From positions 1 through 60,338 of IMG/VR virus record IMGVR_UViG_3300000401_000002: a stretch of 60,338 nt of DNA; one strand, given 5' to 3'. A program made the position numbers and the translations under genes. The stretch is from a virus. Its lineage: Duplodnaviria; Caudoviricetes. How positions within the stretch are numbered: the first letter of the stretch is position 1; each line of letters opens with the position of its first letter. The notes under the pieces are model-generated. The model searched no databases. It was not told the origin of the DNA and saw only the letters and a list, made by a program, of their open reading frames with translations. Positions 1 to 60,338 of the stretch are shown here, piece after piece.

Positions 1-739
1 ACATAAAGCCTTCAACTAGAATAAATTTTATTATACCAAGAACTATACCTGGAGGGCCAGCCGCAGCAGATGCAACTGTAGATGCAACATTAGCACCTCT
101 TATAAGCCTTACAAATCTTCTAACACCTGCAACGCCTAATGCAACTATTGCTCTAATACCAAAATAAACTTGAGGTGCAACTACAGTTGCACACCAGGCT
201 CCTAAAAATCTTGCTTGTGCTAATTCGTACGCCTGACGAGCTAGTCCTGCTTCAAGCGGATTATTTGGCTCGCCTTGGTCATTTAAACTAATGTCGCCAT
301 ACGCACCGTTAGCATAGGATCTATAGTTTCTCATCATTTGATCCATTGCAGTTTCCCACATTTGAGTAGAAACTATAACAAATCCTCCAGCGCCTCCTAT
401 TGTGCGAATTCTTGCAAATTGTCTAGTCCATCTTTGCCTTGTTTCTCTTCTAGCTTGCGAAGTCTGAGTATCTTGTTTAGCTCGACGAGCTGCTTCCTTA
501 TCTCGCTCTCTCTGATTTCTTGCTCTTTGACGATTTGCATCTCGCTCTTGACGTTGTCTTTCAGCTGATGAAGATCTCCATCTTTCAACTTCTTGATCAT
601 ATTTTGCTTGAGCTTTTTCTTGTGTTGGCATAATGTCAGGAGTTCTACCCATTTCTTCAGGATATATTATTCGCCACATATTTTGACCAGGAACTCTTTC
701 CACATTTTCGTTTAGAGATACAATTTCAAAGATATTCAT
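1..739 (-). CDS. Late-expressed hypothetical protein, possibly an internal virion/ejection protein; 3' end runs off the window
   Basis: Not in the ORF track. Manual translation from ATG at 739 is open to position 1: MNIFEIVSLNENVERVPGQ..., an Arg/Gln-rich helical segment, then hydrophobic Gly/Ala-rich segments. AGGA RBS and a TATAAATA promoter lie upstream. Confidence 0.8.
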   Translation of the reverse strand, partial: MNIFEIVSLNENVERVPGQNMWRIIYPEEMGRTPDIMPTQEKAQAKYDQEVERWRSSSAERQRQERDANRQRARNQRERDKEAARRAKQDTQTSQARRETRQRWTRQFARIRTIGGAGGFVIVSTQMWETAMDQMMRNYRSYANGAYGDISLNDQGEPNNPLEAGLARQAYELAQARFLGAWCATVVAPQVYFGIRAIVALGVAGVRRFVRLIRGANVASTVASAAAGPPGIVLGIIKFILVEGFM

Positions 740-767
740 TTTTAGATAGTCCTAACTAATACAAGTG

Positions 768-775
768 TATTTATA
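768..775 (-). promoter_or_regulatory. T4-type late promoter TATAAATA
   Basis: Exact T4 gp55 late consensus ~30 nt upstream of the ATG at 739; a gp55-like sigma is encoded in the window. Confidence 0.8.
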
Positions 776-859
776 TGTTTCGTTTCACGAAACAAGTTTT
801 CGCTATCGCTCAAACTAATTACTTCGTATTTGATTATGTATAAGTGGATTAATTATATA

Positions 860-1304
860 TGAAGAAACGCATTACGAATGTAATGCGTCTTAGTTTCATG
901 TAGATTGTTTCAGTCAGACGGAACCTGTTACGGTCCCGTCGTCTCAAAAAAGTGCTTCATGTGAGTTCGCCACCAGCCGAGACTTGGAAGTAGGTGTTTG
1001 TTATACTGCTACACAATGGGCTCTGACCTTTCCCAACCTACGTCGACATCAAAATATAGCTTATAAGCAATAATTTCTAAATTATAGCTAATACACTATA
1101 TTTCTACCTCTCGCTTCGTTCCTGTGCTAAAGAGTTTTTATGTGTAATGTGCAGTTTTTCGACAGCCAACAATCTATCTATACCAACCAGTGAGCCCAAT
1201 TTGTTTGATGGCTTCCTCTCTCTGGAGAGTCGATCAGTATGTTACGTGTGCAGGTATCACCCTAGCCTTTTCCACAGCGGTATTTTCAAACTGGCCCGCC
1301 AACC
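860..1304 (-). ncRNA. Candidate large structured non-coding RNA (~440 nt), family not assigned
   Basis: Only long gap without a credible ORF. GC is locally raised (~49% over 901-1050 by hand count). Helices: 917-925/932-940 (G-U wobble only on the minus strand), 941-945/979-983, 990-995/1036-1041, 1052-1059/1096-1103, 1216-1220/1225-1229, 1277-1280/1295-1298, plus a long-range 7-bp pairing 1017-1023/1192-1198. Ends are approximate. Confidence 0.7.
862..891 (-). terminator. 3' hairpin / possible intrinsic terminator closing the candidate ncRNA
   Basis: Perfect 9-bp stem (ACGCATTAC 867-875 / GTAATGCGT 880-888), followed on the minus strand by a weak U-rich tail UUCUUC. Confidence 0.45.
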
Positions 1305-1754
1305 TTATGTGTTGGATTGTTTTGCCTTGATGTCTTGTTCTAGCAAAGCCTTGCGCAATTTATCGGAACCGCCAACTCTAACATTAATAATTCCATTGTA
1401 ATACTCGTCGCTCTCTAATACACGGCGGTCAAATTGCTCTCTTGCCTCAATATAGGACATTTCTGCCCGGGACCTGCATAGATATAATATTTCTCTTGTG
1501 AAGTTTTCTGGGCCTAGTGCAGTGACGTCAGCGTTTAATCTATCGGATGAACCCCAATAAGTTTTCCAGTCTGACTCTTTGTATCCACGTCTTTTGTTTT
1601 TCTTGCCTTTTAGTGGTGGTTTGGTAGTTTTAAACTTGGCTAATTTTTTGCCTATATATTTCTGCCCAGTAGTGAGATTGGTGATGAGATAAACAAAGCC
1701 TTCATATTCGTCTGGTATAGTGTCAATTGTTTTCCCTTCATAAGTCCACTGCAT
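1305..1754 (-). CDS. GIY-YIG endonuclease (stand-alone catalytic domain, Seg/EndoII-like)
   Basis: GFVYLITN...KYIGKK motif pair, YWGSS, F-x-REIL, conserved Glu (YIEAREQ) and YYN. No C-terminal NUMOD/HTH DNA-binding module. Confidence 0.88.
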   Translation of the reverse strand: MQWTYEGKTIDTIPDEYEGFVYLITNLTTGQKYIGKKLAKFKTTKPPLKGKKNKRRGYKESDWKTYWGSSDRLNADVTALGPENFTREILYLCRSRAEMSYIEAREQFDRRVLESDEYYNGIINVRVGGSDKLRKALLEQDIKAKQSNT

Positions 1755-1759
1755 GAGTA

Positions 1760-1767
1760 TACTTATG
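1760..1767 (-). promoter_or_regulatory. Probable late-promoter variant CATAAGTA, giving a leaderless transcript
   Basis: TAAGTA resembles the TAAATA core and lies 5 nt before the ATG at 1754; no SD sequence in the 18-nt gap. Confidence 0.45.
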
Positions 1768-1772
1768 CGAGC

Positions 1773-1976
1773 CTAGTCAATTTTGCCTTCTTTTTTGGTG
1801 TTGTGTTTTTCATGTATTTCGTCCATGCGAATTTTAGCAAGCCTGCGTATTTCACGCAACCATTTTCTACTTTCGCGATGAGTACGAACACTATTTCGTG
1901 CCTCAAATTTTTCATTGGCTTTAAAATAAGCCATGTATGCCTTTGTTAATTGATCGTGTATATCGTCTTCTATCAT
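1773..1976 (-). CDS. Small basic helical protein, histone H1-like Hc1-type
   Basis: ANEKFEARNSVRTHRESRKWLREIRRLAK resembles the Hc1-like pattern (NEKF..GNK.AG.RARK.L.E..K); 4-nt overlap with the gp46 stop. Confidence 0.55.
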   Translation of the reverse strand: MIEDDIHDQLTKAYMAYFKANEKFEARNSVRTHRESRKWLREIRRLAKIRMDEIHEKHNTKKEGKID

Positions 1977-3745
1977 TCTACAATATCTAAATCATTTTCG
2001 TAACTAGTAAATCCATTTTCTTTAACAACTTTTAAAATGTGATTAACTCGTCCAACTAGTTCATCTTTATGACTAATCAAGAAAATATTTTTATTTCTTT
2101 CTCTAGCCATTTTCTTTAAAACACCAAGTGATCCTTCAACACCTGCTGTGTCCATACCGCTGTCAATAAGCTCGTCAATAAACAACAAGTTAATATTTTG
2201 ATATAGGCTTTCCCAAACGTCACGGAATGCAAAACTAAGACCTAAGATAAGTCTGTTGCGTTCGCCCCGTGATAAGTTGTCAAAGTCTAAGTCTTGACCT
2301 AGTTGTGTAATTTCTACACTTAGATCATTTTGGAACTGTACTTGATGCGGCAATCCTAATTTGTCAAGATAATAAGATAGTCTATTATTCAAGTATGCTA
2401 AATTTTGATCAATAATCTTTTTGCGAATAAAACTATCTTTGTTTGTTAGTAGTTTTTGCAAGAAGTCTTGATGTTCACGCAAACTTGTTAATTGGTTAAC
2501 TGTGTCCCAATTAATTTCTTGAAGTGCTTCTTGTTTTAATTCTTCAATTTGACTTTCGTAAGGGTCAACTTCTTGTTGTTTAGAATCAAGAGTAGTTTTT
2601 AAACTATCAACATTATTTCTATGCTCGTATGCTTCCTTTGCAGTTTCGTAATAAGTGTTAGGTCGACCGTTAATGTCTCCGATATCTGCAAGGCCTTTTA
2701 TAACTTCTTCTAGTTTATCAGCAACTTCTGTCTGATATGCTATTGCATCGTTTAATTCTTTTGCTTTTCTTGACTCGATTTCTGCCTTTTTGTCGGCATG
2801 TAATGCTTGTCCGCAAGTATAACATGTAGCATCGTCAAGATTTGCGATGTCTTTTTCTGCCTTTTCGACAGACTTAGTGGCACGTAGTAATGCACTCTCT
2901 AGTGTGCTTTTTTCTTTATTTAGAGCCAAAATAGCATTGTTCATTTCTGTCCAATTTGCTAATTTTTCATGTGCTTCTAGTTCTGATTCGATGTCTAATC
3001 TTTCTAATTCATCGATAGCTAATTGTAAATTTTCAATATCTTTACGTTTTTTTGATTGCCAAGCACTTTGCTTTACACCTAAACTTTTAATAGTTTCTTC
3101 TATATGTGCATTTGCTTTTTGCACTGCATCAATTCTTGCAGTTTCTGCATTAATTTCATCTTTAGTTCGACGAACTTGATCTTTTAGTGCTTCTGCCTTT
3201 TCGCTAAGAATAGTAATACCTAACAGTTGTTCGATAATAGCACGTTGGTCATTGGTGCGCATACTTAGGAAAGGTTCTGAATAGGTGTTTAGTGCAACAA
3301 TATGTTTGAACATATCGTGACTCATACCTAACAAGTCGTTGATAAACTCTTGAGTTTTACGACTATCACCTTGTGACTCGTCTGTAAGTTCTTGTTCTTG
3401 TTCATTGACATAGAACTTTAATACATTAGGAGAGCGTCCTCGCTCGATCCTATAGTCTTGTCCGTCCTTTTCAAAGTGTAAGGTGACCAACATTCCTTTA
3501 GAATTAGTCTTGTTGATAAGATTATTCCTTTTAATGTTGGTCAGTGCTTGACCGTACAAAGCGTATGACAATGCATTAATAATTGTCGTTTTACCAGTAC
3601 CGTTGCGTGAGCCAGAATCGTCACCTCCTTGATCTAAGTTTTCGCCAAGCACCAAAGTCAATTTTTCTTTGTTAAAGTCTACAGCCTGAGTTTGATTACC
3701 CACGCTCATGAAGTTTTTTACTGTAAGATCTTTTACTTTAATCAT
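1973..3745 (-). CDS. gp46: Recombination endonuclease ATPase subunit (T4 gp46 / SbcC / Rad50-like)
   Basis: Walker A RNGTGKTT, coiled coils, Zn-hook CYTCG, signature LSRGE, Walker B LLFIDE, ISH loop; adjacent to gp47. Confidence 0.95.
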   Translation of the reverse strand: MIKVKDLTVKNFMSVGNQTQAVDFNKEKLTLVLGENLDQGGDDSGSRNGTGKTTIINALSYALYGQALTNIKRNNLINKTNSKGMLVTLHFEKDGQDYRIERGRSPNVLKFYVNEQEQELTDESQGDSRKTQEFINDLLGMSHDMFKHIVALNTYSEPFLSMRTNDQRAIIEQLLGITILSEKAEALKDQVRRTKDEINAETARIDAVQKANAHIEETIKSLGVKQSAWQSKKRKDIENLQLAIDELERLDIESELEAHEKLANWTEMNNAILALNKEKSTLESALLRATKSVEKAEKDIANLDDATCYTCGQALHADKKAEIESRKAKELNDAIAYQTEVADKLEEVIKGLADIGDINGRPNTYYETAKEAYEHRNNVDSLKTTLDSKQQEVDPYESQIEELKQEALQEINWDTVNQLTSLREHQDFLQKLLTNKDSFIRKKIIDQNLAYLNNRLSYYLDKLGLPHQVQFQNDLSVEITQLGQDLDFDNLSRGERNRLILGLSFAFRDVWESLYQNINLLFIDELIDSGMDTAGVEGSLGVLKKMARERNKNIFLISHKDELVGRVNHILKVVKENGFTSYENDLDIVE

Positions 3746-4752
3746 AGTTCGTTATAAATGTCCAATAGCAGTTTTTTATTGAAGTTGTCACTTTCAATAG
3801 CACTGATTTCTTTAGTTACGATTTGATCTACACTTTCAAAGTGTTCAATATCAATTTCAGATGTAATTTCTTCGATTTGTTTCTGAGGAATTAGTGTAAT
3901 TTCTCTACATTCATATTGGTTGATAAATGTTTCTTTAATAAACTGTGCTTCTTCATAACTAATGGGCAAGTCTAATGTAACACGCAAATACATTTTAGGT
4001 TTAATAACTTTATCTGCATTATCAATTAATTCACTTAGTTTAATTGTACGATACTTAGGACAGTTCCACCAGTTTAAATATTCTGGTTCTTTATTATTTT
4101 CACGATCGAGAATCATCATACCGCGCTCATCGTCGCCTGCATCTGCATAGTTGTGCGGAAATGCATTACCGATATAATGAATTTTACCTTGCACTTGTCG
4201 TTTATGGAAGTGTCCTGAGAACACATATTCTTGATTTGCAAAATGTTGCGGACGCAAGTCACCGTGATCTGGCATTTGTACCATTGCGTTCATGTAAAAA
4301 CTAGGAAGCTCAAAGTGTCCAAACATATATTTGGCTTTGATTTTTTCAATCTTCTTCCATTCTTCGCCTACTAACCAAGGCACAAGTGCAACATCTTCTT
4401 CTTCGTAGATTTCGTCTACAAATGTAATACCATCAATGTGCTTACCAAATATAGTTGAACTTACATCACGCTTGTCTTTATAGTACAAATCGTGATTACC
4501 TACGAACATGTAAAACTTGTCAAATGCTTTGCCTAGTTTTTCTAAGGATCTAATAGTAGCATCCATTGTTGTTAGGTTTAGACTGTTACGGTTATGGTGC
4601 CAATCACCGCAAAAAATACCTGTTTCGCATCCATTTGCTTGTGCTTGCTCAATATACCAATCAATAAATTCTTCACAATCGTCGTTGTGTACACGACTAT
4701 TGCCTTTCAGTCCAAAGTGAATGTCTGTAAAGACAGCAGCTTTTTTAAACAA
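3742..4752 (-). CDS. gp47: Recombination endonuclease nuclease subunit (T4 gp47 / SbcD / Mre11-like)
   Basis: Metallophosphoesterase motifs DIHFG, GDWHH, GNHD, GHFE, SGHFH; TTG start with GGAG RBS. Confidence 0.95.
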   Translation of the reverse strand: MFKKAAVFTDIHFGLKGNSRVHNDDCEEFIDWYIEQAQANGCETGIFCGDWHHNRNSLNLTTMDATIRSLEKLGKAFDKFYMFVGNHDLYYKDKRDVSSTIFGKHIDGITFVDEIYEEEDVALVPWLVGEEWKKIEKIKAKYMFGHFELPSFYMNAMVQMPDHGDLRPQHFANQEYVFSGHFHKRQVQGKIHYIGNAFPHNYADAGDDERGMMILDRENNKEPEYLNWWNCPKYRTIKLSELIDNADKVIKPKMYLRVTLDLPISYEEAQFIKETFINQYECREITLIPQKQIEEITSEIDIEHFESVDQIVTKEISAIESDNFNKKLLLDIYNEL

Positions 4753-4782
4753 ACCGTAGTTTCTCCATAATTATTAGCTTTT

Positions 4783-4811
4783 AGTATACGATAAAAACGT
4801 ACAGGTGTCAA
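4783..4811 (-). promoter_or_regulatory. Sigma70-type promoter for gp47-gp46
   Basis: TTGACA (4811-4806), 17-nt spacer, TATACT (4788-4783). Confidence 0.8.
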
Positions 4812-5641
4812 CCTTTTTTATCTTTTGCAGCATTTTCTCTTGCAACCGCAGCTTCCCATTCGCCTGCGTGTTGTCTAGTATACGAAGGATTCATATCATT
4901 CATTTCTAAGATGTCATCACGTATGTTTTGATTTCGTTTTTCAAGGTTAATGACACGGACAAAACTGTTAGTAACAGCGGCAGTGTAATAAGCAAAAGGA
5001 TTGTTAGATTTTGATTCATCAAATTGTAGTCCAATCTGTGCAAGTTGTAGTATTGCTTGTCCTCGCATTTCGTCATTGTATGTGTAGCCTCGAACGTTGC
5101 CGCGAGTAGCATAACGATCGCATAGTTTCATCCACATAAGTGCAAGTTTGTCTGTTGCTTTAGCATGTTTCATACTAAAATGTCCATTTTCCATGCCACC
5201 GACCCAATGACTTTTACCTACACATTCTAGTTCGCCTTCATCGTTAAACTTATAATGCTGAAACGGAGGAAAGTTTAGTTTAACTTTAGTGTCTGCTACT
5301 GTTTTAGGATTCTTTTTACGCCCTGGCTCGTCTGGGATATGATCAAATGTCATGATACGGAAGATTAGTTCTTCTTTTGTAATCTTTTTATAGTCATGTT
5401 CGCACTCTGCTTGTTTAACTTTTTCACCAGCAGCTTTGCGTCTATCATATTCTTCAACTGATAAACGTTTTGCTTTGTTTCTTTTTGCTTCTGCAATAGT
5501 TCTAATGTTAATTTTGTCTATGCTAGGCAAGATAATATCAAACTGATGGTAGTCAGAGTCAACGAAACTACAGAATCTGCTTTTAGATTTGTGTATTTCT
5601 TTTAATATGTCCTTGTTGTTTAGATAATTTTGTTTTCTCAA
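4808..5641 (-). CDS. gp55: Late-transcription sigma factor (T4 gp55-like)
   Basis: N-terminal YLNNKDIL, then NVRGYTYNDEM...QFDESKSNNPFAYYT typical of gp55; synteny with gp47/gp46; TTG start. Confidence 0.88.
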   Translation of the reverse strand: MRKQNYLNNKDILKEIHKSKSRFCSFVDSDYHQFDIILPSIDKINIRTIAEAKRNKAKRLSVEEYDRRKAAGEKVKQAECEHDYKKITKEELIFRIMTFDHIPDEPGRKKNPKTVADTKVKLNFPPFQHYKFNDEGELECVGKSHWVGGMENGHFSMKHAKATDKLALMWMKLCDRYATRGNVRGYTYNDEMRGQAILQLAQIGLQFDESKSNNPFAYYTAAVTNSFVRVINLEKRNQNIRDDILEMNDMNPSYTRQHAGEWEAAVARENAAKDKKG

Positions 5642-5670
5642 AAGATTTCTCCGTTATTCATATTCTATAT

Positions 5671-5699
5671 ATTATAATATACTCTGTTAATAAAGTCAA
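5671..5699 (-). promoter_or_regulatory. Sigma70-type promoter for the late sigma gene
   Basis: TTGACT (5699-5694), 17-nt spacer, TATAAT (5676-5671). Confidence 0.8.
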
Positions 5700-5706
5700 C
5701 TAAATA
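5699..5706 (+). promoter_or_regulatory. Late promoter ACTAAATA for the baseplate operon
   Basis: TAAATA core upstream of the AGGAG RBS and ATG 5726; the same core precedes other structural genes. Confidence 0.7.
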
Positions 5707-5725
5707 ATACTATAGGAGAACACTT

Positions 5726-6535
5726 ATGGCACAACAAAATCCACAAAGCAGTATTGAAAGCATACAAGGTAGTGCATTAGAAGTCGGTGAATCAATTGCA
5801 AGTATTCCTAGTAATGTAGGACAAAAAGTTACAAATGCAATTTCAGACACAGGCTTTGGCAAAGCTCTAAGATCTGTAGGCTTACTGCCAGGTGCAGCAC
5901 CATCAAGTGGTACAGGGTTTGTAGATGCACAATGGGGATCGCAAACTGATTTAGACTGGCGAGTTCGTCTGTCTGTCCCGCAAAATTACAAATCTAGTAG
6001 ACTGCTAACGCCTTTACTTGAAACTAACGGATTTATGTTTCCATATACTCCTCAAATTATTATGGAACATAGTGCAAACTATAATGCACTACATCCTACA
6101 CATAGTAATTATGCTTTTCCTGCTTATCAAAATAGCCAAGTGAGTGCTATGACAATTATTGGAGACTTTTTTATTGAAAATGAAAAAGAAGGACAGTATT
6201 GGGTAGCAGCAACGCACTATTTACGTTCGATTACTAAAATGGCGTATGGTGCAACTAGCAATCAAGGTGCTCCGCCTCCAGTAGTAAAACTAAACGGATA
6301 CGGAGATTATGTATTCAAAGATGTTCCTGTAGTTGTACAAATGTTTACAGTTGAACTTCCGAATGATGTTGACTATATACAAGTTGGTGTAGGCGAAAAC
6401 GGAACTTGGGTTCCAACAAGAAGTTCGATATCAGTTGTAGTACAGCCAACATACAGTAGAAAGAGTGTTACTAACTTTAGTTTAGATGCATTTGTTAATG
6501 GACAGTACATAGTCGACGGCAAAGGATTTATCTAA
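5726..6535 (+). CDS. Baseplate/tail-tube initiator-type protein (gp48/gp54-like)
   Basis: FPYTPQI...HPTHSNY and PPPVVKLNGYG...VPVVV pattern of tube-fold baseplate proteins; first gene of the baseplate operon. Confidence 0.55.
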   Translation: MAQQNPQSSIESIQGSALEVGESIASIPSNVGQKVTNAISDTGFGKALRSVGLLPGAAPSSGTGFVDAQWGSQTDLDWRVRLSVPQNYKSSRLLTPLLETNGFMFPYTPQIIMEHSANYNALHPTHSNYAFPAYQNSQVSAMTIIGDFFIENEKEGQYWVAATHYLRSITKMAYGATSNQGAPPPVVKLNGYGDYVFKDVPVVVQMFTVELPNDVDYIQVGVGENGTWVPTRSSISVVVQPTYSRKSVTNFSLDAFVNGQYIVDGKGFI

Positions 6536-6837
6536 TGGCACAATACGAATCAACTAGTCCGTGGAATAAAACTAATGTAATACAAGGTCAGTATTTGGAT
6601 CTTTTAACTATTAGGCCAGTACCTGCTGAACCTGACGATATTTTATACACGGTGCAAACACAGTATACATACCGTCCTGATTTGTTAGCGTACGACTTAT
6701 ACGGATCAGAGAAATTATGGTGGGTATTTGCACAAAGAAACATGGACGTTATTAAAGATCCGGTATATGATATGGTGCCAGGTGTAAAAATCTATCTACC
6801 AAAAGGCGAAAATCTAGCACAACAACTAGGAATATAA
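6535..6837 (+). CDS. gp53: Baseplate wedge LysM-like protein (T4 gp53-like)
   Basis: YRPDLLAYDLYGSEKLWWVFAQRN...GVKIYLP motif. Confidence 0.8.
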   Translation: MAQYESTSPWNKTNVIQGQYLDLLTIRPVPAEPDDILYTVQTQYTYRPDLLAYDLYGSEKLWWVFAQRNMDVIKDPVYDMVPGVKIYLPKGENLAQQLGI

Positions 6838-6838
6838 T

Positions 6839-9268
6839 ATGGCAGTAAACCCAAATAACGGATCGCAAATAACAGCAAGGGTCAGTAACGAATCTGGCAG
6901 CTCAGTTGCACAAAATGTAACTAATGTAGTTTCTACTTCTAGTAACATTGTTGTTAGTTCCGGAGGTGTAGCTGATACAGTTGTTACTGGAATTGTTGGC
7001 CAAGCAGCACAGCCTGTAGTAGATATTGCAACAAAAGCTACACAAGCCGCAAGTTTAGTTACTAATCCAACATTAGGCGGAGCATTGTCTCTTTTAGGCA
7101 GAGGTTATCCGCCTTATAGAAATGAATTAGATCAATTTGCTTCTTACAATTCTATTTTTACTTTAGGTTGTTTAACTAACATGGAACTAAATTTTCCTCT
7201 TAGTTATAGAACTATGGGCCCTTTAATTAAAGTTATTAAAAGTGGCGGCACAGGCGGAAACAAAATTCCTACTATTTACGAAACTGACGGGAAAGTTGAA
7301 TTTTTTATTGACGATGTAGAAATAAAAAACCACTGCGCACCTAACCCTGGAACTAGATTATCAAATGCAATGACAGTAACATTTAAAGTAACTGAACCGT
7401 ATTCAATGGGCCAGTTTTTACATAATCTAAGAACAGCAGCGTTAGTTGCAGGACATATGAATTATATTGATGCTCCTTTCCTGCTAAGTGTTGCATTTAA
7501 AGGTTATGATGATGACGGAAATGTTAAAGCACCCTTGTTTAGTCAAAGACATTTTCCGATTAGAATTGTACGTGCAGACATGAAAGTAACAGAATCTGGG
7601 GCAGTATACGAAGTTGCATGTGCAGCATACAATGACATGGCAAGTTCTGATACTACACAAACAACTACACAGGATACTGTTATCCAAGGCGACACTGTTG
7701 GTCAAGTGCTACAATCAGGACCTGAAAGTTTAACGGCAAAAATAAACGAAACACAAGCAAGATTACAAAGTGCAGATCAACTGCCAGCAGCAGATCAGTA
7801 CGTGATTAGTTTTCCGCAGTCGGGATTGTTAGATTCAATTGGCGGAACATTTGCATCTCAAATTAATGCAGCAACAGTATCTTTAGGAAATACTTTACAA
7901 GATGTATATGAAGGTATTACTGGTGATACTAGCGGTGAATTCAACTCGGCAGCGGTCTCTGAAGCACAAGCCGAGTTACAAGCACAAACATCTATGTCGG
8001 CATTAGGTGCTACATTAAAAACATCTGCTGATGCTCAAGGTACTTGGAACAAAATAGGAAAAAGTAAAATTGTAGAAGATGCCAACGATCCGGGAAGATT
8101 CCCTTTCCAAGAAGCAGGTTTTGCCGAAGACGAAGAAAATCCAGGATATTTTACTAGGGGCAATCTAACATATGATACTGAAAACAGAGTATTTACATTT
8201 GCTGCTGGGTCGCGAGTACAAGATATAATTGAAGAAGTTGTACTCCTTAGTGAATACGGTAGAGAATTTGCAAGCAGTCAGCCTGATATGTTTGGTATGG
8301 TTGATTGGGTAAGAATAGAAACACAAGTATATAACGGAACTAGTTTTTTAAATGCAGGTGTAACAGGGCAAGACCCTAAAGTTTACGTGTATAGAGTAGT
8401 TCCTTATAAAGTTGATATTTCAAATGTAGCAGCACCTAGATCTGCTGTACTTTCAACTTTTACAAGACAGGCAAGAGCTATTAAATCTTACAACTACATT
8501 TACACTGGACAAAATACAGATATTGTAGATTTTGATTTAAACTTTAATATGGCATTTTATACCGGAGTTCAAGGGTCTAGAGGACAAAGGCAACAAGACA
8601 GTGTATTTGGAAGTATTGCATCCTGGGTAAGAGGTGATCAAGAACCTGCATCAACAACCGGAGGCGGCGGCGCAGGACCTGCTGATGCAAGCGGTGCTTC
8701 TGTAATAAGAAATACAAACGAAACTGATCGTCCTGCAAACGGTGGCGGCGCACGAGAAGGTTCTATAGTAAGTGTTGCACGACAGTTAAACGACATGCTA
8801 ATTCATAGTTTTAACGATATGATTCAAGTTGATTTAACTATTCATGGCGATCCTTACTTTTTAGCAGATGCAGGAATTGGAAACTTTGTAGGTATTGCTA
8901 ACCCGGTAAACAGTATGATTACTATTGACGGAAGTATGAATCCTATTGACGGCGAAGTACATGTTGTACTAAACTTTAGAACACCAATTGATTATGATGA
9001 CGAAAGTGGTTTTGTAAAATATCCCTTAGGTGGCTTCTTGCCTATAGCAATGTTTAGCGGTGTATATCAAGTAATGCTAGTAGAAAATAATTTCAAGGAT
9101 GGTGTGTTTACTCAAACATTGAAATTAAATAGAAAGCGCAATCAAGATTTAACACTAGAAAGTATTGCAAGTGCAATTATTTCAGATCTCAAAGGCGGCA
9201 GAGCAATTGGCGAAGGTACAGAAAACAATAGAGTTGAGCCTGTACCGGAAGCAGGCGAGGATAGGTAA
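6839..9268 (+). CDS. Baseplate hub protein (gp27/GPD-like, extended)
   Basis: Lies between gp53-like and gp5-like genes; C-terminal LTIHGDPYF...SGVYQV...FTQTLKL hub signature. Confidence 0.6.
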   Translation: MAVNPNNGSQITARVSNESGSSVAQNVTNVVSTSSNIVVSSGGVADTVVTGIVGQAAQPVVDIATKATQAASLVTNPTLGGALSLLGRGYPPYRNELDQFASYNSIFTLGCLTNMELNFPLSYRTMGPLIKVIKSGGTGGNKIPTIYETDGKVEFFIDDVEIKNHCAPNPGTRLSNAMTVTFKVTEPYSMGQFLHNLRTAALVAGHMNYIDAPFLLSVAFKGYDDDGNVKAPLFSQRHFPIRIVRADMKVTESGAVYEVACAAYNDMASSDTTQTTTQDTVIQGDTVGQVLQSGPESLTAKINETQARLQSADQLPAADQYVISFPQSGLLDSIGGTFASQINAATVSLGNTLQDVYEGITGDTSGEFNSAAVSEAQAELQAQTSMSALGATLKTSADAQGTWNKIGKSKIVEDANDPGRFPFQEAGFAEDEENPGYFTRGNLTYDTENRVFTFAAGSRVQDIIEEVVLLSEYGREFASSQPDMFGMVDWVRIETQVYNGTSFLNAGVTGQDPKVYVYRVVPYKVDISNVAAPRSAVLSTFTRQARAIKSYNYIYTGQNTDIVDFDLNFNMAFYTGVQGSRGQRQQDSVFGSIASWVRGDQEPASTTGGGGAGPADASGASVIRNTNETDRPANGGGAREGSIVSVARQLNDMLIHSFNDMIQVDLTIHGDPYFLADAGIGNFVGIANPVNSMITIDGSMNPIDGEVHVVLNFRTPIDYDDESGFVKYPLGGFLPIAMFSGVYQVMLVENNFKDGVFTQTLKLNRKRNQDLTLESIASAIISDLKGGRAIGEGTENNRVEPVPEAGEDR

Positions 9269-10713
9269 TGGCAACAGAAACTAGAACTCCTAGTAGACGA
9301 CAAAATAATTCAGGAATTTATATTGGGATAGTTGTAAATCACCTCGATACAAATTTTATGGGATCTATAGAAGTTGAAATAACCAAGCGCACTAGTAGCG
9401 GTAACTTAGTAGATTATGTTATTTGCGATTATGCTAGTCCGTTCTTTGGATCAACTCCTAACAAGGGGTTAGGCAATAATGATGATTATTCTAACACGCA
9501 GAAAAGTTATGGATTTTGGGCAGTACCGCCAGATATAGGCACAAGGGTTATAGTAGTAATGCCTGAAGGAGACTTTTCAAAGGCCTTTTGGATAGGATGT
9601 CTTCCCGATACTGGAATTAACTTTATGACTCCGGGATATTCATCTACAACATATAATAAAGATGATACAAGTAAAGCATTGCCTGTAGGAGAATATAACA
9701 AACTTACTGAAACTGGAGAAGGTAGAGATCCTACTAAATTTTTAAAACCAGTTAATACTGTAGAAAAAGAACGTTTAGAAAAAGCAGGACTTGATGTTGA
9801 TCATATTAGAGGAACAAATACTTCTAGCGGTAGACGAGAAGCACCGTCAATGGTATTTGGGTGGAGCACTCCGGGACCTTTAGATCTAGACGGTCCGACA
9901 CACGAATACGGCAAGCCTGGCAGAACATCAAACAGACCTTTTAATAGACTCGGTGGCTCTAGTTTTGTAATGGACGACGGTGACCCAAGTTTACTTCGTA
10001 AAAAGCCGCCAAGCGGCGACGAAGCAGACAAAATGGAATATGCCAGTGTTGAAGATGGAGAAACCGACGGAGATGGAAAATATCCAGCAAATGATTTAAT
10101 TAGAATACAAACAAGAACTGGCCATCAAATAGTAATGCATAACTCGGAGGATCTAATTTATATTTCTCACGGTAGCGGAAATAGTTGGATCGAAATGACA
10201 GGCAATGGTAAAATTGATGTTTATGCAAAAGACAGTATTAGTTTTAGAACTGAAAATGACATTAATTTTTATGCTGATAGAGATATTAATTTTGAAGCAA
10301 AACGCAATATGAACATTACTACTGGCGAAAACTTTTTTGTACATACTATAGGCAATTGGGAAATTAAAGCAGATACTGATGGAAAACTAAGAGCCGATGG
10401 TAACACAAATATTTCAGCCGGTGGCGATCATAGAGAAACTACCGACGGTAAGATCTACATGAACAGTTCGGACGGTGCAGCAGAAGAAGCTGGAACAGCA
10501 AGTGTTCCGGTGCGTATTCCGCATCACGAACCATGGCCAGATCATGAACATCTCGATCCTAAAAACTTTGTACCCGAAGAAACAGCAGCAAAACCTTATG
10601 ACGATCCTGAAAACGAAGAAGCTCGACAAGGATTATTATTAAACGGCACCACTGACGAACTTCCAGAACCTCCGTTTCCTGAAATACCTGATACATTCAA
10701 GAAACCAACCTAA
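9268..10713 (+). CDS. gp5: Baseplate central spike (T4 gp5 / VgrG-like), no lysozyme domain evident
   Basis: N-terminal OB-fold (YGFWAVPPDIGTRVIV...FWIGC), TRTGHQIVM...SWIEMTGNGKIDVY, followed by beta-helix repeats. Confidence 0.75.
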   Translation: MATETRTPSRRQNNSGIYIGIVVNHLDTNFMGSIEVEITKRTSSGNLVDYVICDYASPFFGSTPNKGLGNNDDYSNTQKSYGFWAVPPDIGTRVIVVMPEGDFSKAFWIGCLPDTGINFMTPGYSSTTYNKDDTSKALPVGEYNKLTETGEGRDPTKFLKPVNTVEKERLEKAGLDVDHIRGTNTSSGRREAPSMVFGWSTPGPLDLDGPTHEYGKPGRTSNRPFNRLGGSSFVMDDGDPSLLRKKPPSGDEADKMEYASVEDGETDGDGKYPANDLIRIQTRTGHQIVMHNSEDLIYISHGSGNSWIEMTGNGKIDVYAKDSISFRTENDINFYADRDINFEAKRNMNITTGENFFVHTIGNWEIKADTDGKLRADGNTNISAGGDHRETTDGKIYMNSSDGAAEEAGTASVPVRIPHHEPWPDHEHLDPKNFVPEETAAKPYDDPENEEARQGLLLNGTTDELPEPPFPEIPDTFKKPT

Positions 10714-10721
10714 GGTAAATA
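10714..10721 (+). promoter_or_regulatory. Late promoter GGTAAATA
   Basis: TAAATA core 4 nt before the gp25 ATG. Confidence 0.6.
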
Positions 10722-10725
10722 CGTT

Positions 10726-11175
10726 ATGAGCAGTTTAGAAAAGAAATTATATAAAGAAATACAAGTCAAGTCAAACACTAATTATGACAAGATTGCTGAT
10801 ACAGGTCCAACTTATAAAGGATTTAGTACAGTTGATTCTGAATCTAACTCTCATGTCTTATACGATATTGCATTAATTAAACAAGATATTGTAAATCACT
10901 TCCATATACGACAAGGCGAAAAACTTTCGGACCCAGAGTTTGGCACAATTATTTGGGATATAATTTTTGAGCCTTTAACTGATGATGTTAAAAACGCAAT
11001 TATTAGCAATGTATCAAGAATTGTCAACTATGATCCTCGAGTACAAGTTAACCAAATAACGGTTGATTCTTATGAAAGCGGAATACTTGTTGAATGCGAA
11101 TTAGCATACCTTCCATATAGCATTGTAGAGAAGCTTCAATTCAAATTTGATGAAGAAGCAGGCTTCCTGCAATAA
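10726..11175 (+). CDS. gp25: Baseplate wedge subunit (T4 gp25-like)
   Basis: IKQDIVNHFHIRQGEKLSDPEFGTIIWDIIFEP...YDPRV, the GPW/gp25 family pattern. Confidence 0.9.
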   Translation: MSSLEKKLYKEIQVKSNTNYDKIADTGPTYKGFSTVDSESNSHVLYDIALIKQDIVNHFHIRQGEKLSDPEFGTIIWDIIFEPLTDDVKNAIISNVSRIVNYDPRVQVNQITVDSYESGILVECELAYLPYSIVEKLQFKFDEEAGFLQ

Positions 11176-11196
11176 TATACGCACTTTTTAATATCT

Positions 11197-11204
11197 GCTA
11201 AATA
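11197..11204 (+). promoter_or_regulatory. Late promoter GCTAAATA
   Basis: TAAATA core in the intergenic gap before the gp6-like gene. Confidence 0.65.
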
Positions 11205-11229
11205 TTATTGTATAAACAAGGAATAGCTA

Positions 11230-14200
11230 ATGTCCTCTACAGATAGACAAAACAGATTATTACAAACTGAAGACTGGAAGCGTGTCTACCAATCTTTCCG
11301 TAATGCAGACTTTCAAAGTTATGATTTTGACAACTTGCGTCGAACAATGATTCAGTATCTAAGGGAAAACTATCCCGAAGATTTTAACGACTATGTTGAG
11401 TCTAGTGAATATCTAGCACTAATAGATCTAATTGCATTCCTTGGTCAAAATATTAGCTTCCGTATTGATCTAAACGCTAGAGAAAACTATTTAGAACTTG
11501 CAGAGCGTAGAGAAAGTGTGCTACGTCTTGCACGTTTGCTGTCATATAATCCTAAACGAAATCAAGTAGCAAACGGATTATTAAAAATTGACAGTGTAAG
11601 AACTTCTGAAGAAATTATAGATAGTAACGGTACTAATCTACAGAACCAAACTATTGTATGGAATGACCCTGCTAATGTAAATTGGTACGAGCAGTTTATT
11701 AAAGTTTTAAACACAGCATTGCCAGTTAACGGAACTTTTGGTCGTCCAAACAAAAAAGAAACAATTGCAGGAATTAGTACAGAACAATATAGATTTAACA
11801 GTATTAATTCTGACATACCCACTTACGGCTTTAACAAAACAATTGACGGCAGAGCAACACGTTTTGAAGTAGTGTCTACTGATATTACAGACACTATTTT
11901 AGAAGAAGCACCGTTCCCTGGAAATAACTTTGCGTTTATTTACAGAGATGACGGCAAAGGACCTTCAAGTAACAACACAGGATTCTTTAGTCATTTCCGT
12001 CAGGGCGTATTAGATCAAGGAACGTTTACAGTTAGTAATCCAAGCAGCAATCAAACTGTTGCAATTGAAACACCAAACATTAATAACACAGATGTTTGGC
12101 TTTACGACCTTGACAGCGTAGGAAATGAAAAGAAATTATGGACTAAAGTTGATTCTCTAGAAGGAAACAACATCATTTATAATTCTGTTCAAAAAAATGT
12201 TAGAGACATTTATAGTGTATTAACTAGAGTTGATGATAGAATTAGTTTAATCTTTAGCGACGGTGTGTTTGGAAATCTTCCTAAAGGAAACTTTAGAGTT
12301 TATTTTAGAACAGGACTAAATCAGAGAGTAACTGTAAGACCTAAAGACTTTAGAAATATTACAGTAAATATTCCTTATCTTTCAAAGAAAGGTAGAGAAG
12401 AAAAAATTACTATTGTATACAGTTTAAAATATACCGTAGACAATAGTGCAATTAGTGAAACTACTTCTAGTATTAAATCAAAAGCACCGTCAACATTCTA
12501 CACTCAGAATAGAATGATTACAGGTGAAGATTATCAAGTAGCACCTCTAGGTATTAATCAACAAATTATCAAAACTAAATCTGTTAATAGAACATCAAGC
12601 GGAATTAGTAGATACTTTGATTTAATTGATGCAACAGGCAAATACAGCCAAACAACACTATACGGTAATGACGGTGTTGTTTATAAAGAATATCAAGATA
12701 AAGTAAAAAGTTTTACTTTTACTACAAGAACTGATGTAGAAGGCGCAGTCGAAAATACTATTATACCTATACTACAAGATGTAAAAGTAAGAAACTATTA
12801 CTTTGACAAGTTTCCAAGAATTCTTACAAGAGACTTGAATATTAAATGGCAACAAACTACAAAGGACACAGAATTTACTAGCGGGTATTTTTCTAACGTA
12901 GATGGAATACCTTCTACATTAGGATCTTTTACTAGCTCAATTCTACGACTAGTAAAAGAAGGAACACTTATTAAATTTGTTGCACCAGGTTATGTTGAAA
13001 AAGAAAATCCTCTAGATCCTGACACTAGTACAAACCATTTTGATAAAAACGGTAATCTAGTAAATGGTCCTGCTTCTGTTGTAGGCGACACATACTACAA
13101 ATGGGTTAAAATTATTAGTATTAACGGAACAGGTTTTGAAGAAAGAGAAGACGGGTTAGGTGCAGTACTAGTTAACGAAGTTATACCAACTGAAGCAATT
13201 CTTGCAGAAATTAAACCACCTCTTGCAAACGATCTAGATGCAGGCGTAAAACAACAATTGTATGATCAAATTTTTGCATATAAAGTATTTGGCTTGCGCT
13301 TTGATCAAGTAGAAGCACAATGGAAACTAGTAACAGAAAATAACTTAGCAATTGGCGAAGCATTTTCAACAGGTAAAACTGGTGATACTACCAACCAACA
13401 ACTTGATGCAAGTTGGTTATTACTATTTGAAAACAACGGCGAGTCATATTCAGTAACTTACAGATCAATGCGTTATGTGTTTGAAAGCGATAACGAAATT
13501 AGATTCTATTACGATTCTAATGATAAAATTTATGACAATAAAACTGGCAAGGTTGTTAAAGATACAATTACAGTTTTAAATATTAATCCTAAAGATCCTA
13601 CAGCAGATCCAAATCCGTTTACACAAGATTTTAAATGGGAAATTGTTGATGCATACAGAGATGCAGAAGGGTATGTTGATAGCAAAAAACTAGAAGTTAG
13701 TTATTATGACGATGACGAAGATGGCATTGTTGATGATGCTGACTTGTTTGAAGAAATTGTTTCACCAACAGTAAATTCAACTTCAAAGTATATCATATTT
13801 AAAAAATACGTTACTGAAGATGGCGTAGAAGATTTTAATTATTACAACAACGAAAACCAAGATATTATAGTTCTAAATTCTAAAACTAACATTAGACCGT
13901 TTAGTGAATATGAAAAAGACGGACAAGTTTTCTACTATATTGACGAAGATATTTTTGAAGTTTTAGACCTAACAACATTAAAGCTAAATCTTACTACAGA
14001 TTATAAAGCAAGATTAGGCAGAGACGGAATTAAATTTAGATACATTCATGCTGCTGGCGCAGAATCTAGAATTGATCCTAGTGCAAGTAATATTATCGAT
14101 ATGTACTTGTTAACTAAAAACTACGACAACGAATTTAGATTATGGCTAACACAAAAAGCAGGAACTAAGCCGTTGCCGCCAAGCAGCGATCAACTTTACA

Positions 14201-14769
14201 TTGACTACGGAAATGATCTAAACAAAATTAAATCACTTACAGATGAAATTATATATCATCCGGTTAAGTATAAAATACTGTTTGGTTCCGAGGCTAATGA
14301 CGATTTGCAAGCAAGATTTAAAATTGTAAAAAACACCGGTAAAGTCATCAACGACAATGATGTAAAGGCAAGAGTAATTACAGCAATTACTGAATTCTTT
14401 GCATTAGAAAATTGGGACTTTGGTGAAACATTTTATTTCTCAGAGTTAGCAAATTATGTAATGACTCAACTATCTCCTGATATTTCAGCATTTGTGATTG
14501 TTCCAGTACAAGAAAGTCAAGCATTCGGTTCTCTTTACGAAATAAAAGCAGAAGCTGACGAGATTTTTATTAGCGGTGCAACAGTTGACAACATTGATAT
14601 TATAGATGCGTTAACAGCATCAAAATTAAAAGCGCAGGGCGAAGTTGTTCTAAAATCTACAACAGCAAACGTTGGTGTACAAAGTACTACAGTGTCTAGC
14701 GATGCACAAGATATTACAAATGGAATAAGCGGAAGTTCCAGTTCTAGCAACGGAGGTTATAGCTACTAA
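11230..14769 (+). CDS. gp6: Baseplate wedge subunit (T4 gp6-like, extended)
   Basis: DFDNLR...DFNDYVESSE...LELAERRESVLRLARLLSYNP, FSDGVFGNLP, QNRMITGEDY; follows gp25. Confidence 0.85.
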   Translation: MSSTDRQNRLLQTEDWKRVYQSFRNADFQSYDFDNLRRTMIQYLRENYPEDFNDYVESSEYLALIDLIAFLGQNISFRIDLNARENYLELAERRESVLRLARLLSYNPKRNQVANGLLKIDSVRTSEEIIDSNGTNLQNQTIVWNDPANVNWYEQFIKVLNTALPVNGTFGRPNKKETIAGISTEQYRFNSINSDIPTYGFNKTIDGRATRFEVVSTDITDTILEEAPFPGNNFAFIYRDDGKGPSSNNTGFFSHFRQGVLDQGTFTVSNPSSNQTVAIETPNINNTDVWLYDLDSVGNEKKLWTKVDSLEGNNIIYNSVQKNVRDIYSVLTRVDDRISLIFSDGVFGNLPKGNFRVYFRTGLNQRVTVRPKDFRNITVNIPYLSKKGREEKITIVYSLKYTVDNSAISETTSSIKSKAPSTFYTQNRMITGEDYQVAPLGINQQIIKTKSVNRTSSGISRYFDLIDATGKYSQTTLYGNDGVVYKEYQDKVKSFTFTTRTDVEGAVENTIIPILQDVKVRNYYFDKFPRILTRDLNIKWQQTTKDTEFTSGYFSNVDGIPSTLGSFTSSILRLVKEGTLIKFVAPGYVEKENPLDPDTSTNHFDKNGNLVNGPASVVGDTYYKWVKIISINGTGFEEREDGLGAVLVNEVIPTEAILAEIKPPLANDLDAGVKQQLYDQIFAYKVFGLRFDQVEAQWKLVTENNLAIGEAFSTGKTGDTTNQQLDASWLLLFENNGESYSVTYRSMRYVFESDNEIRFYYDSNDKIYDNKTGKVVKDTITVLNINPKDPTADPNPFTQDFKWEIVDAYRDAEGYVDSKKLEVSYYDDDEDGIVDDADLFEEIVSPTVNSTSKYIIFKKYVTEDGVEDFNYYNNENQDIIVLNSKTNIRPFSEYEKDGQVFYYIDEDIFEVLDLTTLKLNLTTDYKARLGRDGIKFRYIHAAGAESRIDPSASNIIDMYLLTKNYDNEFRLWLTQKAGTKPLPPSSDQLYIDYGNDLNKIKSLTDEIIYHPVKYKILFGSEANDDLQARFKIVKNTGKVINDNDVKARVITAITEFFALENWDFGETFYFSELANYVMTQLSPDISAFVIVPVQESQAFGSLYEIKAEADEIFISGATVDNIDIIDALTASKLKAQGEVVLKSTTANVGVQSTTVSSDAQDITNGISGSSSSSNGGYSY

Positions 14770-17700
14770 TGGCTCACGATAACGATCAGAATGAATTCCC
14801 ATTACCAGCAAGTGGAAATGAGAAAAGAACAAGTTCTTATCATCTTCCTAAATATTTTAGAACTGATAAAAACCAAAAGTTTTTACAGTCTACGTTAGAT
14901 CAGTTAATTCAACCAGGCGTTGCTGAAAAGATTAATGGATTTGTTGGAAGAAAAACAGCAAAAGCGTTTTCTGTAGATGACAACTACATTGGCGATGTTT
15001 CTGCTGATAGAGAAAATTATCAACTTGAACCTGTAAGTGTTATAAAAGATACACTAGGCAATGTTGATTTTTATGCTGACTACCGAGACTATATTAATCA
15101 AATTGGTAACTTTGGCGGCATCAATAACAACCATAGTCGAAATAACGCTCAAGAATTTTATACTTGGAATCCGCACATTGATTGGGATAAGTTTACAAAC
15201 TTCCGTGAGTACTACTGGTTACCGAACGGTCCTCAAACTGTTATAATACCAGGTGAAGACAAAGAAATTACTTCTACATATAAAGTTGATCTTAGAGAAG
15301 CACTAGGCGATTATTCGTATGTGTTTACGCCTGACGGGCAAACAAACAATCCTGCACTAAAACTATACAGGGGTGTAACATATGTTTTTGAAGTTAATTC
15401 TCCAGGATTGCCGTTAACATTTAAAACAGCAAGAACATTAGACGAAGAATTTTTAATTACTCAAAACATTAGTGCTCAAGGCGTTGAACAAGGTATTATT
15501 GAACTTACTCTAGGACCTGATACTCCTGCTGAGATTTTTTATGTTGCAGAAAACGATATTAATGTTGGCGGCGTAATTAAAGTAGGCAATCAGTCTGAAG
15601 CAACATTTATTGATGTAGAATCAGAAATTGTTGGTAAAAAATACTATCAAACACGAGATGGATGGAGTCTTACTAACGGTTTAAAAGTTAGATTTGAAGG
15701 TGATGTCAAACCAGAAAAATATGCAAATTCTGAATGGTATATTGAAGGTGTTGGAGACGAAATACAACTAGTATCAGATATTGATGTAGAAGTTTCATTC
15801 CCGGTAGGTATTGACTTGGTCGTACCATTTGACAATGAGGAAGGTTTTGATAGATTACCTTTTGGTACTGCAACAGGTTATCCAAGAGATAAAGATTATA
15901 TTACAATTAACAGAGCAAGCCCGGATGGTAACTTTTGGTCAAGATACAATCGTTGGTTCCATAAAGATGTAATAGAACTAGCATCGTCTATTAATAAGTC
16001 GGATGCACAAGTTGACCAATCACAACGTGCAAACAGACCTATTATTGAATTTGAATCTGGCATAAAACTATATAACTTTGGTACAAAGTCTAAACAAGTT
16101 ATTGATCTAATTGACGATTATACAACTGATGCATTTAGTACAATTGAAGGTAGTTTAGGATACAATATAGACAGTGTTCAATTGAGTCAAGGCATGAGAG
16201 TTATGTTCTTGGCAGATACCGACCCTTTAGTTAACGGTAAAATATTTGAAGTTAATTTTATTAACTTTAAAGGTAGCGGAGTACAAGGACAAATTACACT
16301 TGTGCCGACAGAAGATACAGAACCGTCACCTAATGAAAACGTCCTAGTTACAAAAGGTGATGCATATGCAGGTTCTTTATGGTACTATGATGGCACTGCA
16401 TGGAATCGAGCACAAGAAAAAACTTCAGTAAACCAACCTCCGTTGTTTGACTTGTTTGACGCTAACGGTTATAGTTATTCTGATCTAGTGCAATACCCTG
16501 CTACAAACTTTAGAGGAACTAAAATCTTTAGTTATAAAGAAGGTACTGGAGCAAACGACAGTGTACTAGGATTTCCGCTATCATACAGAAGTATCGATAA
16601 CGTAGGTGATATACTTTTTGATTTTAACTATAATAGTGATGTCTACGAATATCAAGTTAACGATGTTACATTTAATATTAATTCTAAAAACGGATTTCTA
16701 AGAAAGTTTAATAATAGAAATCAGTACAGAGTAATTGGAAGATATGAAAAAGCTGACAGCTTGTCAGAACAAGCTGTTGTGTTAAATTATGTGAACGATG
16801 GAACACGCATTACATATCCAATAAATTGCTATGATAAATCTGCTTTAATCAGTGATATTTCTGTAAAAGTTTTTGTTAATGACAGAATACAAACAGAAGG
16901 AGTTGACTATGAATTAGTTGATAATGCTGATAAGATTAAATCAGTTTCTTTCTTGACAACACTTGCAGCAAATGCTAATATTGTAATTAAAACAAAATCA
17001 AGCACACCTAAAAATGCTAATGGTTTTTATGAAATTGCACATAACTTAGAGCGTAACCCTCTAAACGAAAATGTTTCTTCATTCACACTAGGTGAAGTAA
17101 CAGAGCATGTTTCTACAATTACTGAAAATGTTCCAGGATATGAAGGTATCTTCCCAGGTCCTAGTAACTTGAGAGATATACCAAATCAAAGTCGTTACGG
17201 CAGAAAGTTTATTAAAAATAGTGCTCCTTTGAATTTAGCAATGTTTGGATTGCTAGACAAAGAAAGTAATATAGTTAATTCTCTAAGATATGCAAGAAAA
17301 GAATACAGTAAGTTTAAAAGATTATTTTTAGAGACTGCTGAAACACTAGGTTTCGAAGGTCCTGTAAAACAGCACGTTGATGTAATTCTAAAAGAAATTA
17401 ATAAAGATAAAACAAACAACATGCCGTTTTATTTCAGCGACATGATTGCACACGGTCCAAGTGTTACAACTAGAATCATTGTTGAAGATGCAGATGCACA
17501 ATTCTTTGCATTAAATACACCTTTTACATTGAACAACATTAATACTAGAGCTGTTACAGTTTACATTAATGATGTTCAGCTAGTTCACAAAAAAGATTAC
17601 ATATTCAATGACGAAGGTTACTTGCAAATTACAGCAACTAAAGAATTTAATGACGTCATTGAGATTAACGAATACGAAACAACAAACGGTTCTTACATTC

Positions 17701-20700
17701 CGGCAACACCTACTAAACTAGGATTGTACCCGCTTTACGAACCGGTTATTTACAATGACGATACGTATCCTACTTCACCGTTAATGATACAAGGACATGA
17801 CGGTAGTATTATTAGAGCATACCAAGATTTTAGAGATGATCTAATTATTGAACTAGAGCGTAGAATTTTTAATAATATTAAAGTAGAATACAATCCAAAT
17901 GTATTAGATATTAATAATTACATTAGCGGTAATTATAGAGATACTGGGTTTTCTAGACAAGAAATCTATGCTCCTATGATTACTGATTTTGTCCAGTGGC
18001 TTACTTTAGTTGATGAAGATTACACAGAACACAAGTATTTTAATAGATTAGACTCATTTAGTTTTAACTATAAAAATATGAGAGGACCAAATGGACAAAG
18101 TTTGCCAGGTTGGTGGAGAGGCGTGTACATTAATATGTATGATACAGATCGTCCTCATACACACCCTTGGGAAATGTTAGGATTTACAATTAAACCAACT
18201 TGGTGGAATGAGCAATATGGTCCTGCACCATACACTTCTGAAAATAGATTGCTTTGGGAAGATATTGAAAAAGGAATCATCAGAGAGCCTAACAAACCAT
18301 TTGTAATTAATAAAAAATATGCAAGACCTGGCTTATATCAGTATCTTCCTGTAGATGCAGAAGGAAACTTACTAAGCCCGTCAAATGCAAACTTGCCTGT
18401 AAGTTACGACAGCACAGGAATCGACTCGTCATTTAGTTTTGGCGATAATGCTCCTGTTGAAAGTGCATGGAGAAGAAGTTCAGAGTTTCCATTTGCAATT
18501 CTAACTAGCTGGGCTATAAACAACGCATCTTCTTTACTGTCTGCTGGTTTTGACAGATCAAGACAACAGAGAAATATACTAGGACAGCTAATATACACTC
18601 CTACACAAGATCATATAACTTTGTCAGATCTTATATTCCCTAATACATCAAAAGATTCTTCTGAAGTACTTACAAGCGGATTAGTAAACTATGTTGCAGA
18701 TTATATGGCAAGTAATATTACTTCGTCATTTAAAAAGTATAATAATAGGCTCAAGAGTATTAAAAACTGTCTTGCATTTAAACTAGGCGGATTTACTGAT
18801 AAGTCTAAATTTAAACTTATACTTGATAGCAGAACTCCTTTAAACAAAGGAAATGTATTTGTACCAGAAGAAAATTACAATATTTTCCTAAACACTAGTA
18901 ATGCACTAAAACTAGTAAGCTATAGTGGTGTTATTGTTCAAAAAGAAACAAACGGATTTGTAGTTAGAGGTTATAACACAGAAGCACCTGCATTTAAATA
19001 TCATAAAGCACTTCCTACGTCAAAAGATGTCTTTGTAAACGTAGGCGGAATTAGCGAACCTTACACCGAGTGGGAACCCCTACAAACTTACATCGAAGGT
19101 AAAAATGTACAGTATCAAGGTAGCTTCTTTAAAGTAAAAGAAACACATACATCTTCGGCTAACTTTGATGCTACTAAGTATGTAAAAATTCCTCAGCTAC
19201 CGTTAACTGGCGGAGCTAATGCGTACTTTAGAGATCAGTTTGACACAAGAAACGTTGAACTACTTCCATACGGTACAGTACTACGCACAGTACAAGATGT
19301 TGTAGACTTTATGCTAGGCTATCAAAGCTATTTAGAATCTGAAGGATTTAAATTTGAATACTTTGACGGCGAAGCTGAAACTGTTTCAGATTGGAAAAAT
19401 AGTTGCAGAGAGTTTATGTTCTGGAGTACTCAGAACTGGGCACAAGGCGCTATTATAGCAATGAGTCCTGTTGCTGACGAAATTAACTTTGAAACCGAAT
19501 ACAGCATTGTTGACAATATCTTTGATAACTTCTATGGATATAGTCTATTAAAAGCAGACGGTACAAAACTTACAGACGAATTTACTAGAATCAATAGAAC
19601 AAATCCTAATAAGTTACAAGTACAGCCTAAGAGCACCTTAGACGGAGTTTATTCAGTTAAACTTCCTGTTGTACAAAAAGAACATATTATTTTAGTAGAT
19701 AATTTCAGTGTATTTGGCGATGTAATTTATCAGCCAAGTACAGGTTACAGACAAGAAAGAATTAAAGTTTTAGGTTACAGAACTTCTGACTGGGATGGAA
19801 GTTTAAACATTCCTGGATTTATTTACAATGAAGCTAAAATAACTGAATGGCAACAGTGGACAGATTATGATATCGGTGCATTAGTTAAACATAAAGAATT
19901 CTATTATAGTGCAAAAGAAAAAATATTAGGATCAGCAAACTTTGATGATTCCCAATGGACACGTTTGTCTGAAAAGCCTGAATCTTCTATGACAACAAAC
20001 TTTGAATATAAAGTAAACCAGTTTACTGATTTTTACAGTTTAGATACTGATAACTTTGACATAGAACAACAAGCACTAGCACAACATTTAATTGGCTATC
20101 AAAAGAGACAGTATCTAGAAAATATTATTAACGATGAAGTTAGTCAGTACAAGTTTTATCAAGGAATGATTCAAGACAAAGGTACTAGAAATAGTCTTGA
20201 TAAATTGTTTGATGTACTGAGCAGTGCTGATAAAGAGAGTCTTGACTTTTATGAAGAATGGGCAATTAAACAAGGTCAGTACGGTGCAAGTGAAGGCTTT
20301 GATGAAATTGAGCTTGAATTAGACGAGTCAAAATATAGAGCAGAACCTCAGCCAATACTTCTTACTAACGAAGACACTTTAGAAACTGATTTAACATATA
20401 GAATTAAAGACTTTGAAGTATTTAAAAAGCCGTCTAATTACAATAGCGACATATTGCCTAAAACTGAACTATTACCTCAATACACTAAAACTGCGGGATA
20501 TGTTCATTTAGATGATGTTTCAAAAGCACTAGGTGATTACTACGATATTTTAGACCAACCGTTTGGCAGTATTAAAGCAAATGCATATGTTTGGATTAGT
20601 ACAGAAAAACAATCATGGAATGTACTACAACATAAGAGTACTAAATGGCAAGTGTTGTCAGTGGAAGGCAACGCACAAGCAATTAGTATTGGTGCCGAAA

Positions 20701-23700
20701 ACAAAAACCAATTTGTTGTTACATTGAATAATGCACCTGACGATATAAGCAGCGGAGACGTAATTGGTCTTTACGATCTAATTGTTACAGATAGAGCAAC
20801 AGTTGACAGTACATATCCTATTTCAATACAAAGCACTGAGCCAGTTGAAGGTTTCTATAAAGTTCTAGATGTAACTTTAAACAAAGTTATTATTGAAACG
20901 ACAGATGTAATTGAAGATATACCTTCATGTGATGGATCAATAACTAAATTTATTCCAGTTAGGGTAGCTGACTACAAAGCAGCTAATCAACTTGCACAAA
21001 AAGGTATTGATAGAAATACACTTATTTGGGTAGATGAAGATGAAAATGGTTCTTGGAAAGTATTAAAGAATTCACAGGCATATAGTTTACTACAAAAAAT
21101 ACCTGCAGAAGATACAGGAGTTAACAATAATTTTGGTCAAACTCTTGCAATTGACGGCAGAAACGTTACAATGGCATTGGCTTCGCCTACTGCCGACGGC
21201 AACGGAAAAATATTCATGTATACTAGAGGTGGTAATAACCAAAACTTCCAGTTTACACAAATTATTGAACCACCTGAAAACTTGTCAGATGGCGGAATTG
21301 CATTTGGCGAAGGTGTTGCTATAAGTTCGGATGGTAAGTTTATTATTGCAGGATCTCCGGATGCATCTAATGTAAAAACTAAATTTAGAGGAAACTACGA
21401 TCCGACAGCTGATTATGAAAATGACGAAATAGTCAAATACAGTGACAGCCTATGGCAAGCTCTAGTAGATATTGAAGGTGCTAGGGCAAGTCAGCCGTTT
21501 GGCAGCTTTGGATCAATAATTGAAGTATTACAAGATAATAATATTACACAAGGTGAAATTGAGTTTAACAGTTTGTTAGTAGGAAACTATCCGTTTACTA
21601 ACCAAGATGATCCTACAGATCATATACTAGTTAGAGCACCTGCAGATGCATATGTTGCTACCGGCAAAGGAGATGAAGTTTTCTTAGATTGGTACCTAAC
21701 AACTAGTGCTAACCAAGAAGCACCAGATACTCCAAGACAACCGTTTGATGGTGCATATACTGCTATTAACGAAGAATATCTAGAAAGCGGACTTACTGTA
21801 GTTGAAAAAGTTGATGCTGTTCTTTATGTTAATAGTGTAAGTACTGTTCCTGGTTTAGATCTACAAGTAGACACAATAGGTGCAAGTGGATATGTTGCAT
21901 ACACTTATACTGATGAAGGTAGAACTACAATTTATGTAAAAGGGTCTGTAGGTAAATGGCCTGTATCAGGATCACTATTCTTAGAAACAGGAGAATTTGT
22001 AGGAGAGTTCCAGCGTGTTGCACCTGTTGAAGAAGAAGTTGACACTAGTGATGTGTTAGGTGGTTACTGGTGGTTTAACACTAACGAAGAATATACAGTT
22101 ACTAATACTATTGATGACGAAGGTAGAGCACTTGCAGTTTATAATGTTATACCTTTTGGTAAAGCAGATCCGGGTGCTGCTGGCGGAAACGTAATAGATT
22201 ATAAAAATGACGACATCTTTAGCGGAGAAAATAGTCAACATTCTTATATTAGAACATTAACATATCAAGGTTCTCCAGGTGCTTACGGAGAATTAGATCC
22301 TATTGTAAGTGACCTATTTGTAATGAGAGCACCTAAGTCTTTAACTGACAAAATTGAAATAGGTGATACTATCGGTGTTGAAGTATATAGATTGCCTAGC
22401 TACATTGACGGTTCTTTTGTAGACATTACTCCGACAGGACTTACACAGTTTACAGTAAACAAAAATCATACATTAGTTGGCCTTTGGGACGGATACATTG
22501 ATTTTGAATTAGAAAACACTGACGACTTTGGTAGACCTTATGAGCCTAGAATAGGACAGTTTGTTAGAGATAGAGTTACTGGTGCAACAGCAAAAGTTGA
22601 ATTTTATCAACGAAACGGTATTAACGCAACTATCTTTGTAAGCAACAAAGTAGGCGACTGGTCATTAGGAACTAATCACGGTGCTAGTGCAGACATTGAA
22701 TTCTTAGGTGATCCTTCAGATCCTGGCACAGTATATTCTGTAACTAGAACATTAGGCGATATTAAAGCCACTTCTCTAGGACAAGATGCTTTAGGAATTG
22801 GTAAACTTTGTGTATTCCAACTACCTGCATTTATTGAAAATGTTCCAGCAAATGATACAATTACAGATGCAGAATATGTTATCTATAAAGACTTTGAAAT
22901 TTTAGGTTTGCCTACAGATCCAAATATACCAGATCAGATTAACTTTGACTGGAGAGAAGTTTATAGAATTCCTGCAGATGGCAACGGTGCAAGCAACAAC
23001 TTGTCTAACTATGGTATGTTTACGGTGTTTGCAAGAGAAAACATTAGTACATTTACAAGTGTTGGAACGTTTGTTGTACCTGATGCAATTGAAGGTCTTG
23101 GCCTCGGCAGCAAAATTAAAATGTCAAAACGCAATGACTTGTACAAAGCATTTATAAGTTGTAGAGGAAACGGTACTTCAAGCAATCCTGGTAGAATTTA
23201 TTTTGTAAACAACGGTACAGATGAAGAAGGCGTTGAATATAACTGGGAACTTGCAAAAGACAAGAGATTCAAAGGTGAATTTGCTCCTGAAAGAAATTAC
23301 TATGTAGGAGATATTGTTTTCTTAGATGGCGAGTTCTATACAGCAAAAACTAACATCCAAGGTAACACAGCTAATCCAAATGACCCTAGTGCGCAGTTTA
23401 ACATTTTAGACTGGGATGTGTCAACTAGCGATAGTATTAGAAGTGTTGATTTCCTAGGCTACGTTCCAAACGATACTCAATATGTTGCAGGAAATGATAG
23501 CTCTCTACAAATATCTATGGATAACCTTGTAGAATTTGGACAAGAATTTGATGTAACAGATAACGGAGAAGTTTTAGTAGTAGTTGCAAGATACGACGGA
23601 GAACCAAATAGAGTAATTGTTTATAGAAATCAAAATGACAACTATCAAAAGTCTCAAGAAATTCTTGCTGATGATGTAAACAGTGAATTTGGTAATAGCA

Positions 23701-26700
23701 TTAGTATTAGCCAAGACGGAAAATTAATTGCAGTCGGTGCACCTAATGGTGATACTACTATAGAAGAATCTGGAACAATTTATATCTACAAACAAGTTAA
23801 CGGAACTTTTGAACTATCGCAGACACTAGTAAGCACTGCTCCTGTAAGAGGAGAATACTTTGGCGGCGAACTAGATTTTGACGGTAATACATTATTTGCT
23901 AGTGCATTTAATGCTAATAGCGATGATATTACAATGTTTGACGGTTATAGAGATAGATTGTATCCTGGATCAACTGTTTCGGGACAACAATATATTCTAG
24001 ATACTGATAGTGAAATTGTAGAAAGAACAACATTTGATAATGGATTTACAACATTTAAAAATGAAATTGCAAATAACGGTGTTGTTTATGTTTATGAAAG
24101 AATTAACGAAACACTAGTATTTGGACAAACGCTAGACTTTAATGATAGCAAAGCAAAATTCTTTGGTAGAAACATTACTGCTAAAGGTAATCACATTTAC
24201 ATGTCATTGCCTAAGTATGCAAACACTGACGGTAAAGAAGGACTAGTACTAGACTATAGAAGAGATATAACTAACCCTGTATGGTCAATTTATAGACAGC
24301 CTCAGATGCCAGTTGATGTTTCTAAAATTAAACGTGTAATGCTTTACGATAAAGAAAAGAATGTTGTAGTAGAAAATCTAGATTACATTGCAGTTGATCA
24401 AGGAAAAATTGCAGGCCCTGCAGATCAAGAAATTCGTTATAAAACAATGTTTGATCCGGCGATCTACAACAGCGGCACTAGTAAAAATGTAAGAATAAAT
24501 GAGTTGACTAATTGGGGAGAGCAACAAGTTGGCCAAGTTTGGTGGGATTTAAAAACTGCAAAATTCTATGACACTAAACAAGGTAACATAATTTACAAAA
24601 CTAACAACGTGAATAGACTTGCACCCGGAGCGTCAATTGATGTTTACGAGTGGGTAGAAAGTAAAGTACTGCCTGAACAGTGGGATAACATTTCTGATCA
24701 ACCAGAAGGTGAGCGTAATGGTATTACTGGTAAATCTTTATATGGTAATACAGCTTATGTTGAAAAGCGTGTTTATGACGAAATTGCACAAAACTTTAAA
24801 AAGTTATATTACTTCTGGGTTAAAGATAAAACAAATATACCAGCAGTTGAAAATAGAAGTATCAGTGTACAAACTATTAAATCATTAATAGAAGATCCGG
24901 ATGCAGCTGGCTACAGATTTGTATCTTTCTACGGCAACGGCGAAATATCAGTCCATAACTGTAAAGAATTGATAAACAATAAAGATATTGTAATGAATAT
25001 ACAATACTGGACATACAGCGAGCCTGGAAGCAATATTCATAACCAGTATCAAATTTTAACAGAAGGACTTGGCTCAAGCAAGCCTTATGCAGAGATCGAA
25101 ACTAAATGGATTGATAGTTTAGTTGGATACGATGCTCAGTCAAGACCTGTGCCTGATACTAGACTTTCACCTAAAGAAAGATATGGTATCCTAAACAAAC
25201 CACGCCAAGGATGGTTTATTAACAGAACTGAAGCACTAAAACAAGTATTCGAAAGAGTTAACAATGTTCTAATAGACAATTTAATTGAAGAAGAAAAGAA
25301 CATTACAAAACTGCTTGATAATGATCCAGCTCCAAGTCAAACTACAGGTTTGTTTGATGTTGTCGTAGATACAGAAATTGATCTAGACTTTATTGGTGTT
25401 GCTCGTGCTGCAACAGCAAGTATAACTCCTGTAGTTGAAAACGGTAAAATTGTTAGATTAACAATTGAAGACGGTGGCCGCGGCTATAGAGTTGCACCGT
25501 CGTATACAATTGAAGGTACAGGATTCGGTGCAGAGTTTGAATTTACAATTGATGAGCTAGGTAGAATTACTTCTGCAGAAGTAATTGAATCAGGAAATAA
25601 CTATTCTAGTAATACATCTATAATTGTACGTCCATTTGCTGCCCTAGTAACTGCTGACAGTCAGATTAGAGGTAAGTGGGCATTGTATAACAGAAACGAT
25701 GCAACTGGCGGTTGGCTAAGAATTAACAGCCAAGCATACGATGTAACAAAATATTGGACATATACTGACTGGTATGCAGAAGGTTATAATACATTTACAG
25801 AAATTGATCATGTTATAACTCAAAGTTATGAGTTAGAAAGCCTTGACGATAAATTTGGCGACATTGTAAAAATTCTAAATGTTGGCGGCGAAGGATGGTT
25901 GCTACTTGAAAAAATTGACAGCCAGGATACTACTGATTATACAATTAACTATAAAACTATTGGTAGACAAAACGGTACTGTACAATTTACAGAAAACTTG
26001 TATAATCTACAAGATAGCAGAGTAGGATTTGACACTCAAACATTTGATACACAGTTCTTTGATAGTCAGCCTATAGAAGAAATTAGAATTATAATGCAAG
26101 CATTAAAAGAAGATATTCTTGTAGATGATCTTGCTGACGAATATAACAAGTTGTTCTTTGCAAGTCTGCGTTATGTATTTGCAGAACAAGGTTATGTAGA
26201 CTGGGCATTTAAAACTAGTTTTGTTAAAGCAAGACACAATGTAGGTGAGCTTGAACAAAAAGTTACATTTAAAAATGATAGTCTAGAAAGTTACGAAGAT
26301 TACATTCAAGAAGTTAAACCTTATAAATCTTCTATTAGAGAATACTTGTCAACATATGATACTGTAGAAAACAGTTCTAGTATAGTTACTGACTTTGACA
26401 GTCCTCCAAAATATGATAATGTTACACAAAGCATTGAAACAAATAACATACGTCTAATTAACGGAGTACTGACAGGACAAGGCGATAGATTTGTATCTTA
26501 TCCTGAAAAGTTCTGGTTAGATAATGCTGCATATAAAGTTATTAGAATTGAAATCAGTGATGCAGGAGAAGGTTATACTTTTGCACCAACTATTGAAATT
26601 GAAGGAAATGCAAAGGCCGAAGCAAGTTTAGGACCAGGTGGAAAAATTTCTAGTGTAGTTGTTACTGATCAAGGTAGCGATTATCTTGTTACTCCAGAAA

Positions 26701-29700
26701 TTACAATTAATGGCACATTAAACGAAAACGGCAGAGAAGCTAAACTTACTGCGGTATTAGGCGAAAGTAAAGTAAGAAACATGCATACTATTATCAAATT
26801 TGATAGAGTATCTGGTAAGTTCTTTATTACACAGCTGAACGAAGAAGAAACATTTACTGCTAACGGTTCGCAGACTGAGTATGTATTAAAATGGCCAATG
26901 GACATGAGAACCACTGCTGTTGAAGTCCTTGTTAATGGCGAACTAGTATTGAATAGCGAATACGATTATGAAAATATTTACGATCCTAATACTTTACTGT
27001 ACTATGGTAAAATTAGTTTTGTAGATCCGCCTAACAATGGATTATCAGTACAAGTTAACTATAAAAAGTCTATTAATTTACTACAAGCACAGGACAGAAT
27101 TAACTTGTTCTACGATCCAACAAGTGGACAAATTGGTAAAGATGTTGCACAATTAATGGACGGCGTTGACTACGGCGGTGTTGAAGTTAAAAGTTTTGAG
27201 TTTGGATCACCTCCAGGTTGGGATACAGGTAACTGGTACGATGGACAATGGGACGTTTACGATGATACGTTTGAAGAAGAAGTATTCGAAACTGACGGAT
27301 CGACCCTAGTATTCAATCTTTCTAAACCATTAGAAAGCGGTGTCAAGTACAACGTATACATTAACGGTATTAGAGTAGATGACGAAGCATGGGACGGAAC
27401 ATCTAGCGTAGATAACAAAAATGCTTTCTTAGAAACTCTAGTAGGTGACGGTGTTACTGATACATTTACTATTGAAAACGAAAACGGTTACAGAACATTC
27501 TTAGAAAATAATACAGATGGTGCTGACAATCCTCCGTCACAAGTTATTAAAATTATTAAATCTACATCAGACGGATCGAGACTAATTGATTCTGAGAGTT
27601 ATGATACTGATATTAGCGGCGGCGACCTAGCATATACTACTGCTAAAGGTATTAATGCTGATGAAATTAATATTGACGGTGATGGGTTTGTTACAGAAAC
27701 AACTTCTAAAGGACCAGAAGAAGTTGTTCCGGGACAACTATTAGATACTCTAGATATTACAGTTTACGAAAGACCAGTTGGCGGAAGTAGTTTAATACAA
27801 ACTACACAGTTTACTGGCAATGGTACAACTAAAACATATAATCTAAGACAACGTCCTTACAGTTTTGAAAGTGTTATTGTAAAAATCAATGGTTCTATTG
27901 TTAGTGGCACAGACTATAAAATAGATTACAACACTAATGAAATTACTTTCTATGCTGCACCAAGTGTAGGAGATAATATCGTTATAATCAGTATGGGTGT
28001 TAGCGGTAATAATATACTCGACTATGACGAGTTTACTACAGACGGTAGTACACAGGAGTTTTTAACTAATGTAAACTACACCGAAACTGCTCATGCATAT
28101 GTAACTGTTAATGGTGAAGAAATTCCATTTGAATTACTAGAGTCTGATGATACATATGCAGAATCTGGCAGATGCGTTATTAGATTTGTAACTGCACCGA
28201 TTGCTGATAAATTGATACAATTTGCAATATTTGATAGTGCAATTGAATCCTTTAGTAAAGTTTCTATTGAAGAAATTGAAGCAGACGGTAGCACTATTGC
28301 ATATACTTTAAATAGAGTTCCTCTACAGCAAGATCCAGTTGCGTACCATACTATTGTTATGGTAGACAACAAAGTATTAAATGCAGGATACAGTGAACAA
28401 TTTACAGTTGCAGATGGTCAGACACAGTTTAGATTAAAAGTGTGGCAAGTTCCTGTAGGAACTGTAGAAGGTCGAGAAATTGAAGTATTCCTAAATGGAA
28501 GAAAATTAGAATTCTTACAAGAATGGACTTATGAAGGTGCTGGATCATTTAACCCGGCAATTACTCCAGATGCTCAGCCAGGAAGTACTGTTATCCTAAA
28601 CAGAGGTGTTGCAGTAGAAGGCGATGAGTTAAAAGTACACATTATTACAAGTGGTGAATATAGATTTGGTTACTACGATTCTAATAATGAATGGGTAGAT
28701 ACTTCCGGTGGCGATAGTACTCCAGCGGTACTATACTTTGACGAAGCACCTGCAGAAAATTCAACTATTAGAGTGTATCAGTTTACAAATCATGACAGTC
28801 AAGGAATTGACAGACAAAATTATGATGTTATTGAGCGTACAGAAATGACAGTAGGCTCTGAAGGCTATGTAGAATATAGACTATTAACAAATGGTATGAT
28901 AACTCTAAGACAAGAAGCACTTGGTGTCGATTATGTTTGGGTTAATCTAAACGGAAGATGGCTAACACCAACTGCTGATTATGTTCTATTAGAAAACAGA
29001 AAAACAATCAAGTTTGTTACTCCGTTGTATGAGAACGATGTTATTGATATTTTACACTTCTCGAACCCGCCAGTAAGTGTTAAATTTGGTTGGAGACAGT
29101 TTAAAGACATTCTCAATAGAAATGTTTATAAACGTCTTGATAGAGATGGATACTACGAACTAGCAGAACCATTAAACTGGTATGATAGAACAATTACACT
29201 GGTTGAAAAAGAAAATGGAAACTTACCTGAACCATCAACTAATCGTCCAGGTATTGTGTTTATTAATAAAGAGCGTATCGAATATCTACGTAAAGAAGGC
29301 AATGTTCTAAAACAACTACGTCGAGGTACTGCTGGAACAGGTATTCCTGAAGTGCATCCTGTAGGATCTGAACTTGTAAACCAAAGCATTGATACTACTT
29401 TGCCTTATAAAGATTCAGAAGAGCAAGTTGTTGTATTTGCTGGAAACTATGTTGATTTAACAACAAAGTATGATACTGATCCTTCAATTACATTTGACGG
29501 CATTGCTTATAACTTTAACAACAATACTGTATTTCCTCTAGGAGGACAAGTTGCAACAGTAAATGGCAGTGGCTTTAGACCTACAGTAAAAGCGTTAATG
29601 CAAGACGAAAATGGTAATGTACAAGAACTACAAACAACATATGTAAGCGAAACACAGTTTACATTTACTACAGTTGCTATGCCAGTTGGCGCATACGACT

Positions 29701-30230
29701 TAGTAATTTATAACGATGTAGAAACAGTGCCATTGCTTAGACCTGCAACTAGTTATGTTGCAACTAAAGCATTGCCTTACGTACAGGTACTATTACCGTT
29801 TGCACCGCAACCAAATCCAATTAGTGCAGCAGGTTGGAATGCAACTACTGAAACAGGATGGTATAAAGCACCGTACGAAGAAGGCGGCATTCCTGAAGAA
29901 TATTGGGAAGCACAAGATATTGAAATCTTTGCAAACGGTAGACGTCTGAGAAAGAATCCTTTAAACGTGTATGACGTAACTAAAGGTCAATTTAGTCCTG
30001 CAGGAGATATTTGGTTAGAAGCAGAATATGCTGTAAACAAAAATGTTGGAGCATATGTGCGCCTAACTAATCCGCCAGAGCCTAATACTAAGCTAACTAT
30101 AATAAGACGTCGAGGCGAAATTTGGAACGAAGTAACAGATCCGACAACAGGAGCAACAAAACCACTCGGAATATCCGGTACAGAAGTGGCAACATTCTTG
30201 CGTGGAAAGAGTATTGATCTACCGCGATAA
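14769..30230 (+). CDS. Giant multidomain baseplate/virion structural protein (5153 aa; gp7 position)
   Basis: Uninterrupted 15.5-kb ORF coupled to gp6 (TAATG). Contains FG-GAP-like repeats, CBM5/12-like aromatic repeats, G-x-G-Y-x3-P repeats, DG-x4-F-x-L repeats and an IPT/TIG-like domain. Confidence 0.8.
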   Translation: MAHDNDQNEFPLPASGNEKRTSSYHLPKYFRTDKNQKFLQSTLDQLIQPGVAEKINGFVGRKTAKAFSVDDNYIGDVSADRENYQLEPVSVIKDTLGNVDFYADYRDYINQIGNFGGINNNHSRNNAQEFYTWNPHIDWDKFTNFREYYWLPNGPQTVIIPGEDKEITSTYKVDLREALGDYSYVFTPDGQTNNPALKLYRGVTYVFEVNSPGLPLTFKTARTLDEEFLITQNISAQGVEQGIIELTLGPDTPAEIFYVAENDINVGGVIKVGNQSEATFIDVESEIVGKKYYQTRDGWSLTNGLKVRFEGDVKPEKYANSEWYIEGVGDEIQLVSDIDVEVSFPVGIDLVVPFDNEEGFDRLPFGTATGYPRDKDYITINRASPDGNFWSRYNRWFHKDVIELASSINKSDAQVDQSQRANRPIIEFESGIKLYNFGTKSKQVIDLIDDYTTDAFSTIEGSLGYNIDSVQLSQGMRVMFLADTDPLVNGKIFEVNFINFKGSGVQGQITLVPTEDTEPSPNENVLVTKGDAYAGSLWYYDGTAWNRAQEKTSVNQPPLFDLFDANGYSYSDLVQYPATNFRGTKIFSYKEGTGANDSVLGFPLSYRSIDNVGDILFDFNYNSDVYEYQVNDVTFNINSKNGFLRKFNNRNQYRVIGRYEKADSLSEQAVVLNYVNDGTRITYPINCYDKSALISDISVKVFVNDRIQTEGVDYELVDNADKIKSVSFLTTLAANANIVIKTKSSTPKNANGFYEIAHNLERNPLNENVSSFTLGEVTEHVSTITENVPGYEGIFPGPSNLRDIPNQSRYGRKFIKNSAPLNLAMFGLLDKESNIVNSLRYARKEYSKFKRLFLETAETLGFEGPVKQHVDVILKEINKDKTNNMPFYFSDMIAHGPSVTTRIIVEDADAQFFALNTPFTLNNINTRAVTVYINDVQLVHKKDYIFNDEGYLQITATKEFNDVIEINEYETTNGSYIPATPTKLGLYPLYEPVIYNDDTYPTSPLMIQGHDGSIIRAYQDFRDDLIIELERRIFNNIKVEYNPNVLDINNYISGNYRDTGFSRQEIYAPMITDFVQWLTLVDEDYTEHKYFNRLDSFSFNYKNMRGPNGQSLPGWWRGVYINMYDTDRPHTHPWEMLGFTIKPTWWNEQYGPAPYTSENRLLWEDIEKGIIREPNKPFVINKKYARPGLYQYLPVDAEGNLLSPSNANLPVSYDSTGIDSSFSFGDNAPVESAWRRSSEFPFAILTSWAINNASSLLSAGFDRSRQQRNILGQLIYTPTQDHITLSDLIFPNTSKDSSEVLTSGLVNYVADYMASNITSSFKKYNNRLKSIKNCLAFKLGGFTDKSKFKLILDSRTPLNKGNVFVPEENYNIFLNTSNALKLVSYSGVIVQKETNGFVVRGYNTEAPAFKYHKALPTSKDVFVNVGGISEPYTEWEPLQTYIEGKNVQYQGSFFKVKETHTSSANFDATKYVKIPQLPLTGGANAYFRDQFDTRNVELLPYGTVLRTVQDVVDFMLGYQSYLESEGFKFEYFDGEAETVSDWKNSCREFMFWSTQNWAQGAIIAMSPVADEINFETEYSIVDNIFDNFYGYSLLKADGTKLTDEFTRINRTNPNKLQVQPKSTLDGVYSVKLPVVQKEHIILVDNFSVFGDVIYQPSTGYRQERIKVLGYRTSDWDGSLNIPGFIYNEAKITEWQQWTDYDIGALVKHKEFYYSAKEKILGSANFDDSQWTRLSEKPESSMTTNFEYKVNQFTDFYSLDTDNFDIEQQALAQHLIGYQKRQYLENIINDEVSQYKFYQGMIQDKGTRNSLDKLFDVLSSADKESLDFYEEWAIKQGQYGASEGFDEIELELDESKYRAEPQPILLTNEDTLETDLTYRIKDFEVFKKPSNYNSDILPKTELLPQYTKTAGYVHLDDVSKALGDYYDILDQPFGSIKANAYVWISTEKQSWNVLQHKSTKWQVLSVEGNAQAISIGAENKNQFVVTLNNAPDDISSGDVIGLYDLIVTDRATVDSTYPISIQSTEPVEGFYKVLDVTLNKVIIETTDVIEDIPSCDGSITKFIPVRVADYKAANQLAQKGIDRNTLIWVDEDENGSWKVLKNSQAYSLLQKIPAEDTGVNNNFGQTLAIDGRNVTMALASPTADGNGKIFMYTRGGNNQNFQFTQIIEPPENLSDGGIAFGEGVAISSDGKFIIAGSPDASNVKTKFRGNYDPTADYENDEIVKYSDSLWQALVDIEGARASQPFGSFGSIIEVLQDNNITQGEIEFNSLLVGNYPFTNQDDPTDHILVRAPADAYVATGKGDEVFLDWYLTTSANQEAPDTPRQPFDGAYTAINEEYLESGLTVVEKVDAVLYVNSVSTVPGLDLQVDTIGASGYVAYTYTDEGRTTIYVKGSVGKWPVSGSLFLETGEFVGEFQRVAPVEEEVDTSDVLGGYWWFNTNEEYTVTNTIDDEGRALAVYNVIPFGKADPGAAGGNVIDYKNDDIFSGENSQHSYIRTLTYQGSPGAYGELDPIVSDLFVMRAPKSLTDKIEIGDTIGVEVYRLPSYIDGSFVDITPTGLTQFTVNKNHTLVGLWDGYIDFELENTDDFGRPYEPRIGQFVRDRVTGATAKVEFYQRNGINATIFVSNKVGDWSLGTNHGASADIEFLGDPSDPGTVYSVTRTLGDIKATSLGQDALGIGKLCVFQLPAFIENVPANDTITDAEYVIYKDFEILGLPTDPNIPDQINFDWREVYRIPADGNGASNNLSNYGMFTVFARENISTFTSVGTFVVPDAIEGLGLGSKIKMSKRNDLYKAFISCRGNGTSSNPGRIYFVNNGTDEEGVEYNWELAKDKRFKGEFAPERNYYVGDIVFLDGEFYTAKTNIQGNTANPNDPSAQFNILDWDVSTSDSIRSVDFLGYVPNDTQYVAGNDSSLQISMDNLVEFGQEFDVTDNGEVLVVVARYDGEPNRVIVYRNQNDNYQKSQEILADDVNSEFGNSISISQDGKLIAVGAPNGDTTIEESGTIYIYKQVNGTFELSQTLVSTAPVRGEYFGGELDFDGNTLFASAFNANSDDITMFDGYRDRLYPGSTVSGQQYILDTDSEIVERTTFDNGFTTFKNEIANNGVVYVYERINETLVFGQTLDFNDSKAKFFGRNITAKGNHIYMSLPKYANTDGKEGLVLDYRRDITNPVWSIYRQPQMPVDVSKIKRVMLYDKEKNVVVENLDYIAVDQGKIAGPADQEIRYKTMFDPAIYNSGTSKNVRINELTNWGEQQVGQVWWDLKTAKFYDTKQGNIIYKTNNVNRLAPGASIDVYEWVESKVLPEQWDNISDQPEGERNGITGKSLYGNTAYVEKRVYDEIAQNFKKLYYFWVKDKTNIPAVENRSISVQTIKSLIEDPDAAGYRFVSFYGNGEISVHNCKELINNKDIVMNIQYWTYSEPGSNIHNQYQILTEGLGSSKPYAEIETKWIDSLVGYDAQSRPVPDTRLSPKERYGILNKPRQGWFINRTEALKQVFERVNNVLIDNLIEEEKNITKLLDNDPAPSQTTGLFDVVVDTEIDLDFIGVARAATASITPVVENGKIVRLTIEDGGRGYRVAPSYTIEGTGFGAEFEFTIDELGRITSAEVIESGNNYSSNTSIIVRPFAALVTADSQIRGKWALYNRNDATGGWLRINSQAYDVTKYWTYTDWYAEGYNTFTEIDHVITQSYELESLDDKFGDIVKILNVGGEGWLLLEKIDSQDTTDYTINYKTIGRQNGTVQFTENLYNLQDSRVGFDTQTFDTQFFDSQPIEEIRIIMQALKEDILVDDLADEYNKLFFASLRYVFAEQGYVDWAFKTSFVKARHNVGELEQKVTFKNDSLESYEDYIQEVKPYKSSIREYLSTYDTVENSSSIVTDFDSPPKYDNVTQSIETNNIRLINGVLTGQGDRFVSYPEKFWLDNAAYKVIRIEISDAGEGYTFAPTIEIEGNAKAEASLGPGGKISSVVVTDQGSDYLVTPEITINGTLNENGREAKLTAVLGESKVRNMHTIIKFDRVSGKFFITQLNEEETFTANGSQTEYVLKWPMDMRTTAVEVLVNGELVLNSEYDYENIYDPNTLLYYGKISFVDPPNNGLSVQVNYKKSINLLQAQDRINLFYDPTSGQIGKDVAQLMDGVDYGGVEVKSFEFGSPPGWDTGNWYDGQWDVYDDTFEEEVFETDGSTLVFNLSKPLESGVKYNVYINGIRVDDEAWDGTSSVDNKNAFLETLVGDGVTDTFTIENENGYRTFLENNTDGADNPPSQVIKIIKSTSDGSRLIDSESYDTDISGGDLAYTTAKGINADEINIDGDGFVTETTSKGPEEVVPGQLLDTLDITVYERPVGGSSLIQTTQFTGNGTTKTYNLRQRPYSFESVIVKINGSIVSGTDYKIDYNTNEITFYAAPSVGDNIVIISMGVSGNNILDYDEFTTDGSTQEFLTNVNYTETAHAYVTVNGEEIPFELLESDDTYAESGRCVIRFVTAPIADKLIQFAIFDSAIESFSKVSIEEIEADGSTIAYTLNRVPLQQDPVAYHTIVMVDNKVLNAGYSEQFTVADGQTQFRLKVWQVPVGTVEGREIEVFLNGRKLEFLQEWTYEGAGSFNPAITPDAQPGSTVILNRGVAVEGDELKVHIITSGEYRFGYYDSNNEWVDTSGGDSTPAVLYFDEAPAENSTIRVYQFTNHDSQGIDRQNYDVIERTEMTVGSEGYVEYRLLTNGMITLRQEALGVDYVWVNLNGRWLTPTADYVLLENRKTIKFVTPLYENDVIDILHFSNPPVSVKFGWRQFKDILNRNVYKRLDRDGYYELAEPLNWYDRTITLVEKENGNLPEPSTNRPGIVFINKERIEYLRKEGNVLKQLRRGTAGTGIPEVHPVGSELVNQSIDTTLPYKDSEEQVVVFAGNYVDLTTKYDTDPSITFDGIAYNFNNNTVFPLGGQVATVNGSGFRPTVKALMQDENGNVQELQTTYVSETQFTFTTVAMPVGAYDLVIYNDVETVPLLRPATSYVATKALPYVQVLLPFAPQPNPISAAGWNATTETGWYKAPYEEGGIPEEYWEAQDIEIFANGRRLRKNPLNVYDVTKGQFSPAGDIWLEAEYAVNKNVGAYVRLTNPPEPNTKLTIIRRRGEIWNEVTDPTTGATKPLGISGTEVATFLRGKSIDLPR

Positions 30231-30233
30231 ATA
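30226..30233 (+). promoter_or_regulatory. Late promoter GATAAATA
   Basis: TAAATA core overlapping the stop of the giant gene, upstream of ATG 30252. Confidence 0.65.
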
Positions 30234-30251
30234 CATTGACAGGAAATAAAA

Positions 30252-30866
30252 ATGGCTGATACATTTAACGATAAACAAGGAATATTACTAGAAGGTCACA
30301 TTAAAATTCATGACCCCGAATCTGGCGAAGTTCTAATTAACAAACGCAATGCTATTCATTATGAAAACATGAGTATAGCACTTGCTGAAAGTTTGAGTAA
30401 TGCAGGACAAGGTTGGATTCATGAAATGAATTTTGGCAACGGCGGAACTAGTGTTGACCCTACTGGTATTATTACATACCTTACACCTAACTCAACAGGA
30501 ACCAATGCAAGTTTGTATAACCAAACATTTACTAAAGTTGTAGATGATAGAAGTGTTAACAATGTTGATCCTGCAAGAAACAAGATTGAAACAAGGCATA
30601 TTAGCGGTACTAACTACACCGACATCTTAGTAACCTGTCTACTAGATTACGGCGAACCAAGCGGACAAGAAGCGTTTGATACTGATACTGGTACTGATAG
30701 TCTTTATGTATTTGACGAGTTAGGATTACGAGCATACAGCCCAGACGGAACAGGCAGACTGTTAACACACGTTATTTTCCACCCAATACAAAAGTCGTTG
30801 AACAGACTAATACAAATTGATTATACTGTAAGGGTGCAGAGTTTAACTGGATTTAACGAGGGGTAA
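30252..30866 (+). CDS. Baseplate/tail-fibre attachment structural protein
   Basis: MNFGNGG...FDELGL...LLTHVIFHPIQKSLNRLIQIDYTV beta-sandwich pattern typical of fibre-attachment proteins; position between baseplate and fibres. Confidence 0.6.
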   Translation: MADTFNDKQGILLEGHIKIHDPESGEVLINKRNAIHYENMSIALAESLSNAGQGWIHEMNFGNGGTSVDPTGIITYLTPNSTGTNASLYNQTFTKVVDDRSVNNVDPARNKIETRHISGTNYTDILVTCLLDYGEPSGQEAFDTDTGTDSLYVFDELGLRAYSPDGTGRLLTHVIFHPIQKSLNRLIQIDYTVRVQSLTGFNEG

Positions 30867-30869
30867 TAA

Positions 30870-32963
30870 ATGTCATATACAATTACTTTTACAGACTCTG
30901 CAAACAAAGGAACAATTACTGTTGAAGACGGTACTATTAACCGTCAAACATCATTAGGACTTCCTGGACGTAATACAACAGCATACGGTGCTACTATTGC
31001 AGAAAACTTCTTGCACTTGCTAGAAAATTTTGCATCAACTACAGAGCCTAGCAATCCAGTTGAAGGACAGATGTGGTACGACAATACTTTGGGACAAGAA
31101 AGTCTAAAAGTTTACAACGGTACTAACTGGGTTCCGGCAAGCGGAATTACAAAATCTATTAACACACCTGCACTTGCACAAACTGGTGATTTGTGGGTTG
31201 ATACAGATAACCAGCAGTTATATCTATTCACAGGTGGTGGTTGGATCCTAGTAGGACCTAGTTTTTCAGAAGGTCTTGCAACAGGCGCAAGAGCCGACCA
31301 GATTGTAGGACAAGACAACGAGCTATACACAGTTCTGCGTGTAGAAGTTGCAGGCACAACAGTTGCTATTGTTAATGGTAGCGACAATGCATTTATTCCA
31401 AAAACAACTATTGCCGGATTTGCTCAAGTCAATCCAGGCATTAACTTGATTAACAGAGATACTGATTCAGACGGACTTAGTAACTTTAAATTCTTTGGTA
31501 CTGCGGAAAAAGCAGAAAACCTAATTGTTAACAACGAAGTTATTGGTGCTGGTGATTTCCTAAGAGGTAATACAACTAGTACAACGAACTTTCCAATTAA
31601 CGTACAAAACAACCAGGGTATCAACTACGGTATTAACGGAGAGTTAACAGTAGGTGTTGAAGGACAGGCTGGTATTATTCAACATAACGTTGGCGGTTCA
31701 AATATTGACTTGCGTGTTCGTAATGAAAATATTACTAGAACAGTTGTACGTGTTGACTCAAACTTGCGTGTAGGTATAAACACAGAAGCTCCGGACGAAG
31801 CACTTGATGTTGTAGGCAACATTCAGTCTAGCGGAAGTGTAATTGTTAATGATACTACAGACAGTTCAACAATTAATAACGGTGCGCTACAAGTTAGAGG
31901 CGGAGCAGGAATTAGACAAAGTTTAAATGTTGGCGGAGAAACAAAACTTTTAGATTTGTTAACTACTACTAATATTGTACCAGACGATAACAATATTAGA
32001 GATATTGGATCTAATACTGTAAAATTTAGAAATATGTATGCTACTACGTTTACAGGAAACTTAGTTGGTAACGTAAGTGGTACAATTACAGGACGTTCAA
32101 CAGAATCAGATAAACTTACTTCGCGTACTACGTTTATCATGGAAGGCGATGTAACTACACTAGTGCCTGTAGAATTTGATGGTCAGTTCCAAGATCCTAA
32201 TTTTAACAACGGTGTTGATGCAAACGGCGATCCGTTACCAACTGGCGAACAACCTCTACAAAAGAAATTCCGTACAGAAATTTCAAACCAGTTCATTGCA
32301 CAAAAACCTGCAATTACTGAAGTATTAAACAGCGATGAATTGCTAGTTAACCAAATTTCAGGTAACGCTCCTGGTATTAAAAAGGTTACTAAAGAAAATT
32401 TATTAAAAACTATTCCTACTAACCCACCGGGTGTTATATTACCTTATGGCGGCGACGATGCACCAGATGGTTGGTTATTATGTAACGGACAAGAAGTAAG
32501 CCGTGAAGACTACCAAGAACTGTTCTCTGCAATTAGATTTAAATTTGGTCCAGAGTCTCAGGTAACTCCGGGCTTCTTTAAAGTTCCTGACATGAGAGGA
32601 CGTTTGCCTTTAGGTGCTGATAATATTGGAGGCACAAGTGCAGATATTGTAACAGCAGGTTCAGCAGATGTTATTGGTGCGCTAGATGGTAGCGAAACAA
32701 AAATTATCGACGTTACTAATTTGCCTGAACACCAACACAGTCTAAAAGATGCAGACAACAACCAGTTCTATGCAGTACAGGATAGAATTGACCCAACTGA
32801 AGATGATGCAGTAAGTCTTGTAGATGCACCTACTGCAACAGAACAAGGGCAAAAGCTACCAAACAGTGGTAACATTATTAGTAGCAACACAGTAGGTCAG
32901 CCATTTAATATTATGCCTCCTACTGTAACAATGAACTATATTATCTATACCGGAAGAGAATAA
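30870..32963 (+). CDS. Tail fibre protein with tail-collar domain
   Basis: Shared N-terminal module (ENFLHLLENFA...GQMWYD); collar motif PPGVILPYGG..APDGWLLCNGQ...FKVPDMRGR; HQH; C-terminal NIMPP...NYIIY. Confidence 0.85.
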   Translation: MSYTITFTDSANKGTITVEDGTINRQTSLGLPGRNTTAYGATIAENFLHLLENFASTTEPSNPVEGQMWYDNTLGQESLKVYNGTNWVPASGITKSINTPALAQTGDLWVDTDNQQLYLFTGGGWILVGPSFSEGLATGARADQIVGQDNELYTVLRVEVAGTTVAIVNGSDNAFIPKTTIAGFAQVNPGINLINRDTDSDGLSNFKFFGTAEKAENLIVNNEVIGAGDFLRGNTTSTTNFPINVQNNQGINYGINGELTVGVEGQAGIIQHNVGGSNIDLRVRNENITRTVVRVDSNLRVGINTEAPDEALDVVGNIQSSGSVIVNDTTDSSTINNGALQVRGGAGIRQSLNVGGETKLLDLLTTTNIVPDDNNIRDIGSNTVKFRNMYATTFTGNLVGNVSGTITGRSTESDKLTSRTTFIMEGDVTTLVPVEFDGQFQDPNFNNGVDANGDPLPTGEQPLQKKFRTEISNQFIAQKPAITEVLNSDELLVNQISGNAPGIKKVTKENLLKTIPTNPPGVILPYGGDDAPDGWLLCNGQEVSREDYQELFSAIRFKFGPESQVTPGFFKVPDMRGRLPLGADNIGGTSADIVTAGSADVIGALDGSETKIIDVTNLPEHQHSLKDADNNQFYAVQDRIDPTEDDAVSLVDAPTATEQGQKLPNSGNIISSNTVGQPFNIMPPTVTMNYIIYTGRE

Positions 32964-32965
32964 TA

Positions 32966-34870
32966 ATGAGCTATAAACTAAACAAAACAAACGGTGAATT
33001 ACTAGTAGATCTAGTAGATGGGCAGATAGATAATACATCTACTGATATTACACTTGTTGGCAGAAACTATAAAGGATTTGGCGAGTTTTTAAACGAAAAC
33101 TTTATCAAACTAATGGAAAACTTTGCTAAAACAAGTGCTCCTAGTGCTCCGTTAGTTGGACAGCTTTGGTATGATACTGCTGAAGAAAGACTAAAAATTT
33201 ACACAGGTGAAACTTTCCGTGCTGCTTCCGGTGCAGTAATTGGACAAACACAACCTAATTTGGTAGCAGGCGACTTATGGATTGATAGTTTAAACAACAA
33301 ACTGTATTTCTTTGACGGCGAAGACATTGTACTAGTAGGTCCGCAATATACCGCAGCTCAAGGTAAAACAGGTTTTGAAGCATTTACAGTACTTGACGAA
33401 AACGGACAAGACCAAACTGTACTTTATATGTATGTAAACGGCACACTCACAGCTATTGTTTCAAGAACACAATTTAGACCAAAAGTAAACATTACAGGGT
33501 TTCCTGTAGATCCGGATGATAACAGAAATCCAAAGAGACAACTTATTAAAGTTGGTTTGAATCCAGTTAGTACCGACTTTAGATTTAGAGGTACTGCTGA
33601 AAGTACAAGCTCTCTAATTGATGATAACACACTCGAAGCGTTTACGTCTGATAACTTTATGAAAACAGACCGTAATACACAAACAAGCGGCAGTTTAAAA
33701 ATTAAAAATGCTGCTGGTTTATCAGTTGGTGTTTCGGATACAGAGTATGTTGTACTAAAAGTTACAGAAGGACTTGTAACAGCATTAGAAACTCAGCGTT
33801 CAGATAGAGACTTTGCTATTAGAACACGTAGAGGTAATGCTTTTGATAATGCATTTTATGTAGATTCGTCGGAAAAACGTGTAGGTATTTTTACAGATGC
33901 ACCATCAGTAGACTTTGATGTTGAAGGCGATGCTAGAGTTACTGGTAACTTTGAAGTAGAAGGCAACTTACAAGTAAATGGTGATACTACTTACTTGAAT
34001 GTTTCGAGTTTGCGTGTTGAAGATAAAAACATTGAACTTGGATTGCTAGACGATAGTACACAAGGAACTGATGCACAAGTTGATGGCGCAGGTATTATTG
34101 TTAGATCAAGCGATGGTAGTAAAGATTTTACTTGGGAATTTGAAACAGGAAACTGGACATCAAATCAAAGTTTTGATCTAACAGAAGGCAACGTATACAA
34201 GATTAATAATGTTACCAAACTTAGTGCAAATCGATTAGACGATAGTGTAATATATGCTGAAGGTTTAGTAAGAGTAGGTACTCTACAAACACTAACAGTT
34301 GATTCTATTACTATTAACGATAGTAATATTACATCAACAGGGCCATTAAATATTGGCAGTACTGGCGATATTACAATTAACAATCAAAACATTGTAGGAG
34401 TTCTTCCTCCTAACGTAGCATCGTCTGATGATACAGTAGCAACTAAGGGCTATGTAGATCAACAAATTGATAGCGAGCCCGTGGTATTAACAACAGACTG
34501 TACTGGATTCTCAAATCCGTCGGCTAACTTTAATATTGACGGCGGCCCTTACAATGATGTTCTTGGAATTTTGAATTTCTTATATCCGGCGTCGGAAAAA
34601 GAAAGCGGCACAGTTGCAAGAGTTTATGCTACATCTTACTCAGGTACAACAGTAACTGGTATTGACATTGATAACAGTATTAATAAATCATATGTTTCTG
34701 TTTATGTTGATCCGGAAGATAGTACAACACCTCAGTTAGAATCTGTGCTACAGGACGTAAACTTTGCACCTATTACAGGTGATGCTAACCTAGTGCCAAG
34801 TAGGGCAACTATGGAATTTGAGGTAAATGGAAATTCATGGCAATGGGTGCGTACGACACCAATTACATAA
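32966..34870 (+). CDS. Tail fibre protein (paralog)
   Basis: Shared N-terminal module (GRNYKGFGEFLNENFIKLMENFA...GQLWYD); RVGIFT..P, VEGNLQVNG, VEDKNIELG and ATKGYVD fibre motifs. Confidence 0.8.
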   Translation: MSYKLNKTNGELLVDLVDGQIDNTSTDITLVGRNYKGFGEFLNENFIKLMENFAKTSAPSAPLVGQLWYDTAEERLKIYTGETFRAASGAVIGQTQPNLVAGDLWIDSLNNKLYFFDGEDIVLVGPQYTAAQGKTGFEAFTVLDENGQDQTVLYMYVNGTLTAIVSRTQFRPKVNITGFPVDPDDNRNPKRQLIKVGLNPVSTDFRFRGTAESTSSLIDDNTLEAFTSDNFMKTDRNTQTSGSLKIKNAAGLSVGVSDTEYVVLKVTEGLVTALETQRSDRDFAIRTRRGNAFDNAFYVDSSEKRVGIFTDAPSVDFDVEGDARVTGNFEVEGNLQVNGDTTYLNVSSLRVEDKNIELGLLDDSTQGTDAQVDGAGIIVRSSDGSKDFTWEFETGNWTSNQSFDLTEGNVYKINNVTKLSANRLDDSVIYAEGLVRVGTLQTLTVDSITINDSNITSTGPLNIGSTGDITINNQNIVGVLPPNVASSDDTVATKGYVDQQIDSEPVVLTTDCTGFSNPSANFNIDGGPYNDVLGILNFLYPASEKESGTVARVYATSYSGTTVTGIDIDNSINKSYVSVYVDPEDSTTPQLESVLQDVNFAPITGDANLVPSRATMEFEVNGNSWQWVRTTPIT

Positions 34871-34875
34871 AAGCA

Positions 34876-34883
34876 GATAAATA
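34876..34883 (+). promoter_or_regulatory. Late promoter GATAAATA
   Basis: TAAATA core in the gap upstream of ATG 34909. Confidence 0.65.
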
Positions 34884-34908
34884 CTAATGTCGTAACAGGG
34901 GTTTATAA

Positions 34909-36438
34909 ATGGCATATACAATTGATACATATAGCAATAGCAGATCTTGGAAAATTGAAGATGGTACTATTGATCAAACTACCGATCTAAAGCTAGTTGG
35001 TAAAAACTATGCAGGATACGGTGAGATTCAAAACGAAAACTTTGTTTTCCTACTAGAAAATTTTGCAGGACAGGCTGAACCACCACGCAAGATTGCAGGT
35101 CAAATTTGGTTTGATACTGGAAACAGTAAACTAAAATTCTACGACGGCATCAAATGGCGCACTACAGGCGGCGCCGAAGTTAGCTCAACAGTTCCAACAG
35201 GACTAAAAGAAGGCGACTTTTGGTGGGATCAAGACAACGAACAACTTTACACATATAATGGCGGAGACTTTGTACTTATCGGACCCCAAAGTGCAGGCTC
35301 AGGTCAAACACAAATTGTAAGCCGTTCAGTAAGAGATATTGGTGGTACGACACGAGGAATTATTACAGCAGTTGTAAATGACGAAACTGTATTTGCAGTT
35401 AGTTCACAAGACTTTACAATTGACACAGGCGATGTTGATAGTAACATTCCTGGCTTTGACAGAATACGTCAAGGTATTACATTAAAGAATACATTAAACA
35501 GTTCAGGCGGTGTTACTTCAGGAGACTGGAGAATTGTAGGTACTGCTACTAACGCAGAAAAGTTAGGCGGCGAACCTGCAAGCGCATATGTTAGAAACCA
35601 AAGCGCAACATTTGCTGGACTAGCAAGATTTAGTGATACAGGTTTACAAGTTGGTGACGACGGTGACTTGAAACTAAAAGTTGAATTAGACAACAAAGCA
35701 GTAATTGCTAACGAAAACGGAACACAAATTGAATTCCGTGCAAAGAACGCACTAGGGACAATCCTAAACCCAATGCGTATTTTTGCAGACGCAGTAGTTC
35801 CTGGATTTGTTGTAGGTACAGAAACACAACAAAGTGGTCCACAAGTTGGATCAGCTACATTAGGTTCGGTAGATTATCCGTGGCCAAACATTTATGCAGA
35901 CAACATTACCGGACTTGCAAGTATTGCTTCTTCGCTAAATGTTGGAGCATATGATCCAGATAACCCATTAGCAAACGCTAAGTATCCATCAACAGCAGAT
36001 GCAGCTAATACTATTGCAGTGCGCGACGGTGCTGGCGACTTGTATGCAAACAAGTTCCAAGGTGTTGCAACAGAAGCACAATATGCAGACTTGGCAGAAA
36101 AGTATACTACAGATCAAGAATATCCTGTAGGTACAGCAATGGCTGTGTCATTTGACGAAGCATATGAAGCTGGTGCAGCAAAAGCAGAAAGTGTTGCAAT
36201 AGGTGTTATATCAGCAGAACCTGCTTACTTGATGAACAAAGATTGCGAAGGTCAAGCAATTGGCTTGAAAGGTCGTGTTCCGGTAAGAGTAAAAGGTCCA
36301 GTTAAAAAAGGACAAGGTGTATTTGCTTGGGAAGATGGCGTGTGTACTACTACTCCTACAAAAGCATTTATTGGTGTAGCACTTGAAACTAATGAAGCAG
36401 AAGAAGAAAAATTAGTCGAGTGCGTTTTAAAAGTATAA
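34909..36438 (+). CDS. Tail fibre protein with putative C-terminal intramolecular chaperone/autocleavage domain
   Basis: Shared N-terminal module (GKNYAGYGEIQNENFVFLLENFA); C-terminal YADLAEKY...IGVIS..PAYLMN...GRVPVRV resembling peptidase G2-type chaperones. Confidence 0.75.
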   Translation: MAYTIDTYSNSRSWKIEDGTIDQTTDLKLVGKNYAGYGEIQNENFVFLLENFAGQAEPPRKIAGQIWFDTGNSKLKFYDGIKWRTTGGAEVSSTVPTGLKEGDFWWDQDNEQLYTYNGGDFVLIGPQSAGSGQTQIVSRSVRDIGGTTRGIITAVVNDETVFAVSSQDFTIDTGDVDSNIPGFDRIRQGITLKNTLNSSGGVTSGDWRIVGTATNAEKLGGEPASAYVRNQSATFAGLARFSDTGLQVGDDGDLKLKVELDNKAVIANENGTQIEFRAKNALGTILNPMRIFADAVVPGFVVGTETQQSGPQVGSATLGSVDYPWPNIYADNITGLASIASSLNVGAYDPDNPLANAKYPSTADAANTIAVRDGAGDLYANKFQGVATEAQYADLAEKYTTDQEYPVGTAMAVSFDEAYEAGAAKAESVAIGVISAEPAYLMNKDCEGQAIGLKGRVPVRVKGPVKKGQGVFAWEDGVCTTTPTKAFIGVALETNEAEEEKLVECVLKV

Positions 36439-36441
36439 ATA
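36434..36441 (+). promoter_or_regulatory. T4-type late promoter TATAAATA
   Basis: Exact consensus upstream of the AGGA RBS and ATG 36471. Confidence 0.8.
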
Positions 36442-36470
36442 ATACTAGCACTTTATAGGAAGTAGAATAT

Positions 36471-37376
36471 ATGTCTGTAAACCCAGGAAGCCTAATAACC
36501 GCAGCAAATTATAATTCATTGCAATCGAGAGTAGCAAACTTACTCGGTGCAGGTTTTGGCGGCACTGGTTACGGACAAGATCTTGTAAGTGCTCCGGTTG
36601 CAGTAGGAGAATCTGTAACAGCAGAGCATATGAATCTTCTTAGAGAAGATATTAATAGAGCGCACGTACACCAAACAGGTAGCCTTTCTTCTTTAGTAGA
36701 AATCAATCCGCAAGAGTTAATTGGTGCAAACTCAGTTAACGGCGACACAGAAAAAGGTTTTAATGCATACATTGCAGTTGTAACTATACTTGAAGGTAAT
36801 GCCGGCGAAGTTGACGGAACACAAGTTACTTTAGAAACAGCTACAACAAGCACACGTTTTGCAGCTTGGGCCGGCGAACTTGTTCATCAATTTACAGTTA
36901 ACTTTGACGATGCTAACCATAGACGTGCATTTTTTAATGCCGGCGGCGAAATACACATGTCTGCAGAAATAGTAGGTGACAATAGTCCTAAAGGACAAGA
37001 TTGGAACAGCATATTAACTAATATGGGTACAATCAAATTTGGTAAAGACACTACTACTAAAACTGGAGCAGCAGGACTTGTACAGCCAGTTGGAAACTTT
37101 GATCTAACAGCAAGTTTCCAAGAAGTATTTCAAAGACGTGGTCAAGCAGATTATTATGCAGAAAATAGATACTTTATCTATGCAAAAGAAACTGCTACAA
37201 ACGCTATTCAATTTAGAATTGAATTTTTAGATAACGACCAGGGTGATCCAAATGACGACGAAGCTATCAGAGGAACACTTACAAGTATCGTTAAACAACT
37301 AAGACCAACAGGAAGTTATGTGTCTGTAGATTCTCCTAGTTATTCTACTCAATCAAGTCTTGACGAAGGAGATTAA
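36471..37376 (+). CDS. Putative virion (tail-associated) structural protein
   Basis: Late promoter; paralog of the next gene (LREDIN..HQ, FFNAGGEI, YAEN, LRPTGSYVSV). Confidence 0.6.
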   Translation: MSVNPGSLITAANYNSLQSRVANLLGAGFGGTGYGQDLVSAPVAVGESVTAEHMNLLREDINRAHVHQTGSLSSLVEINPQELIGANSVNGDTEKGFNAYIAVVTILEGNAGEVDGTQVTLETATTSTRFAAWAGELVHQFTVNFDDANHRRAFFNAGGEIHMSAEIVGDNSPKGQDWNSILTNMGTIKFGKDTTTKTGAAGLVQPVGNFDLTASFQEVFQRRGQADYYAENRYFIYAKETATNAIQFRIEFLDNDQGDPNDDEAIRGTLTSIVKQLRPTGSYVSVDSPSYSTQSSLDEGD

Positions 37377-37378
37377 TT

Positions 37379-38476
37379 ATGGCAAATACTGGCTCAGTTG
37401 TCAGCGGCACTGACTACAACGATGTAGTTGACGGTGTTACTGCTATTCTTGGTTTGGGCTCCGGCGGCGACGGCTACGGACAAATAGTTACAAGTAAAGA
37501 AAACGCTCCTACTAGAGGAACAACTAATTTAATTGATAATAACGAATGGAATACATTACGTACAGATATCAATAAATGTTCAAGACACCAATCTAATGCT
37601 GATGCATTGAGCACAGAGATTCCTGATAATTATATTATTGGTGCAGATGCAAGTGGTCCTAGCGTTACTAGAATCACAGGTGATACTTTTTCTATTGACA
37701 CGCCAAATGCTGCAATAGGAGTAAATGACTGGGTCAATGCTCTTACGCAAATTCAAAGTCAAAAAAATTCTATAGATGCAAATCAACGCACTTTAACTAC
37801 TACTAGAGCTTTTGCAAACTCCACTAGAACTACTACTTGGGGCGGACAGTTTCAAGGCCAATCTGTTTACTGCGAAATCCGTGTAATATTTGGCGGCGGC
37901 TACGAATGCACTAACAGTGCCGGTACTCGAGTTACTGCTAGTGGAGCAGATCACGCTAGACACTTTTTTAACAGTGGCGGACAAATAAGATTATCACAAT
38001 ACCTGTCAGGTGGCACTGCAAAAGACAGTGATTGGGGAACTATGCTAGGTAATGCAGGTAATGCAATCTTTGAAGCCAATAGAACATCGGGCGACGGTAG
38101 TGCAAATTATCGTGACGGTAATACAAACGTAGATGGCGACATTGGAGGTTCTATTGAAAGTGCATTAGGTTTTTATCAGCTTACTACAGGTTATCAGCTA
38201 ATTGCCAAGAAAAACGGAAGTCAAGCAGAGTATGCTGAAAACTATTATACACTTTATGTAAAACGTAATAGCGCATACGATGAAATTACATTCAAATGGG
38301 AATTCCACGACATTGATACAGGTGATCAAACAGGTATCGGACCAGCTGTAGACGAATCAGTTCTTGCTTCAGGCGGCGAAATGGGTGTAGGAATAGACTT
38401 ACTTCGTGCTACAGGATCGTATGTAAGTGTTCCAGAACCTACACCTGATATTGTAACAGAACTAAGACTCACATAA
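37379..38476 (+). CDS. Putative virion (tail-associated) structural protein, paralog of the previous gene
   Basis: LRTDIN..HQ, FFNSGGQI, YAEN, LRATGSYVSV. Confidence 0.6.
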   Translation: MANTGSVVSGTDYNDVVDGVTAILGLGSGGDGYGQIVTSKENAPTRGTTNLIDNNEWNTLRTDINKCSRHQSNADALSTEIPDNYIIGADASGPSVTRITGDTFSIDTPNAAIGVNDWVNALTQIQSQKNSIDANQRTLTTTRAFANSTRTTTWGGQFQGQSVYCEIRVIFGGGYECTNSAGTRVTASGADHARHFFNSGGQIRLSQYLSGGTAKDSDWGTMLGNAGNAIFEANRTSGDGSANYRDGNTNVDGDIGGSIESALGFYQLTTGYQLIAKKNGSQAEYAENYYTLYVKRNSAYDEITFKWEFHDIDTGDQTGIGPAVDESVLASGGEMGVGIDLLRATGSYVSVPEPTPDIVTELRLT

Positions 38477-38479
38477 TAC

Positions 38480-38508
38480 TTGACAAAACTATAATCTGAG
38501 TATATACT
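38480..38508 (+). promoter_or_regulatory. Sigma70-type promoter starting the modification island
   Basis: TTGACA (38480-38485), 17-nt spacer, TATACT (38503-38508); GGAG RBS downstream. Confidence 0.82.
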
Positions 38509-38534
38509 AGTAACAATATACTTGGAGATTTCGT

Positions 38535-38882
38535 ATGGATGAAAGATTAGAAAAAGCACTTGAGTTTTCAAACTACATGGTTACACTAAACAACCAACGT
38601 AGAATTGTAAGAGAACAATTTTTAGAAAATTGCGTACATTATTTAAACGGCGGCAAATTTGCAGTTAACAGAGATTTAATTACATTTTGTCAAACACTAG
38701 TAAGTAGAGAACAGACTAGTGCTATTCTTATTGACGATAACGATACTCCTATTGAAGTAGAAGACTTGCAAACATTCTTAGATGATATTCTTGATATTTA
38801 CTTTACTACAACATACGAATACTTTGACAAGTATAACGAAATTAAAAAGAACAGAACAGTCGAAGGTCTAGTTGATCTATGA
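38535..38882 (+). CDS. Hypothetical protein (115 aa)
   Basis: Own promoter and RBS; ATGA overlap with the next gene. Confidence 0.75.
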   Translation: MDERLEKALEFSNYMVTLNNQRRIVREQFLENCVHYLNGGKFAVNRDLITFCQTLVSREQTSAILIDDNDTPIEVEDLQTFLDDILDIYFTTTYEYFDKYNEIKKNRTVEGLVDL

Positions 38883-39739
38883 GCAAAGGCGTACTGCTAT
38901 TTGCACAGAATAATCATACAGTTGATTATGTCAAACAGGCAATGTTTTGTGCAAAAAAAATTAAAAAACATTTAGGGCTTGAAGTAGCAATTGCTACAGA
39001 TAATGCTGATTATCTAAAAACCCAATATCCCTACTACGAACGTTATATAGATCATGTTATTACTCTCGAATGGTATGAATGTAAACAAAAGCGTACATAC
39101 CGTGATGGCACAATGAGTAAACGAGATCTTGAATGGAGAAACTTTGATAGAGGATCTGCGTACGAAATAACTCCATTTGACGAAACTATTGTAATGGACA
39201 CCGACTTTATTATTGGAAATGATTTATTAAACAATGCGTTTGATACAGATCAAGACTTTTTAATTTGGCGTTATATTACTGATGTTAATATGGATAGACC
39301 TGACGAGCACAGATTTAATAAGATTAGTGATCGCAGTGTTGATATGTTTTGGGCTACTGTTTTTTATTTTAAAAAGACACCGTTTATGAAACAGTTCTTT
39401 GAACTTATACGGCACATAAAAGACAACTGGCATTTTTATAGACTAATATATCAAATTCCAAATAAGATATATAGAAATGATTTTGCATTTAGTATTGCTA
39501 TACACATCTACAACGGACACCAACGAACTGCTTGGCCAAAAACATTGCCCGGAAGACTTTGGTTTACAAGTGATGCAGACATTTTAATTAAAATGGAAGA
39601 TGAGCAGTACACTTTCTTGCTAGATAAAAAGCACTGGAAAGGACATTATCATGTAGGTTCTATTAAAGACTGTAATATACACATTATGAACAAGTTTAGT
39701 TTAGACAGAGCAATTAGCGAGGCACTGCAAGATGAATAG
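38879..39739 (+). CDS. Putative GT-A fold glycosyltransferase
   Basis: KGVLLFA...TPFDETIVMDTD (DxD), FWATVFYF, RNDFAFSIA, late His (HIMNK). Confidence 0.7.
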   Translation: MSKGVLLFAQNNHTVDYVKQAMFCAKKIKKHLGLEVAIATDNADYLKTQYPYYERYIDHVITLEWYECKQKRTYRDGTMSKRDLEWRNFDRGSAYEITPFDETIVMDTDFIIGNDLLNNAFDTDQDFLIWRYITDVNMDRPDEHRFNKISDRSVDMFWATVFYFKKTPFMKQFFELIRHIKDNWHFYRLIYQIPNKIYRNDFAFSIAIHIYNGHQRTAWPKTLPGRLWFTSDADILIKMEDEQYTFLLDKKHWKGHYHVGSIKDCNIHIMNKFSLDRAISEALQDE

Positions 39740-40550
39740 AGGCTTTTGCTTATTAGCACAGAATAACGGTAAAACAGATTATATAAGACAAGCATATGCT
39801 CTTGCTAAAAGTCTGCACAAATATAACAACGGTCAAAAAATTAGTTTGATTACAAATGACGATGTGCCTGAAGAATGGCAAGAACCTTTTGATCAAATTA
39901 TTCCTATTCCTTGGACTGACAGTGCAGAAGACAGTGAATGGAAGATAGAAAATCGTTGGAAAGTATATCATGCTAGTCCATACGATGAAACTATTGTACT
40001 AGAAGCAGACATGCTTATACTAAGCGATATTACACACTGGTGGGATGAACTTGCTAAACGTGATTTGTTTTTTGTAAGCAATGTTAGAACGTATCGCGAC
40101 GAGGTAATTACTAATAGATTTTATAGAAAAACATTTGATGCAAATGAATTGCCTAATCTTTATAGCGCATTGCATTACTTTAAAAAAGGTGACACTGCAA
40201 AAGAGTTTTATAACCTATTAGAAATAATTGTTAACAACTGGGAACTATTTTATTCTAAGTATGCTAAAGAAGAATATCAAAAATGGTGTAGTATTGATTT
40301 GTGTGCAGCTATTGCAAGTAAAATTTTAGATAACGAAAAGGATATTACAGATCCAAATAGTTATATTACATTTACACATATGAAACCTAGAATACAAGGA
40401 TGGTATAATATTCCTTCTAAATGGACTAGAGTATTAGGCAAATATTACAGAGATGACGGAACTTTGCTGTTAGGCAACTTTTTACAAACTCGTGTACTAC
40501 ATTACGTAGAAGAAGAATTTTTGTCAGATGAAATTTTGGAGAATCTATAA
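39732..40550 (+). CDS. Putative GT-A fold glycosyltransferase (paralog, ExD motif)
   Basis: RGFCLLA...KIENRWKVYHASPYDETIVLEAD, FTHMKP, LHY. Confidence 0.7.
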   Translation: MNRGFCLLAQNNGKTDYIRQAYALAKSLHKYNNGQKISLITNDDVPEEWQEPFDQIIPIPWTDSAEDSEWKIENRWKVYHASPYDETIVLEADMLILSDITHWWDELAKRDLFFVSNVRTYRDEVITNRFYRKTFDANELPNLYSALHYFKKGDTAKEFYNLLEIIVNNWELFYSKYAKEEYQKWCSIDLCAAIASKILDNEKDITDPNSYITFTHMKPRIQGWYNIPSKWTRVLGKYYRDDGTLLLGNFLQTRVLHYVEEEFLSDEILENL

Positions 40551-41113
40551 TGGATATGAAATTTTATGTAAACTTCAAAGAAGATACTGGCGAAATTTGG
40601 AAGGCTACAAACGAGTGTGACGATTCAACACCTTACATAGAAGTTGATGCTGCAACAGTTTCAGAGTTTACTACAGGTGTAAAAAATATGAATGATTACA
40701 TTGTAGTTCCTTCTGTAACTGAAAAGAAATTTGAAATTAAATTTAAACATAGAGATTTAAATGAATTTGATGTAGATAAAAGTATTCATAGAATACCTAT
40801 AACAGATACTACAGAACATGAAAATGCATTTATGATTATTCAAGAAAACGGATCTTGGACTATTAAACTTTCAGAAGATATGAAAGAAACATTAACTTCA
40901 ACGACTTATTACAAAGATAAAAGTCAGTTAATTTATGTAACAAAAAAGAATGATCCTAATATTTTACTAGACACAATGGTAATAAAGTTGTATAATGTAT
41001 TATACAGTGACGAATATAAATTAGAAAATCAAAGCAGTGCTGTTGCTAACAGAAAGGATATAAGTCTTTTTTGTGGTAAAGTATTTGAACAGTATTTACA
41101 CGTGGTAAAATAA
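40550..41113 (+). CDS. Hypothetical protein (187 aa)
   Basis: Coupled by TAATG overlaps at both ends; no catalytic motif recognised. Confidence 0.75.
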   Translation: MDMKFYVNFKEDTGEIWKATNECDDSTPYIEVDAATVSEFTTGVKNMNDYIVVPSVTEKKFEIKFKHRDLNEFDVDKSIHRIPITDTTEHENAFMIIQENGSWTIKLSEDMKETLTSTTYYKDKSQLIYVTKKNDPNILLDTMVIKLYNVLYSDEYKLENQSSAVANRKDISLFCGKVFEQYLHVVK

Positions 41114-42006
41114 TGAGCAAAATAAAAGTAGTAGATCAAGATATCATTTTTCTTTCTTACGATGAGCCCAACGCTGAAAAGAATTATGCAGACTTATGCC
41201 AAAAAGTGCCTTGGGCTAAACGTGTACACGGAGTACATGGAAGTGATGCAGCACATAAGGCTTGTGCAGATTTGTCAGAGACAGAATACTTTGTGACAGT
41301 AGATGCAGATAATATTATTGATCCTGAGTTTTTAAATCAAGAAGTAGACTTAGACGAGCTAGGTCTAACTCCAGAGCATGTGTTTAGTTGGTGCGGCAAA
41401 GTTCATGTTAACGGACTTATGTACGGCAACGGCGGACTCAAAATGTGGACACGTAAATTTGTACACAGTATGAAAACACATGAGGCAAGCGAGGACGGAG
41501 ATGAACGAGGAAAAGTTGAATTCTGTTTCGACGACAAGTATTACCAGTTTAACGAGAACTACAGTGTTTCTTACACTAATGCGACACCTTGGCAGGCTTG
41601 GCGGGCGGGTTTTCGTGAAGGTGTCAAGATGTCTTTGGATCAAGGGGCCAAAGTAGAAGACTTGCGTACAGTATGGTGGCAAAACTATCAGCGTTTGTTA
41701 ATTTGGAGCCAAGTAGGCGCTGATGTTAAAAATGGTATGTGGAGTATACTAGGAGCACGGCAAGGCTGTTATATGACTAATTGTACAGATTGGGATTACG
41801 CTAATGTACGTGACTTTGAATGGCTAAACAACTTTTGGGAAAGTGATGTAAAAGATTTAAACCCAGAAGAAGAAGCAGAGCGTTTAGGTTTAGAAATACT
41901 AAAAGGTACAGGCGTCGACATTTCTACCAAACCGCTAGACGAAGATCAAAGTAAATTTTTTAAAGCAGTATATCAGAACACGCCAAGGATTATAAGAGCT
42001 AGATGA
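41113..42006 (+). CDS. Putative GT-A-like glycosyl/nucleotidyl transferase
   Basis: DIIFLSYDEP...KRVHGV.G..AH...FVTVDADN (DxD)...YGNGGLK...WRAGFREGVK; paralog of 50174-50851. Confidence 0.62.
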   Translation: MSKIKVVDQDIIFLSYDEPNAEKNYADLCQKVPWAKRVHGVHGSDAAHKACADLSETEYFVTVDADNIIDPEFLNQEVDLDELGLTPEHVFSWCGKVHVNGLMYGNGGLKMWTRKFVHSMKTHEASEDGDERGKVEFCFDDKYYQFNENYSVSYTNATPWQAWRAGFREGVKMSLDQGAKVEDLRTVWWQNYQRLLIWSQVGADVKNGMWSILGARQGCYMTNCTDWDYANVRDFEWLNNFWESDVKDLNPEEEAERLGLEILKGTGVDISTKPLDEDQSKFFKAVYQNTPRIIRAR

Positions 42007-43385
42007 GTAACGAACAACGTATAAAGATACTCGAAGAAAAACGTGAAAAGATTAACAACGTAAGTTGTAGTTTCTGCACGGCTAAGTGGTTGCAAACTAC
42101 ACTTATGCTTCAGAATGGATATAATCACAGTTGCCACCATCCTGCTCCGCACAAGATTCCACTAAAAGAAATTGAAGCAGATCCTGCTGCATTGCACAAC
42201 AGTCAGTATAAAAAAGAACAAAGACTAAAAATGTTAACAGGAGAGCGTCCTAGCGAATGTAGCTACTGCTGGAAGATTGAAGACTTAGGTAAAGACTATT
42301 TTAGCGATCGTCATTATAAAACAGCAGACACATGGGCTTGGGATAGATTTGATGAAATAGCACATAGCGACCCAGGCGAAAATGTATATCCTAGTTATTT
42401 AGAAGTGTCATTTTCAAATGCTTGCAATTTTGCGTGTGCTTATTGTTCTCCTGAAATTAGTAGTAAGTGGATGGAAGATATAAAGCAAAATGGAGAATAT
42501 CCTACTAAGCACGGTTCTCATAATTTAGACTATTTAGAAAAGTCGGGTAAAATGCCTTATAAGAATAGAGAACACAATCCTTACGTTGAAGCATTTTGGA
42601 AGTGGTTCCCAGACGCCCTTCCGCACTTAAAGGTTTTGCGTATTACTGGCGGCGAGCCTACTATGTCAAAAGATACATGGAAGCTATTAGACTATCTAAT
42701 TGAAAATCCACGTAAAGGATTAGACGTTGCAATTAACACTAACGGGTGCGTAGAAGACAAATTAATTAATAAGTTAATTGAAAAAATTAATGCACTTGCA
42801 GAAGTAGGCGTAAAAGTAGATGTTTACACAAGCCTTGAAAGTACTGGGTTACAAGCAGAGTATGCTCGCGACGGCCTTGACTATATAAAATGGTTAGAAA
42901 ATGTTGACAAACTATTAAAAGAAACAAAGTCAACAGTTGCTATAATGACAACAGTTAATATTCTAAGTCTTCCAACTTTTATTGATTTTATAATGACTGT
43001 AATAGACTTTAGAAAAGAATACAATACTAGTTTTGAGTGGAACAGGATTCCAATGAGTATTAACACAATGCATTGGCCTCCGCACTTGCAATTAACTATG
43101 TTAGACAAAGAAGATAGAATGCCTCAAGCAGATACTATTGAAAAGTTTTGTGAAGCATGGCTAAAGTATTACAAGAAAGACAAGTATGCTAGAATATACT
43201 TAGAAGAATTTGATCAAATACAAAGATTGTGTGATTATATGAGAACAACAGAGCCAGCAGTGGAACATAGAGCCGACTTTGTACGATACATACAAGCATA
43301 CGATAAAAGAAGAAATAAAAACTTTGCGGAAACTTTTCCACAATATACACACTTGTTAGAGGAATGGAATGGCGAAAAAACCTGA
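42003..43385 (+). CDS. Radical SAM protein with N-terminal twitch-like Fe-S domain
   Basis: FCTAKW..HSCHH..CSYCW N-domain; CNFACAYC; ITGGEP. Confidence 0.92.
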   Translation: MSNEQRIKILEEKREKINNVSCSFCTAKWLQTTLMLQNGYNHSCHHPAPHKIPLKEIEADPAALHNSQYKKEQRLKMLTGERPSECSYCWKIEDLGKDYFSDRHYKTADTWAWDRFDEIAHSDPGENVYPSYLEVSFSNACNFACAYCSPEISSKWMEDIKQNGEYPTKHGSHNLDYLEKSGKMPYKNREHNPYVEAFWKWFPDALPHLKVLRITGGEPTMSKDTWKLLDYLIENPRKGLDVAINTNGCVEDKLINKLIEKINALAEVGVKVDVYTSLESTGLQAEYARDGLDYIKWLENVDKLLKETKSTVAIMTTVNILSLPTFIDFIMTVIDFRKEYNTSFEWNRIPMSINTMHWPPHLQLTMLDKEDRMPQADTIEKFCEAWLKYYKKDKYARIYLEEFDQIQRLCDYMRTTEPAVEHRADFVRYIQAYDKRRNKNFAETFPQYTHLLEEWNGEKT

Positions 43386-44817
43386 TGAATCTTTGCAGCA
43401 ATACAGAGATAGAGTACTAGACAGCAAAAGTAAAAGTTTTTGTGGAGCCAAGTGGTACAATGCTACTACTTGGTTAGGTAGCGGCACTACTGCAAGTTGT
43501 CATCACCCTCCTGCACATAAAATTCCTATTGTTGAAGTAGAAAGCAACTACACAGCAATTCACAATACAGAGCATAAAAAAGAAATGCGCCGTATGATGC
43601 AAAATGGCGAGCGTCCTCGTGAATGTGAATATTGCTGGAAGATGGAAGACATGGGTAAAGATGCTGTAAGTGACAGGACGTTTAAAAGCATTATTTACAC
43701 TGATGATGAATTACAACAAGCATATGAAGCAGATGCAAACGAAAATACTAACCTCAAAACTTTTGAGATTGCTTTTGATAGGGTGTGTAACCTTGCGTGT
43801 AGTTACTGTAACGCTTCCTTCTCTACCACCTGGGCAAAAGACATCAAGAATAATGGCCCGTATGAGAACTTGGTATCCGACGGTGCCGGAGCTTTCCATC
43901 AAGATGGTTCCTGGGCCCAGCCTTATAAAGACGACGAAGACAATCCTTACATTCAAGCCTTTTGGAAATGGTGGGAAAACGGTCTAAGCGATAGTTTACA
44001 AGAACTACGTGTCACAGGCGGCGAACCTTTAATGAGTGCAAATACTTGGAAATTATTTGATTGGTTTAACGAGCAAGACACGGATATGCGTTTTGCTATT
44101 AACAGTAACCTTATTGCAAAGGATGCTATTATTGATAAACTAATTGAAAAAACGCAAGGTATGAAACACTTTGATCTTTATACTAGTTGCGAAGCAGTAG
44201 GAGAGCAAGCAGAGTACATACGTGACGGCTTAGATTACGATATGTGGCTAAAAAACATTAAACGTCTTCTTACAGAAGGTAACTGTAATGGTGTAAACAT
44301 TATGATGACCATTAACAGTCTTTGTTTGTTTAGTATTACAGAATTTCTTGACGAAGTATACAAGTTAAAAGAACTTACACAAAGTAGAACGCCTACTGTT
44401 AGTTTAAACTTGTTACGTTTTCCTAGTTTTCAAAGTCCATTAGCATTACCTAATCATATTAAAGATTATTGCCATAACAAGTTAAACACTTGGTGGCAAG
44501 AACGTAAAGATGACATTGGCTGGCATGAATTTGAAAAAGCAAGTATTGAACGACTAATTGATTATCTTGTTACTGTAGATGCTCCACACAGACGTACAAG
44601 CAATCCAGTTACACTTTGGCGTGACTTTAAAACTTTTTATGCACAGTACGATGTACGAAGAAATAAAAGTTTAAATGTGTTCCCTAAAATTCTAACAGAT
44701 TGGGTAGAGTCTATTCCAGACACTGATGCAAATATTATGGAACTTGCTGAAAAAGAAGGTTGGATTCTAAAACCTGATAATAAAAACATAGACGAACCAT
44801 TAGGGAAATATGATTAA
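43369..44817 (+). CDS. Radical SAM protein with N-terminal twitch-like Fe-S domain
   Basis: FCGAKW..ASCHH..CEYCW; CNLACSYC; VTGGEP. Confidence 0.92.
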   Translation: MAKKPDESLQQYRDRVLDSKSKSFCGAKWYNATTWLGSGTTASCHHPPAHKIPIVEVESNYTAIHNTEHKKEMRRMMQNGERPRECEYCWKMEDMGKDAVSDRTFKSIIYTDDELQQAYEADANENTNLKTFEIAFDRVCNLACSYCNASFSTTWAKDIKNNGPYENLVSDGAGAFHQDGSWAQPYKDDEDNPYIQAFWKWWENGLSDSLQELRVTGGEPLMSANTWKLFDWFNEQDTDMRFAINSNLIAKDAIIDKLIEKTQGMKHFDLYTSCEAVGEQAEYIRDGLDYDMWLKNIKRLLTEGNCNGVNIMMTINSLCLFSITEFLDEVYKLKELTQSRTPTVSLNLLRFPSFQSPLALPNHIKDYCHNKLNTWWQERKDDIGWHEFEKASIERLIDYLVTVDAPHRRTSNPVTLWRDFKTFYAQYDVRRNKSLNVFPKILTDWVESIPDTDANIMELAEKEGWILKPDNKNIDEPLGKYD

Positions 44818-46156
44818 CTTATATTATGATAAGTTGGCCGAAAAAGATGTACCTATACCAAATGGAATTTCTGAATGGAAATTTACCAAAGATGTACATC
44901 GTATCCCTATAGGTATAGACAGTGATCCTATTGTAGAGTCTTATACTTATTTCTTTAATTGTATAAAAGCACTAGGCTGCAATTTTCAATTGTTTACCGG
45001 AAAAGATACTGCTAAGAATCTTTTCTATCCTATGGAAATAACTAATAGAGCATTTGCTGAGATTAACAACATAGCAGATTTTATTCCAAAGAAAACATTT
45101 AGCAGAATAGCAAAAGGTAAAATGAAATTGCTGTTACTAATGCCTTCAGTGAGTCACGATTATAGATATGTATGGAAGCTAAGAAAAAAACTTGATTTGC
45201 TAGAAGGATCAGGAATGCCAAGAGATCAAGTTTATATTGTACTTGGCGACATCAATAGGACTTATAAAACACTATTAAACACAAAACATGTGTATGGTAT
45301 TGACTGGTGGCAAATTTATACACAAATTGCTCTTATGTCAAGATACAAAATGAAAGATTTTCGCTGGGTATTTAATGATAAGAATAGTCAGCCGCCAGGA
45401 GAAGAAAAGTTAAAAAAAGAGTTATACGAATTAGAAAACTGGAATCCTAAAAGACTTTATTCTGCTTTTACAGGACGAGCTAAATTACATAATACTTGTT
45501 TTATTACGGATCTAAAATATTACAATTTAGATAAAGATGGAAAGTATAGTTACAATATTGAATATGCAGACATCAAACATAATTATAAAGATTTTAGAAT
45601 TACTGATAAGAGCAAAGGCGAAGCATTTATAGAAAAGAAAAAAGAATTAGTAAAAAATGTTACAAGTAAAAATGTTATAATGGATATGACATTAGAAGAA
45701 ATACGTAGAGGAAATCGACTTTATGTTAATAAATCCTTTTACGAAGACAGCCTTGTTAACATTGTAAGCGATTCTTGGATGCCGTTAATGGATGCTAACT
45801 ATTTAGAAGAAATAGATGTACTAGCACCAGGGCCTATGATATGGATGCAAATAGCCAAAGGACACCCCTTTATGGTACTTGGATGTTTAAATACAATTGG
45901 TTATGTTACAAACCAAGGTTACTTTTCTAACAACTTGTTAGTAAACGAAAGTTATGACAGGGTGTCGAGTATTACTAAAACATCTGAAATGATATGTAAC
46001 AATTTAAAAGTTTTAAAAGAATACACAGACGAAGAAATCAAAAACAAAGTAGAAGAAATGAAACCTTTTTTAAAACGTAACAGAGAAAAGTTTTTTAGTA
46101 GACCTAACAAACGTAAATTTATAGTATTATTTGAAGAGATGCAATATGAGCGATGA
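44810..46156 (+). CDS. Hypothetical protein, possibly a degenerate GT10-like (GT-B) glycosyltransferase
   Basis: C-terminal YEDSLVNIVSDS...IAKGHPFMVLG...GY.....NESYD resembles the IVTET..TEK..KPI...PF..G..DESYD pattern but lacks TEK. Confidence 0.4.
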   Translation: MINLYYDKLAEKDVPIPNGISEWKFTKDVHRIPIGIDSDPIVESYTYFFNCIKALGCNFQLFTGKDTAKNLFYPMEITNRAFAEINNIADFIPKKTFSRIAKGKMKLLLLMPSVSHDYRYVWKLRKKLDLLEGSGMPRDQVYIVLGDINRTYKTLLNTKHVYGIDWWQIYTQIALMSRYKMKDFRWVFNDKNSQPPGEEKLKKELYELENWNPKRLYSAFTGRAKLHNTCFITDLKYYNLDKDGKYSYNIEYADIKHNYKDFRITDKSKGEAFIEKKKELVKNVTSKNVIMDMTLEEIRRGNRLYVNKSFYEDSLVNIVSDSWMPLMDANYLEEIDVLAPGPMIWMQIAKGHPFMVLGCLNTIGYVTNQGYFSNNLLVNESYDRVSSITKTSEMICNNLKVLKEYTDEEIKNKVEEMKPFLKRNREKFFSRPNKRKFIVLFEEMQYER

Positions 46157-47411
46157 TTTAAAAAACAGTCCTAATTTTTGTGTAGCACCGTGGATGCATT
46201 TACATGTTATAAACGACGGCCGTTCTTTTGCATGTTGTCAAACACCACTACGTGACGAAAATAGCTTTGGTAATGTAAAAACTCAAACACTTGACGAAGT
46301 AGTTAACAGCGACCTTGCTAAGAAAATGCGTAAGGATATGCTAGATGGAAAGCCATTACCTAGTGCGTGTGAAAGATGTGTTGCTAAACAAAATCACAAT
46401 ATGAATACTATGCGTACTGGTTTAAACAGCAAGTGGTTTGATAAGACAAAAGATTTAATTGCTAGTACAGCAGATGACGGCAGTATACCTAAACCTCAAT
46501 TAAAGTATTGGGACTTTAGATTTAGTAACTATTGCAACCTTGCATGTACAACTTGTTCACCGTTGTTTAGTACACAGTGGGCAAACGACTTTCAAAAACT
46601 TCATCCGGGTGCAGACAAATATAGTGAAACTAAACTTATTGATCTAACAGAAGCAAATGTATTTTGGGACGATATTGAAGACAATATTGATACTATGGAA
46701 GAAATACATTTTGCAGGCGGAGAGCCTCTAATCATGCCCGAACACTGGCGTATACTTAAAATGTTAGATGAAAAACAGAAGTACGATGTTGAGTTGCGTT
46801 ATAGTACTAACGGTACAACATTAGGTAAAGGTAAAGAAAATATACTTGACTATTGGAAGAAATTTAAATATGTACATTTGAGTCTTAGTATCGACGGAGC
46901 AGGCGATGCATTTGAACATATTAGATACAAAGGCAAATGGCCTAGTACATTAGAAAACTTGAAAAAGATTAGGGCAAGTGGTGTTGCAGATTACTGGTTC
47001 CATCCTACCGTAAGTATTTTAAATATTTTCCGTATTACAGAACTACACGAAGAATTGCACAAAAATGATCTCATTCCTTTAGAAGCCATTCATCCTCAGA
47101 GAGGCTTTTATATGGAAAACTATTGGGTAGACAGATTCCATATTAATCCATTGTTTACACCAAACTATTACAGCATTACAGTTTTGCCAGAATTATTAAA
47201 AGAGCAAGCAGCTGACAAAATTACAAAGTATGGCAAGAAACTTGAAGCAGACACTGGCATTCCATTTAGCGGTTGGCAAAGCATTATCGATTTTATGTAT
47301 CAAGAAGATAAGAGCATGTTGTGGAATCAGTTTAAATGGAAAAGCAAACAAATTGACGATGTACGCGGCACTGATGTATTTGCATTAAATCCGGAGTTAA
47401 AAGATGTATAG
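46146..47411 (+). CDS. Radical SAM protein with N-terminal twitch domain
   Basis: FCVAPWMH..ACC..CERC; CNLACTTC; FAGGEP. Start moved to ATG 46146 (track used TTG 46131). Confidence 0.92.
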   Translation: MSDDLKNSPNFCVAPWMHLHVINDGRSFACCQTPLRDENSFGNVKTQTLDEVVNSDLAKKMRKDMLDGKPLPSACERCVAKQNHNMNTMRTGLNSKWFDKTKDLIASTADDGSIPKPQLKYWDFRFSNYCNLACTTCSPLFSTQWANDFQKLHPGADKYSETKLIDLTEANVFWDDIEDNIDTMEEIHFAGGEPLIMPEHWRILKMLDEKQKYDVELRYSTNGTTLGKGKENILDYWKKFKYVHLSLSIDGAGDAFEHIRYKGKWPSTLENLKKIRASGVADYWFHPTVSILNIFRITELHEELHKNDLIPLEAIHPQRGFYMENYWVDRFHINPLFTPNYYSITVLPELLKEQAADKITKYGKKLEADTGIPFSGWQSIIDFMYQEDKSMLWNQFKWKSKQIDDVRGTDVFALNPELKDV

Positions 47412-48231
47412 AGGTGACAGCCTAAAAACATTTCTTCCAGCTGCGCCAGCAACAGTAAAAACTCTTGAGGATTTGCGCCATTACGGCTCGGCTCATAAAG
47501 AAGTTGTAGGCAAATTTGATAGCACAGAGTCTGTGTTAGTAAAAGCAGTAAATGCATTTGAAGAAGAAAATGTTTCAGACGATGATTGGAAATATGAGTT
47601 TAACCAGTACCATTATAGAGGAATTTGGGACTTTGATTCTGATAGACCTAAATTAGGATTCTTTGGCTGTAGTTTTACATTTGGCGAAGGCATTGAATCA
47701 CAAGATACATTTGTTGAACTTTCAAGTGAACGCCTAATGATGAATCCATTTAACTTTGGCATCGGCGGCAGTTCAGTAGAGCGTGTTGCACGTACTTTTG
47801 CAGCAGTGAATAACGTAATAGATCTTGATTATGCAGTAATTACACTTCCTGCTTGGTATAGACAATTACACATTGACGTTAACGACTACGGAAAAATTAT
47901 TAATCTTATACCAGGTTATCCGCATAATGGATTTAAAAATTTAAATCAAATTTTTGATATAGTTGACGATGACTACTACATTAATCGTGCAGTTAGTTCT
48001 ATTAATTGGATTTATGATAGTGCTAAAGCACACAATGTAAAGGTTCTTTTTAGTTCCTGGGACCATCCGTGTAACGAGTTATGCGAGCTAATGTATCCTG
48101 ATAATACGTTAAAACCTTTCCCTAATATAGATGATAAGTGTGCAAGAGATAAAATGCACCCAGGACCAAAGTCTCAGTATGCCCATGCAGAGCAAATAGT
48201 AAAGGGTTTCCATGATAGAGCTTGGGTTTAG
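47404..48231 (+). CDS. SGNH/GDSL-like hydrolase (acyl esterase or transferase)
   Basis: FFGCSFTFGEG (block I Ser), NFGIGGSS (block II), RDKMHPG (DxxH). Confidence 0.7.
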   Translation: MYRGDSLKTFLPAAPATVKTLEDLRHYGSAHKEVVGKFDSTESVLVKAVNAFEEENVSDDDWKYEFNQYHYRGIWDFDSDRPKLGFFGCSFTFGEGIESQDTFVELSSERLMMNPFNFGIGGSSVERVARTFAAVNNVIDLDYAVITLPAWYRQLHIDVNDYGKIINLIPGYPHNGFKNLNQIFDIVDDDYYINRAVSSINWIYDSAKAHNVKVLFSSWDHPCNELCELMYPDNTLKPFPNIDDKCARDKMHPGPKSQYAHAEQIVKGFHDRAWV

Positions 48232-49177
48232 AAATCTTGAAAATAAAGTTGAATATATTCATATACAGCCAGACAACAGCGAAATTGCAAATGTTTGGTT
48301 AACTCAGTTTGACAGTTTGTTAGCAACTCATAATAAAAAGATATTCCAAAAGAATTTTAGCTTGTTAGGATTCCACAACGATTATCGAACAGTGGAACAT
48401 ATCTGCAATGACTTAGATAGAAGTATAGCATTAATCAATTATTACAGTGATTATAAGATAACAGAAAACTTTGGCCCTCTTAGATACGGCTATAATCAAG
48501 AGCTTTTAAACATACTGCATCATCATTTTGAAGTAACACAAGGACAGTTATGGAATCCTAGTAGTGTATTAGCAAATGCAAACGGGCATACACGACTTGC
48601 TATTTGTTATTTAAATCACTGTTGCCACGAATTAGAAGCGTGGTACGAAACTGAAAATATTAAAAATGATGGATATCGTAACGGTTACTTTTATTACAAT
48701 TTATTAGGTATTCAAGAAAGAATAGAACTTGATCCTAAATTTAAAAAACACTTTACTAAAGATGTTACAGACGGAATGGTGTACTTGCATTATGCACAAA
48801 CTGGAAAAACTTGGTTTGAAGCATATCTTGATAATGACGATGTAGTAGAAGACGCAGGCATATCTGAGCACAGAGTTATTAGCGGAGAATTTAACTGTTA
48901 TTTTGGAACAGGCTATGAACTGCCGTCGGATGATAAGTTCAGCGAATGGCTTGAGTCAAAAGGTGTTGATCCTACTGATGAACAACTAGGATTGGGTTAT
49001 GCTCCGGTAGGAAAAGTTGTAGATTTAGCAGACGGCGAAGCACAAGACTTTTTTAAAGAGTATACAGACTTTTATAGTATAGAGTATAATAATAAACGTA
49101 TAGAATATGATTTTAGACATAACGATGAATCCTATATTAAACTTCTTACAGAAATATGGGATAAGTGGGGACAATAA
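48212..49177 (+). CDS. Hypothetical protein with His/Glu clusters (possible metalloprotein)
   Basis: LNILHHHFE, LNHCCHELE, LHYAQTGKTW; embedded in the operon. Confidence 0.7.
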   Translation: MIELGFRNLENKVEYIHIQPDNSEIANVWLTQFDSLLATHNKKIFQKNFSLLGFHNDYRTVEHICNDLDRSIALINYYSDYKITENFGPLRYGYNQELLNILHHHFEVTQGQLWNPSSVLANANGHTRLAICYLNHCCHELEAWYETENIKNDGYRNGYFYYNLLGIQERIELDPKFKKHFTKDVTDGMVYLHYAQTGKTWFEAYLDNDDVVEDAGISEHRVISGEFNCYFGTGYELPSDDKFSEWLESKGVDPTDEQLGLGYAPVGKVVDLADGEAQDFFKEYTDFYSIEYNNKRIEYDFRHNDESYIKLLTEIWDKWGQ

Positions 49178-50142
49178 TGAGTATACCTAAATTAGAACGT
49201 GCAGTAGTAGAAGTGTTTGGCGGATGTAATTACAAGTGTCAGATGTGTCCTCAAACTACTGGAAGGGGTAAAGAATGGACACGCAAAATGCCTATGGATA
49301 TGTTTATCAATATACTCGACCAACTTCCCGGCAAGCCTGTGATTAACTTAGAAGGATCAGGCGAACCTACTATGGCCAAAGACTTACCGTTGTACATAGA
49401 AGAATGTACAAAGCGTGGATTTCCTAGTTTTATGTATAGTAACGGAAGTTTCTTTAGCGGACACTTTATGCAAGAATGTATTGATGCAGGACTAAGTTTT
49501 GCTCGTTTTAGTTGTATTGGATACAACAAAGAAAAATACAAAGAATGGATGAGCGAGGATAACTTTGATTTACTAAAAACAAATATCATAAAGGCAAAAG
49601 AATATATCAAACAAACAGATAGTGATTGTGTAGTAAGCAGCTACCATCTAATACTTGACAACAATCAAGTTGAATATGAAGTAGACCAGTATAGAAACAA
49701 TTTTATAGGGCCAACTGGATCAATAGGCTACATATGGAAGATGCATAACTGGAGCGGAAACTATCAACCTTTGTATGTACGAGATCCAAGTAAGCGCAGA
49801 ACTTGCGGACGTCCGTTTGCTCCTGAGATTACTATACGTAGTGGAGGTAACAACGGATTAAAGGGTGCAGTTACACCTTGTTGCCAGACAATGGGCCCGC
49901 CAAACGAAAGTAAAAGTGTACTAGGGCATGTACAAAATCAAACCATAGAGGAAATATGGTACGGCGATGAATATAATAAACTTCGCAAAGCACACGAGAT
50001 GCAAGATTTTGATAGTATTGACTATTGCAAAAACTGTGACTTTCTATACGATGATCCTGAAGTTCTTGTTTGGTCTAATGATAAAGATGCAACTCCGTAT
50101 CATATGCTAGGAACAAACTTTAGTTTAAAAGATTACGGTTGA
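49177..50142 (+). CDS. Radical SAM protein with C-terminal SPASM/twitch domain
   Basis: CNYKCQMC; LEGSGEP; C-terminal CGRPF..PCC..LG...IEEIW..CKNC. Start moved to 49177 (TAATG coupling). Confidence 0.92.
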   Translation: MSIPKLERAVVEVFGGCNYKCQMCPQTTGRGKEWTRKMPMDMFINILDQLPGKPVINLEGSGEPTMAKDLPLYIEECTKRGFPSFMYSNGSFFSGHFMQECIDAGLSFARFSCIGYNKEKYKEWMSEDNFDLLKTNIIKAKEYIKQTDSDCVVSSYHLILDNNQVEYEVDQYRNNFIGPTGSIGYIWKMHNWSGNYQPLYVRDPSKRRTCGRPFAPEITIRSGGNNGLKGAVTPCCQTMGPPNESKSVLGHVQNQTIEEIWYGDEYNKLRKAHEMQDFDSIDYCKNCDFLYDDPEVLVWSNDKDATPYHMLGTNFSLKDYG

Positions 50143-50167
50143 CAAAATAGGTTAAAATCTGTATAAT
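50139..50167 (+). promoter_or_regulatory. Perfect sigma70 consensus promoter, probably leaderless
   Basis: TTGACA (50139-50144), 17-nt spacer, TATAAT (50162-50167); ATG begins 7 nt after the -10 element. Confidence 0.85.
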
Positions 50168-50173
50168 AATAAA

Positions 50174-50851
50174 ATGTATGATATTGTCTTTATAAGTTAT
50201 AACGAACCACAAGCTGATGAAAACTGGCAAGCATTAAAAGCAAGATTTCCTAGAGCAAAACGTGTAGACGGAGTGAAAGGAATACATCAAGCGCATATTG
50301 CTGCTGCTAAAAAATGTTTTACTAAAATGTTTTGGGTTGTTGATGCTGACGCAAAAATTTTAGAAGATTTTAATTTTGATCATAAAGTAGACGAATACGA
50401 TTTAGAAACAGTGCATGTGTGGCGCAGTCAAAATCCTATCAATGATCTAGTATATGGCTACGGAGGGGTAAAATTATTACCTCGAAAACTTACTATTAAT
50501 ATGGATGTATCTAAAGCAGATATGACTACTAGTATTAGCAAGTTCTTTAAACCAATGCCAGAAATATCAAACATAACGGCATTTAATGTAGATCCGTTTA
50601 ACACATGGAAAAGTGCATTTAGAGAATGTGCTAAACTAGCAAGTAAAACTATTGATAGACAGAATGAGGATGAAACAAATGAAAGACTCGAAACTTGGAC
50701 AACCGTGGGACACGATAGAGACTTTGGTGAGTATGCGATACGAGGTGCTAGGGCTGGTATGCAGTTTGGCCTTTCTAGCAGCAATGATATTAAATTAATA
50801 AATGATTTCGAATGGTTGTATGAACGATTTTCAAAACATTCCGTGGGATAA
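50174..50851 (+). CDS. Putative GT-A-like glycosyl/nucleotidyl transferase
   Basis: YDIVFISYNEP...KRVDGVKGIHQAH...FWVVDAD...YGYGGVK...WKSAFRECAK. Confidence 0.62.
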   Translation: MYDIVFISYNEPQADENWQALKARFPRAKRVDGVKGIHQAHIAAAKKCFTKMFWVVDADAKILEDFNFDHKVDEYDLETVHVWRSQNPINDLVYGYGGVKLLPRKLTINMDVSKADMTTSISKFFKPMPEISNITAFNVDPFNTWKSAFRECAKLASKTIDRQNEDETNERLETWTTVGHDRDFGEYAIRGARAGMQFGLSSSNDIKLINDFEWLYERFSKHSVG

Positions 50852-51824
50852 TATTACAAGTTTTGGCCAGAAAACACTCCTAAAGAGCCATCTTTTTACA
50901 GTTTCTTGGATCTTGGCTAGATATTGTAATTATAACTGCTCATATTGCTGGCCATACGCAAGATCTAGTACCCCGGACCACCAAGATCTAGAAATTTACT
51001 TAAACACTCTAAATAGTATCAAAGCACAGGCTCGTGCAAATGGATATAAAGATTTCCACTTTAGTTTTAGTGGAGGCGAGCCAACTGCTTATAAATACTT
51101 TAGGGAGATCATAGATCATTACTGTAGTGATACAGCACCCGCTTATCAAAGTATACATATGACCACTAACCTAAGCCCAGGAAGCAAATGGTGGGGAACG
51201 TGGTTAGACCGCACTAAGACTTTGCAACGTAGAAGCATAACAGCAAGTTACCACGCAGAGTTTGCAAAAGAACAGGAGTTTGGAGATAAGTGCCTCCAAT
51301 TAATGAATGATGGTGTATTTGTTACGATCAATCAAGTCATGGTTCCAGAAATGTTTGACGAGCTTTACGACCGCTGTGAACGCTTTGCCTCCAGAGGTAT
51401 TAACGTCACTCTCAAGCCCCAGTCCGATCCTACCGCCAGCTTTGTGGTACATGGATATACGCCAGACCAGATCTCAAGAATGCAAACAGGATTTCCACAA
51501 AGAATCCCAGATCAGTACAAAAAGTTAATACCTTTGTATCAAGTAGAACTCACTGACGACAAAGGACAAACATACCATGTAGATCAAGCAGAACGTTTTA
51601 ATGCGTTTGGCTTTAACAAGTTTAAAGGATGGACCTGCAACGCAGGTTACCAAGGAATTGTAATACGCGAAAACGAAGTAAAGCGTAGTTACAGTTGTCA
51701 CGACGAACCGTTAGGAACACTTACAGACGGTTTTAGAATATTTGACACACCAAGAAAGTGTATTACACCTACTTGTGTTAGTTCGGCAGACTCAAAACTG
51801 CCAAAGGTAAGAAATGAAAGTTGA
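50820..51824 (+). CDS. Radical SAM protein with C-terminal Cys domain
   Basis: CNYNCSYC; FSGGEPT; NKFKGWTCNAG..SC..CITPTC. Start uncertain (50802 or 50820). Confidence 0.9.
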   Translation: MNDFQNIPWDNITSFGQKTLLKSHLFTVSWILARYCNYNCSYCWPYARSSTPDHQDLEIYLNTLNSIKAQARANGYKDFHFSFSGGEPTAYKYFREIIDHYCSDTAPAYQSIHMTTNLSPGSKWWGTWLDRTKTLQRRSITASYHAEFAKEQEFGDKCLQLMNDGVFVTINQVMVPEMFDELYDRCERFASRGINVTLKPQSDPTASFVVHGYTPDQISRMQTGFPQRIPDQYKKLIPLYQVELTDDKGQTYHVDQAERFNAFGFNKFKGWTCNAGYQGIVIRENEVKRSYSCHDEPLGTLTDGFRIFDTPRKCITPTCVSSADSKLPKVRNES

Positions 51825-52416
51825 ATTAGAAGACGTATTATTTTGGATGGATGCTATTCGCAACAGCGAAGATCGCTATCGTACATTAGAAAGTTTCTGG
51901 AAAGGACAAGTACACAGTAAACAATGGTTAGTAGAGCGTGTACAAGAATTAAACCTTTACGGCAATCAACGTATAGCAATCTACGGTGGCTGGAATGGAG
52001 TTCTTGCTAGTTTGTTATTTAATAGCAATATAGGTATTAGTCATATATCTAGTATAGACATTGATCCTTCTTGCGAAGAAATAGCAAATACTATTAACAA
52101 AAATTACGAAATGCGAGGTATGTTTAATGCAGTAACAGCAGATATGGTATATCATATGGAAACTGCTGATATTGTAATTAACACTAGTTGTGAACACATT
52201 ACACAAGAACAATACGATGTGTGGCTAAACAATCAATCAGACAATTCAATTATTGTTTTACAAAGCAATAATTATTTTGAATTAGATGAGCATATACGAT
52301 GCGCAACAGATTTAGATGATTTTACTCGTATGAGTAATATTACTCCTATATGGAAAGGTGTAATGGAATTACCTAAATATCAAAGATACATGATCATTGG
52401 CAGGAAGAATGTTTAA
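51814..52416 (+). CDS. Class I SAM-dependent methyltransferase-like protein
   Basis: IAIYGGWNG (motif I), SIDID (acidic motif II), TADM, VINTSCEH. Confidence 0.72.
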   Translation: MKVELEDVLFWMDAIRNSEDRYRTLESFWKGQVHSKQWLVERVQELNLYGNQRIAIYGGWNGVLASLLFNSNIGISHISSIDIDPSCEEIANTINKNYEMRGMFNAVTADMVYHMETADIVINTSCEHITQEQYDVWLNNQSDNSIIVLQSNNYFELDEHIRCATDLDDFTRMSNITPIWKGVMELPKYQRYMIIGRKNV

Positions 52417-53488
52417 ATTTAGCGAATTAGAAAATATACATTTAGAAATTACAAATCGTTGCCAAGCAAGTTGTCCTATGTGTAGTAGGAATTATCACGG
52501 TGGCTTAGATAACCCACTTATTAAAAACAAAGACTGGACACTTGATGACTTTAAACAAATTTTAAATACAAAAACTTTAGAACAATTAAAAGGATTTTAT
52601 TTTTGTGGCAATTTTGGTGACCCTATTATTAACGATGAGTTAATAGAAATGGTTGCATATTCTGCTAGTGTAAATCCTCAGTTAAACATTAGAATACACA
52701 CAAACGGTAGTGCTAGAAGCACACAATGGTGGACTGATTTAGCAAACGCATTACCAGAAACACATAATGTAATTTTTGCAATTGACGGCTTAGAAGATAC
52801 ACATAGTTTGTATCGTATAGGAACAAGCTACAATAAAATATTACAAAATGCAAAAGCATTTATTGATGCAGGCGGAACTGCTGAATGGTGCTTTATAAAA
52901 TTTAAACATAACGAACATCAAGTAGAAGAAGCTCGTAAAAAAGCAGAAGAACTTGGATTTAGTTTATTTGTTGAAAAGAATAGTAGCAGATTTATTGGAG
53001 AGCCAAAGTTTCCTGTATATGATAAAAATGGAGATACTACGCATTACCTAGAACCTCCTAGTAGTAGCGAGTTGCCTTACATTACAGAAGAAATGATTGC
53101 TAATTATAAAGACGTTTTGCGAGATGCAGAAATAGATTGCTATGTAAAGCATACTAAAGAAATTTACATCGACGCATATAAAAAAGTTTTTCCTTGTTGC
53201 TTTCTAGCAAGCACACCTTACAATTATGCTAAAACAAACGATATTACTGCTCCTGTAAGAAACGACATGAATTTACAATATATTGACCTAATAGAAAGTT
53301 TAGGTAACAACTATGCTTTAGAAGTTGACATAGAAGATATTATAAACTCTAATCAATGGCAAACCGTTTGGAAAGACTATTGGGGCAAAAACAAACTAAT
53401 TACTTGTGCAAGAACTTGCGGCAAAGTAAAAGAATTACCAAAGCCTAAAGATCAATTTATAAATGTAATAGGACTAAACAATGAGTAA
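52409..53488 (+). CDS. Radical SAM protein with C-terminal twitch/SPASM-like domain
   Basis: CQASCPMC; GNFGDP; C-terminal IDC..VFPCC..CARTC. Start moved to ATG 52409. Confidence 0.9.
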   Translation: MFKFSELENIHLEITNRCQASCPMCSRNYHGGLDNPLIKNKDWTLDDFKQILNTKTLEQLKGFYFCGNFGDPIINDELIEMVAYSASVNPQLNIRIHTNGSARSTQWWTDLANALPETHNVIFAIDGLEDTHSLYRIGTSYNKILQNAKAFIDAGGTAEWCFIKFKHNEHQVEEARKKAEELGFSLFVEKNSSRFIGEPKFPVYDKNGDTTHYLEPPSSSELPYITEEMIANYKDVLRDAEIDCYVKHTKEIYIDAYKKVFPCCFLASTPYNYAKTNDITAPVRNDMNLQYIDLIESLGNNYALEVDIEDIINSNQWQTVWKDYWGKNKLITCARTCGKVKELPKPKDQFINVIGLNNE

Positions 53489-54896
53489 ATGGTGGTACAA
53501 TGACGCAGATAGTCAACTAGGAAAGTATCAGCGAGAATTAGAAAGTGTAGCAGGTACGCCTACTTTTTGTGTGCTACCTTGGATACACTTTGCTACAAGA
53601 CCTAATGGTGACATGCGATTATGTTGCAGTGCAAATGCTAGTGGAGCAGGCAATGATCACGAAGTTGGTCTTGTTAAAATGGAAAACGGCAAGCCTGCAA
53701 ACTTTGGCCGCGAAACGCCTATGGAAGCATGGAATAACGACTATATGAAAAGTGTACGTACAACTATGCTACGTGGAGAAATTCCTGCAAGTTGTAAAAA
53801 GTGCTTTGAAGAAGAAAAGGTAGGCGTAGTTAGCAAACGTATTTGGGAAAGTGGCACTTGGCATCGAGACGAAGAAGGTGTAGATATTCCGGAACTAATA
53901 AAACAAACTCAAGAAGACGGCACAGTACCGGAAGAGTTAGTGTACTTAGATTTACGTTTAGGACATACGTGTAACATTAAATGTGTTATGTGTAGCCCTC
54001 ATGATAGTTCTAAGTGGGTAAAAGACTGGCAACAACTTATACCTGTTCTACAAGACGATAACGTCAAGCAACAAATGCAGTGGGACAAGAGCGAGTTTAA
54101 TAATAAGTGGCATGAAAAAGATACATTTTGGGAAGAAATGTATAGACAGATACCTAACCTAAAGCAAGTATACTTTGCCGGCGGCGAGCCTTTAATGATT
54201 AAAGAACACAAAATGTTTATCGAAGAAATACTGCGTCAAGGTTATCAAGACAAAATATTATTACGCTATAATTCTAATGGACTTCTTGTAGACGAAGATT
54301 TAATTGAAATGTGGAGCAAGTTTAAAAAAGTTAAATTTGCAATTAGTATGGATGCAAGTCACGAACGTGACGAGTATATACGTTATCCTACCGACTTTGA
54401 AACTGTAGAACGTACACTGCACATGCTTGACAACACTCCTGATAATATACAAACTAGTTTAGCAACAGCAATACAAATTTTTAATGTAAAGCATTTGCCC
54501 GACTTTATGAAATGGAAAGTTGAAAGCGGATTTAAAAAGTTAAATAGTGGCAATGTTCCGGGCGGAGTACAAATGGGCGGCGGACTAGTTAACATGCATT
54601 TGCTTTATATTCCTACCTTCCTAAGTATACAAATACTTCCTAAAGAAGATAAACAGGAAGTAGAAGAACGCTTTATGGACTTTAAAGATTGGCTATGGAA
54701 GAATTATAGACAAGATGATGATTATTGGAAAGTTAACCCATACGGCTGGAAACGCTGGGAAGCAGTACTAAAACATATGAACGCACAAGATAACAGTCAT
54801 CTATTACCAGGCTTTAAAGAATATACAAATAAGTTAGATGCTATTAGGGGTGTAAATGCTAAAACAGTATTTCCGGAGTTGGCGCATTTATTATGA
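53481..54896 (+). CDS. Radical SAM protein with N-terminal twitch domain
   Basis: FCVLPWIH..RLCC..CKKC; CNIKCVMC; FAGGEP. Confidence 0.92.
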   Translation: MSKWWYNDADSQLGKYQRELESVAGTPTFCVLPWIHFATRPNGDMRLCCSANASGAGNDHEVGLVKMENGKPANFGRETPMEAWNNDYMKSVRTTMLRGEIPASCKKCFEEEKVGVVSKRIWESGTWHRDEEGVDIPELIKQTQEDGTVPEELVYLDLRLGHTCNIKCVMCSPHDSSKWVKDWQQLIPVLQDDNVKQQMQWDKSEFNNKWHEKDTFWEEMYRQIPNLKQVYFAGGEPLMIKEHKMFIEEILRQGYQDKILLRYNSNGLLVDEDLIEMWSKFKKVKFAISMDASHERDEYIRYPTDFETVERTLHMLDNTPDNIQTSLATAIQIFNVKHLPDFMKWKVESGFKKLNSGNVPGGVQMGGGLVNMHLLYIPTFLSIQILPKEDKQEVEERFMDFKDWLWKNYRQDDDYWKVNPYGWKRWEAVLKHMNAQDNSHLLPGFKEYTNKLDAIRGVNAKTVFPELAHLL

Positions 54897-55849
54897 TTAC
54901 ACGAATTGAAAATAATCAAGATCCTGATCTAGTGCGTATAGAATATATGCCAGGAAATACTTGTAACCATAAGTGTTATTATTGTTTTCCTGGAAGCAAC
55001 GAAGGTAATATCGCTTGGCCAGACGTAGACCTTGTAAAAACAAATCTATCACACCTACTAAAGTGTTATGAACAAAACGGCAAGCCTAAAAGCAATTTGT
55101 ATATTGTAGGAGGTGAGCCTACATTGTGGAAGGGATTAGAAGAACTTTGTCAGTATCTAAAAGACAATCACGATATTATAATAGAAATTAGTACAAACGG
55201 CACACGCAAACTAAACTGGTGGAAAGAGAACGCAAAGAATTTTGACCATGTAGAAGTTAGTGTACATAGAGAATTTGCTAACCTTGATCATTTGGTTAGT
55301 GTATGCGATACACTTTACGAGGAAGGCGTATTTGTTAATGCAGATGTTTTAATTGATCCAGAAGCATACGATGAGTGTTTAGAAAATGTAGAATACCTAA
55401 AAAAGTTTGCTGCACACAAATGGCCAATAATAGCAAAAATTGTTCATTTTGACGGAACACATAGATACACTGAAGAACAATTAAAATATTTTGAAGACAC
55501 TATTAAACAGTATCCTACAAAAGAATGGTTTGAAGCAACTACTAGAAAACCATTGCGCGAAGTAAAGATATATTCTGATGAAGATGTTATTACTATTAAT
55601 AACGATAATTATTTGATTGCAAATAAATTAAATAATTTTAAAGGCTGGAAATGTAACTTAGGTGTAGACTTTATTAAAATATTTCCGGACGGACGAATAA
55701 CAGGAAACTGTCAACAAGCATTATTTGGAAACTTATACACGCCAAATTTTATTGATTCGTATAAGCCTATTATTAAACCGTTAACATGTAATAGAGATCT
55801 ATGTGTTTGTAGCGAAGAAACAGTAATAGAAAAATATGCCCGACTTTAA
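54893..55849 (+). CDS. Radical SAM protein with C-terminal Cys domain
   Basis: CNHKCYYC; VGGEPT; NNFKGWKCNLG..GNC..CNRDLCVC. Confidence 0.9.
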   Translation: MITRIENNQDPDLVRIEYMPGNTCNHKCYYCFPGSNEGNIAWPDVDLVKTNLSHLLKCYEQNGKPKSNLYIVGGEPTLWKGLEELCQYLKDNHDIIIEISTNGTRKLNWWKENAKNFDHVEVSVHREFANLDHLVSVCDTLYEEGVFVNADVLIDPEAYDECLENVEYLKKFAAHKWPIIAKIVHFDGTHRYTEEQLKYFEDTIKQYPTKEWFEATTRKPLREVKIYSDEDVITINNDNYLIANKLNNFKGWKCNLGVDFIKIFPDGRITGNCQQALFGNLYTPNFIDSYKPIIKPLTCNRDLCVCSEETVIEKYARL

Positions 55850-56888
55850 TACACTTGAGCCCGTAGATCATAATTATTTTAGCATAGAGTGGGAGACTAC
55901 TCTAAAGTGCAATCTTGACTGTTCATATTGTGGCGACGGTCACGATAATAGTTTGCCTCATCCTAGTTTAGCTGATAGTTTAGATACTGTAGACTTTATT
56001 TTTAAATATACTGACTTACAATTAAAACAAAAACCTAAACATCTACAACACGCTAATTTAAATATATTTGGCGGCGAAAGTTTTTATCATCCTAAAATAT
56101 TAGAAATACTGCGCTATGCACATCATAGAAAACAAGACTACGACTGGAGTATTAGTATTAGTACGATTACTAATGCAGTAGTAAAGGAAAAATTATGGCA
56201 TAGAATTATTCCTTTTGTAGATTATTTTACAGTGAGTTTTCATGCAGAAAGCACTTTGGAACAGCAAGAACTAGTAAGACAAAATATATTATACCTAAAG
56301 AAAATAGATAAGCCATTACATGTAAGTGTAATGATGCATCCTAAACATTGGCAGACTTGTGTAGACATGGTCGAATGGTGTAAAGATAACGACATTAAAT
56401 GTAATGCAAGACAGATAGATCACGATGTTTTAGATTTTCGATTTAATTATAATAGCGAGCAAAGCATATATCTTACAGGGTCTGCGCCAAGTACAATAGA
56501 AAAAATAGGAGGACTTATTGCTAAAGGTATTGACTTGTCTTCAAGCGGTCGTGCCTGTTGTGGCAATATGTCAATGTGTACAAATACATGCGATTCTACA
56601 AAATATATAAAAGGTAATAATTTTAAAGGTTGGCATTGTAGTGTAGATAGATTCTTTTTATACATTAAACAAAACACAGGCGAAGTGTTTACTAATAAAG
56701 ATTGCAAAATGAACTATGAAGGGAAAGTTGCTCCTATAGGATATTTGTCAAACACACAAGCAATTTTAAATAATATAAATTCGTCCACAATAATTTGTAA
56801 AAAGAAAAGTTGTTGGTGTGGACTGTGTGCTCCTAAAGCAAAAACAGAAGAAGACTTTAAAAGGATTATGATCAAATATGTTGAATAA
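55836..56888 (+). CDS. Radical SAM protein with extended Cys-rich C-terminus
   Basis: CNLDCSYC; FGGES; GRACCG, FKGWHC, CKKKSCWCGLC. Confidence 0.9.
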   Translation: MPDFNTLEPVDHNYFSIEWETTLKCNLDCSYCGDGHDNSLPHPSLADSLDTVDFIFKYTDLQLKQKPKHLQHANLNIFGGESFYHPKILEILRYAHHRKQDYDWSISISTITNAVVKEKLWHRIIPFVDYFTVSFHAESTLEQQELVRQNILYLKKIDKPLHVSVMMHPKHWQTCVDMVEWCKDNDIKCNARQIDHDVLDFRFNYNSEQSIYLTGSAPSTIEKIGGLIAKGIDLSSSGRACCGNMSMCTNTCDSTKYIKGNNFKGWHCSVDRFFLYIKQNTGEVFTNKDCKMNYEGKVAPIGYLSNTQAILNNINSSTIICKKKSCWCGLCAPKAKTEEDFKRIMIKYVE

Positions 56889-58098
56889 ACTTATTAAACA
56901 TAATCTAGGTCCTAGTATGTGTACTGCAAAATGGACTAACAGTACAATACATCTTGGGATTGGACGTACACACAGTTGCCACCATCCGCATCCTCATCAA
57001 ATTCCGTTGATAGAAATTGCAAGTGATCCTGCTGCATTACATAATACACAACACAAAAAACAAGTAAGAAAACAAATGTTAGAAGGCACGTGTCCTAGTG
57101 AGTGTAATTATTGTTGGAATATAGAAAACGCAGGAGGCACAGGCGATCGTGTGCTAATGACACGTAAGGACGGAATACGTGAATACTTTAAAATTAAAAA
57201 TACACAGTGGGATGATAATTATGATCCTACCTACTTAGAAGTAAGTTTTTCTAATGTATGTAATTTTGCTTGTGCGTATTGCGGACCAGAATACAGCAGT
57301 AAATGGCATAGCGAAATAAAGCAGTCTCGCTATCCAAATAACTATAACAGTATACATGTAGAACAAATACCTGACAAAGAACAAAATCCTTATATTGATG
57401 CTTTTTGGAAATACTTTCCAAACATTTATAAAAATTTAAAAGTTCTACGCATTACTGGCGGCGAGCCATTTATGAGTAGACATACTGAAACTTTATTAAA
57501 TTTTATAAAGCATAATCCTAATAAAAAACTTACACTGATCATTAACAGTAATTTAGGCATACCAAATACATTATTCAATAAGTATGTTGAGATGCTAAGA
57601 AGCATAAAGCAATATGTAAAAAAAATAGAAATTGCTACTAGTGGAGAAGGATATCAAGAGCGCGGCGAATATGTTAGGGACGGATTAAATTACAATCAAT
57701 GGAGAAGTAACTGCGATATTATAGCAAAACATTTTTATTTAAACATAATGTGCGCATATAATATTTTTAGTGTTACTAGCTTTGAACAATTTTTACACGA
57801 TATTAAAACAATAAAAAATGTAAAAGTTAGTATAAGTGCTGTTAGAGATCCTGCATTTATGAGTGCATCTGTAATGCCTTTGGGTTGGATGAATTATATG
57901 CACGAGCAGTTAGAATATATCAAACGTAATTTTCCTAGAGAAACACAAGAGCGATTTAAACAAGTAATGGCACATGCTAAAATAAAAACTAACAAAACTA
58001 ACGAACTTGTGTCATTTATAAAAGAATACGACAAACGCAGAAACAAAAACTTTGCAGAAGTTTTTCCTGAATATAAATTTATAATTCAACAGTTGTAA
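56878..58098 (+). CDS. Radical SAM protein with N-terminal twitch-like domain (close paralog of 42003-43385)
   Basis: MCTAKW..HSCHH..CNYCW; CNFACAYC; ITGGEP; YDKRRNKNFAEVFP. Confidence 0.92.
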   Translation: MLNKLIKHNLGPSMCTAKWTNSTIHLGIGRTHSCHHPHPHQIPLIEIASDPAALHNTQHKKQVRKQMLEGTCPSECNYCWNIENAGGTGDRVLMTRKDGIREYFKIKNTQWDDNYDPTYLEVSFSNVCNFACAYCGPEYSSKWHSEIKQSRYPNNYNSIHVEQIPDKEQNPYIDAFWKYFPNIYKNLKVLRITGGEPFMSRHTETLLNFIKHNPNKKLTLIINSNLGIPNTLFNKYVEMLRSIKQYVKKIEIATSGEGYQERGEYVRDGLNYNQWRSNCDIIAKHFYLNIMCAYNIFSVTSFEQFLHDIKTIKNVKVSISAVRDPAFMSASVMPLGWMNYMHEQLEYIKRNFPRETQERFKQVMAHAKIKTNKTNELVSFIKEYDKRRNKNFAEVFPEYKFIIQQL

Positions 58099-59161
58099 TA
58101 CGATTCCAAATGTTTTTAAAATTGTCTAGCTCTTTAGCTTTTGGAATACACATACCGCACCCACATCTTGCATTAGGACAAATAATAGGTTTGCTAACAT
58201 TTATTTCGTTGAGCATTTTTTGCGTATTGTCTAGATTTCCAATTGGTCCAACTGTTCCGTCTTTACGTGCTTGACATGTTTGATGATGATATACGTTGCC
58301 GGTTTCTTGATCAATGTGTAAAAAGAACCAATCAATCATGCAATGCCATCCTTGGAATTTGTTTTCAACAAGTTTTACTGGTTGCCAATCATTGTTAACT
58401 AACCCTTCTAAACATCTTCCACCGCAGCACTTACGTCCCATTTCAGTTCCTTCTGTTGGCCGCTGTGCTTTATCTTTAATTCCTACTTCGTTCCAAAACC
58501 ATTCTTGTTGTTCTTCGGTATATTCGTGACTGGTTCTTCGCATAACGCCGTCACTGTCTTTGAACCAACCTTTAAATGCAACAGTGCCGTCGCCTATTGG
58601 AACAGGATTATATTTTACATTATTTTCTTTTAAAAATGCACACACTTCTTTGGCTTCTTCAAAGTAATCACAGTGTAGCATAACATTTACTTGTAGCCAT
58701 ATATCGTGTTCTTTAACTTTTAGAATATTGTGCAGCACACGATCTTTTAATTTTTTATCTGCTTCGGCATGCCAGCTAATAGTAATACCGTCAATATATG
58801 TAGAAATTTTATCTATGTCTTTTTCAGGCCAGGTTCCGTTTGTAGTTAATCCTACATTGTATCCTTCGTGTTCTTTAATGTATTTTACAATTTCCCAAAA
58901 TTTAGGATTAACAGTAGGTTCGCCACCGGTAAAGTCAATATTTACATGTTGCGGATCTTTTTTAAATGAATTATACTTACTGGTCCAGTCTTTAATAAAA
59001 TTAAAAGTATCCTTCATAGACTCTAAACTAGCATGAGGACTAGTATTATTATGTCTGCTGGCTTCGCAATATGTGCAGTCGTAATTACAGCGTCTGCCAA
59101 GATCCCAGGTAACCATCATTGGTTCTGGATTAGTTAAATTTATAGCAGTTGTTTTAATCAT
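58079..59161 (-). CDS. Radical SAM protein with extended Cys-rich C-terminus
   Basis: CNYDCTYC; FTGGEPT; GRKCCG, FQGWHC, CPNARCGCGMC. Start moved to ATG 59161 (track used 59242). Confidence 0.9.
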   Translation of the reverse strand: MIKTTAINLTNPEPMMVTWDLGRRCNYDCTYCEASRHNNTSPHASLESMKDTFNFIKDWTSKYNSFKKDPQHVNIDFTGGEPTVNPKFWEIVKYIKEHEGYNVGLTTNGTWPEKDIDKISTYIDGITISWHAEADKKLKDRVLHNILKVKEHDIWLQVNVMLHCDYFEEAKEVCAFLKENNVKYNPVPIGDGTVAFKGWFKDSDGVMRRTSHEYTEEQQEWFWNEVGIKDKAQRPTEGTEMGRKCCGGRCLEGLVNNDWQPVKLVENKFQGWHCMIDWFFLHIDQETGNVYHHQTCQARKDGTVGPIGNLDNTQKMLNEINVSKPIICPNARCGCGMCIPKAKELDNFKNIWNRITTVEL

Positions 59162-60056
59162 TTTTAACCTTTGTAAGAGGGATATCAGCAGCACATGTAC
59201 ACCATTTACGAGTACATATAATAGGAGCATCTGGCATTTCAAAATCGCCTTTGTATATATTTCCTAAGCTCCCACCTACTCTGCATGTAGCTCGATGTAC
59301 ATCACCGTCCCAGTTGATCATTAGACTCTCAATACCTGCATTACACGACCAGCCTTCAAACTGGTTCTTATGTTCTTTTATAATATCATTAGCATGTATT
59401 AGTTCTTCGTCGTCTACTACACAATTAGGTTTAGCAGTAGACTTTTGACCTAAGAGCCATTCTAAATCTTTTGGCTGATATCGCATGTCGTCAAACCAAT
59501 CATGTTTTTCTGTCCAGCGTATGCGTCTAACAACATAGGGTATGTCATGTCCTTCAAACAATGCTGCACACTGTTTGACTCTATCCATGTGTTCGTGATG
59601 TGCCATTAGGTTAACTTGAAACGGAATACCTCTTTCCATTTCGTTTAGTTGTGCCCAATACAGTACATTGTTAGCACATCGTTGCCAGTTGTCGTCATCT
59701 TCTACGTGCAAACTGAATACATAGTGGTTTACAGGAAGTCTAGCATAAAGTTTGTGTGGTAATGTGCCATTGGTTGTAATGTTAATCCAGTCTAGTCTTT
59801 GTACAGCATGTTCTACTATCTCTATAATATGAGGGTGAACACATGGTTCTCCGCCAGTAAAACTCAATCGAACAGGTCTGTCTAGTTCTGCTAGTGCATC
59901 AATTGTGTCTAGCATTACTTTTACTTCTGTATGCGGGCTAAAGTTGTCGTGTATTTCTGCAGGACAGTAGGTACAGTCTAGATTACAGCGTTTTCCTATG
60001 TTCCATTCGACATGAATACTATCTTTGTGATCCCAGCGACTTTCAACTTTATACAT
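59154..60056 (-). CDS. Radical SAM protein with C-terminal Cys domain
   Basis: CNLDCTYC; FTGGEP; NQFEGWSCNAG..ATC..CTRKWCTCAAD. Confidence 0.9.
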   Translation of the reverse strand: MYKVESRWDHKDSIHVEWNIGKRCNLDCTYCPAEIHDNFSPHTEVKVMLDTIDALAELDRPVRLSFTGGEPCVHPHIIEIVEHAVQRLDWINITTNGTLPHKLYARLPVNHYVFSLHVEDDDNWQRCANNVLYWAQLNEMERGIPFQVNLMAHHEHMDRVKQCAALFEGHDIPYVVRRIRWTEKHDWFDDMRYQPKDLEWLLGQKSTAKPNCVVDDEELIHANDIIKEHKNQFEGWSCNAGIESLMINWDGDVHRATCRVGGSLGNIYKGDFEMPDAPIICTRKWCTCAADIPLTKVKND

Positions 60057-60338
60057 ATGGAGTAAACTCCGGGTTTACTGAAAGAAAATCTTGTCCTCTA
60101 GTTTTGTCTAATCTGCGATTAAATTCAACACAGTCTGCCCAGTGTGTATCATACATACATTTTGCTTCTAAAAAGTTAATGTTATCTTGTATTTGTTGCA
60201 ATGTAACAGTCTTTAACAAATCGTGCTCTTGCACTAAAGGATACTCTAATACATCTGCCTTCATCATTTCAAGTTTGCGAACTACACGCTGTTTTAGTTT
60301 AGGTGGCAACACTTGCGCACTCAGTGCCATAGGATAGT
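60049..60338 (-). CDS. C-terminal fragment of another N-twitch-type radical SAM protein (5' end outside the window)
   Basis: Frame open to the window edge; ends FNRRLDKTRGQDFLSVNPEF, matching the D-x2-R-x3-F-x3-PE tail of the N-twitch paralogs. Confidence 0.7.
   Translation of the reverse strand, partial: YPMALSAQVLPPKLKQRVVRKLEMMKADVLEYPLVQEHDLLKTVTLQQIQDNINFLEAKCMYDTHWADCVEFNRRLDKTRGQDFLSVNPEFTPYV

Follow-up and report, generated by a model that had tools for sequence, protein, structure and literature searches.

A pseudoknotted RNA of marine T4-like phages with two seven-nucleotide motifs that vary together and stay identical

Large and highly structured RNAs of unknown function are rare, and those found in the past have been ribozymes, riboswitch-like sensors or self-assembling cages. 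ROOL and GOLLD are large ornate RNAs that often occur in phages and prophages. Group I introns of the T4 td/I-TevI type have a GIY-YIG homing-endonuclease gene embedded in them and are built around a P3/P7 core pseudoknot. The omega RNAs of TnpB and IscB are structured RNAs that overlap the 3′ end of a nuclease ORF, with a scaffold flanking a short variable stretch. Small RNAs derived from 3′UTRs combine a 5′ seed, for which 7 nt is a typical length, with the terminator of the mRNA, and in the translational bypass of phage T4 gene 60 two matching short sequences about 50 nt apart flank a hairpin.

The RNA described here is located on the minus strand of a 60,338-nt stretch of viral DNA (IMG/VR record IMGVR_UViG_3300000401_000002, positions 1 to 60,338), referred to below as the window. 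Gene content of the window identified the source as a T4-like myophage. The whole structured RNA is about 455 nt long (861..1315), extending from the 5′ strand of pseudoknot PK1 to the end of the U-tract of a putative terminator, and occupies a 565-nt gap that separates the stop codon of a GIY-YIG ORF (1307-1305) from the ORF that comes next (739). An earlier note, made from the window sequence alone, had proposed that this strand of a phage encodes a large, ornate and pseudoknotted non-coding RNA, and a covariation model built from homologues has now borne this out.

Like ROOL and GOLLD, this RNA is several hundred nucleotides long, contains many helices, pseudoknots and variable arms, is carried by phages and has an unknown function. 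Unlike them it belongs to marine T4-like myophages and has no match in Rfam 15, and neither is known to have twin identical motifs. Comparison of the whole window with all 4227 Rfam 15 families by cmscan gave no matches at the gathering score, and at E≤10 the sole match within positions 600-1500 was a chance snoRNA (E 7.9). ROOL, GOLLD, HEARO, OLE and raiA are presumably among the 4227 families, and no covariance-model match at the gathering score assigned the RNA to any of them. Neither RNase P RNA nor tmRNA gave a covariance-model match, ARAGORN found no tRNA or tmRNA in the window, and the core models of group I and group II introns had no match in the Rfam scans. Kinship with ROOL or GOLLD, which the earlier note had suggested, found no support in similarity to their models, nor did cmscan support the likeness of UGACUGAA to ROOL put forward in the note; its alternative of a possibly new class agrees with the lack of any family at threshold. 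The 565-nt region was compared by blastn with 50,697 records of cultured phages and matched none of them, and the literature searched (open-access full text only) held no prior description. We are close to certain that the structured RNA is both real and new.

Relatives were collected by two routes. A scan of IMG/VR by gp46 yielded 597 relatives, of which the best 80 loci were kept, and blastn matches to the RNA region were present in 53 of these 80. DNA identity over the region was 72-85% in related loci, the top value of 85% extending over about 520 nt. Secondly, an exact 17-mer from the RNA was found in at least 120 further IMG/VR stretches. The two sets together gave 106 distinct full-length copies of the RNA; because homologues were collected by an exact 17-mer, the loop of helix P8 may look more invariant than it is. 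A model of the 3′ domain (R1) had matches at E≤1e-3 in 41 of the 80 gp46-anchored loci, which were designated type A. The window scores 166.6 bits with R1, whose alignment includes the window itself. The 39 loci with no R1 match comprise 33 in which at most 553 nt are left past the last upstream gene match, so that the RNA is truncated or lost altogether, and six which carry a divergent form, type B, at the homologous spot and have weak R1 scores (14.7-23.9 bits). Type B has the same layout as type A and was found in 72 further stretches. The features that define type A are all found in the window: P7 enclosing P8 with its GGUCA loop, P9, P10, UGACU and twin 7-mers, defined as following CUC and UCU. 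About 20 sequences have a different and shorter 5′ domain.

These searches established a family of RNAs of about 430-520 nt, located just 3′ of a GIY-YIG gene in a clade of uncultured marine and estuarine T4-like myophages. The RNA is abundant: marine, estuarine and salt-marsh viromes yielded hundreds of contigs that carry it, and it is present in metatranscriptome libraries. In cellular genomes the 17-mer had 49 exact matches against about 140 expected by chance (our own estimate). Only three of the 49 are real, and they give no clue to the host because they are phage contigs binned into MAGs.

Folding of the single sequence gave a weak signal, and it is the homologues that decide. The comparison with shuffles that the earlier note had proposed came out only mildly in favor of the fold, with an MFE z-score of -2.23 for the minus strand, a fold equalled by 2 of 100 shuffles, and of -1.09 for the plus strand. 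Another of its proposals, a covariation analysis of homologues, gave a clear answer. The window was aligned with 42 homologues (43 sequences in all), chosen greedily from 83 sequences with the canonical 5′ domain such that no two shared ≥84% identity over ≥330 nt, and a hand-curated model of 61 pairs in 13 helices was placed on the alignment by window coordinates. Pairing was possible in 98.2% of 2591 cells versus 89.8% in shuffles, none of 500 of which reached the observed value. Both sides had changed in 27 pairs (16.7 in shuffles) and in 229 cells (71.6 in shuffles), and the covariation score was 0.307 against 0.154. When the partners were slid by 1-3 columns, pairing fell to 34-42% and the covariation score to 0.03-0.06. 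At six positions G-U is the commonest pair; read from the opposite strand, each would be an A-C mismatch, so the minus strand is fixed, as the earlier note had argued from one such pair. The region does not code for protein: across homologues the median length of the longest sense ORF is 36 aa, and lengths not divisible by three account for 673 of 881 gap runs.

Four elements were poorly aligned by MAFFT (alignment A2, 45-73% paired) and were left out of the formal count: P2a, P9, the terminator-like hairpin and the second half of the long-range helix. Their support comes from inspection of individual sequences. A pairing of GUAGGU with AUCUAC, given by RNAalifold on the first alignment, was broken by one homologue (L057), which backs ACCUAC.

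The RNA consists of a 5′ domain (P1-P4) and a 3′ domain (P5-P10). At least two pseudoknots are real, namely PK1 and the long-range clamp between the domains. The best-supported helices are PK1, P3, P4, P5 and the long-range helix 1146-1142/1014-1010. All coordinates refer to the minus strand. PK1 is formed by CCAACA (1310..1315), in the last codons of the GIY-YIG ORF, and the loop of the P4 hairpin (1171-1166). It is 99.6% paired with four of six pairs changed on both sides, and in locus L117 it is fully compensated (ACAGAA/UUCUGU). This pseudoknot, by joining the P4 loop to the last ORF codons, locks the 5′ domain. P4 itself (1161..1178; 1178-1174/1165-1161) is 99.1% paired and all five of its pairs have changed on both sides. 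The P1 hairpin (1276..1300; 1300-1296/1280-1276) is 100% paired with two double-changed pairs, and P2 (1246..1275; 1275-1273/1248-1246) is 100% paired with a UA/AU swap. Inside P2 lies P2a (1266-1261/1254-1250), for which compensatory variants are visible, and which is misaligned in A2 (73% paired). P3 (1180..1240; 1240-1234/1186-1180) is 98.3% paired, three pairs being double-changed. Its tip is variable and carries a CUCUC/GAGAG hairpin and an insertion bearing UGGGCUC.

The two domains are clamped together by a long-range helix that crosses P7. Its 5′ strand (1142..1154, in two segments, 1146-1142 and 1154-1151) pairs with 1014-1006. In the segment 1146-1142/1014-1010 four pairs are 97% paired and the fifth 80%, and every pair covaries; the second segment, 1154-1151/1009-1006, was misaligned by MAFFT, and paired variants are evident when sequences are taken one by one. 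The pseudoknot topology predicted in the earlier note was therefore correct, in that this helix covaries inside the GUAGGU/ACCUAC loop a few nucleotides 3′ of the helix it had proposed. The proposed helix itself, UGGGCUC (1198-1192) with GAGCCCA (1023-1017), found no support: it is 71.7% paired versus 71.4% in shuffles, with no double changes, and UGGGCUC is within the P3-tip insertion, which is absent from many homologues. CCCA pairs instead with a local UGGG (97.7% paired, two compensatory cases).

The 3′ domain begins with the P5 hairpin (1108..1134; 1134-1131/1111-1108 and 1127-1126/1114-1113), which has an invariant GGAACGA loop, is 95.7% paired and has three of four pairs changed on both sides. 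P6 (1051..1104) is a variable AU-rich arm, a single hairpin in the MFE structure, whose length among homologues ranges from 8 nt (GC-GAAA-GC) to about 80 nt. It is followed by a near-invariant linker (1042..1050) with a self-complementary GUCGAC, of which GUCGA is invariant in alignments A2 and A3. P7 (990..1041; 1041-1036/995-990) encloses P8 (1035-1032/1020-1017, loop GGUCA 1028-1024) together with 1014-1006, the 3′ strand of the long-range helix. Downstream are P9 (941..983; 983-977/947-941), which forms in the MFE structure of 85 of 107 homologues and has many compensatory variants, the P10 hairpin (917..940; 98.4% paired) and UGACU (912..916). In type A the helices P7, P8 and P10 are almost invariant with few compensatory cases; type B has other complementary sequences in their place, P10 being replaced by a different GC-rich hairpin. 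UGACU is a candidate strand of another pseudoknot, PK2, with the P8 loop GGUCA. The pairing is 99.1% complete with no double changes, and both strands are kept in type B, making PK2 plausible but unproven.

Most local elements listed in the earlier note have a place in this fold, and all of its motifs were found where it had put them, both copies of ACAUGAA included. GUCUC/GAGAC, with its 85 of 107 MFE structures, corresponds to P9, and the GACGGGACC-GUAACA-GGUUCCGUC stem to P10, GACGGGACC/GGUUCCGUC being 98.4% paired. CUCUC-CAGA-GAGAG covaries in the subset that has it, GUAGGU/ACCUAC (1041-1036/995-990) is 99.6% paired with one pair changed on both sides, and the AU-rich arm (1103-1052), taken in the note for a variable insertion, is reduced to the GC-GAAA-GC hairpin in short forms. 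With its unusually rich covariation and two or three pseudoknots, the RNA is a ready target for cryo-EM and biochemistry.

The first copy of ACAUGAA (956..962, after CUC) is in the P9 loop and the second (895..901, after UCU) in the linker before the terminator-like hairpin. Both are in regions unpaired in the model, and each is preceded by three pyrimidines. In a first parse, which covered 107 type-A sequences and 11 different 7-mers, the twin 7-mers matched each other in 105; in a second parse they were identical in 105 of 106, compared with a mean of 51.3 and a maximum of 61 in shuffles. In type B they are identical in 41 of 44 sequences (GAAUAAU in 34, GAAUGAU in 7) and differ at one base in the other three, so that types A and B together have at least 13 different matched 7-mers. 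Mutual information gave as the best partner of each variable position its counterpart in the other copy. The motifs covary by identity, not by complementarity. We know of no precedent for this, and no known RNA family explains two stretches mutating together so as to stay identical. A weak excess of identity reaches position -5 and two bases past the motif, and in L117 the repeat is 10-13 nt with its register shifted. Even the closest pairs of sequences with different motifs share no more than 88% identity, too little for a third co-changing site to be isolated.

Spacing between the motifs is constrained (49-68 nt in type A, 56-58 nt in type B). Direct repeats that do not diverge from each other are typical of sites which have to recombine or be bound by a single protein, and the region might accordingly be a replication origin, a recombination site or a set of iterons flanking a hairpin, acting as DNA and not as RNA. 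We regard this as highly improbable. The covariation obeys RNA rules, with many G-U pairs that occur on one strand only, and no recombined (deleted) form was seen in the 106 parsed type-A sequences or in RNA contigs.

A complement of the motif was sought in several ways. Scans in cis, exact and with wobble, from -900 to +700 and from -4200 to +3000 in 105 loci found none that was consistently placed, and mutual information against all alignment columns found no complementary partner column. A recurrent site at +15 does not track the motif, and UUCAU after the terminator-like hairpin is kept, by eye, in only about 3 of 8 sequences of the ACAUGAU class. Complements in trans numbered 13 in the 60-kb window versus 15 expected (59 versus 60 for an extended pattern) and 13 versus 14 in L117. 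Start codons were considered as targets, as the complement keeps AUG in most type-A variants; this idea was dropped because in type B GAAUAAU gives AUUAUUC. Self-pairing of the copies through the CAUG palindrome fails for CAUA variants, and coding or translational bypass was rejected for lack of a conserved frame.

We read the RNA as a new class whose ornate fold would display two matched specificity elements, with a mechanism that we infer as follows. The RNA would be made as the 3′ part of the GIY-YIG transcript, ending at hairpin 888-861, and its fold would be the scaffold on which the two stretches are displayed. One partner may read both by base pairing, this being an RNA or DNA in trans or the complement of the other copy, and a change in one copy would be tolerated only if the other followed. 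This is favored because identity across variants would most simply come from a shared partner or from reading of one copy against the complement of the other, and because both copies are in unpaired regions. Against it are the failure of the searches to find a complementary partner, the shortness of 7 nt for specificity, and the fact that changes tolerable by wobble, e.g. A to G at position 3, are still mirrored, which simple pairing with a fixed partner would not require. A new RNA family with a scaffold displaying matched motifs is the best explanation overall, which we put at somewhat below an even chance; the display-and-pairing mechanism we consider more doubtful still. A specific version, in which the RNA reads one motif against the complement of the other, or both by one programmable guide, is unlikely. 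If true, it could be, for example, a step of strand exchange or template switching, or else a machine, made of RNA alone as a ribozyme or of RNA and protein, that cuts and rejoins at two interchangeable sites, and it would constitute a new RNA device with identity covariation as its signature, reprogrammable by changing 7 nt twice.

The observations could also be explained by a self-processing ribozyme, in which the fold would bring both sites to one active site and cut both, perhaps with joining or circularization. This would release a piece of about 58 nt with the P10 hairpin, and identity would be needed because one internal guide accepts both sites. The large pseudoknotted core, with a P7-crossing helix reminiscent of catalytic intron topology, is consistent with this, as are the shared layout and constrained spacing of the two sites, the candidate PK2, which would place site 2 beside the P7/P8 core, and the adjoining nuclease gene, a feature of mobile introns. 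However, the cis scans revealed no internal guide able to pair with the motif, none of the Rfam ribozyme or intron models matched even at E≤10, and the flanking genes are complete and unrelated, with no split gene (gp46 is complete at 590 aa), which also speaks against a group I or group II intron. A ribozyme therefore seems improbable.

Equally improbable, in our view, is an architectural RNA of the ROOL/GOLLD kind, which would form an RNA-only or RNA-protein multimer with the motifs and GUCGAC as symmetric contacts. ROOL, GOLLD and OLE are reported to form multimers (bioRxiv 10.1101/2024.12.08.627333). Size, ornateness, phage context and variable peripheral arms would fit, and so would the invariant GUCGA, since a change of the last base to U still allows self-pairing. 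The motif, however, is not self-complementary in many variants, e.g. ACAUAAU, so that pairing of copy to copy cannot explain identity, and similarity to the ROOL or GOLLD models is lacking.

The genes preceding the RNA are all on the minus strand and encode a gp55-like late sigma factor (5641-4808), gp47 (4752-3742) and gp46 (3745-1973), followed by a 67-aa ORF that overlaps the gp46 stop and then by the GIY-YIG (SegE-like) ORF of 149 aa (1305..1754), the last codons of which overlap the RNA 5′ end. Baseplate genes of the window are on the plus strand. The GIY-YIG protein matches Pfam PF19835 (E 2.7e-35, residues 3-123 of 149), and a PDB sequence search with it gave nothing significant; the 67-aa ORF and ORF 2-739, downstream of the RNA, matched no family in Pfam or PHROG. 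Of 106 distinct loci, 104 have the GIY-YIG gene immediately 5′ of the RNA, preceded in turn by gp46 and gp47. Its identity across loci (51-91%) tracks that of gp46 (52-87%), suggesting that it behaves like a vertically inherited core gene. Downstream genes differ between phages, and ORF 2-739 has no match in any of the 106 loci. In L117 and L125 the RNA is in another context and lacks an adjacent GIY-YIG gene. The L117 copy comes after a GC-rich hairpin that resembles a terminator, no ORF runs into it, and the CAUAAGG start is kept. The closest cultured phage by GIY-YIG protein is Methylophilales phage Melnitz (70% identity), where only 148 nt follow the gene and model R1 of the 3′ domain found no RNA in the 141-kb genome (best E 0.88). 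Protein and RNA are therefore separable.

From this arrangement the RNA might be thought a partner or guide of the adjoining GIY-YIG nuclease, targeting it through the variable 7-mers. The two are adjacent in nearly all loci, the RNA begins inside the ORF, and the protein has a catalytic domain with no evident DNA-binding domain. Nevertheless we rate this as very unlikely: members of the protein family are found widely where the RNA is lacking (823 phage records, Melnitz included), the RNA of L117 and L125 has no such gene next to it, and no known guide resembles one of 7 nt present in two identical copies.

PK1 starts 8-13 nt before the GIY-YIG stop codon, and the RNA fold thus uses the end of the ORF. 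At the other end is a terminator-like hairpin with a covarying stem (861..888; 888-880/875-867) and a U-rich tail. The consensus terminator scan lists hairpin 888-861 on the plus strand only, and the minus-strand tail after it is only moderately U-rich. Further downstream, a hairpin at 796..815 (a stem with a tandem G-A, two G-C pairs and a GNRA loop) is conserved and unique in the window, with covarying stems (84% paired in A2), and may belong to the RNA.

Six RNA-library runs contain 13-15% of the sampled words. Metatranscriptome mapping, also proposed in the earlier note, was positive as to presence: contigs from four of four runs, taken from these six and belonging to four studies, include parts of 864-1765 at ≥85% likeness. 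They cover no part of 782-863 or 1848-1900 in the four runs, do not show transcript ends, and come from libraries possibly containing DNA; they consequently indicate presence, not transcript ends or strand. Two contigs of run X20 are unbroken across both motif sites, and no contig of the four runs has a joint between the two motifs, with the proviso that contigs drop rare forms.

A role in cis, as a 3′UTR or leader element that stabilizes the GIY-YIG mRNA, couples translation to folding or attenuates the downstream gene, would agree with the terminator-like hairpin closing the RNA and with PK1, which a terminating ribosome must melt because it uses the last ORF codons. Yet some 450 nt with at least two pseudoknots are far beyond the needs of such roles, the RNA stands alone in L117, and the downstream gene differs between phages, that of the window having its own late-promoter-like TATAAATA. 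Little probability is therefore left to this explanation.

Display of two matched motifs on a structured scaffold is the reading that we favor. The twin motifs provide a concrete and falsifiable handle on RNA function, and if a partner or a cut-and-join reaction exists, it would be a new principle of RNA-based recognition in phage-host biology. Comparison with known systems puts the RNA near several of them. As in group I introns of the T4 td/I-TevI type, a GIY-YIG ORF runs into a structured RNA, one helix crosses another in the manner of P3 and P7 in the core pseudoknot, and pyrimidine runs precede two special sites; unlike in these introns, there is no model match, split host gene or internal guide, and the GIY-YIG gene looks like a vertical core gene. 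With the TnpB/IscB omega RNAs it shares overlap with the 3′ end of a small nuclease ORF and a conserved scaffold with a short variable stretch, but the nuclease is of the GIY-YIG type instead of RuvC or HNH, transposon ends are absent, the variable part is internal and consists of 7 nt present twice, and protein and RNA also occur apart. Motif copy 2 with hairpin 888-861 would have the layout of a 3′UTR-derived small RNA, whereas here a 400-nt ornate fold lies upstream with a second identical seed inside it. The T4 gene 60 bypass, also from a T4-like phage, has the same arrangement of two matching short sequences about 50 nt apart around a hairpin and is a precedent for selection that acts on identity and not on complementarity; in place of a reading frame, the region described here folds as a covarying RNA.

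The RNA was found in a divergent form, type B, at its usual genomic place in a number of homologous loci (L045, positions 6440-6914; L049, L062, L071, L079 and L080; and L250-L321). The P8 and P10 sequences of type B differ from those of type A, the form present in the window, and the long AU-rich arm follows P8 in type B, whereas in type A it precedes P7. In about 20 loci (e.g. L009, L014, L017, L018 and L038-L040) a shorter alternative 5′ domain was observed in place of P1-P4. The GIY-YIG match in these loci stops at residue 137, and they appear to retain the 3′ domain as well as the helix that pairs into the P7 loop. The RNA was also detected without an adjoining GIY-YIG gene, at positions 6690-7050 of locus L117. 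The direct repeat of this stand-alone copy is 10-13 nt long and is placed before AUCU rather than after it; its second repeat copy is half-buried in a local hairpin.

Of the 105 type-A sequences whose twin 7-nt motif copies match each other, all but 4 carry U-G-A or U-A-A at motif positions 4-6. Both motif variants of type B do so as well. Each copy therefore resembles three pyrimidines followed first by a sense and then by a stop triplet. Homologues were checked for a conserved frame, and no reading frame running into the motif copies was found.

Downstream, about 45 nt past the terminator-like stem, a conserved hairpin is located at 815-796 (minus strand), occurring once in the window and at homologous places in the other loci. 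It consists of a stem, tandem G-A/A-G, two G-C pairs and a GNRA loop, and its outer stems covary across loci (AGUUU/AAACU versus GUGUU/AACAC). This hairpin may extend the RNA at its 3′ end, or it may be a signal distinct from it.

On the other side of the RNA, upstream of the GIY-YIG gene, a basic ORF of 67 aa (1976-1773, minus strand) begins with an ATG overlapping the gp46 stop. It is kept in most loci with 37-87% identity, and no Pfam or PHROG family was found for it. Three genome contigs, L200, L241 and L247, bear the RNA together with gp47, gp46 and the GIY-YIG gene, and were assigned to a Crocinitomicaceae MAG and a Neomarinimicrobiota MAG. These contigs come from phages and had been placed in the bacterial bins; the length of one is 335 kb. 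The record of the window itself is rated 12% complete at 60 kb, a figure that would mean a very large genome. Related contigs reach up to 145 kb. The window also contains a single ORF of 5153 aa (14769-30230, plus strand) lying amid baseplate and tail genes.

Finally, a small hairpin at 794-776 (minus strand) precedes the sequence TATAAATA (775-768, minus strand), which lies about 30 nt ahead of the ORF starting at 739 and matches the T4 late-promoter consensus.

Follow-up and report, generated by a model that had tools for sequence, protein, structure and literature searches.

A radical SAM-rich island beside the tail-fibre genes of an uncultured marine T4-like jumbo phage and its possible role in sugar assembly and editing

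Described counterparts of the locus studied here include blocks in T4-like phages. In pelagimyophages and cyanomyophages, a hypervariable block, the host recognition cluster (HRC), lies beside the tail-fibre genes and the gene for a giant baseplate protein and, according to the available portion of the paper, modification of the host O-chain was proposed for it without tests (Zaragoza-Solas et al. 2020, PMC7029224). Campylobacter phages CP220 and CPt10 are T4-like as well and carry 11–12 genes of the radical SAM (rSAM) superfamily, with an interchangeable module of five; the accessible sections of that paper suggest a metabolic benefit at low oxygen and report no link to glycosyltransferases (Timms et al. 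2010, PMC2853527). Multi-rSAM phage islands without an assigned function are already in print, as far as the available text of both papers goes, and the statement of a first-pass annotation of the present DNA that phages carry few rSAM genes has published exceptions in CP220/CPt10 and in the pelagimyophage cassettes. In the annotated record of the cultured pelagimyophage Mosig EXVC030M, three rSAM genes are located between VrlC and the fibres, and their neighbours encode a DegT-type aminotransferase, a carbamoyltransferase, methyltransferases and an epimerase. The island described below resembles the HRC, as outlined in that portion of the text, in being a variable block at the fibre genes of a T4-like marine myophage.

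The window, i.e., the whole stretch of 60,338 nucleotides that was analysed, comes from an uncultured marine T4-like jumbo phage. Its baseplate wedge demonstrates 34–38% identity to those of Atu_ph07, SCTP-2 and Phosso, and related contigs of 155–160 kb were estimated by CheckV to be 42–44% complete. The island of about 22 kb contains 12 complete rSAM ORFs and one partial ORF at the window edge, exactly as first annotated; all of them match rSAM models, and the CX3CX2C motif was found in 12 of the 12 complete ORFs. The predicted continuation beyond the edge is borne out by orthologues of the edge-cut gene, which are full-length in related contigs (421–441 aa, with CX3CX2C). The tight coupling that had been reported was also found, with neighbours on the forward strand abutting or overlapping except at two gaps, 38477–38534 (58 nt) and 50143–50173 (31 nt). 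The GC-content of the island is in line with that of the remaining window. The features are as follows:

30870..38476, +, five tail-fibre-like genes (30870, 32966, 34909, 36471, 37379), upstream context outside the island
38480..38508, +, sigma-70-type promoter opening the island (TTGACA-17-TATACT); consensus matched at 11 of 12 positions
38535..38882, +, 115-aa protein, first gene of the island; 33% identity to RsoM2USA_354, no family match
38879..39739, +, putative GT8-like/nucleotide-diphospho-sugar-transferase-like protein, paralogue of 39732; 37% identity to RsoM2USA_353
39732..40550, +, putative GT8-like/nucleotide-diphospho-sugar-transferase-like protein; Atlas neighbours with PF03407/PF01501 at 0.95–0.96, match to phrog_1903, 39% identity to RsoM2USA_352
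40550..41113, +, 187-aa protein, position kept in 21 of 22 loci; no family match
41113..42006, +, GT-A-fold glycosyltransferase-like protein, paralogue of 50174; 44% identity to RsoM2USA_350
42003..43385, +, rSAM, NF033640 (328.8 bits); 45% identity to RsoM2USA_349
43369..44817, +, rSAM, NF033640 (305.4 bits); 58% identity to RsoM2USA_202
44810..46156, +, 448-aa protein, earlier called GT10-like; 58 homologues
46131..47411, +, rSAM, NF033640 (370.8 bits)
47404..48231, +, candidate SGNH-like hydrolase or acyl-handling protein with invariant residues (lead)
48212..49177, +, 321-aa protein; no family match, 81–87% identity across six loci
49165..50142, +, rSAM with C-terminal SPASM/twitch, singleton (Pfam rSAM 47.6, SPASM 43 bits)
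50139..50167, +, perfect sigma-70 promoter TTGACA-17-TATAAT ahead of the conserved core
50174..50851, +, GT-A-fold glycosyltransferase-like protein, core (AF2 pLDDT 90.2, Foldseek)
50802..51824, +, rSAM, family B, core (Pfam 40.1 bits; paralogue matrix)
51814..52416, +, candidate class-I-methyltransferase-like protein, core (lead from Atlas neighbours); 35% identity to RsoM2USA_347
52397..53488, +, rSAM, singleton type, core (Pfam 30.1 bits)
53481..54896, +, rSAM, NF033640 (393.2 bits), highest conservation in the island
54893..55849, +, rSAM, family B (Pfam 49.9 bits; paralogue matrix)
55836..56888, +, rSAM, family B (Pfam 29.8 bits; paralogue matrix)
56878..58098, +, rSAM, NF033640 (287.9 bits)
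58079..59242, −, rSAM, family B (Pfam 57.3 bits); true start probably downstream of the listed TTG
59154..60056, −, rSAM, family B, core (Pfam 52.8 bits)
60049..60338, −, sixth N-twitch rSAM (NF033640), C-terminal 95 residues, edge-cut

The rSAM genes can be assigned to four old groups of paralogues, namely NF033640 with six members, family B with five, and two singletons. NF033640 is the "N-terminal twitch" family (NCBIfam N_Twi_rSAM, cut-off 170 bits), on which the five complete genes scored 288–393 bits and the edge-cut gene scored 38.9 bits over model positions 312–397. Family B, delimited from the paralogue matrix, comprises rSAMs whose C-terminal part is a Cys-rich domain. On Pfam PF04055 (cut-off 29.5 bits), 11 of the 12 complete ORFs scored above the threshold; gene 43369–44817 reached 27.5 bits, below it, yet scored clearly on NF033640. 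The N-twitch profile features four invariant N-terminal Cys residues ahead of the CX3CX2C core; in the PDB it matched generic rSAM cores, and the twitch domain of BtrN only at E 0.027. In 46131, a Pfam SPASM match (residues 17–83) is N-terminal to the rSAM core. The solved chain closest to 49165 is BtrN (E 1.1e-11), the match covering mainly the rSAM core (query 14–117). Identification as MoaA (≤46.1 bits, cut-off 284), PqqE (≤19.8 bits, cut-off 381) or NirJ-type proteins (≤30.9 bits, cut-offs 515–650) was rejected. Literature searches found NF033640 catalogued only, with no published work on its function.

Four GT-A-type ORFs had been claimed. Fold evidence supports 41113 and 50174, whereas the profile evidence for 38879 and 39732 is weaker; both are below curated thresholds. 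Proteins 41113 and 50174 are 32% identical and have common invariants, including V-D-x-D. A Foldseek search of the PDB with the AF2 model of their family gave 47 matches at E ≤ 1e-3, and among the matches listed all are GT-A-fold glycosyl- or nucleotidyltransferases (for 50174, WrtF, RmlT, ppGalNAcT, SunS and A64R, with E from 5e-5); the TM-scores were modest (0.28–0.43), with the top TMq of 0.43 for SunS. Protein 38879 has an invariant D93 inside a D-x-D-type site of the family alignment, and hhalign aligned the 38879/39732 pair with a Pfam-positive GT8 protein of Vibrio phage K566 at a probability of 69% and E 4.4e-5, the GT8-like assignment of this pair being a lead.

None of the ten non-rSAM ORFs of the island reached a curated functional family in Pfam, NCBIfam or PHROG. 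The GT10-like label of 44810 found no match in these three collections and no significant one in a PDB profile search, and its 58 homologues carry no Pfam domain. In 47404, the residues G88-C89-S90, N117, G119, G122 and D249-x-x-H252 are invariant in 27 sequences, in keeping with the SGNH label, but GDSL/esterase chains in the PDB were matched at E 0.75–1.2 only. Similarly, the methyltransferase label of 51814 finds a lead in Atlas structural neighbours auto-named methyltransferase and in the invariant GGWxG and D-I-D, but not in the PDB profile search, which gave nothing significant. Taken together, the first-pass annotation holds for the rSAM count, the gene packing and the fibre junction, and provides leads for the SGNH-like and class-I-methyltransferase-like proteins.

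The genes upstream of the island match PHROGs for tail fibre and tail collar (30870–36438) or are similar to RsoM2USA_355 (36471 and 37379). The island was said to abut them. Of 22 related IMG/VR contigs, 21 show the same order and the 22nd has no upstream sequence; this recurrence of the junction excludes a misassembly. A late-type GATAAATAC motif precedes the 34909 orthologue in 10 of the 10 loci examined. The island has promoters of another type. The site at 38480 is the top-scoring one within 30000–49999, and in relatives its hexamers are conserved and its spacer is variable among 12 of 12 distinct upstream sequences. The site at 50139 is the sole 12/12 match within 45000–60338; near-consensus sites number 48 in 80 related loci, and 22 of them are no more than 60 nt upstream of the 50174 GT-A family, with about 0.1 expected. 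Since these sigma-70-type promoters are unlike the motifs at the fibre genes, adjacency does not imply co-regulation. The host RNA polymerase probably begins to transcribe the island early in infection, a timing suggested by the motifs.

The island genes are under purifying selection, judging from dN/dS values of 0.03–0.15 in 14 of 14 gene pairs compared with the related locus L009. The number of rSAM genes in 13 related full-length loci varies from 8 to 13; they are gained and lost between related phages as cassettes with partner genes, and the core is fixed. One such cassette, moving together, consists of 44810, 46131, 47404 and 48212. Gene 38535 was found in 21 of 22 related loci, and 59 of 80 loci contain the 50802-type rSAM with an identity of ≥60%. 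The 53481 rSAM has 295 IMG/VR relatives, the best 80 of which are 84–96% identical, and 59154 has 876 representative clusters at E ≤ 1e-10.

In the most likely reading, to which we give slightly better than even chances, the enzymes of the island build a short chain of sugars and then edit these by radical chemistry. The building and radical tailoring of a glycan had been suggested before and is the best-supported reading by context, namely the GT-A-like proteins, nucleotide-sugar genes of relatives, phage K566, the module of phage RsoM2USA described below, Azospirillum and BtrN; the chemistry is not part of this support. In K566, two NF033640 rSAMs above the cut-off and three just under it alternate with two Pfam GT8 proteins. 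A plasmid polysaccharide locus of Azospirillum brasilense harbors three rSAMs, one of them N-twitch-like (117.7 bits), next to a nucleotide-sugar dehydrogenase, epimerases, FkbM methyltransferases, a carbamoyltransferase and a glycosyltransferase. No nucleotide-sugar enzyme is recognisable in the window itself, and no flippase, polymerase or other glycan-exporting membrane component was recognised in the island. Pfam analysis of 94 cluster representatives from the 80 related loci revealed GDP_Man_Dehyd/Epimerase in four, UDPG_MGDP_dh in two, PfkB in one and MannoseP_isomer in one. Six related loci encode an SDR epimerase/dehydratase and nine a UDP-glucose/GDP-mannose-dehydrogenase-family protein, in both cases in the interval from the rSAM of the 50802 type to the gene for the methyltransferase-like protein; ten have a further dehydrogenase gene within the island.

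In the proposed scheme, nucleotide-activated sugars would be the substrates of the four GT-A-type enzymes, of which two are GT8-like and two GT2-like. The 13 rSAMs of the four paralogue groups, each predicted to bear an extra Fe-S cluster domain, would abstract hydrogen at C-H positions of sugars, either in nucleotide-sugars or in the glycan as it grows, with oxidation, epimerisation, dehydration or C-C/C-methyl products as possible outcomes, and the methyltransferase-like and SGNH-like proteins may attach or strip small groups. Within the sugar reading, the chances are about even that the target lies in the phage itself, on its fibre or baseplate proteins, a virion link weakened by the promoters differing from those of the fibre genes; an envelope glycan of the infected cell is somewhat less probable, and other acceptors take the small remainder. 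Literature searches found no characterised pathway of this kind, as had been stated.

The presence of the protein and peptide glycosyltransferases SunS and ppGalNAcT among the GT-A fold matches, SunS with the highest TMq, speaks against a sugar-only reading. It would fit rSAMs that modify fibres or a peptide with epimers, cross-links or C-methyl groups in the manner of RiPP maturases, the GT-A proteins being protein glycosyltransferases that attach sugars not used as rSAM substrates. The fibre genes are conserved neighbours, and among plasmid-borne relatives the one nearest to family B (25% identity) belongs to a RiPP-like peptide-export cluster of Photobacterium damselae, beside a GT2 gene, a 95-aa ORF, HlyD and a peptidase-domain ABC exporter. 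Asp/Arg-hydroxylase and 2OG-oxygenase domains, for which proteins are frequent substrates, are also encoded in related islands and by phage Mosig. We nevertheless consider modification of this kind unlikely. A gene for a precursor peptide would not fit into the window, where the only gaps are of 58 and 31 nt, and no RRE (peptide-recognition) domain was seen in the rSAMs, for which Pfam reports nothing but rSAM, SPASM and Fer4_12. RiPP maturase models scored far under their cut-offs, no repeat, collagen-like or other, that would hint at a modification site occurs in the fibre proteins, and the nucleotide-sugar enzymes of relatives are placed between core rSAM genes. A soluble sugar-derived small molecule (a modified nucleotide, an aminocyclitol-like or a sugar-phosphate-derived compound), acting inside or outside the infected cell with no polymer decoration, is quite unlikely. 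It agrees with the early-type look of the promoters, with the lack of recognised transport or membrane families among the island enzymes (Pfam, PHROG) and with the proximity of 49165 to BtrN, an enzyme of aminoglycoside synthesis. On Nocardia farcinica plasmid pNF1, moreover, a family-B rSAM and a 52397-type rSAM (35% identity to 52397) are flanked by two methyltransferases and adjoin a phosphoketolase, a HAD hydrolase and an enolase-superfamily gene. However, four glycosyltransferase-like proteins point to transfer onto an acceptor, the island has no exporter or resistance gene, and its conserved place beside the fibre genes would be left without explanation.

The same promoters and the same lack of membrane families would suit hypermodification of DNA, in which transferases and rSAMs put edited sugars on phage bases against host nucleases; the DNA glucosyltransferases of T4 are expressed early. 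This reading is very improbable, as the bacterial relatives reside in polysaccharide or small-molecule loci and profile searches of the island ORFs detected no DNA-binding or base-flipping domain. PF00303 (the thymidylate-synthase/hydroxymethylase family) was found in none of five related contigs, which is weak evidence because these contigs are fragments (26–57% complete). Known cofactor genes, or host DNA joined through misassembly, are scarcely credible and can be regarded as refuted as far as sequence can tell. Similarity to MoaA, NrdG, QueE and NirJ models is weak and sub-threshold, and the Mosig annotators labelled such genes "molybdenum cofactor biosynthesis enzyme"; however, MoaA, PqqE and NirJ models gave 15–46 bits against cut-offs of 284–650, their partner genes are absent, and the GC-content, the recurrent junction and the 295 relatives of 53481 oppose a foreign origin. 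Assembly of a sugar chain followed by radical editing remains our preferred reading.

A small syntenic module is known from Ralstonia phage RsoM2USA (MG752970); of 50,697 phage records, this one alone contains the GT-like families of the island. Its ORFs 346–355 are all annotated as hypothetical, and the word "radical" occurs 0 times in the genome paper, which leaves the module genes unmentioned. RsoM2USA_354–347, directly after a fibre-like gene, are collinear with 38535, 38879, 39732, 41113, the rSAM, 50174 and 51814, in the order 115-aa protein, two GT8-like proteins, small ORF, GT-A, N-twitch rSAM, GT-A and methyltransferase-like protein (33–45% identity). In contrast to the island, this phage of a soil plant pathogen has one rSAM in the module and a second NF033640 gene elsewhere in the genome, with no recognisable GT8-like neighbour. 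Among solved structures, 49165 comes closest to BtrN, the butirosin twitch rSAM dehydrogenase (PDB 4M7T/4M7S). BtrN has one auxiliary Fe-S cluster in its twitch domain and acts on a carbohydrate-like substrate; genes of an aminoglycoside pathway are absent here.

The chlorovirus A64R-type capsid glycans and mycobacteriophage virion glycans, which GT-A enzymes encoded by the virus and working in the cytoplasm place on virion proteins, would be a comparable case, A64R being among the fold matches of the 50174 model; to our knowledge, these virion glycosylation systems involve no rSAM enzymes. Phages CP220 and CPt10 have weak homologues of family B and of the 52397 type (21–24% identity), and no NF033640-type match was found in Campylobacter phages at E ≤ 1e-3. 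The island holds six diverged paralogues of that family. It differs from the HRC, as the available text describes it, in belonging to a jumbo lineage and in being dominated by rSAM genes, 13 in 22 kb.

The IMG/VR record, all 60,338 bp of which lie in the window, is linear and rated ~12% complete. Its left part contains T4-type genes, which encode SbcCD-like gp46/47, a gp55-type late sigma factor, baseplate hub and wedge proteins, a 5153-aa virion protein and, after these, fibre and collar proteins. The 1179-aa wedge protein is 34–38% identical to those of the jumbo phages Phosso, SCTP-2, Atu_ph07 and the Rak2/GAP32 group, and by this protein the closest cultured relatives are jumbo phages of 284–490 kb. 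Related contigs of 155–201 kb are rated 42–57% complete. The GC-content is even across the window (0.32–0.38 in the island, 0.32–0.40 elsewhere). By megablast, none of 50,697 phage records matched the island, and no cultured phage resembles it at the DNA level. Rfam and tRNA scans of the whole window found nothing. The 5153-aa protein is encoded by a single ORF (14769–30230, plus strand) after the baseplate wedge gene and matches phrog_10938 (“virion structural protein”, 858 bits); its position is that of RsoM2USA ORF361 (2541 aa) and of pelagimyophage VrlC. A 149-aa ORF (1305–1754, within 740–1972 on the minus strand) matches homing-endonuclease PHROGs and is bordered by non-coding stretches of unusual length (565 and 218 nt), next to the SbcC-like gene.

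The island continues past the window edge; the part from 38535 to that edge comprises 22 complete ORFs and another that the edge cuts, named here by their start coordinates, with just two intergenic gaps on the plus strand. The first-pass annotation had described a tightly coupled block with 12 complete radical SAM (rSAM) ORFs carrying CX3CX2C and one partial ORF, and both the packing and the count were borne out. The motif is present in 12/12 complete rSAM ORFs, and 11 of them score 29.8–57.3 bits on PF04055 (cut-off 29.5); the remaining one, 43369, reaches 27.5 bits on this model, yet 305 bits on NF033640. The edge-cut ORF is the C-terminus of a 13th rSAM protein, whose own CX3CX2C position falls outside the window; its orthologues are 421–441 aa long and possess the motif. 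The rSAM genes are distributed as follows.

Radical SAM genes of the island (ORF start; minus strand where stated)
42003, 43369, 46131, 53481, 56878 and the cut edge ORF: family A (NF033640, “N-terminal twitch”), four invariant N-terminal Cys before the core
50802, 54893, 55836, 58079 (minus strand), 59154 (minus strand): family B, common C-terminal Cys-rich domain, no curated family
49165: C-terminal SPASM/twitch domain, nearest solved chain BtrN
52397: singleton rSAM

The five complete family A proteins score 288–393 bits on NF033640 (curated cut-off 170), and the cut edge ORF aligns to the C-terminal part of the model only. Membership of the other seven rSAM proteins was excluded at 23–46 bits. 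Residues C17, C36, C80 and C83 (46131 numbering), invariant in 13 sequences, precede the rSAM core, and Pfam SPASM matches at residues 17–83 and 30–108 correspond to the N-terminal twitch. The family A profile found generic rSAM cores only in the PDB (e.g., GDGT-MAS, MoaA, viperin and BlsE), and PDB sequence and profile searches with 53481 and 52397 gave nothing significant. Family B is large, with 876 representative clusters at E ≤ 1e-10 (phmmer, query 59154). Known rSAM cofactor pathways (MoaA, PqqE, NirJ, QueE, NrdG) were rejected as candidates; MoaA, for example, reached at most 46.1 bits vs. 284. Orthologues of MoaA, PqqE or NirJ with their partner genes had been named in the first-pass annotation as the finding that would contradict its reading; all scores were far below the cut-offs, and the partner genes are absent from the island.

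The island rSAM paralogues share just 21–39% identity, and each has its own orthologues with ~60–96% identity in related contigs. Comparison with the closest related contig, L009, gave dN/dS values of 0.03–0.15 in 14/14 gene pairs, with dS partly saturated. The paralogues are old genes, each maintained singly, and a recent amplification is rejected.

Such islands are abundant in the sea: for 53481 alone, 295 of the 296 IMG/VR stretches taken as candidates hold relatives, and identity is 84–96% for the best 80. Five long related contigs contain 10–11 clustered rSAM matches each, and the rSAM count in 13 related loci with full flanks is 8–13 (median 11). The synteny check proposed earlier was carried out on 22 contigs with 39732 orthologues; 21 keep the order of fibre genes 30870–37379, then 38535, 38879, 39732, 40550, 41113 and rSAM genes, and in the 22nd the upstream sequence is absent. 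Because this junction is conserved in 21/22 contigs, the misassembly or host contamination that had been considered is excluded. A single-protein search of genome contigs yielded just one phage-like contig, 3.5 kb long and assigned to an archaeal MAG.

The conserved core can now be distinguished from swappable cassettes. In the 80 loci compared, it consists of 50174 (found in 43 loci), 50802 (59), 51814 (64), 52397 (39), 53481 (80), a 54893-type gene (47), 59154 (42) and the edge rSAM gene, with presence counted at ≥60% identity and ≥60% coverage and many of the loci being short. The stretches 38535–49165 and 55836–58079 vary as whole cassettes, e.g., 44810 + 46131 + 47404 + 48212. In L009 (2652–4751, plus strand), an N-twitch rSAM and an SGNH-like protein form a single 699-aa ORF, while at 46131–48231 in the window and in four other loci they are two overlapping genes, not fused. 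This fusion, seen in one of five related loci, is either a rare event or the effect of a frameshift in the assembly. In many relatives, among them L087, L019 and L064, the final rSAM gene is followed by runs of 180–230-aa ORFs (clusters c7, c8 and c10, no Pfam match) and in some also by a GDP-mannose-dehydratase-like gene.

None of the ten non-rSAM ORFs (0/10) has a curated family match in Pfam, NCBIfam or functional PHROGs, and relaxed searches (Pfam at E ≤ 5, and NCBIfam) gave matches at chance level only; one of them, at E 0.1 to the OB-fold model of a staphylococcal toxin, was dismissed as noise. Four of these ORFs had been described as GT-A-type glycosyltransferases. The fold is upheld for 50174 and, through paralogy, for 41113, and the D-x-D motif is in favour, but curated Pfam, NCBIfam or functional PHROG matches were found for 0/4. 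With the AF2 model of 50174 (pLDDT 90.2), 47 matches were obtained in the PDB at E ≤ 1e-3; their TMq is modest (0.28–0.43), and the fold matches listed are all GT-A-type (WrtF, RmlT, ppGalNAcT, SunS, A64R and others). V56-D57-x-D59, invariant in 31 sequences of the 41113/50174 family, comes after model strand 52–57. This family includes 5132 environmental proteins at E ≤ 1e-3, with a Pfam domain in 0/120 of those listed, and PDB sequence and profile searches with it gave no significant match. The Atlas neighbours of 38879 and 39732 bear the name nucleotide-diphospho-sugar transferase and belong to GT8 or Nucleotid_trans clusters (0.95–0.96), and the profile of this pair aligns with a Pfam-positive GT8 protein of a Vibrio phage at 69% probability over the N-terminal 102 columns, including D-x-D. 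No relatedness between the two families was detectable. In the compact locus L118 (IMG/VR, 9.7 kb), 38879-, 39732-, 41113- and 50174-like genes lie in a row with no rSAM gene detected between them.

The other accessory genes are less clearly assigned. In 47404, G-C-S90, N117, G119/G122 and D249-x-x-H252 are invariant and were assigned to SGNH blocks by eye; its family has no Pfam match, and PDB GDSL chains appear only at E 0.75–1.2. The putative SGNH label comes from the invariant residues only. For 51814, G58-G59-W-x-G62 and D82-I-D84 are invariant, and the neighbours of its Atlas model are automatically named methyltransferase, with no family above the bar; Pfam and PDB profile searches with its family were negative, and the candidate methyltransferase label comes from the Atlas lead and the Gly-rich loop. 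For the ORF 44810, previously called GT10-like, Pfam, NCBIfam and PHROGs gave no match, and a profile search of the PDB with its family gave nothing significant. The first-pass observation is essentially right, with accessory labels that are partly unproven.

T4 early promoters resemble sigma-70 sites, and T4 late promoters read TATAAATA. Both plus-strand gaps of the island contain the best sigma-70-type site of their own region: TTGACA-17-TATACT at 38480–38508 and a perfect TTGACA-17-TATAAT at 50139–50167. The totals of sigma-70-like and terminator-like sites are at chance level, and weight was placed only on the position and conservation of these two best sites. The former is kept in 12/12 distinct orthologous upstream sequences with a varying spacer. 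In the 80 loci, 48 near-consensus sites were counted vs. 12.3 ± 3.2 in shuffles, and 22 of the 48 lie ≤60 nt upstream of genes of the 41113/50174 family (n = 71), where ~0.1 would be expected. Among the upstream fibre-like genes, the 34909 orthologue is preceded by the T4-late-like motif GATAAATAC in 10/10 loci examined, and 36471 by GTATAAATA in 5/10, the coordinate used in the other five not falling on the start codon. This conserved motif emerged solely through comparison of orthologous upstream regions; the exact word TATAAATA is not enriched (3 matches vs. 9.3 expected). The same phage encodes the gp55-type late sigma factor. With conserved promoters of host type in front of its own genes, the island does not appear to be simply part of the late fibre operon, and the promoter motifs suggest a separate, probably early, transcription unit.

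We consider glycan tailoring to be the best reading of the island, with a somewhat better than even chance of being correct. Among 94 representatives of non-rSAM clusters from the 80 loci, Pfam identified GDP_Man_Dehyd/Epimerase (4), UDPG_MGDP_dh (2), 2OG-Fe(II) oxygenases (4), and PfkB, MannoseP_isomer, Asp_Arg_Hydrox and Mtd_N (1 each). The interval between the 50802-type rSAM gene and the methyltransferase-like gene harbors an SDR epimerase/dehydratase gene in 6 loci and a UDP-glucose/GDP-mannose-dehydrogenase-family gene in 9, and a further dehydrogenase gene lies within the island in 10 loci. As a point against this reading, the window itself encodes neither a nucleotide-sugar enzyme nor a membrane or export protein. 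Also in its favour are BtrN, the closest solved relative of 49165, and the low scores on the known cofactor models. In Vibrio phage K566/K567, two Pfam-positive GT8 genes are interspersed among five NF033640-like genes, of which two exceed the cut-off. In K566 (L090), a gene with the annotation lipid A acylation protein PagP (5281–5730) is located three genes from this cluster. Either transferase-like family occurs in just one of the 50,697 phage records, that of Ralstonia phage RsoM2USA. This phage carries a collinear mini-module (ORFs 354–347) with one N-twitch rSAM gene immediately after a fibre-like gene; its second N-twitch rSAM gene has no GT8-like neighbours (hhalign probability 2.7% and 0.2%). 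A plasmid polysaccharide locus of Azospirillum brasilense contains three rSAM genes, of which one is N-twitch in architecture, at a score (117.7 bits) short of the cut-off, and another resembles 49165. The same locus encodes a nucleotide-sugar dehydrogenase, epimerases, FkbM methyltransferases, a carbamoyltransferase and a glycosyltransferase.

Other readings are peptide or protein modification, a small-molecule product and a DNA-sugar route. A peptide substrate is favoured by a family B relative in Photobacterium that lies within a RiPP-like export cluster. This region (L095, Photobacterium damselae plasmid, 5192–13461) encodes a family-B-like rSAM, a GT2, a 95-aa ORF, a SelO-family protein, HlyD and a peptidase-domain ABC exporter, and looks like an undescribed peptide-modification cluster. 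Peptide or protein modification is countered by the fibre sequences, as no collagen-like G-X-Y repeats were found in the five fibre proteins or in the 204-aa upstream ORF (30252). Nocardia plasmid pNF1 suggests a small-molecule product: there, a family B and a 52397-type rSAM gene (35% identity) have methyltransferase genes on both sides and sugar-phosphate-type enzymes beside them. The module (L094, Nocardia farcinica pNF1, 7210–11048) mirrors the phage core 50802–51814–52397 and adjoins a phosphoketolase, a HAD hydrolase and an enolase-superfamily gene. A hydroxymethylase/ThyA-family gene is present in 0/5 related partial contigs, which leaves the DNA-sugar route without support as far as these fragments show.

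Glycan tailoring may be extended to a combinatorial radical editing of the glycan. At least four uncharacterised rSAM families would each carry out a different C-H functionalisation, acting on the sugars of a glycan that the phage makes and that would end on the receptor-binding fibres of the phage or on the infected cell, and gain and loss of rSAM-plus-partner cassettes around the fixed core would diversify the glycan between close phages. This extension is tentative and rather unlikely. If the sugar reading is true, several new radical reactions on carbohydrates are to be expected, and the phage-made glycan may affect host recognition or superinfection; the combinatorial version would add a sugar-level layer to the phage–host arms race and supply new radical chemistry on sugars. 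Simpler versions in cultured phages (the one-rSAM mini-module, the Vibrio rSAM/GT8 cluster and a pelagiphage island) are experimental entry points.

Phage islands packed with rSAM genes have been in print since 2010, and no paper was found in which NF033640 or an island of this kind is given a reaction. Phages CP220 and CPt10 have 11–12 rSAM genes, which were called “highly unusual” (PMC2853527). The cultured pelagiphage Mosig has such an island in its annotation, with no mention of it in the genome announcement, and the mini-module genes are undiscussed in the available text of the RsoM2USA genome paper. The host recognition cluster of pelagimyophages combines fibres, GT8-rich glycosyltransferases and rSAM cassettes and was interpreted as serving O-chain modification (PMC7029224). 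Like this cluster, the island is a variable block beside fibre genes, downstream of the giant 5153-aa ORF. Pelagimyophages and cyanomyophages have genomes of 132–164 kb (PMC7029224); the phage falls outside this group, its closest cultured relatives by the wedge protein being the 284–490-kb jumbo phages. Given the multi-rSAM phage genomes already in print, with no reaction assigned, the island is a jumbo-phage, rSAM-dominated form of an already described island type.
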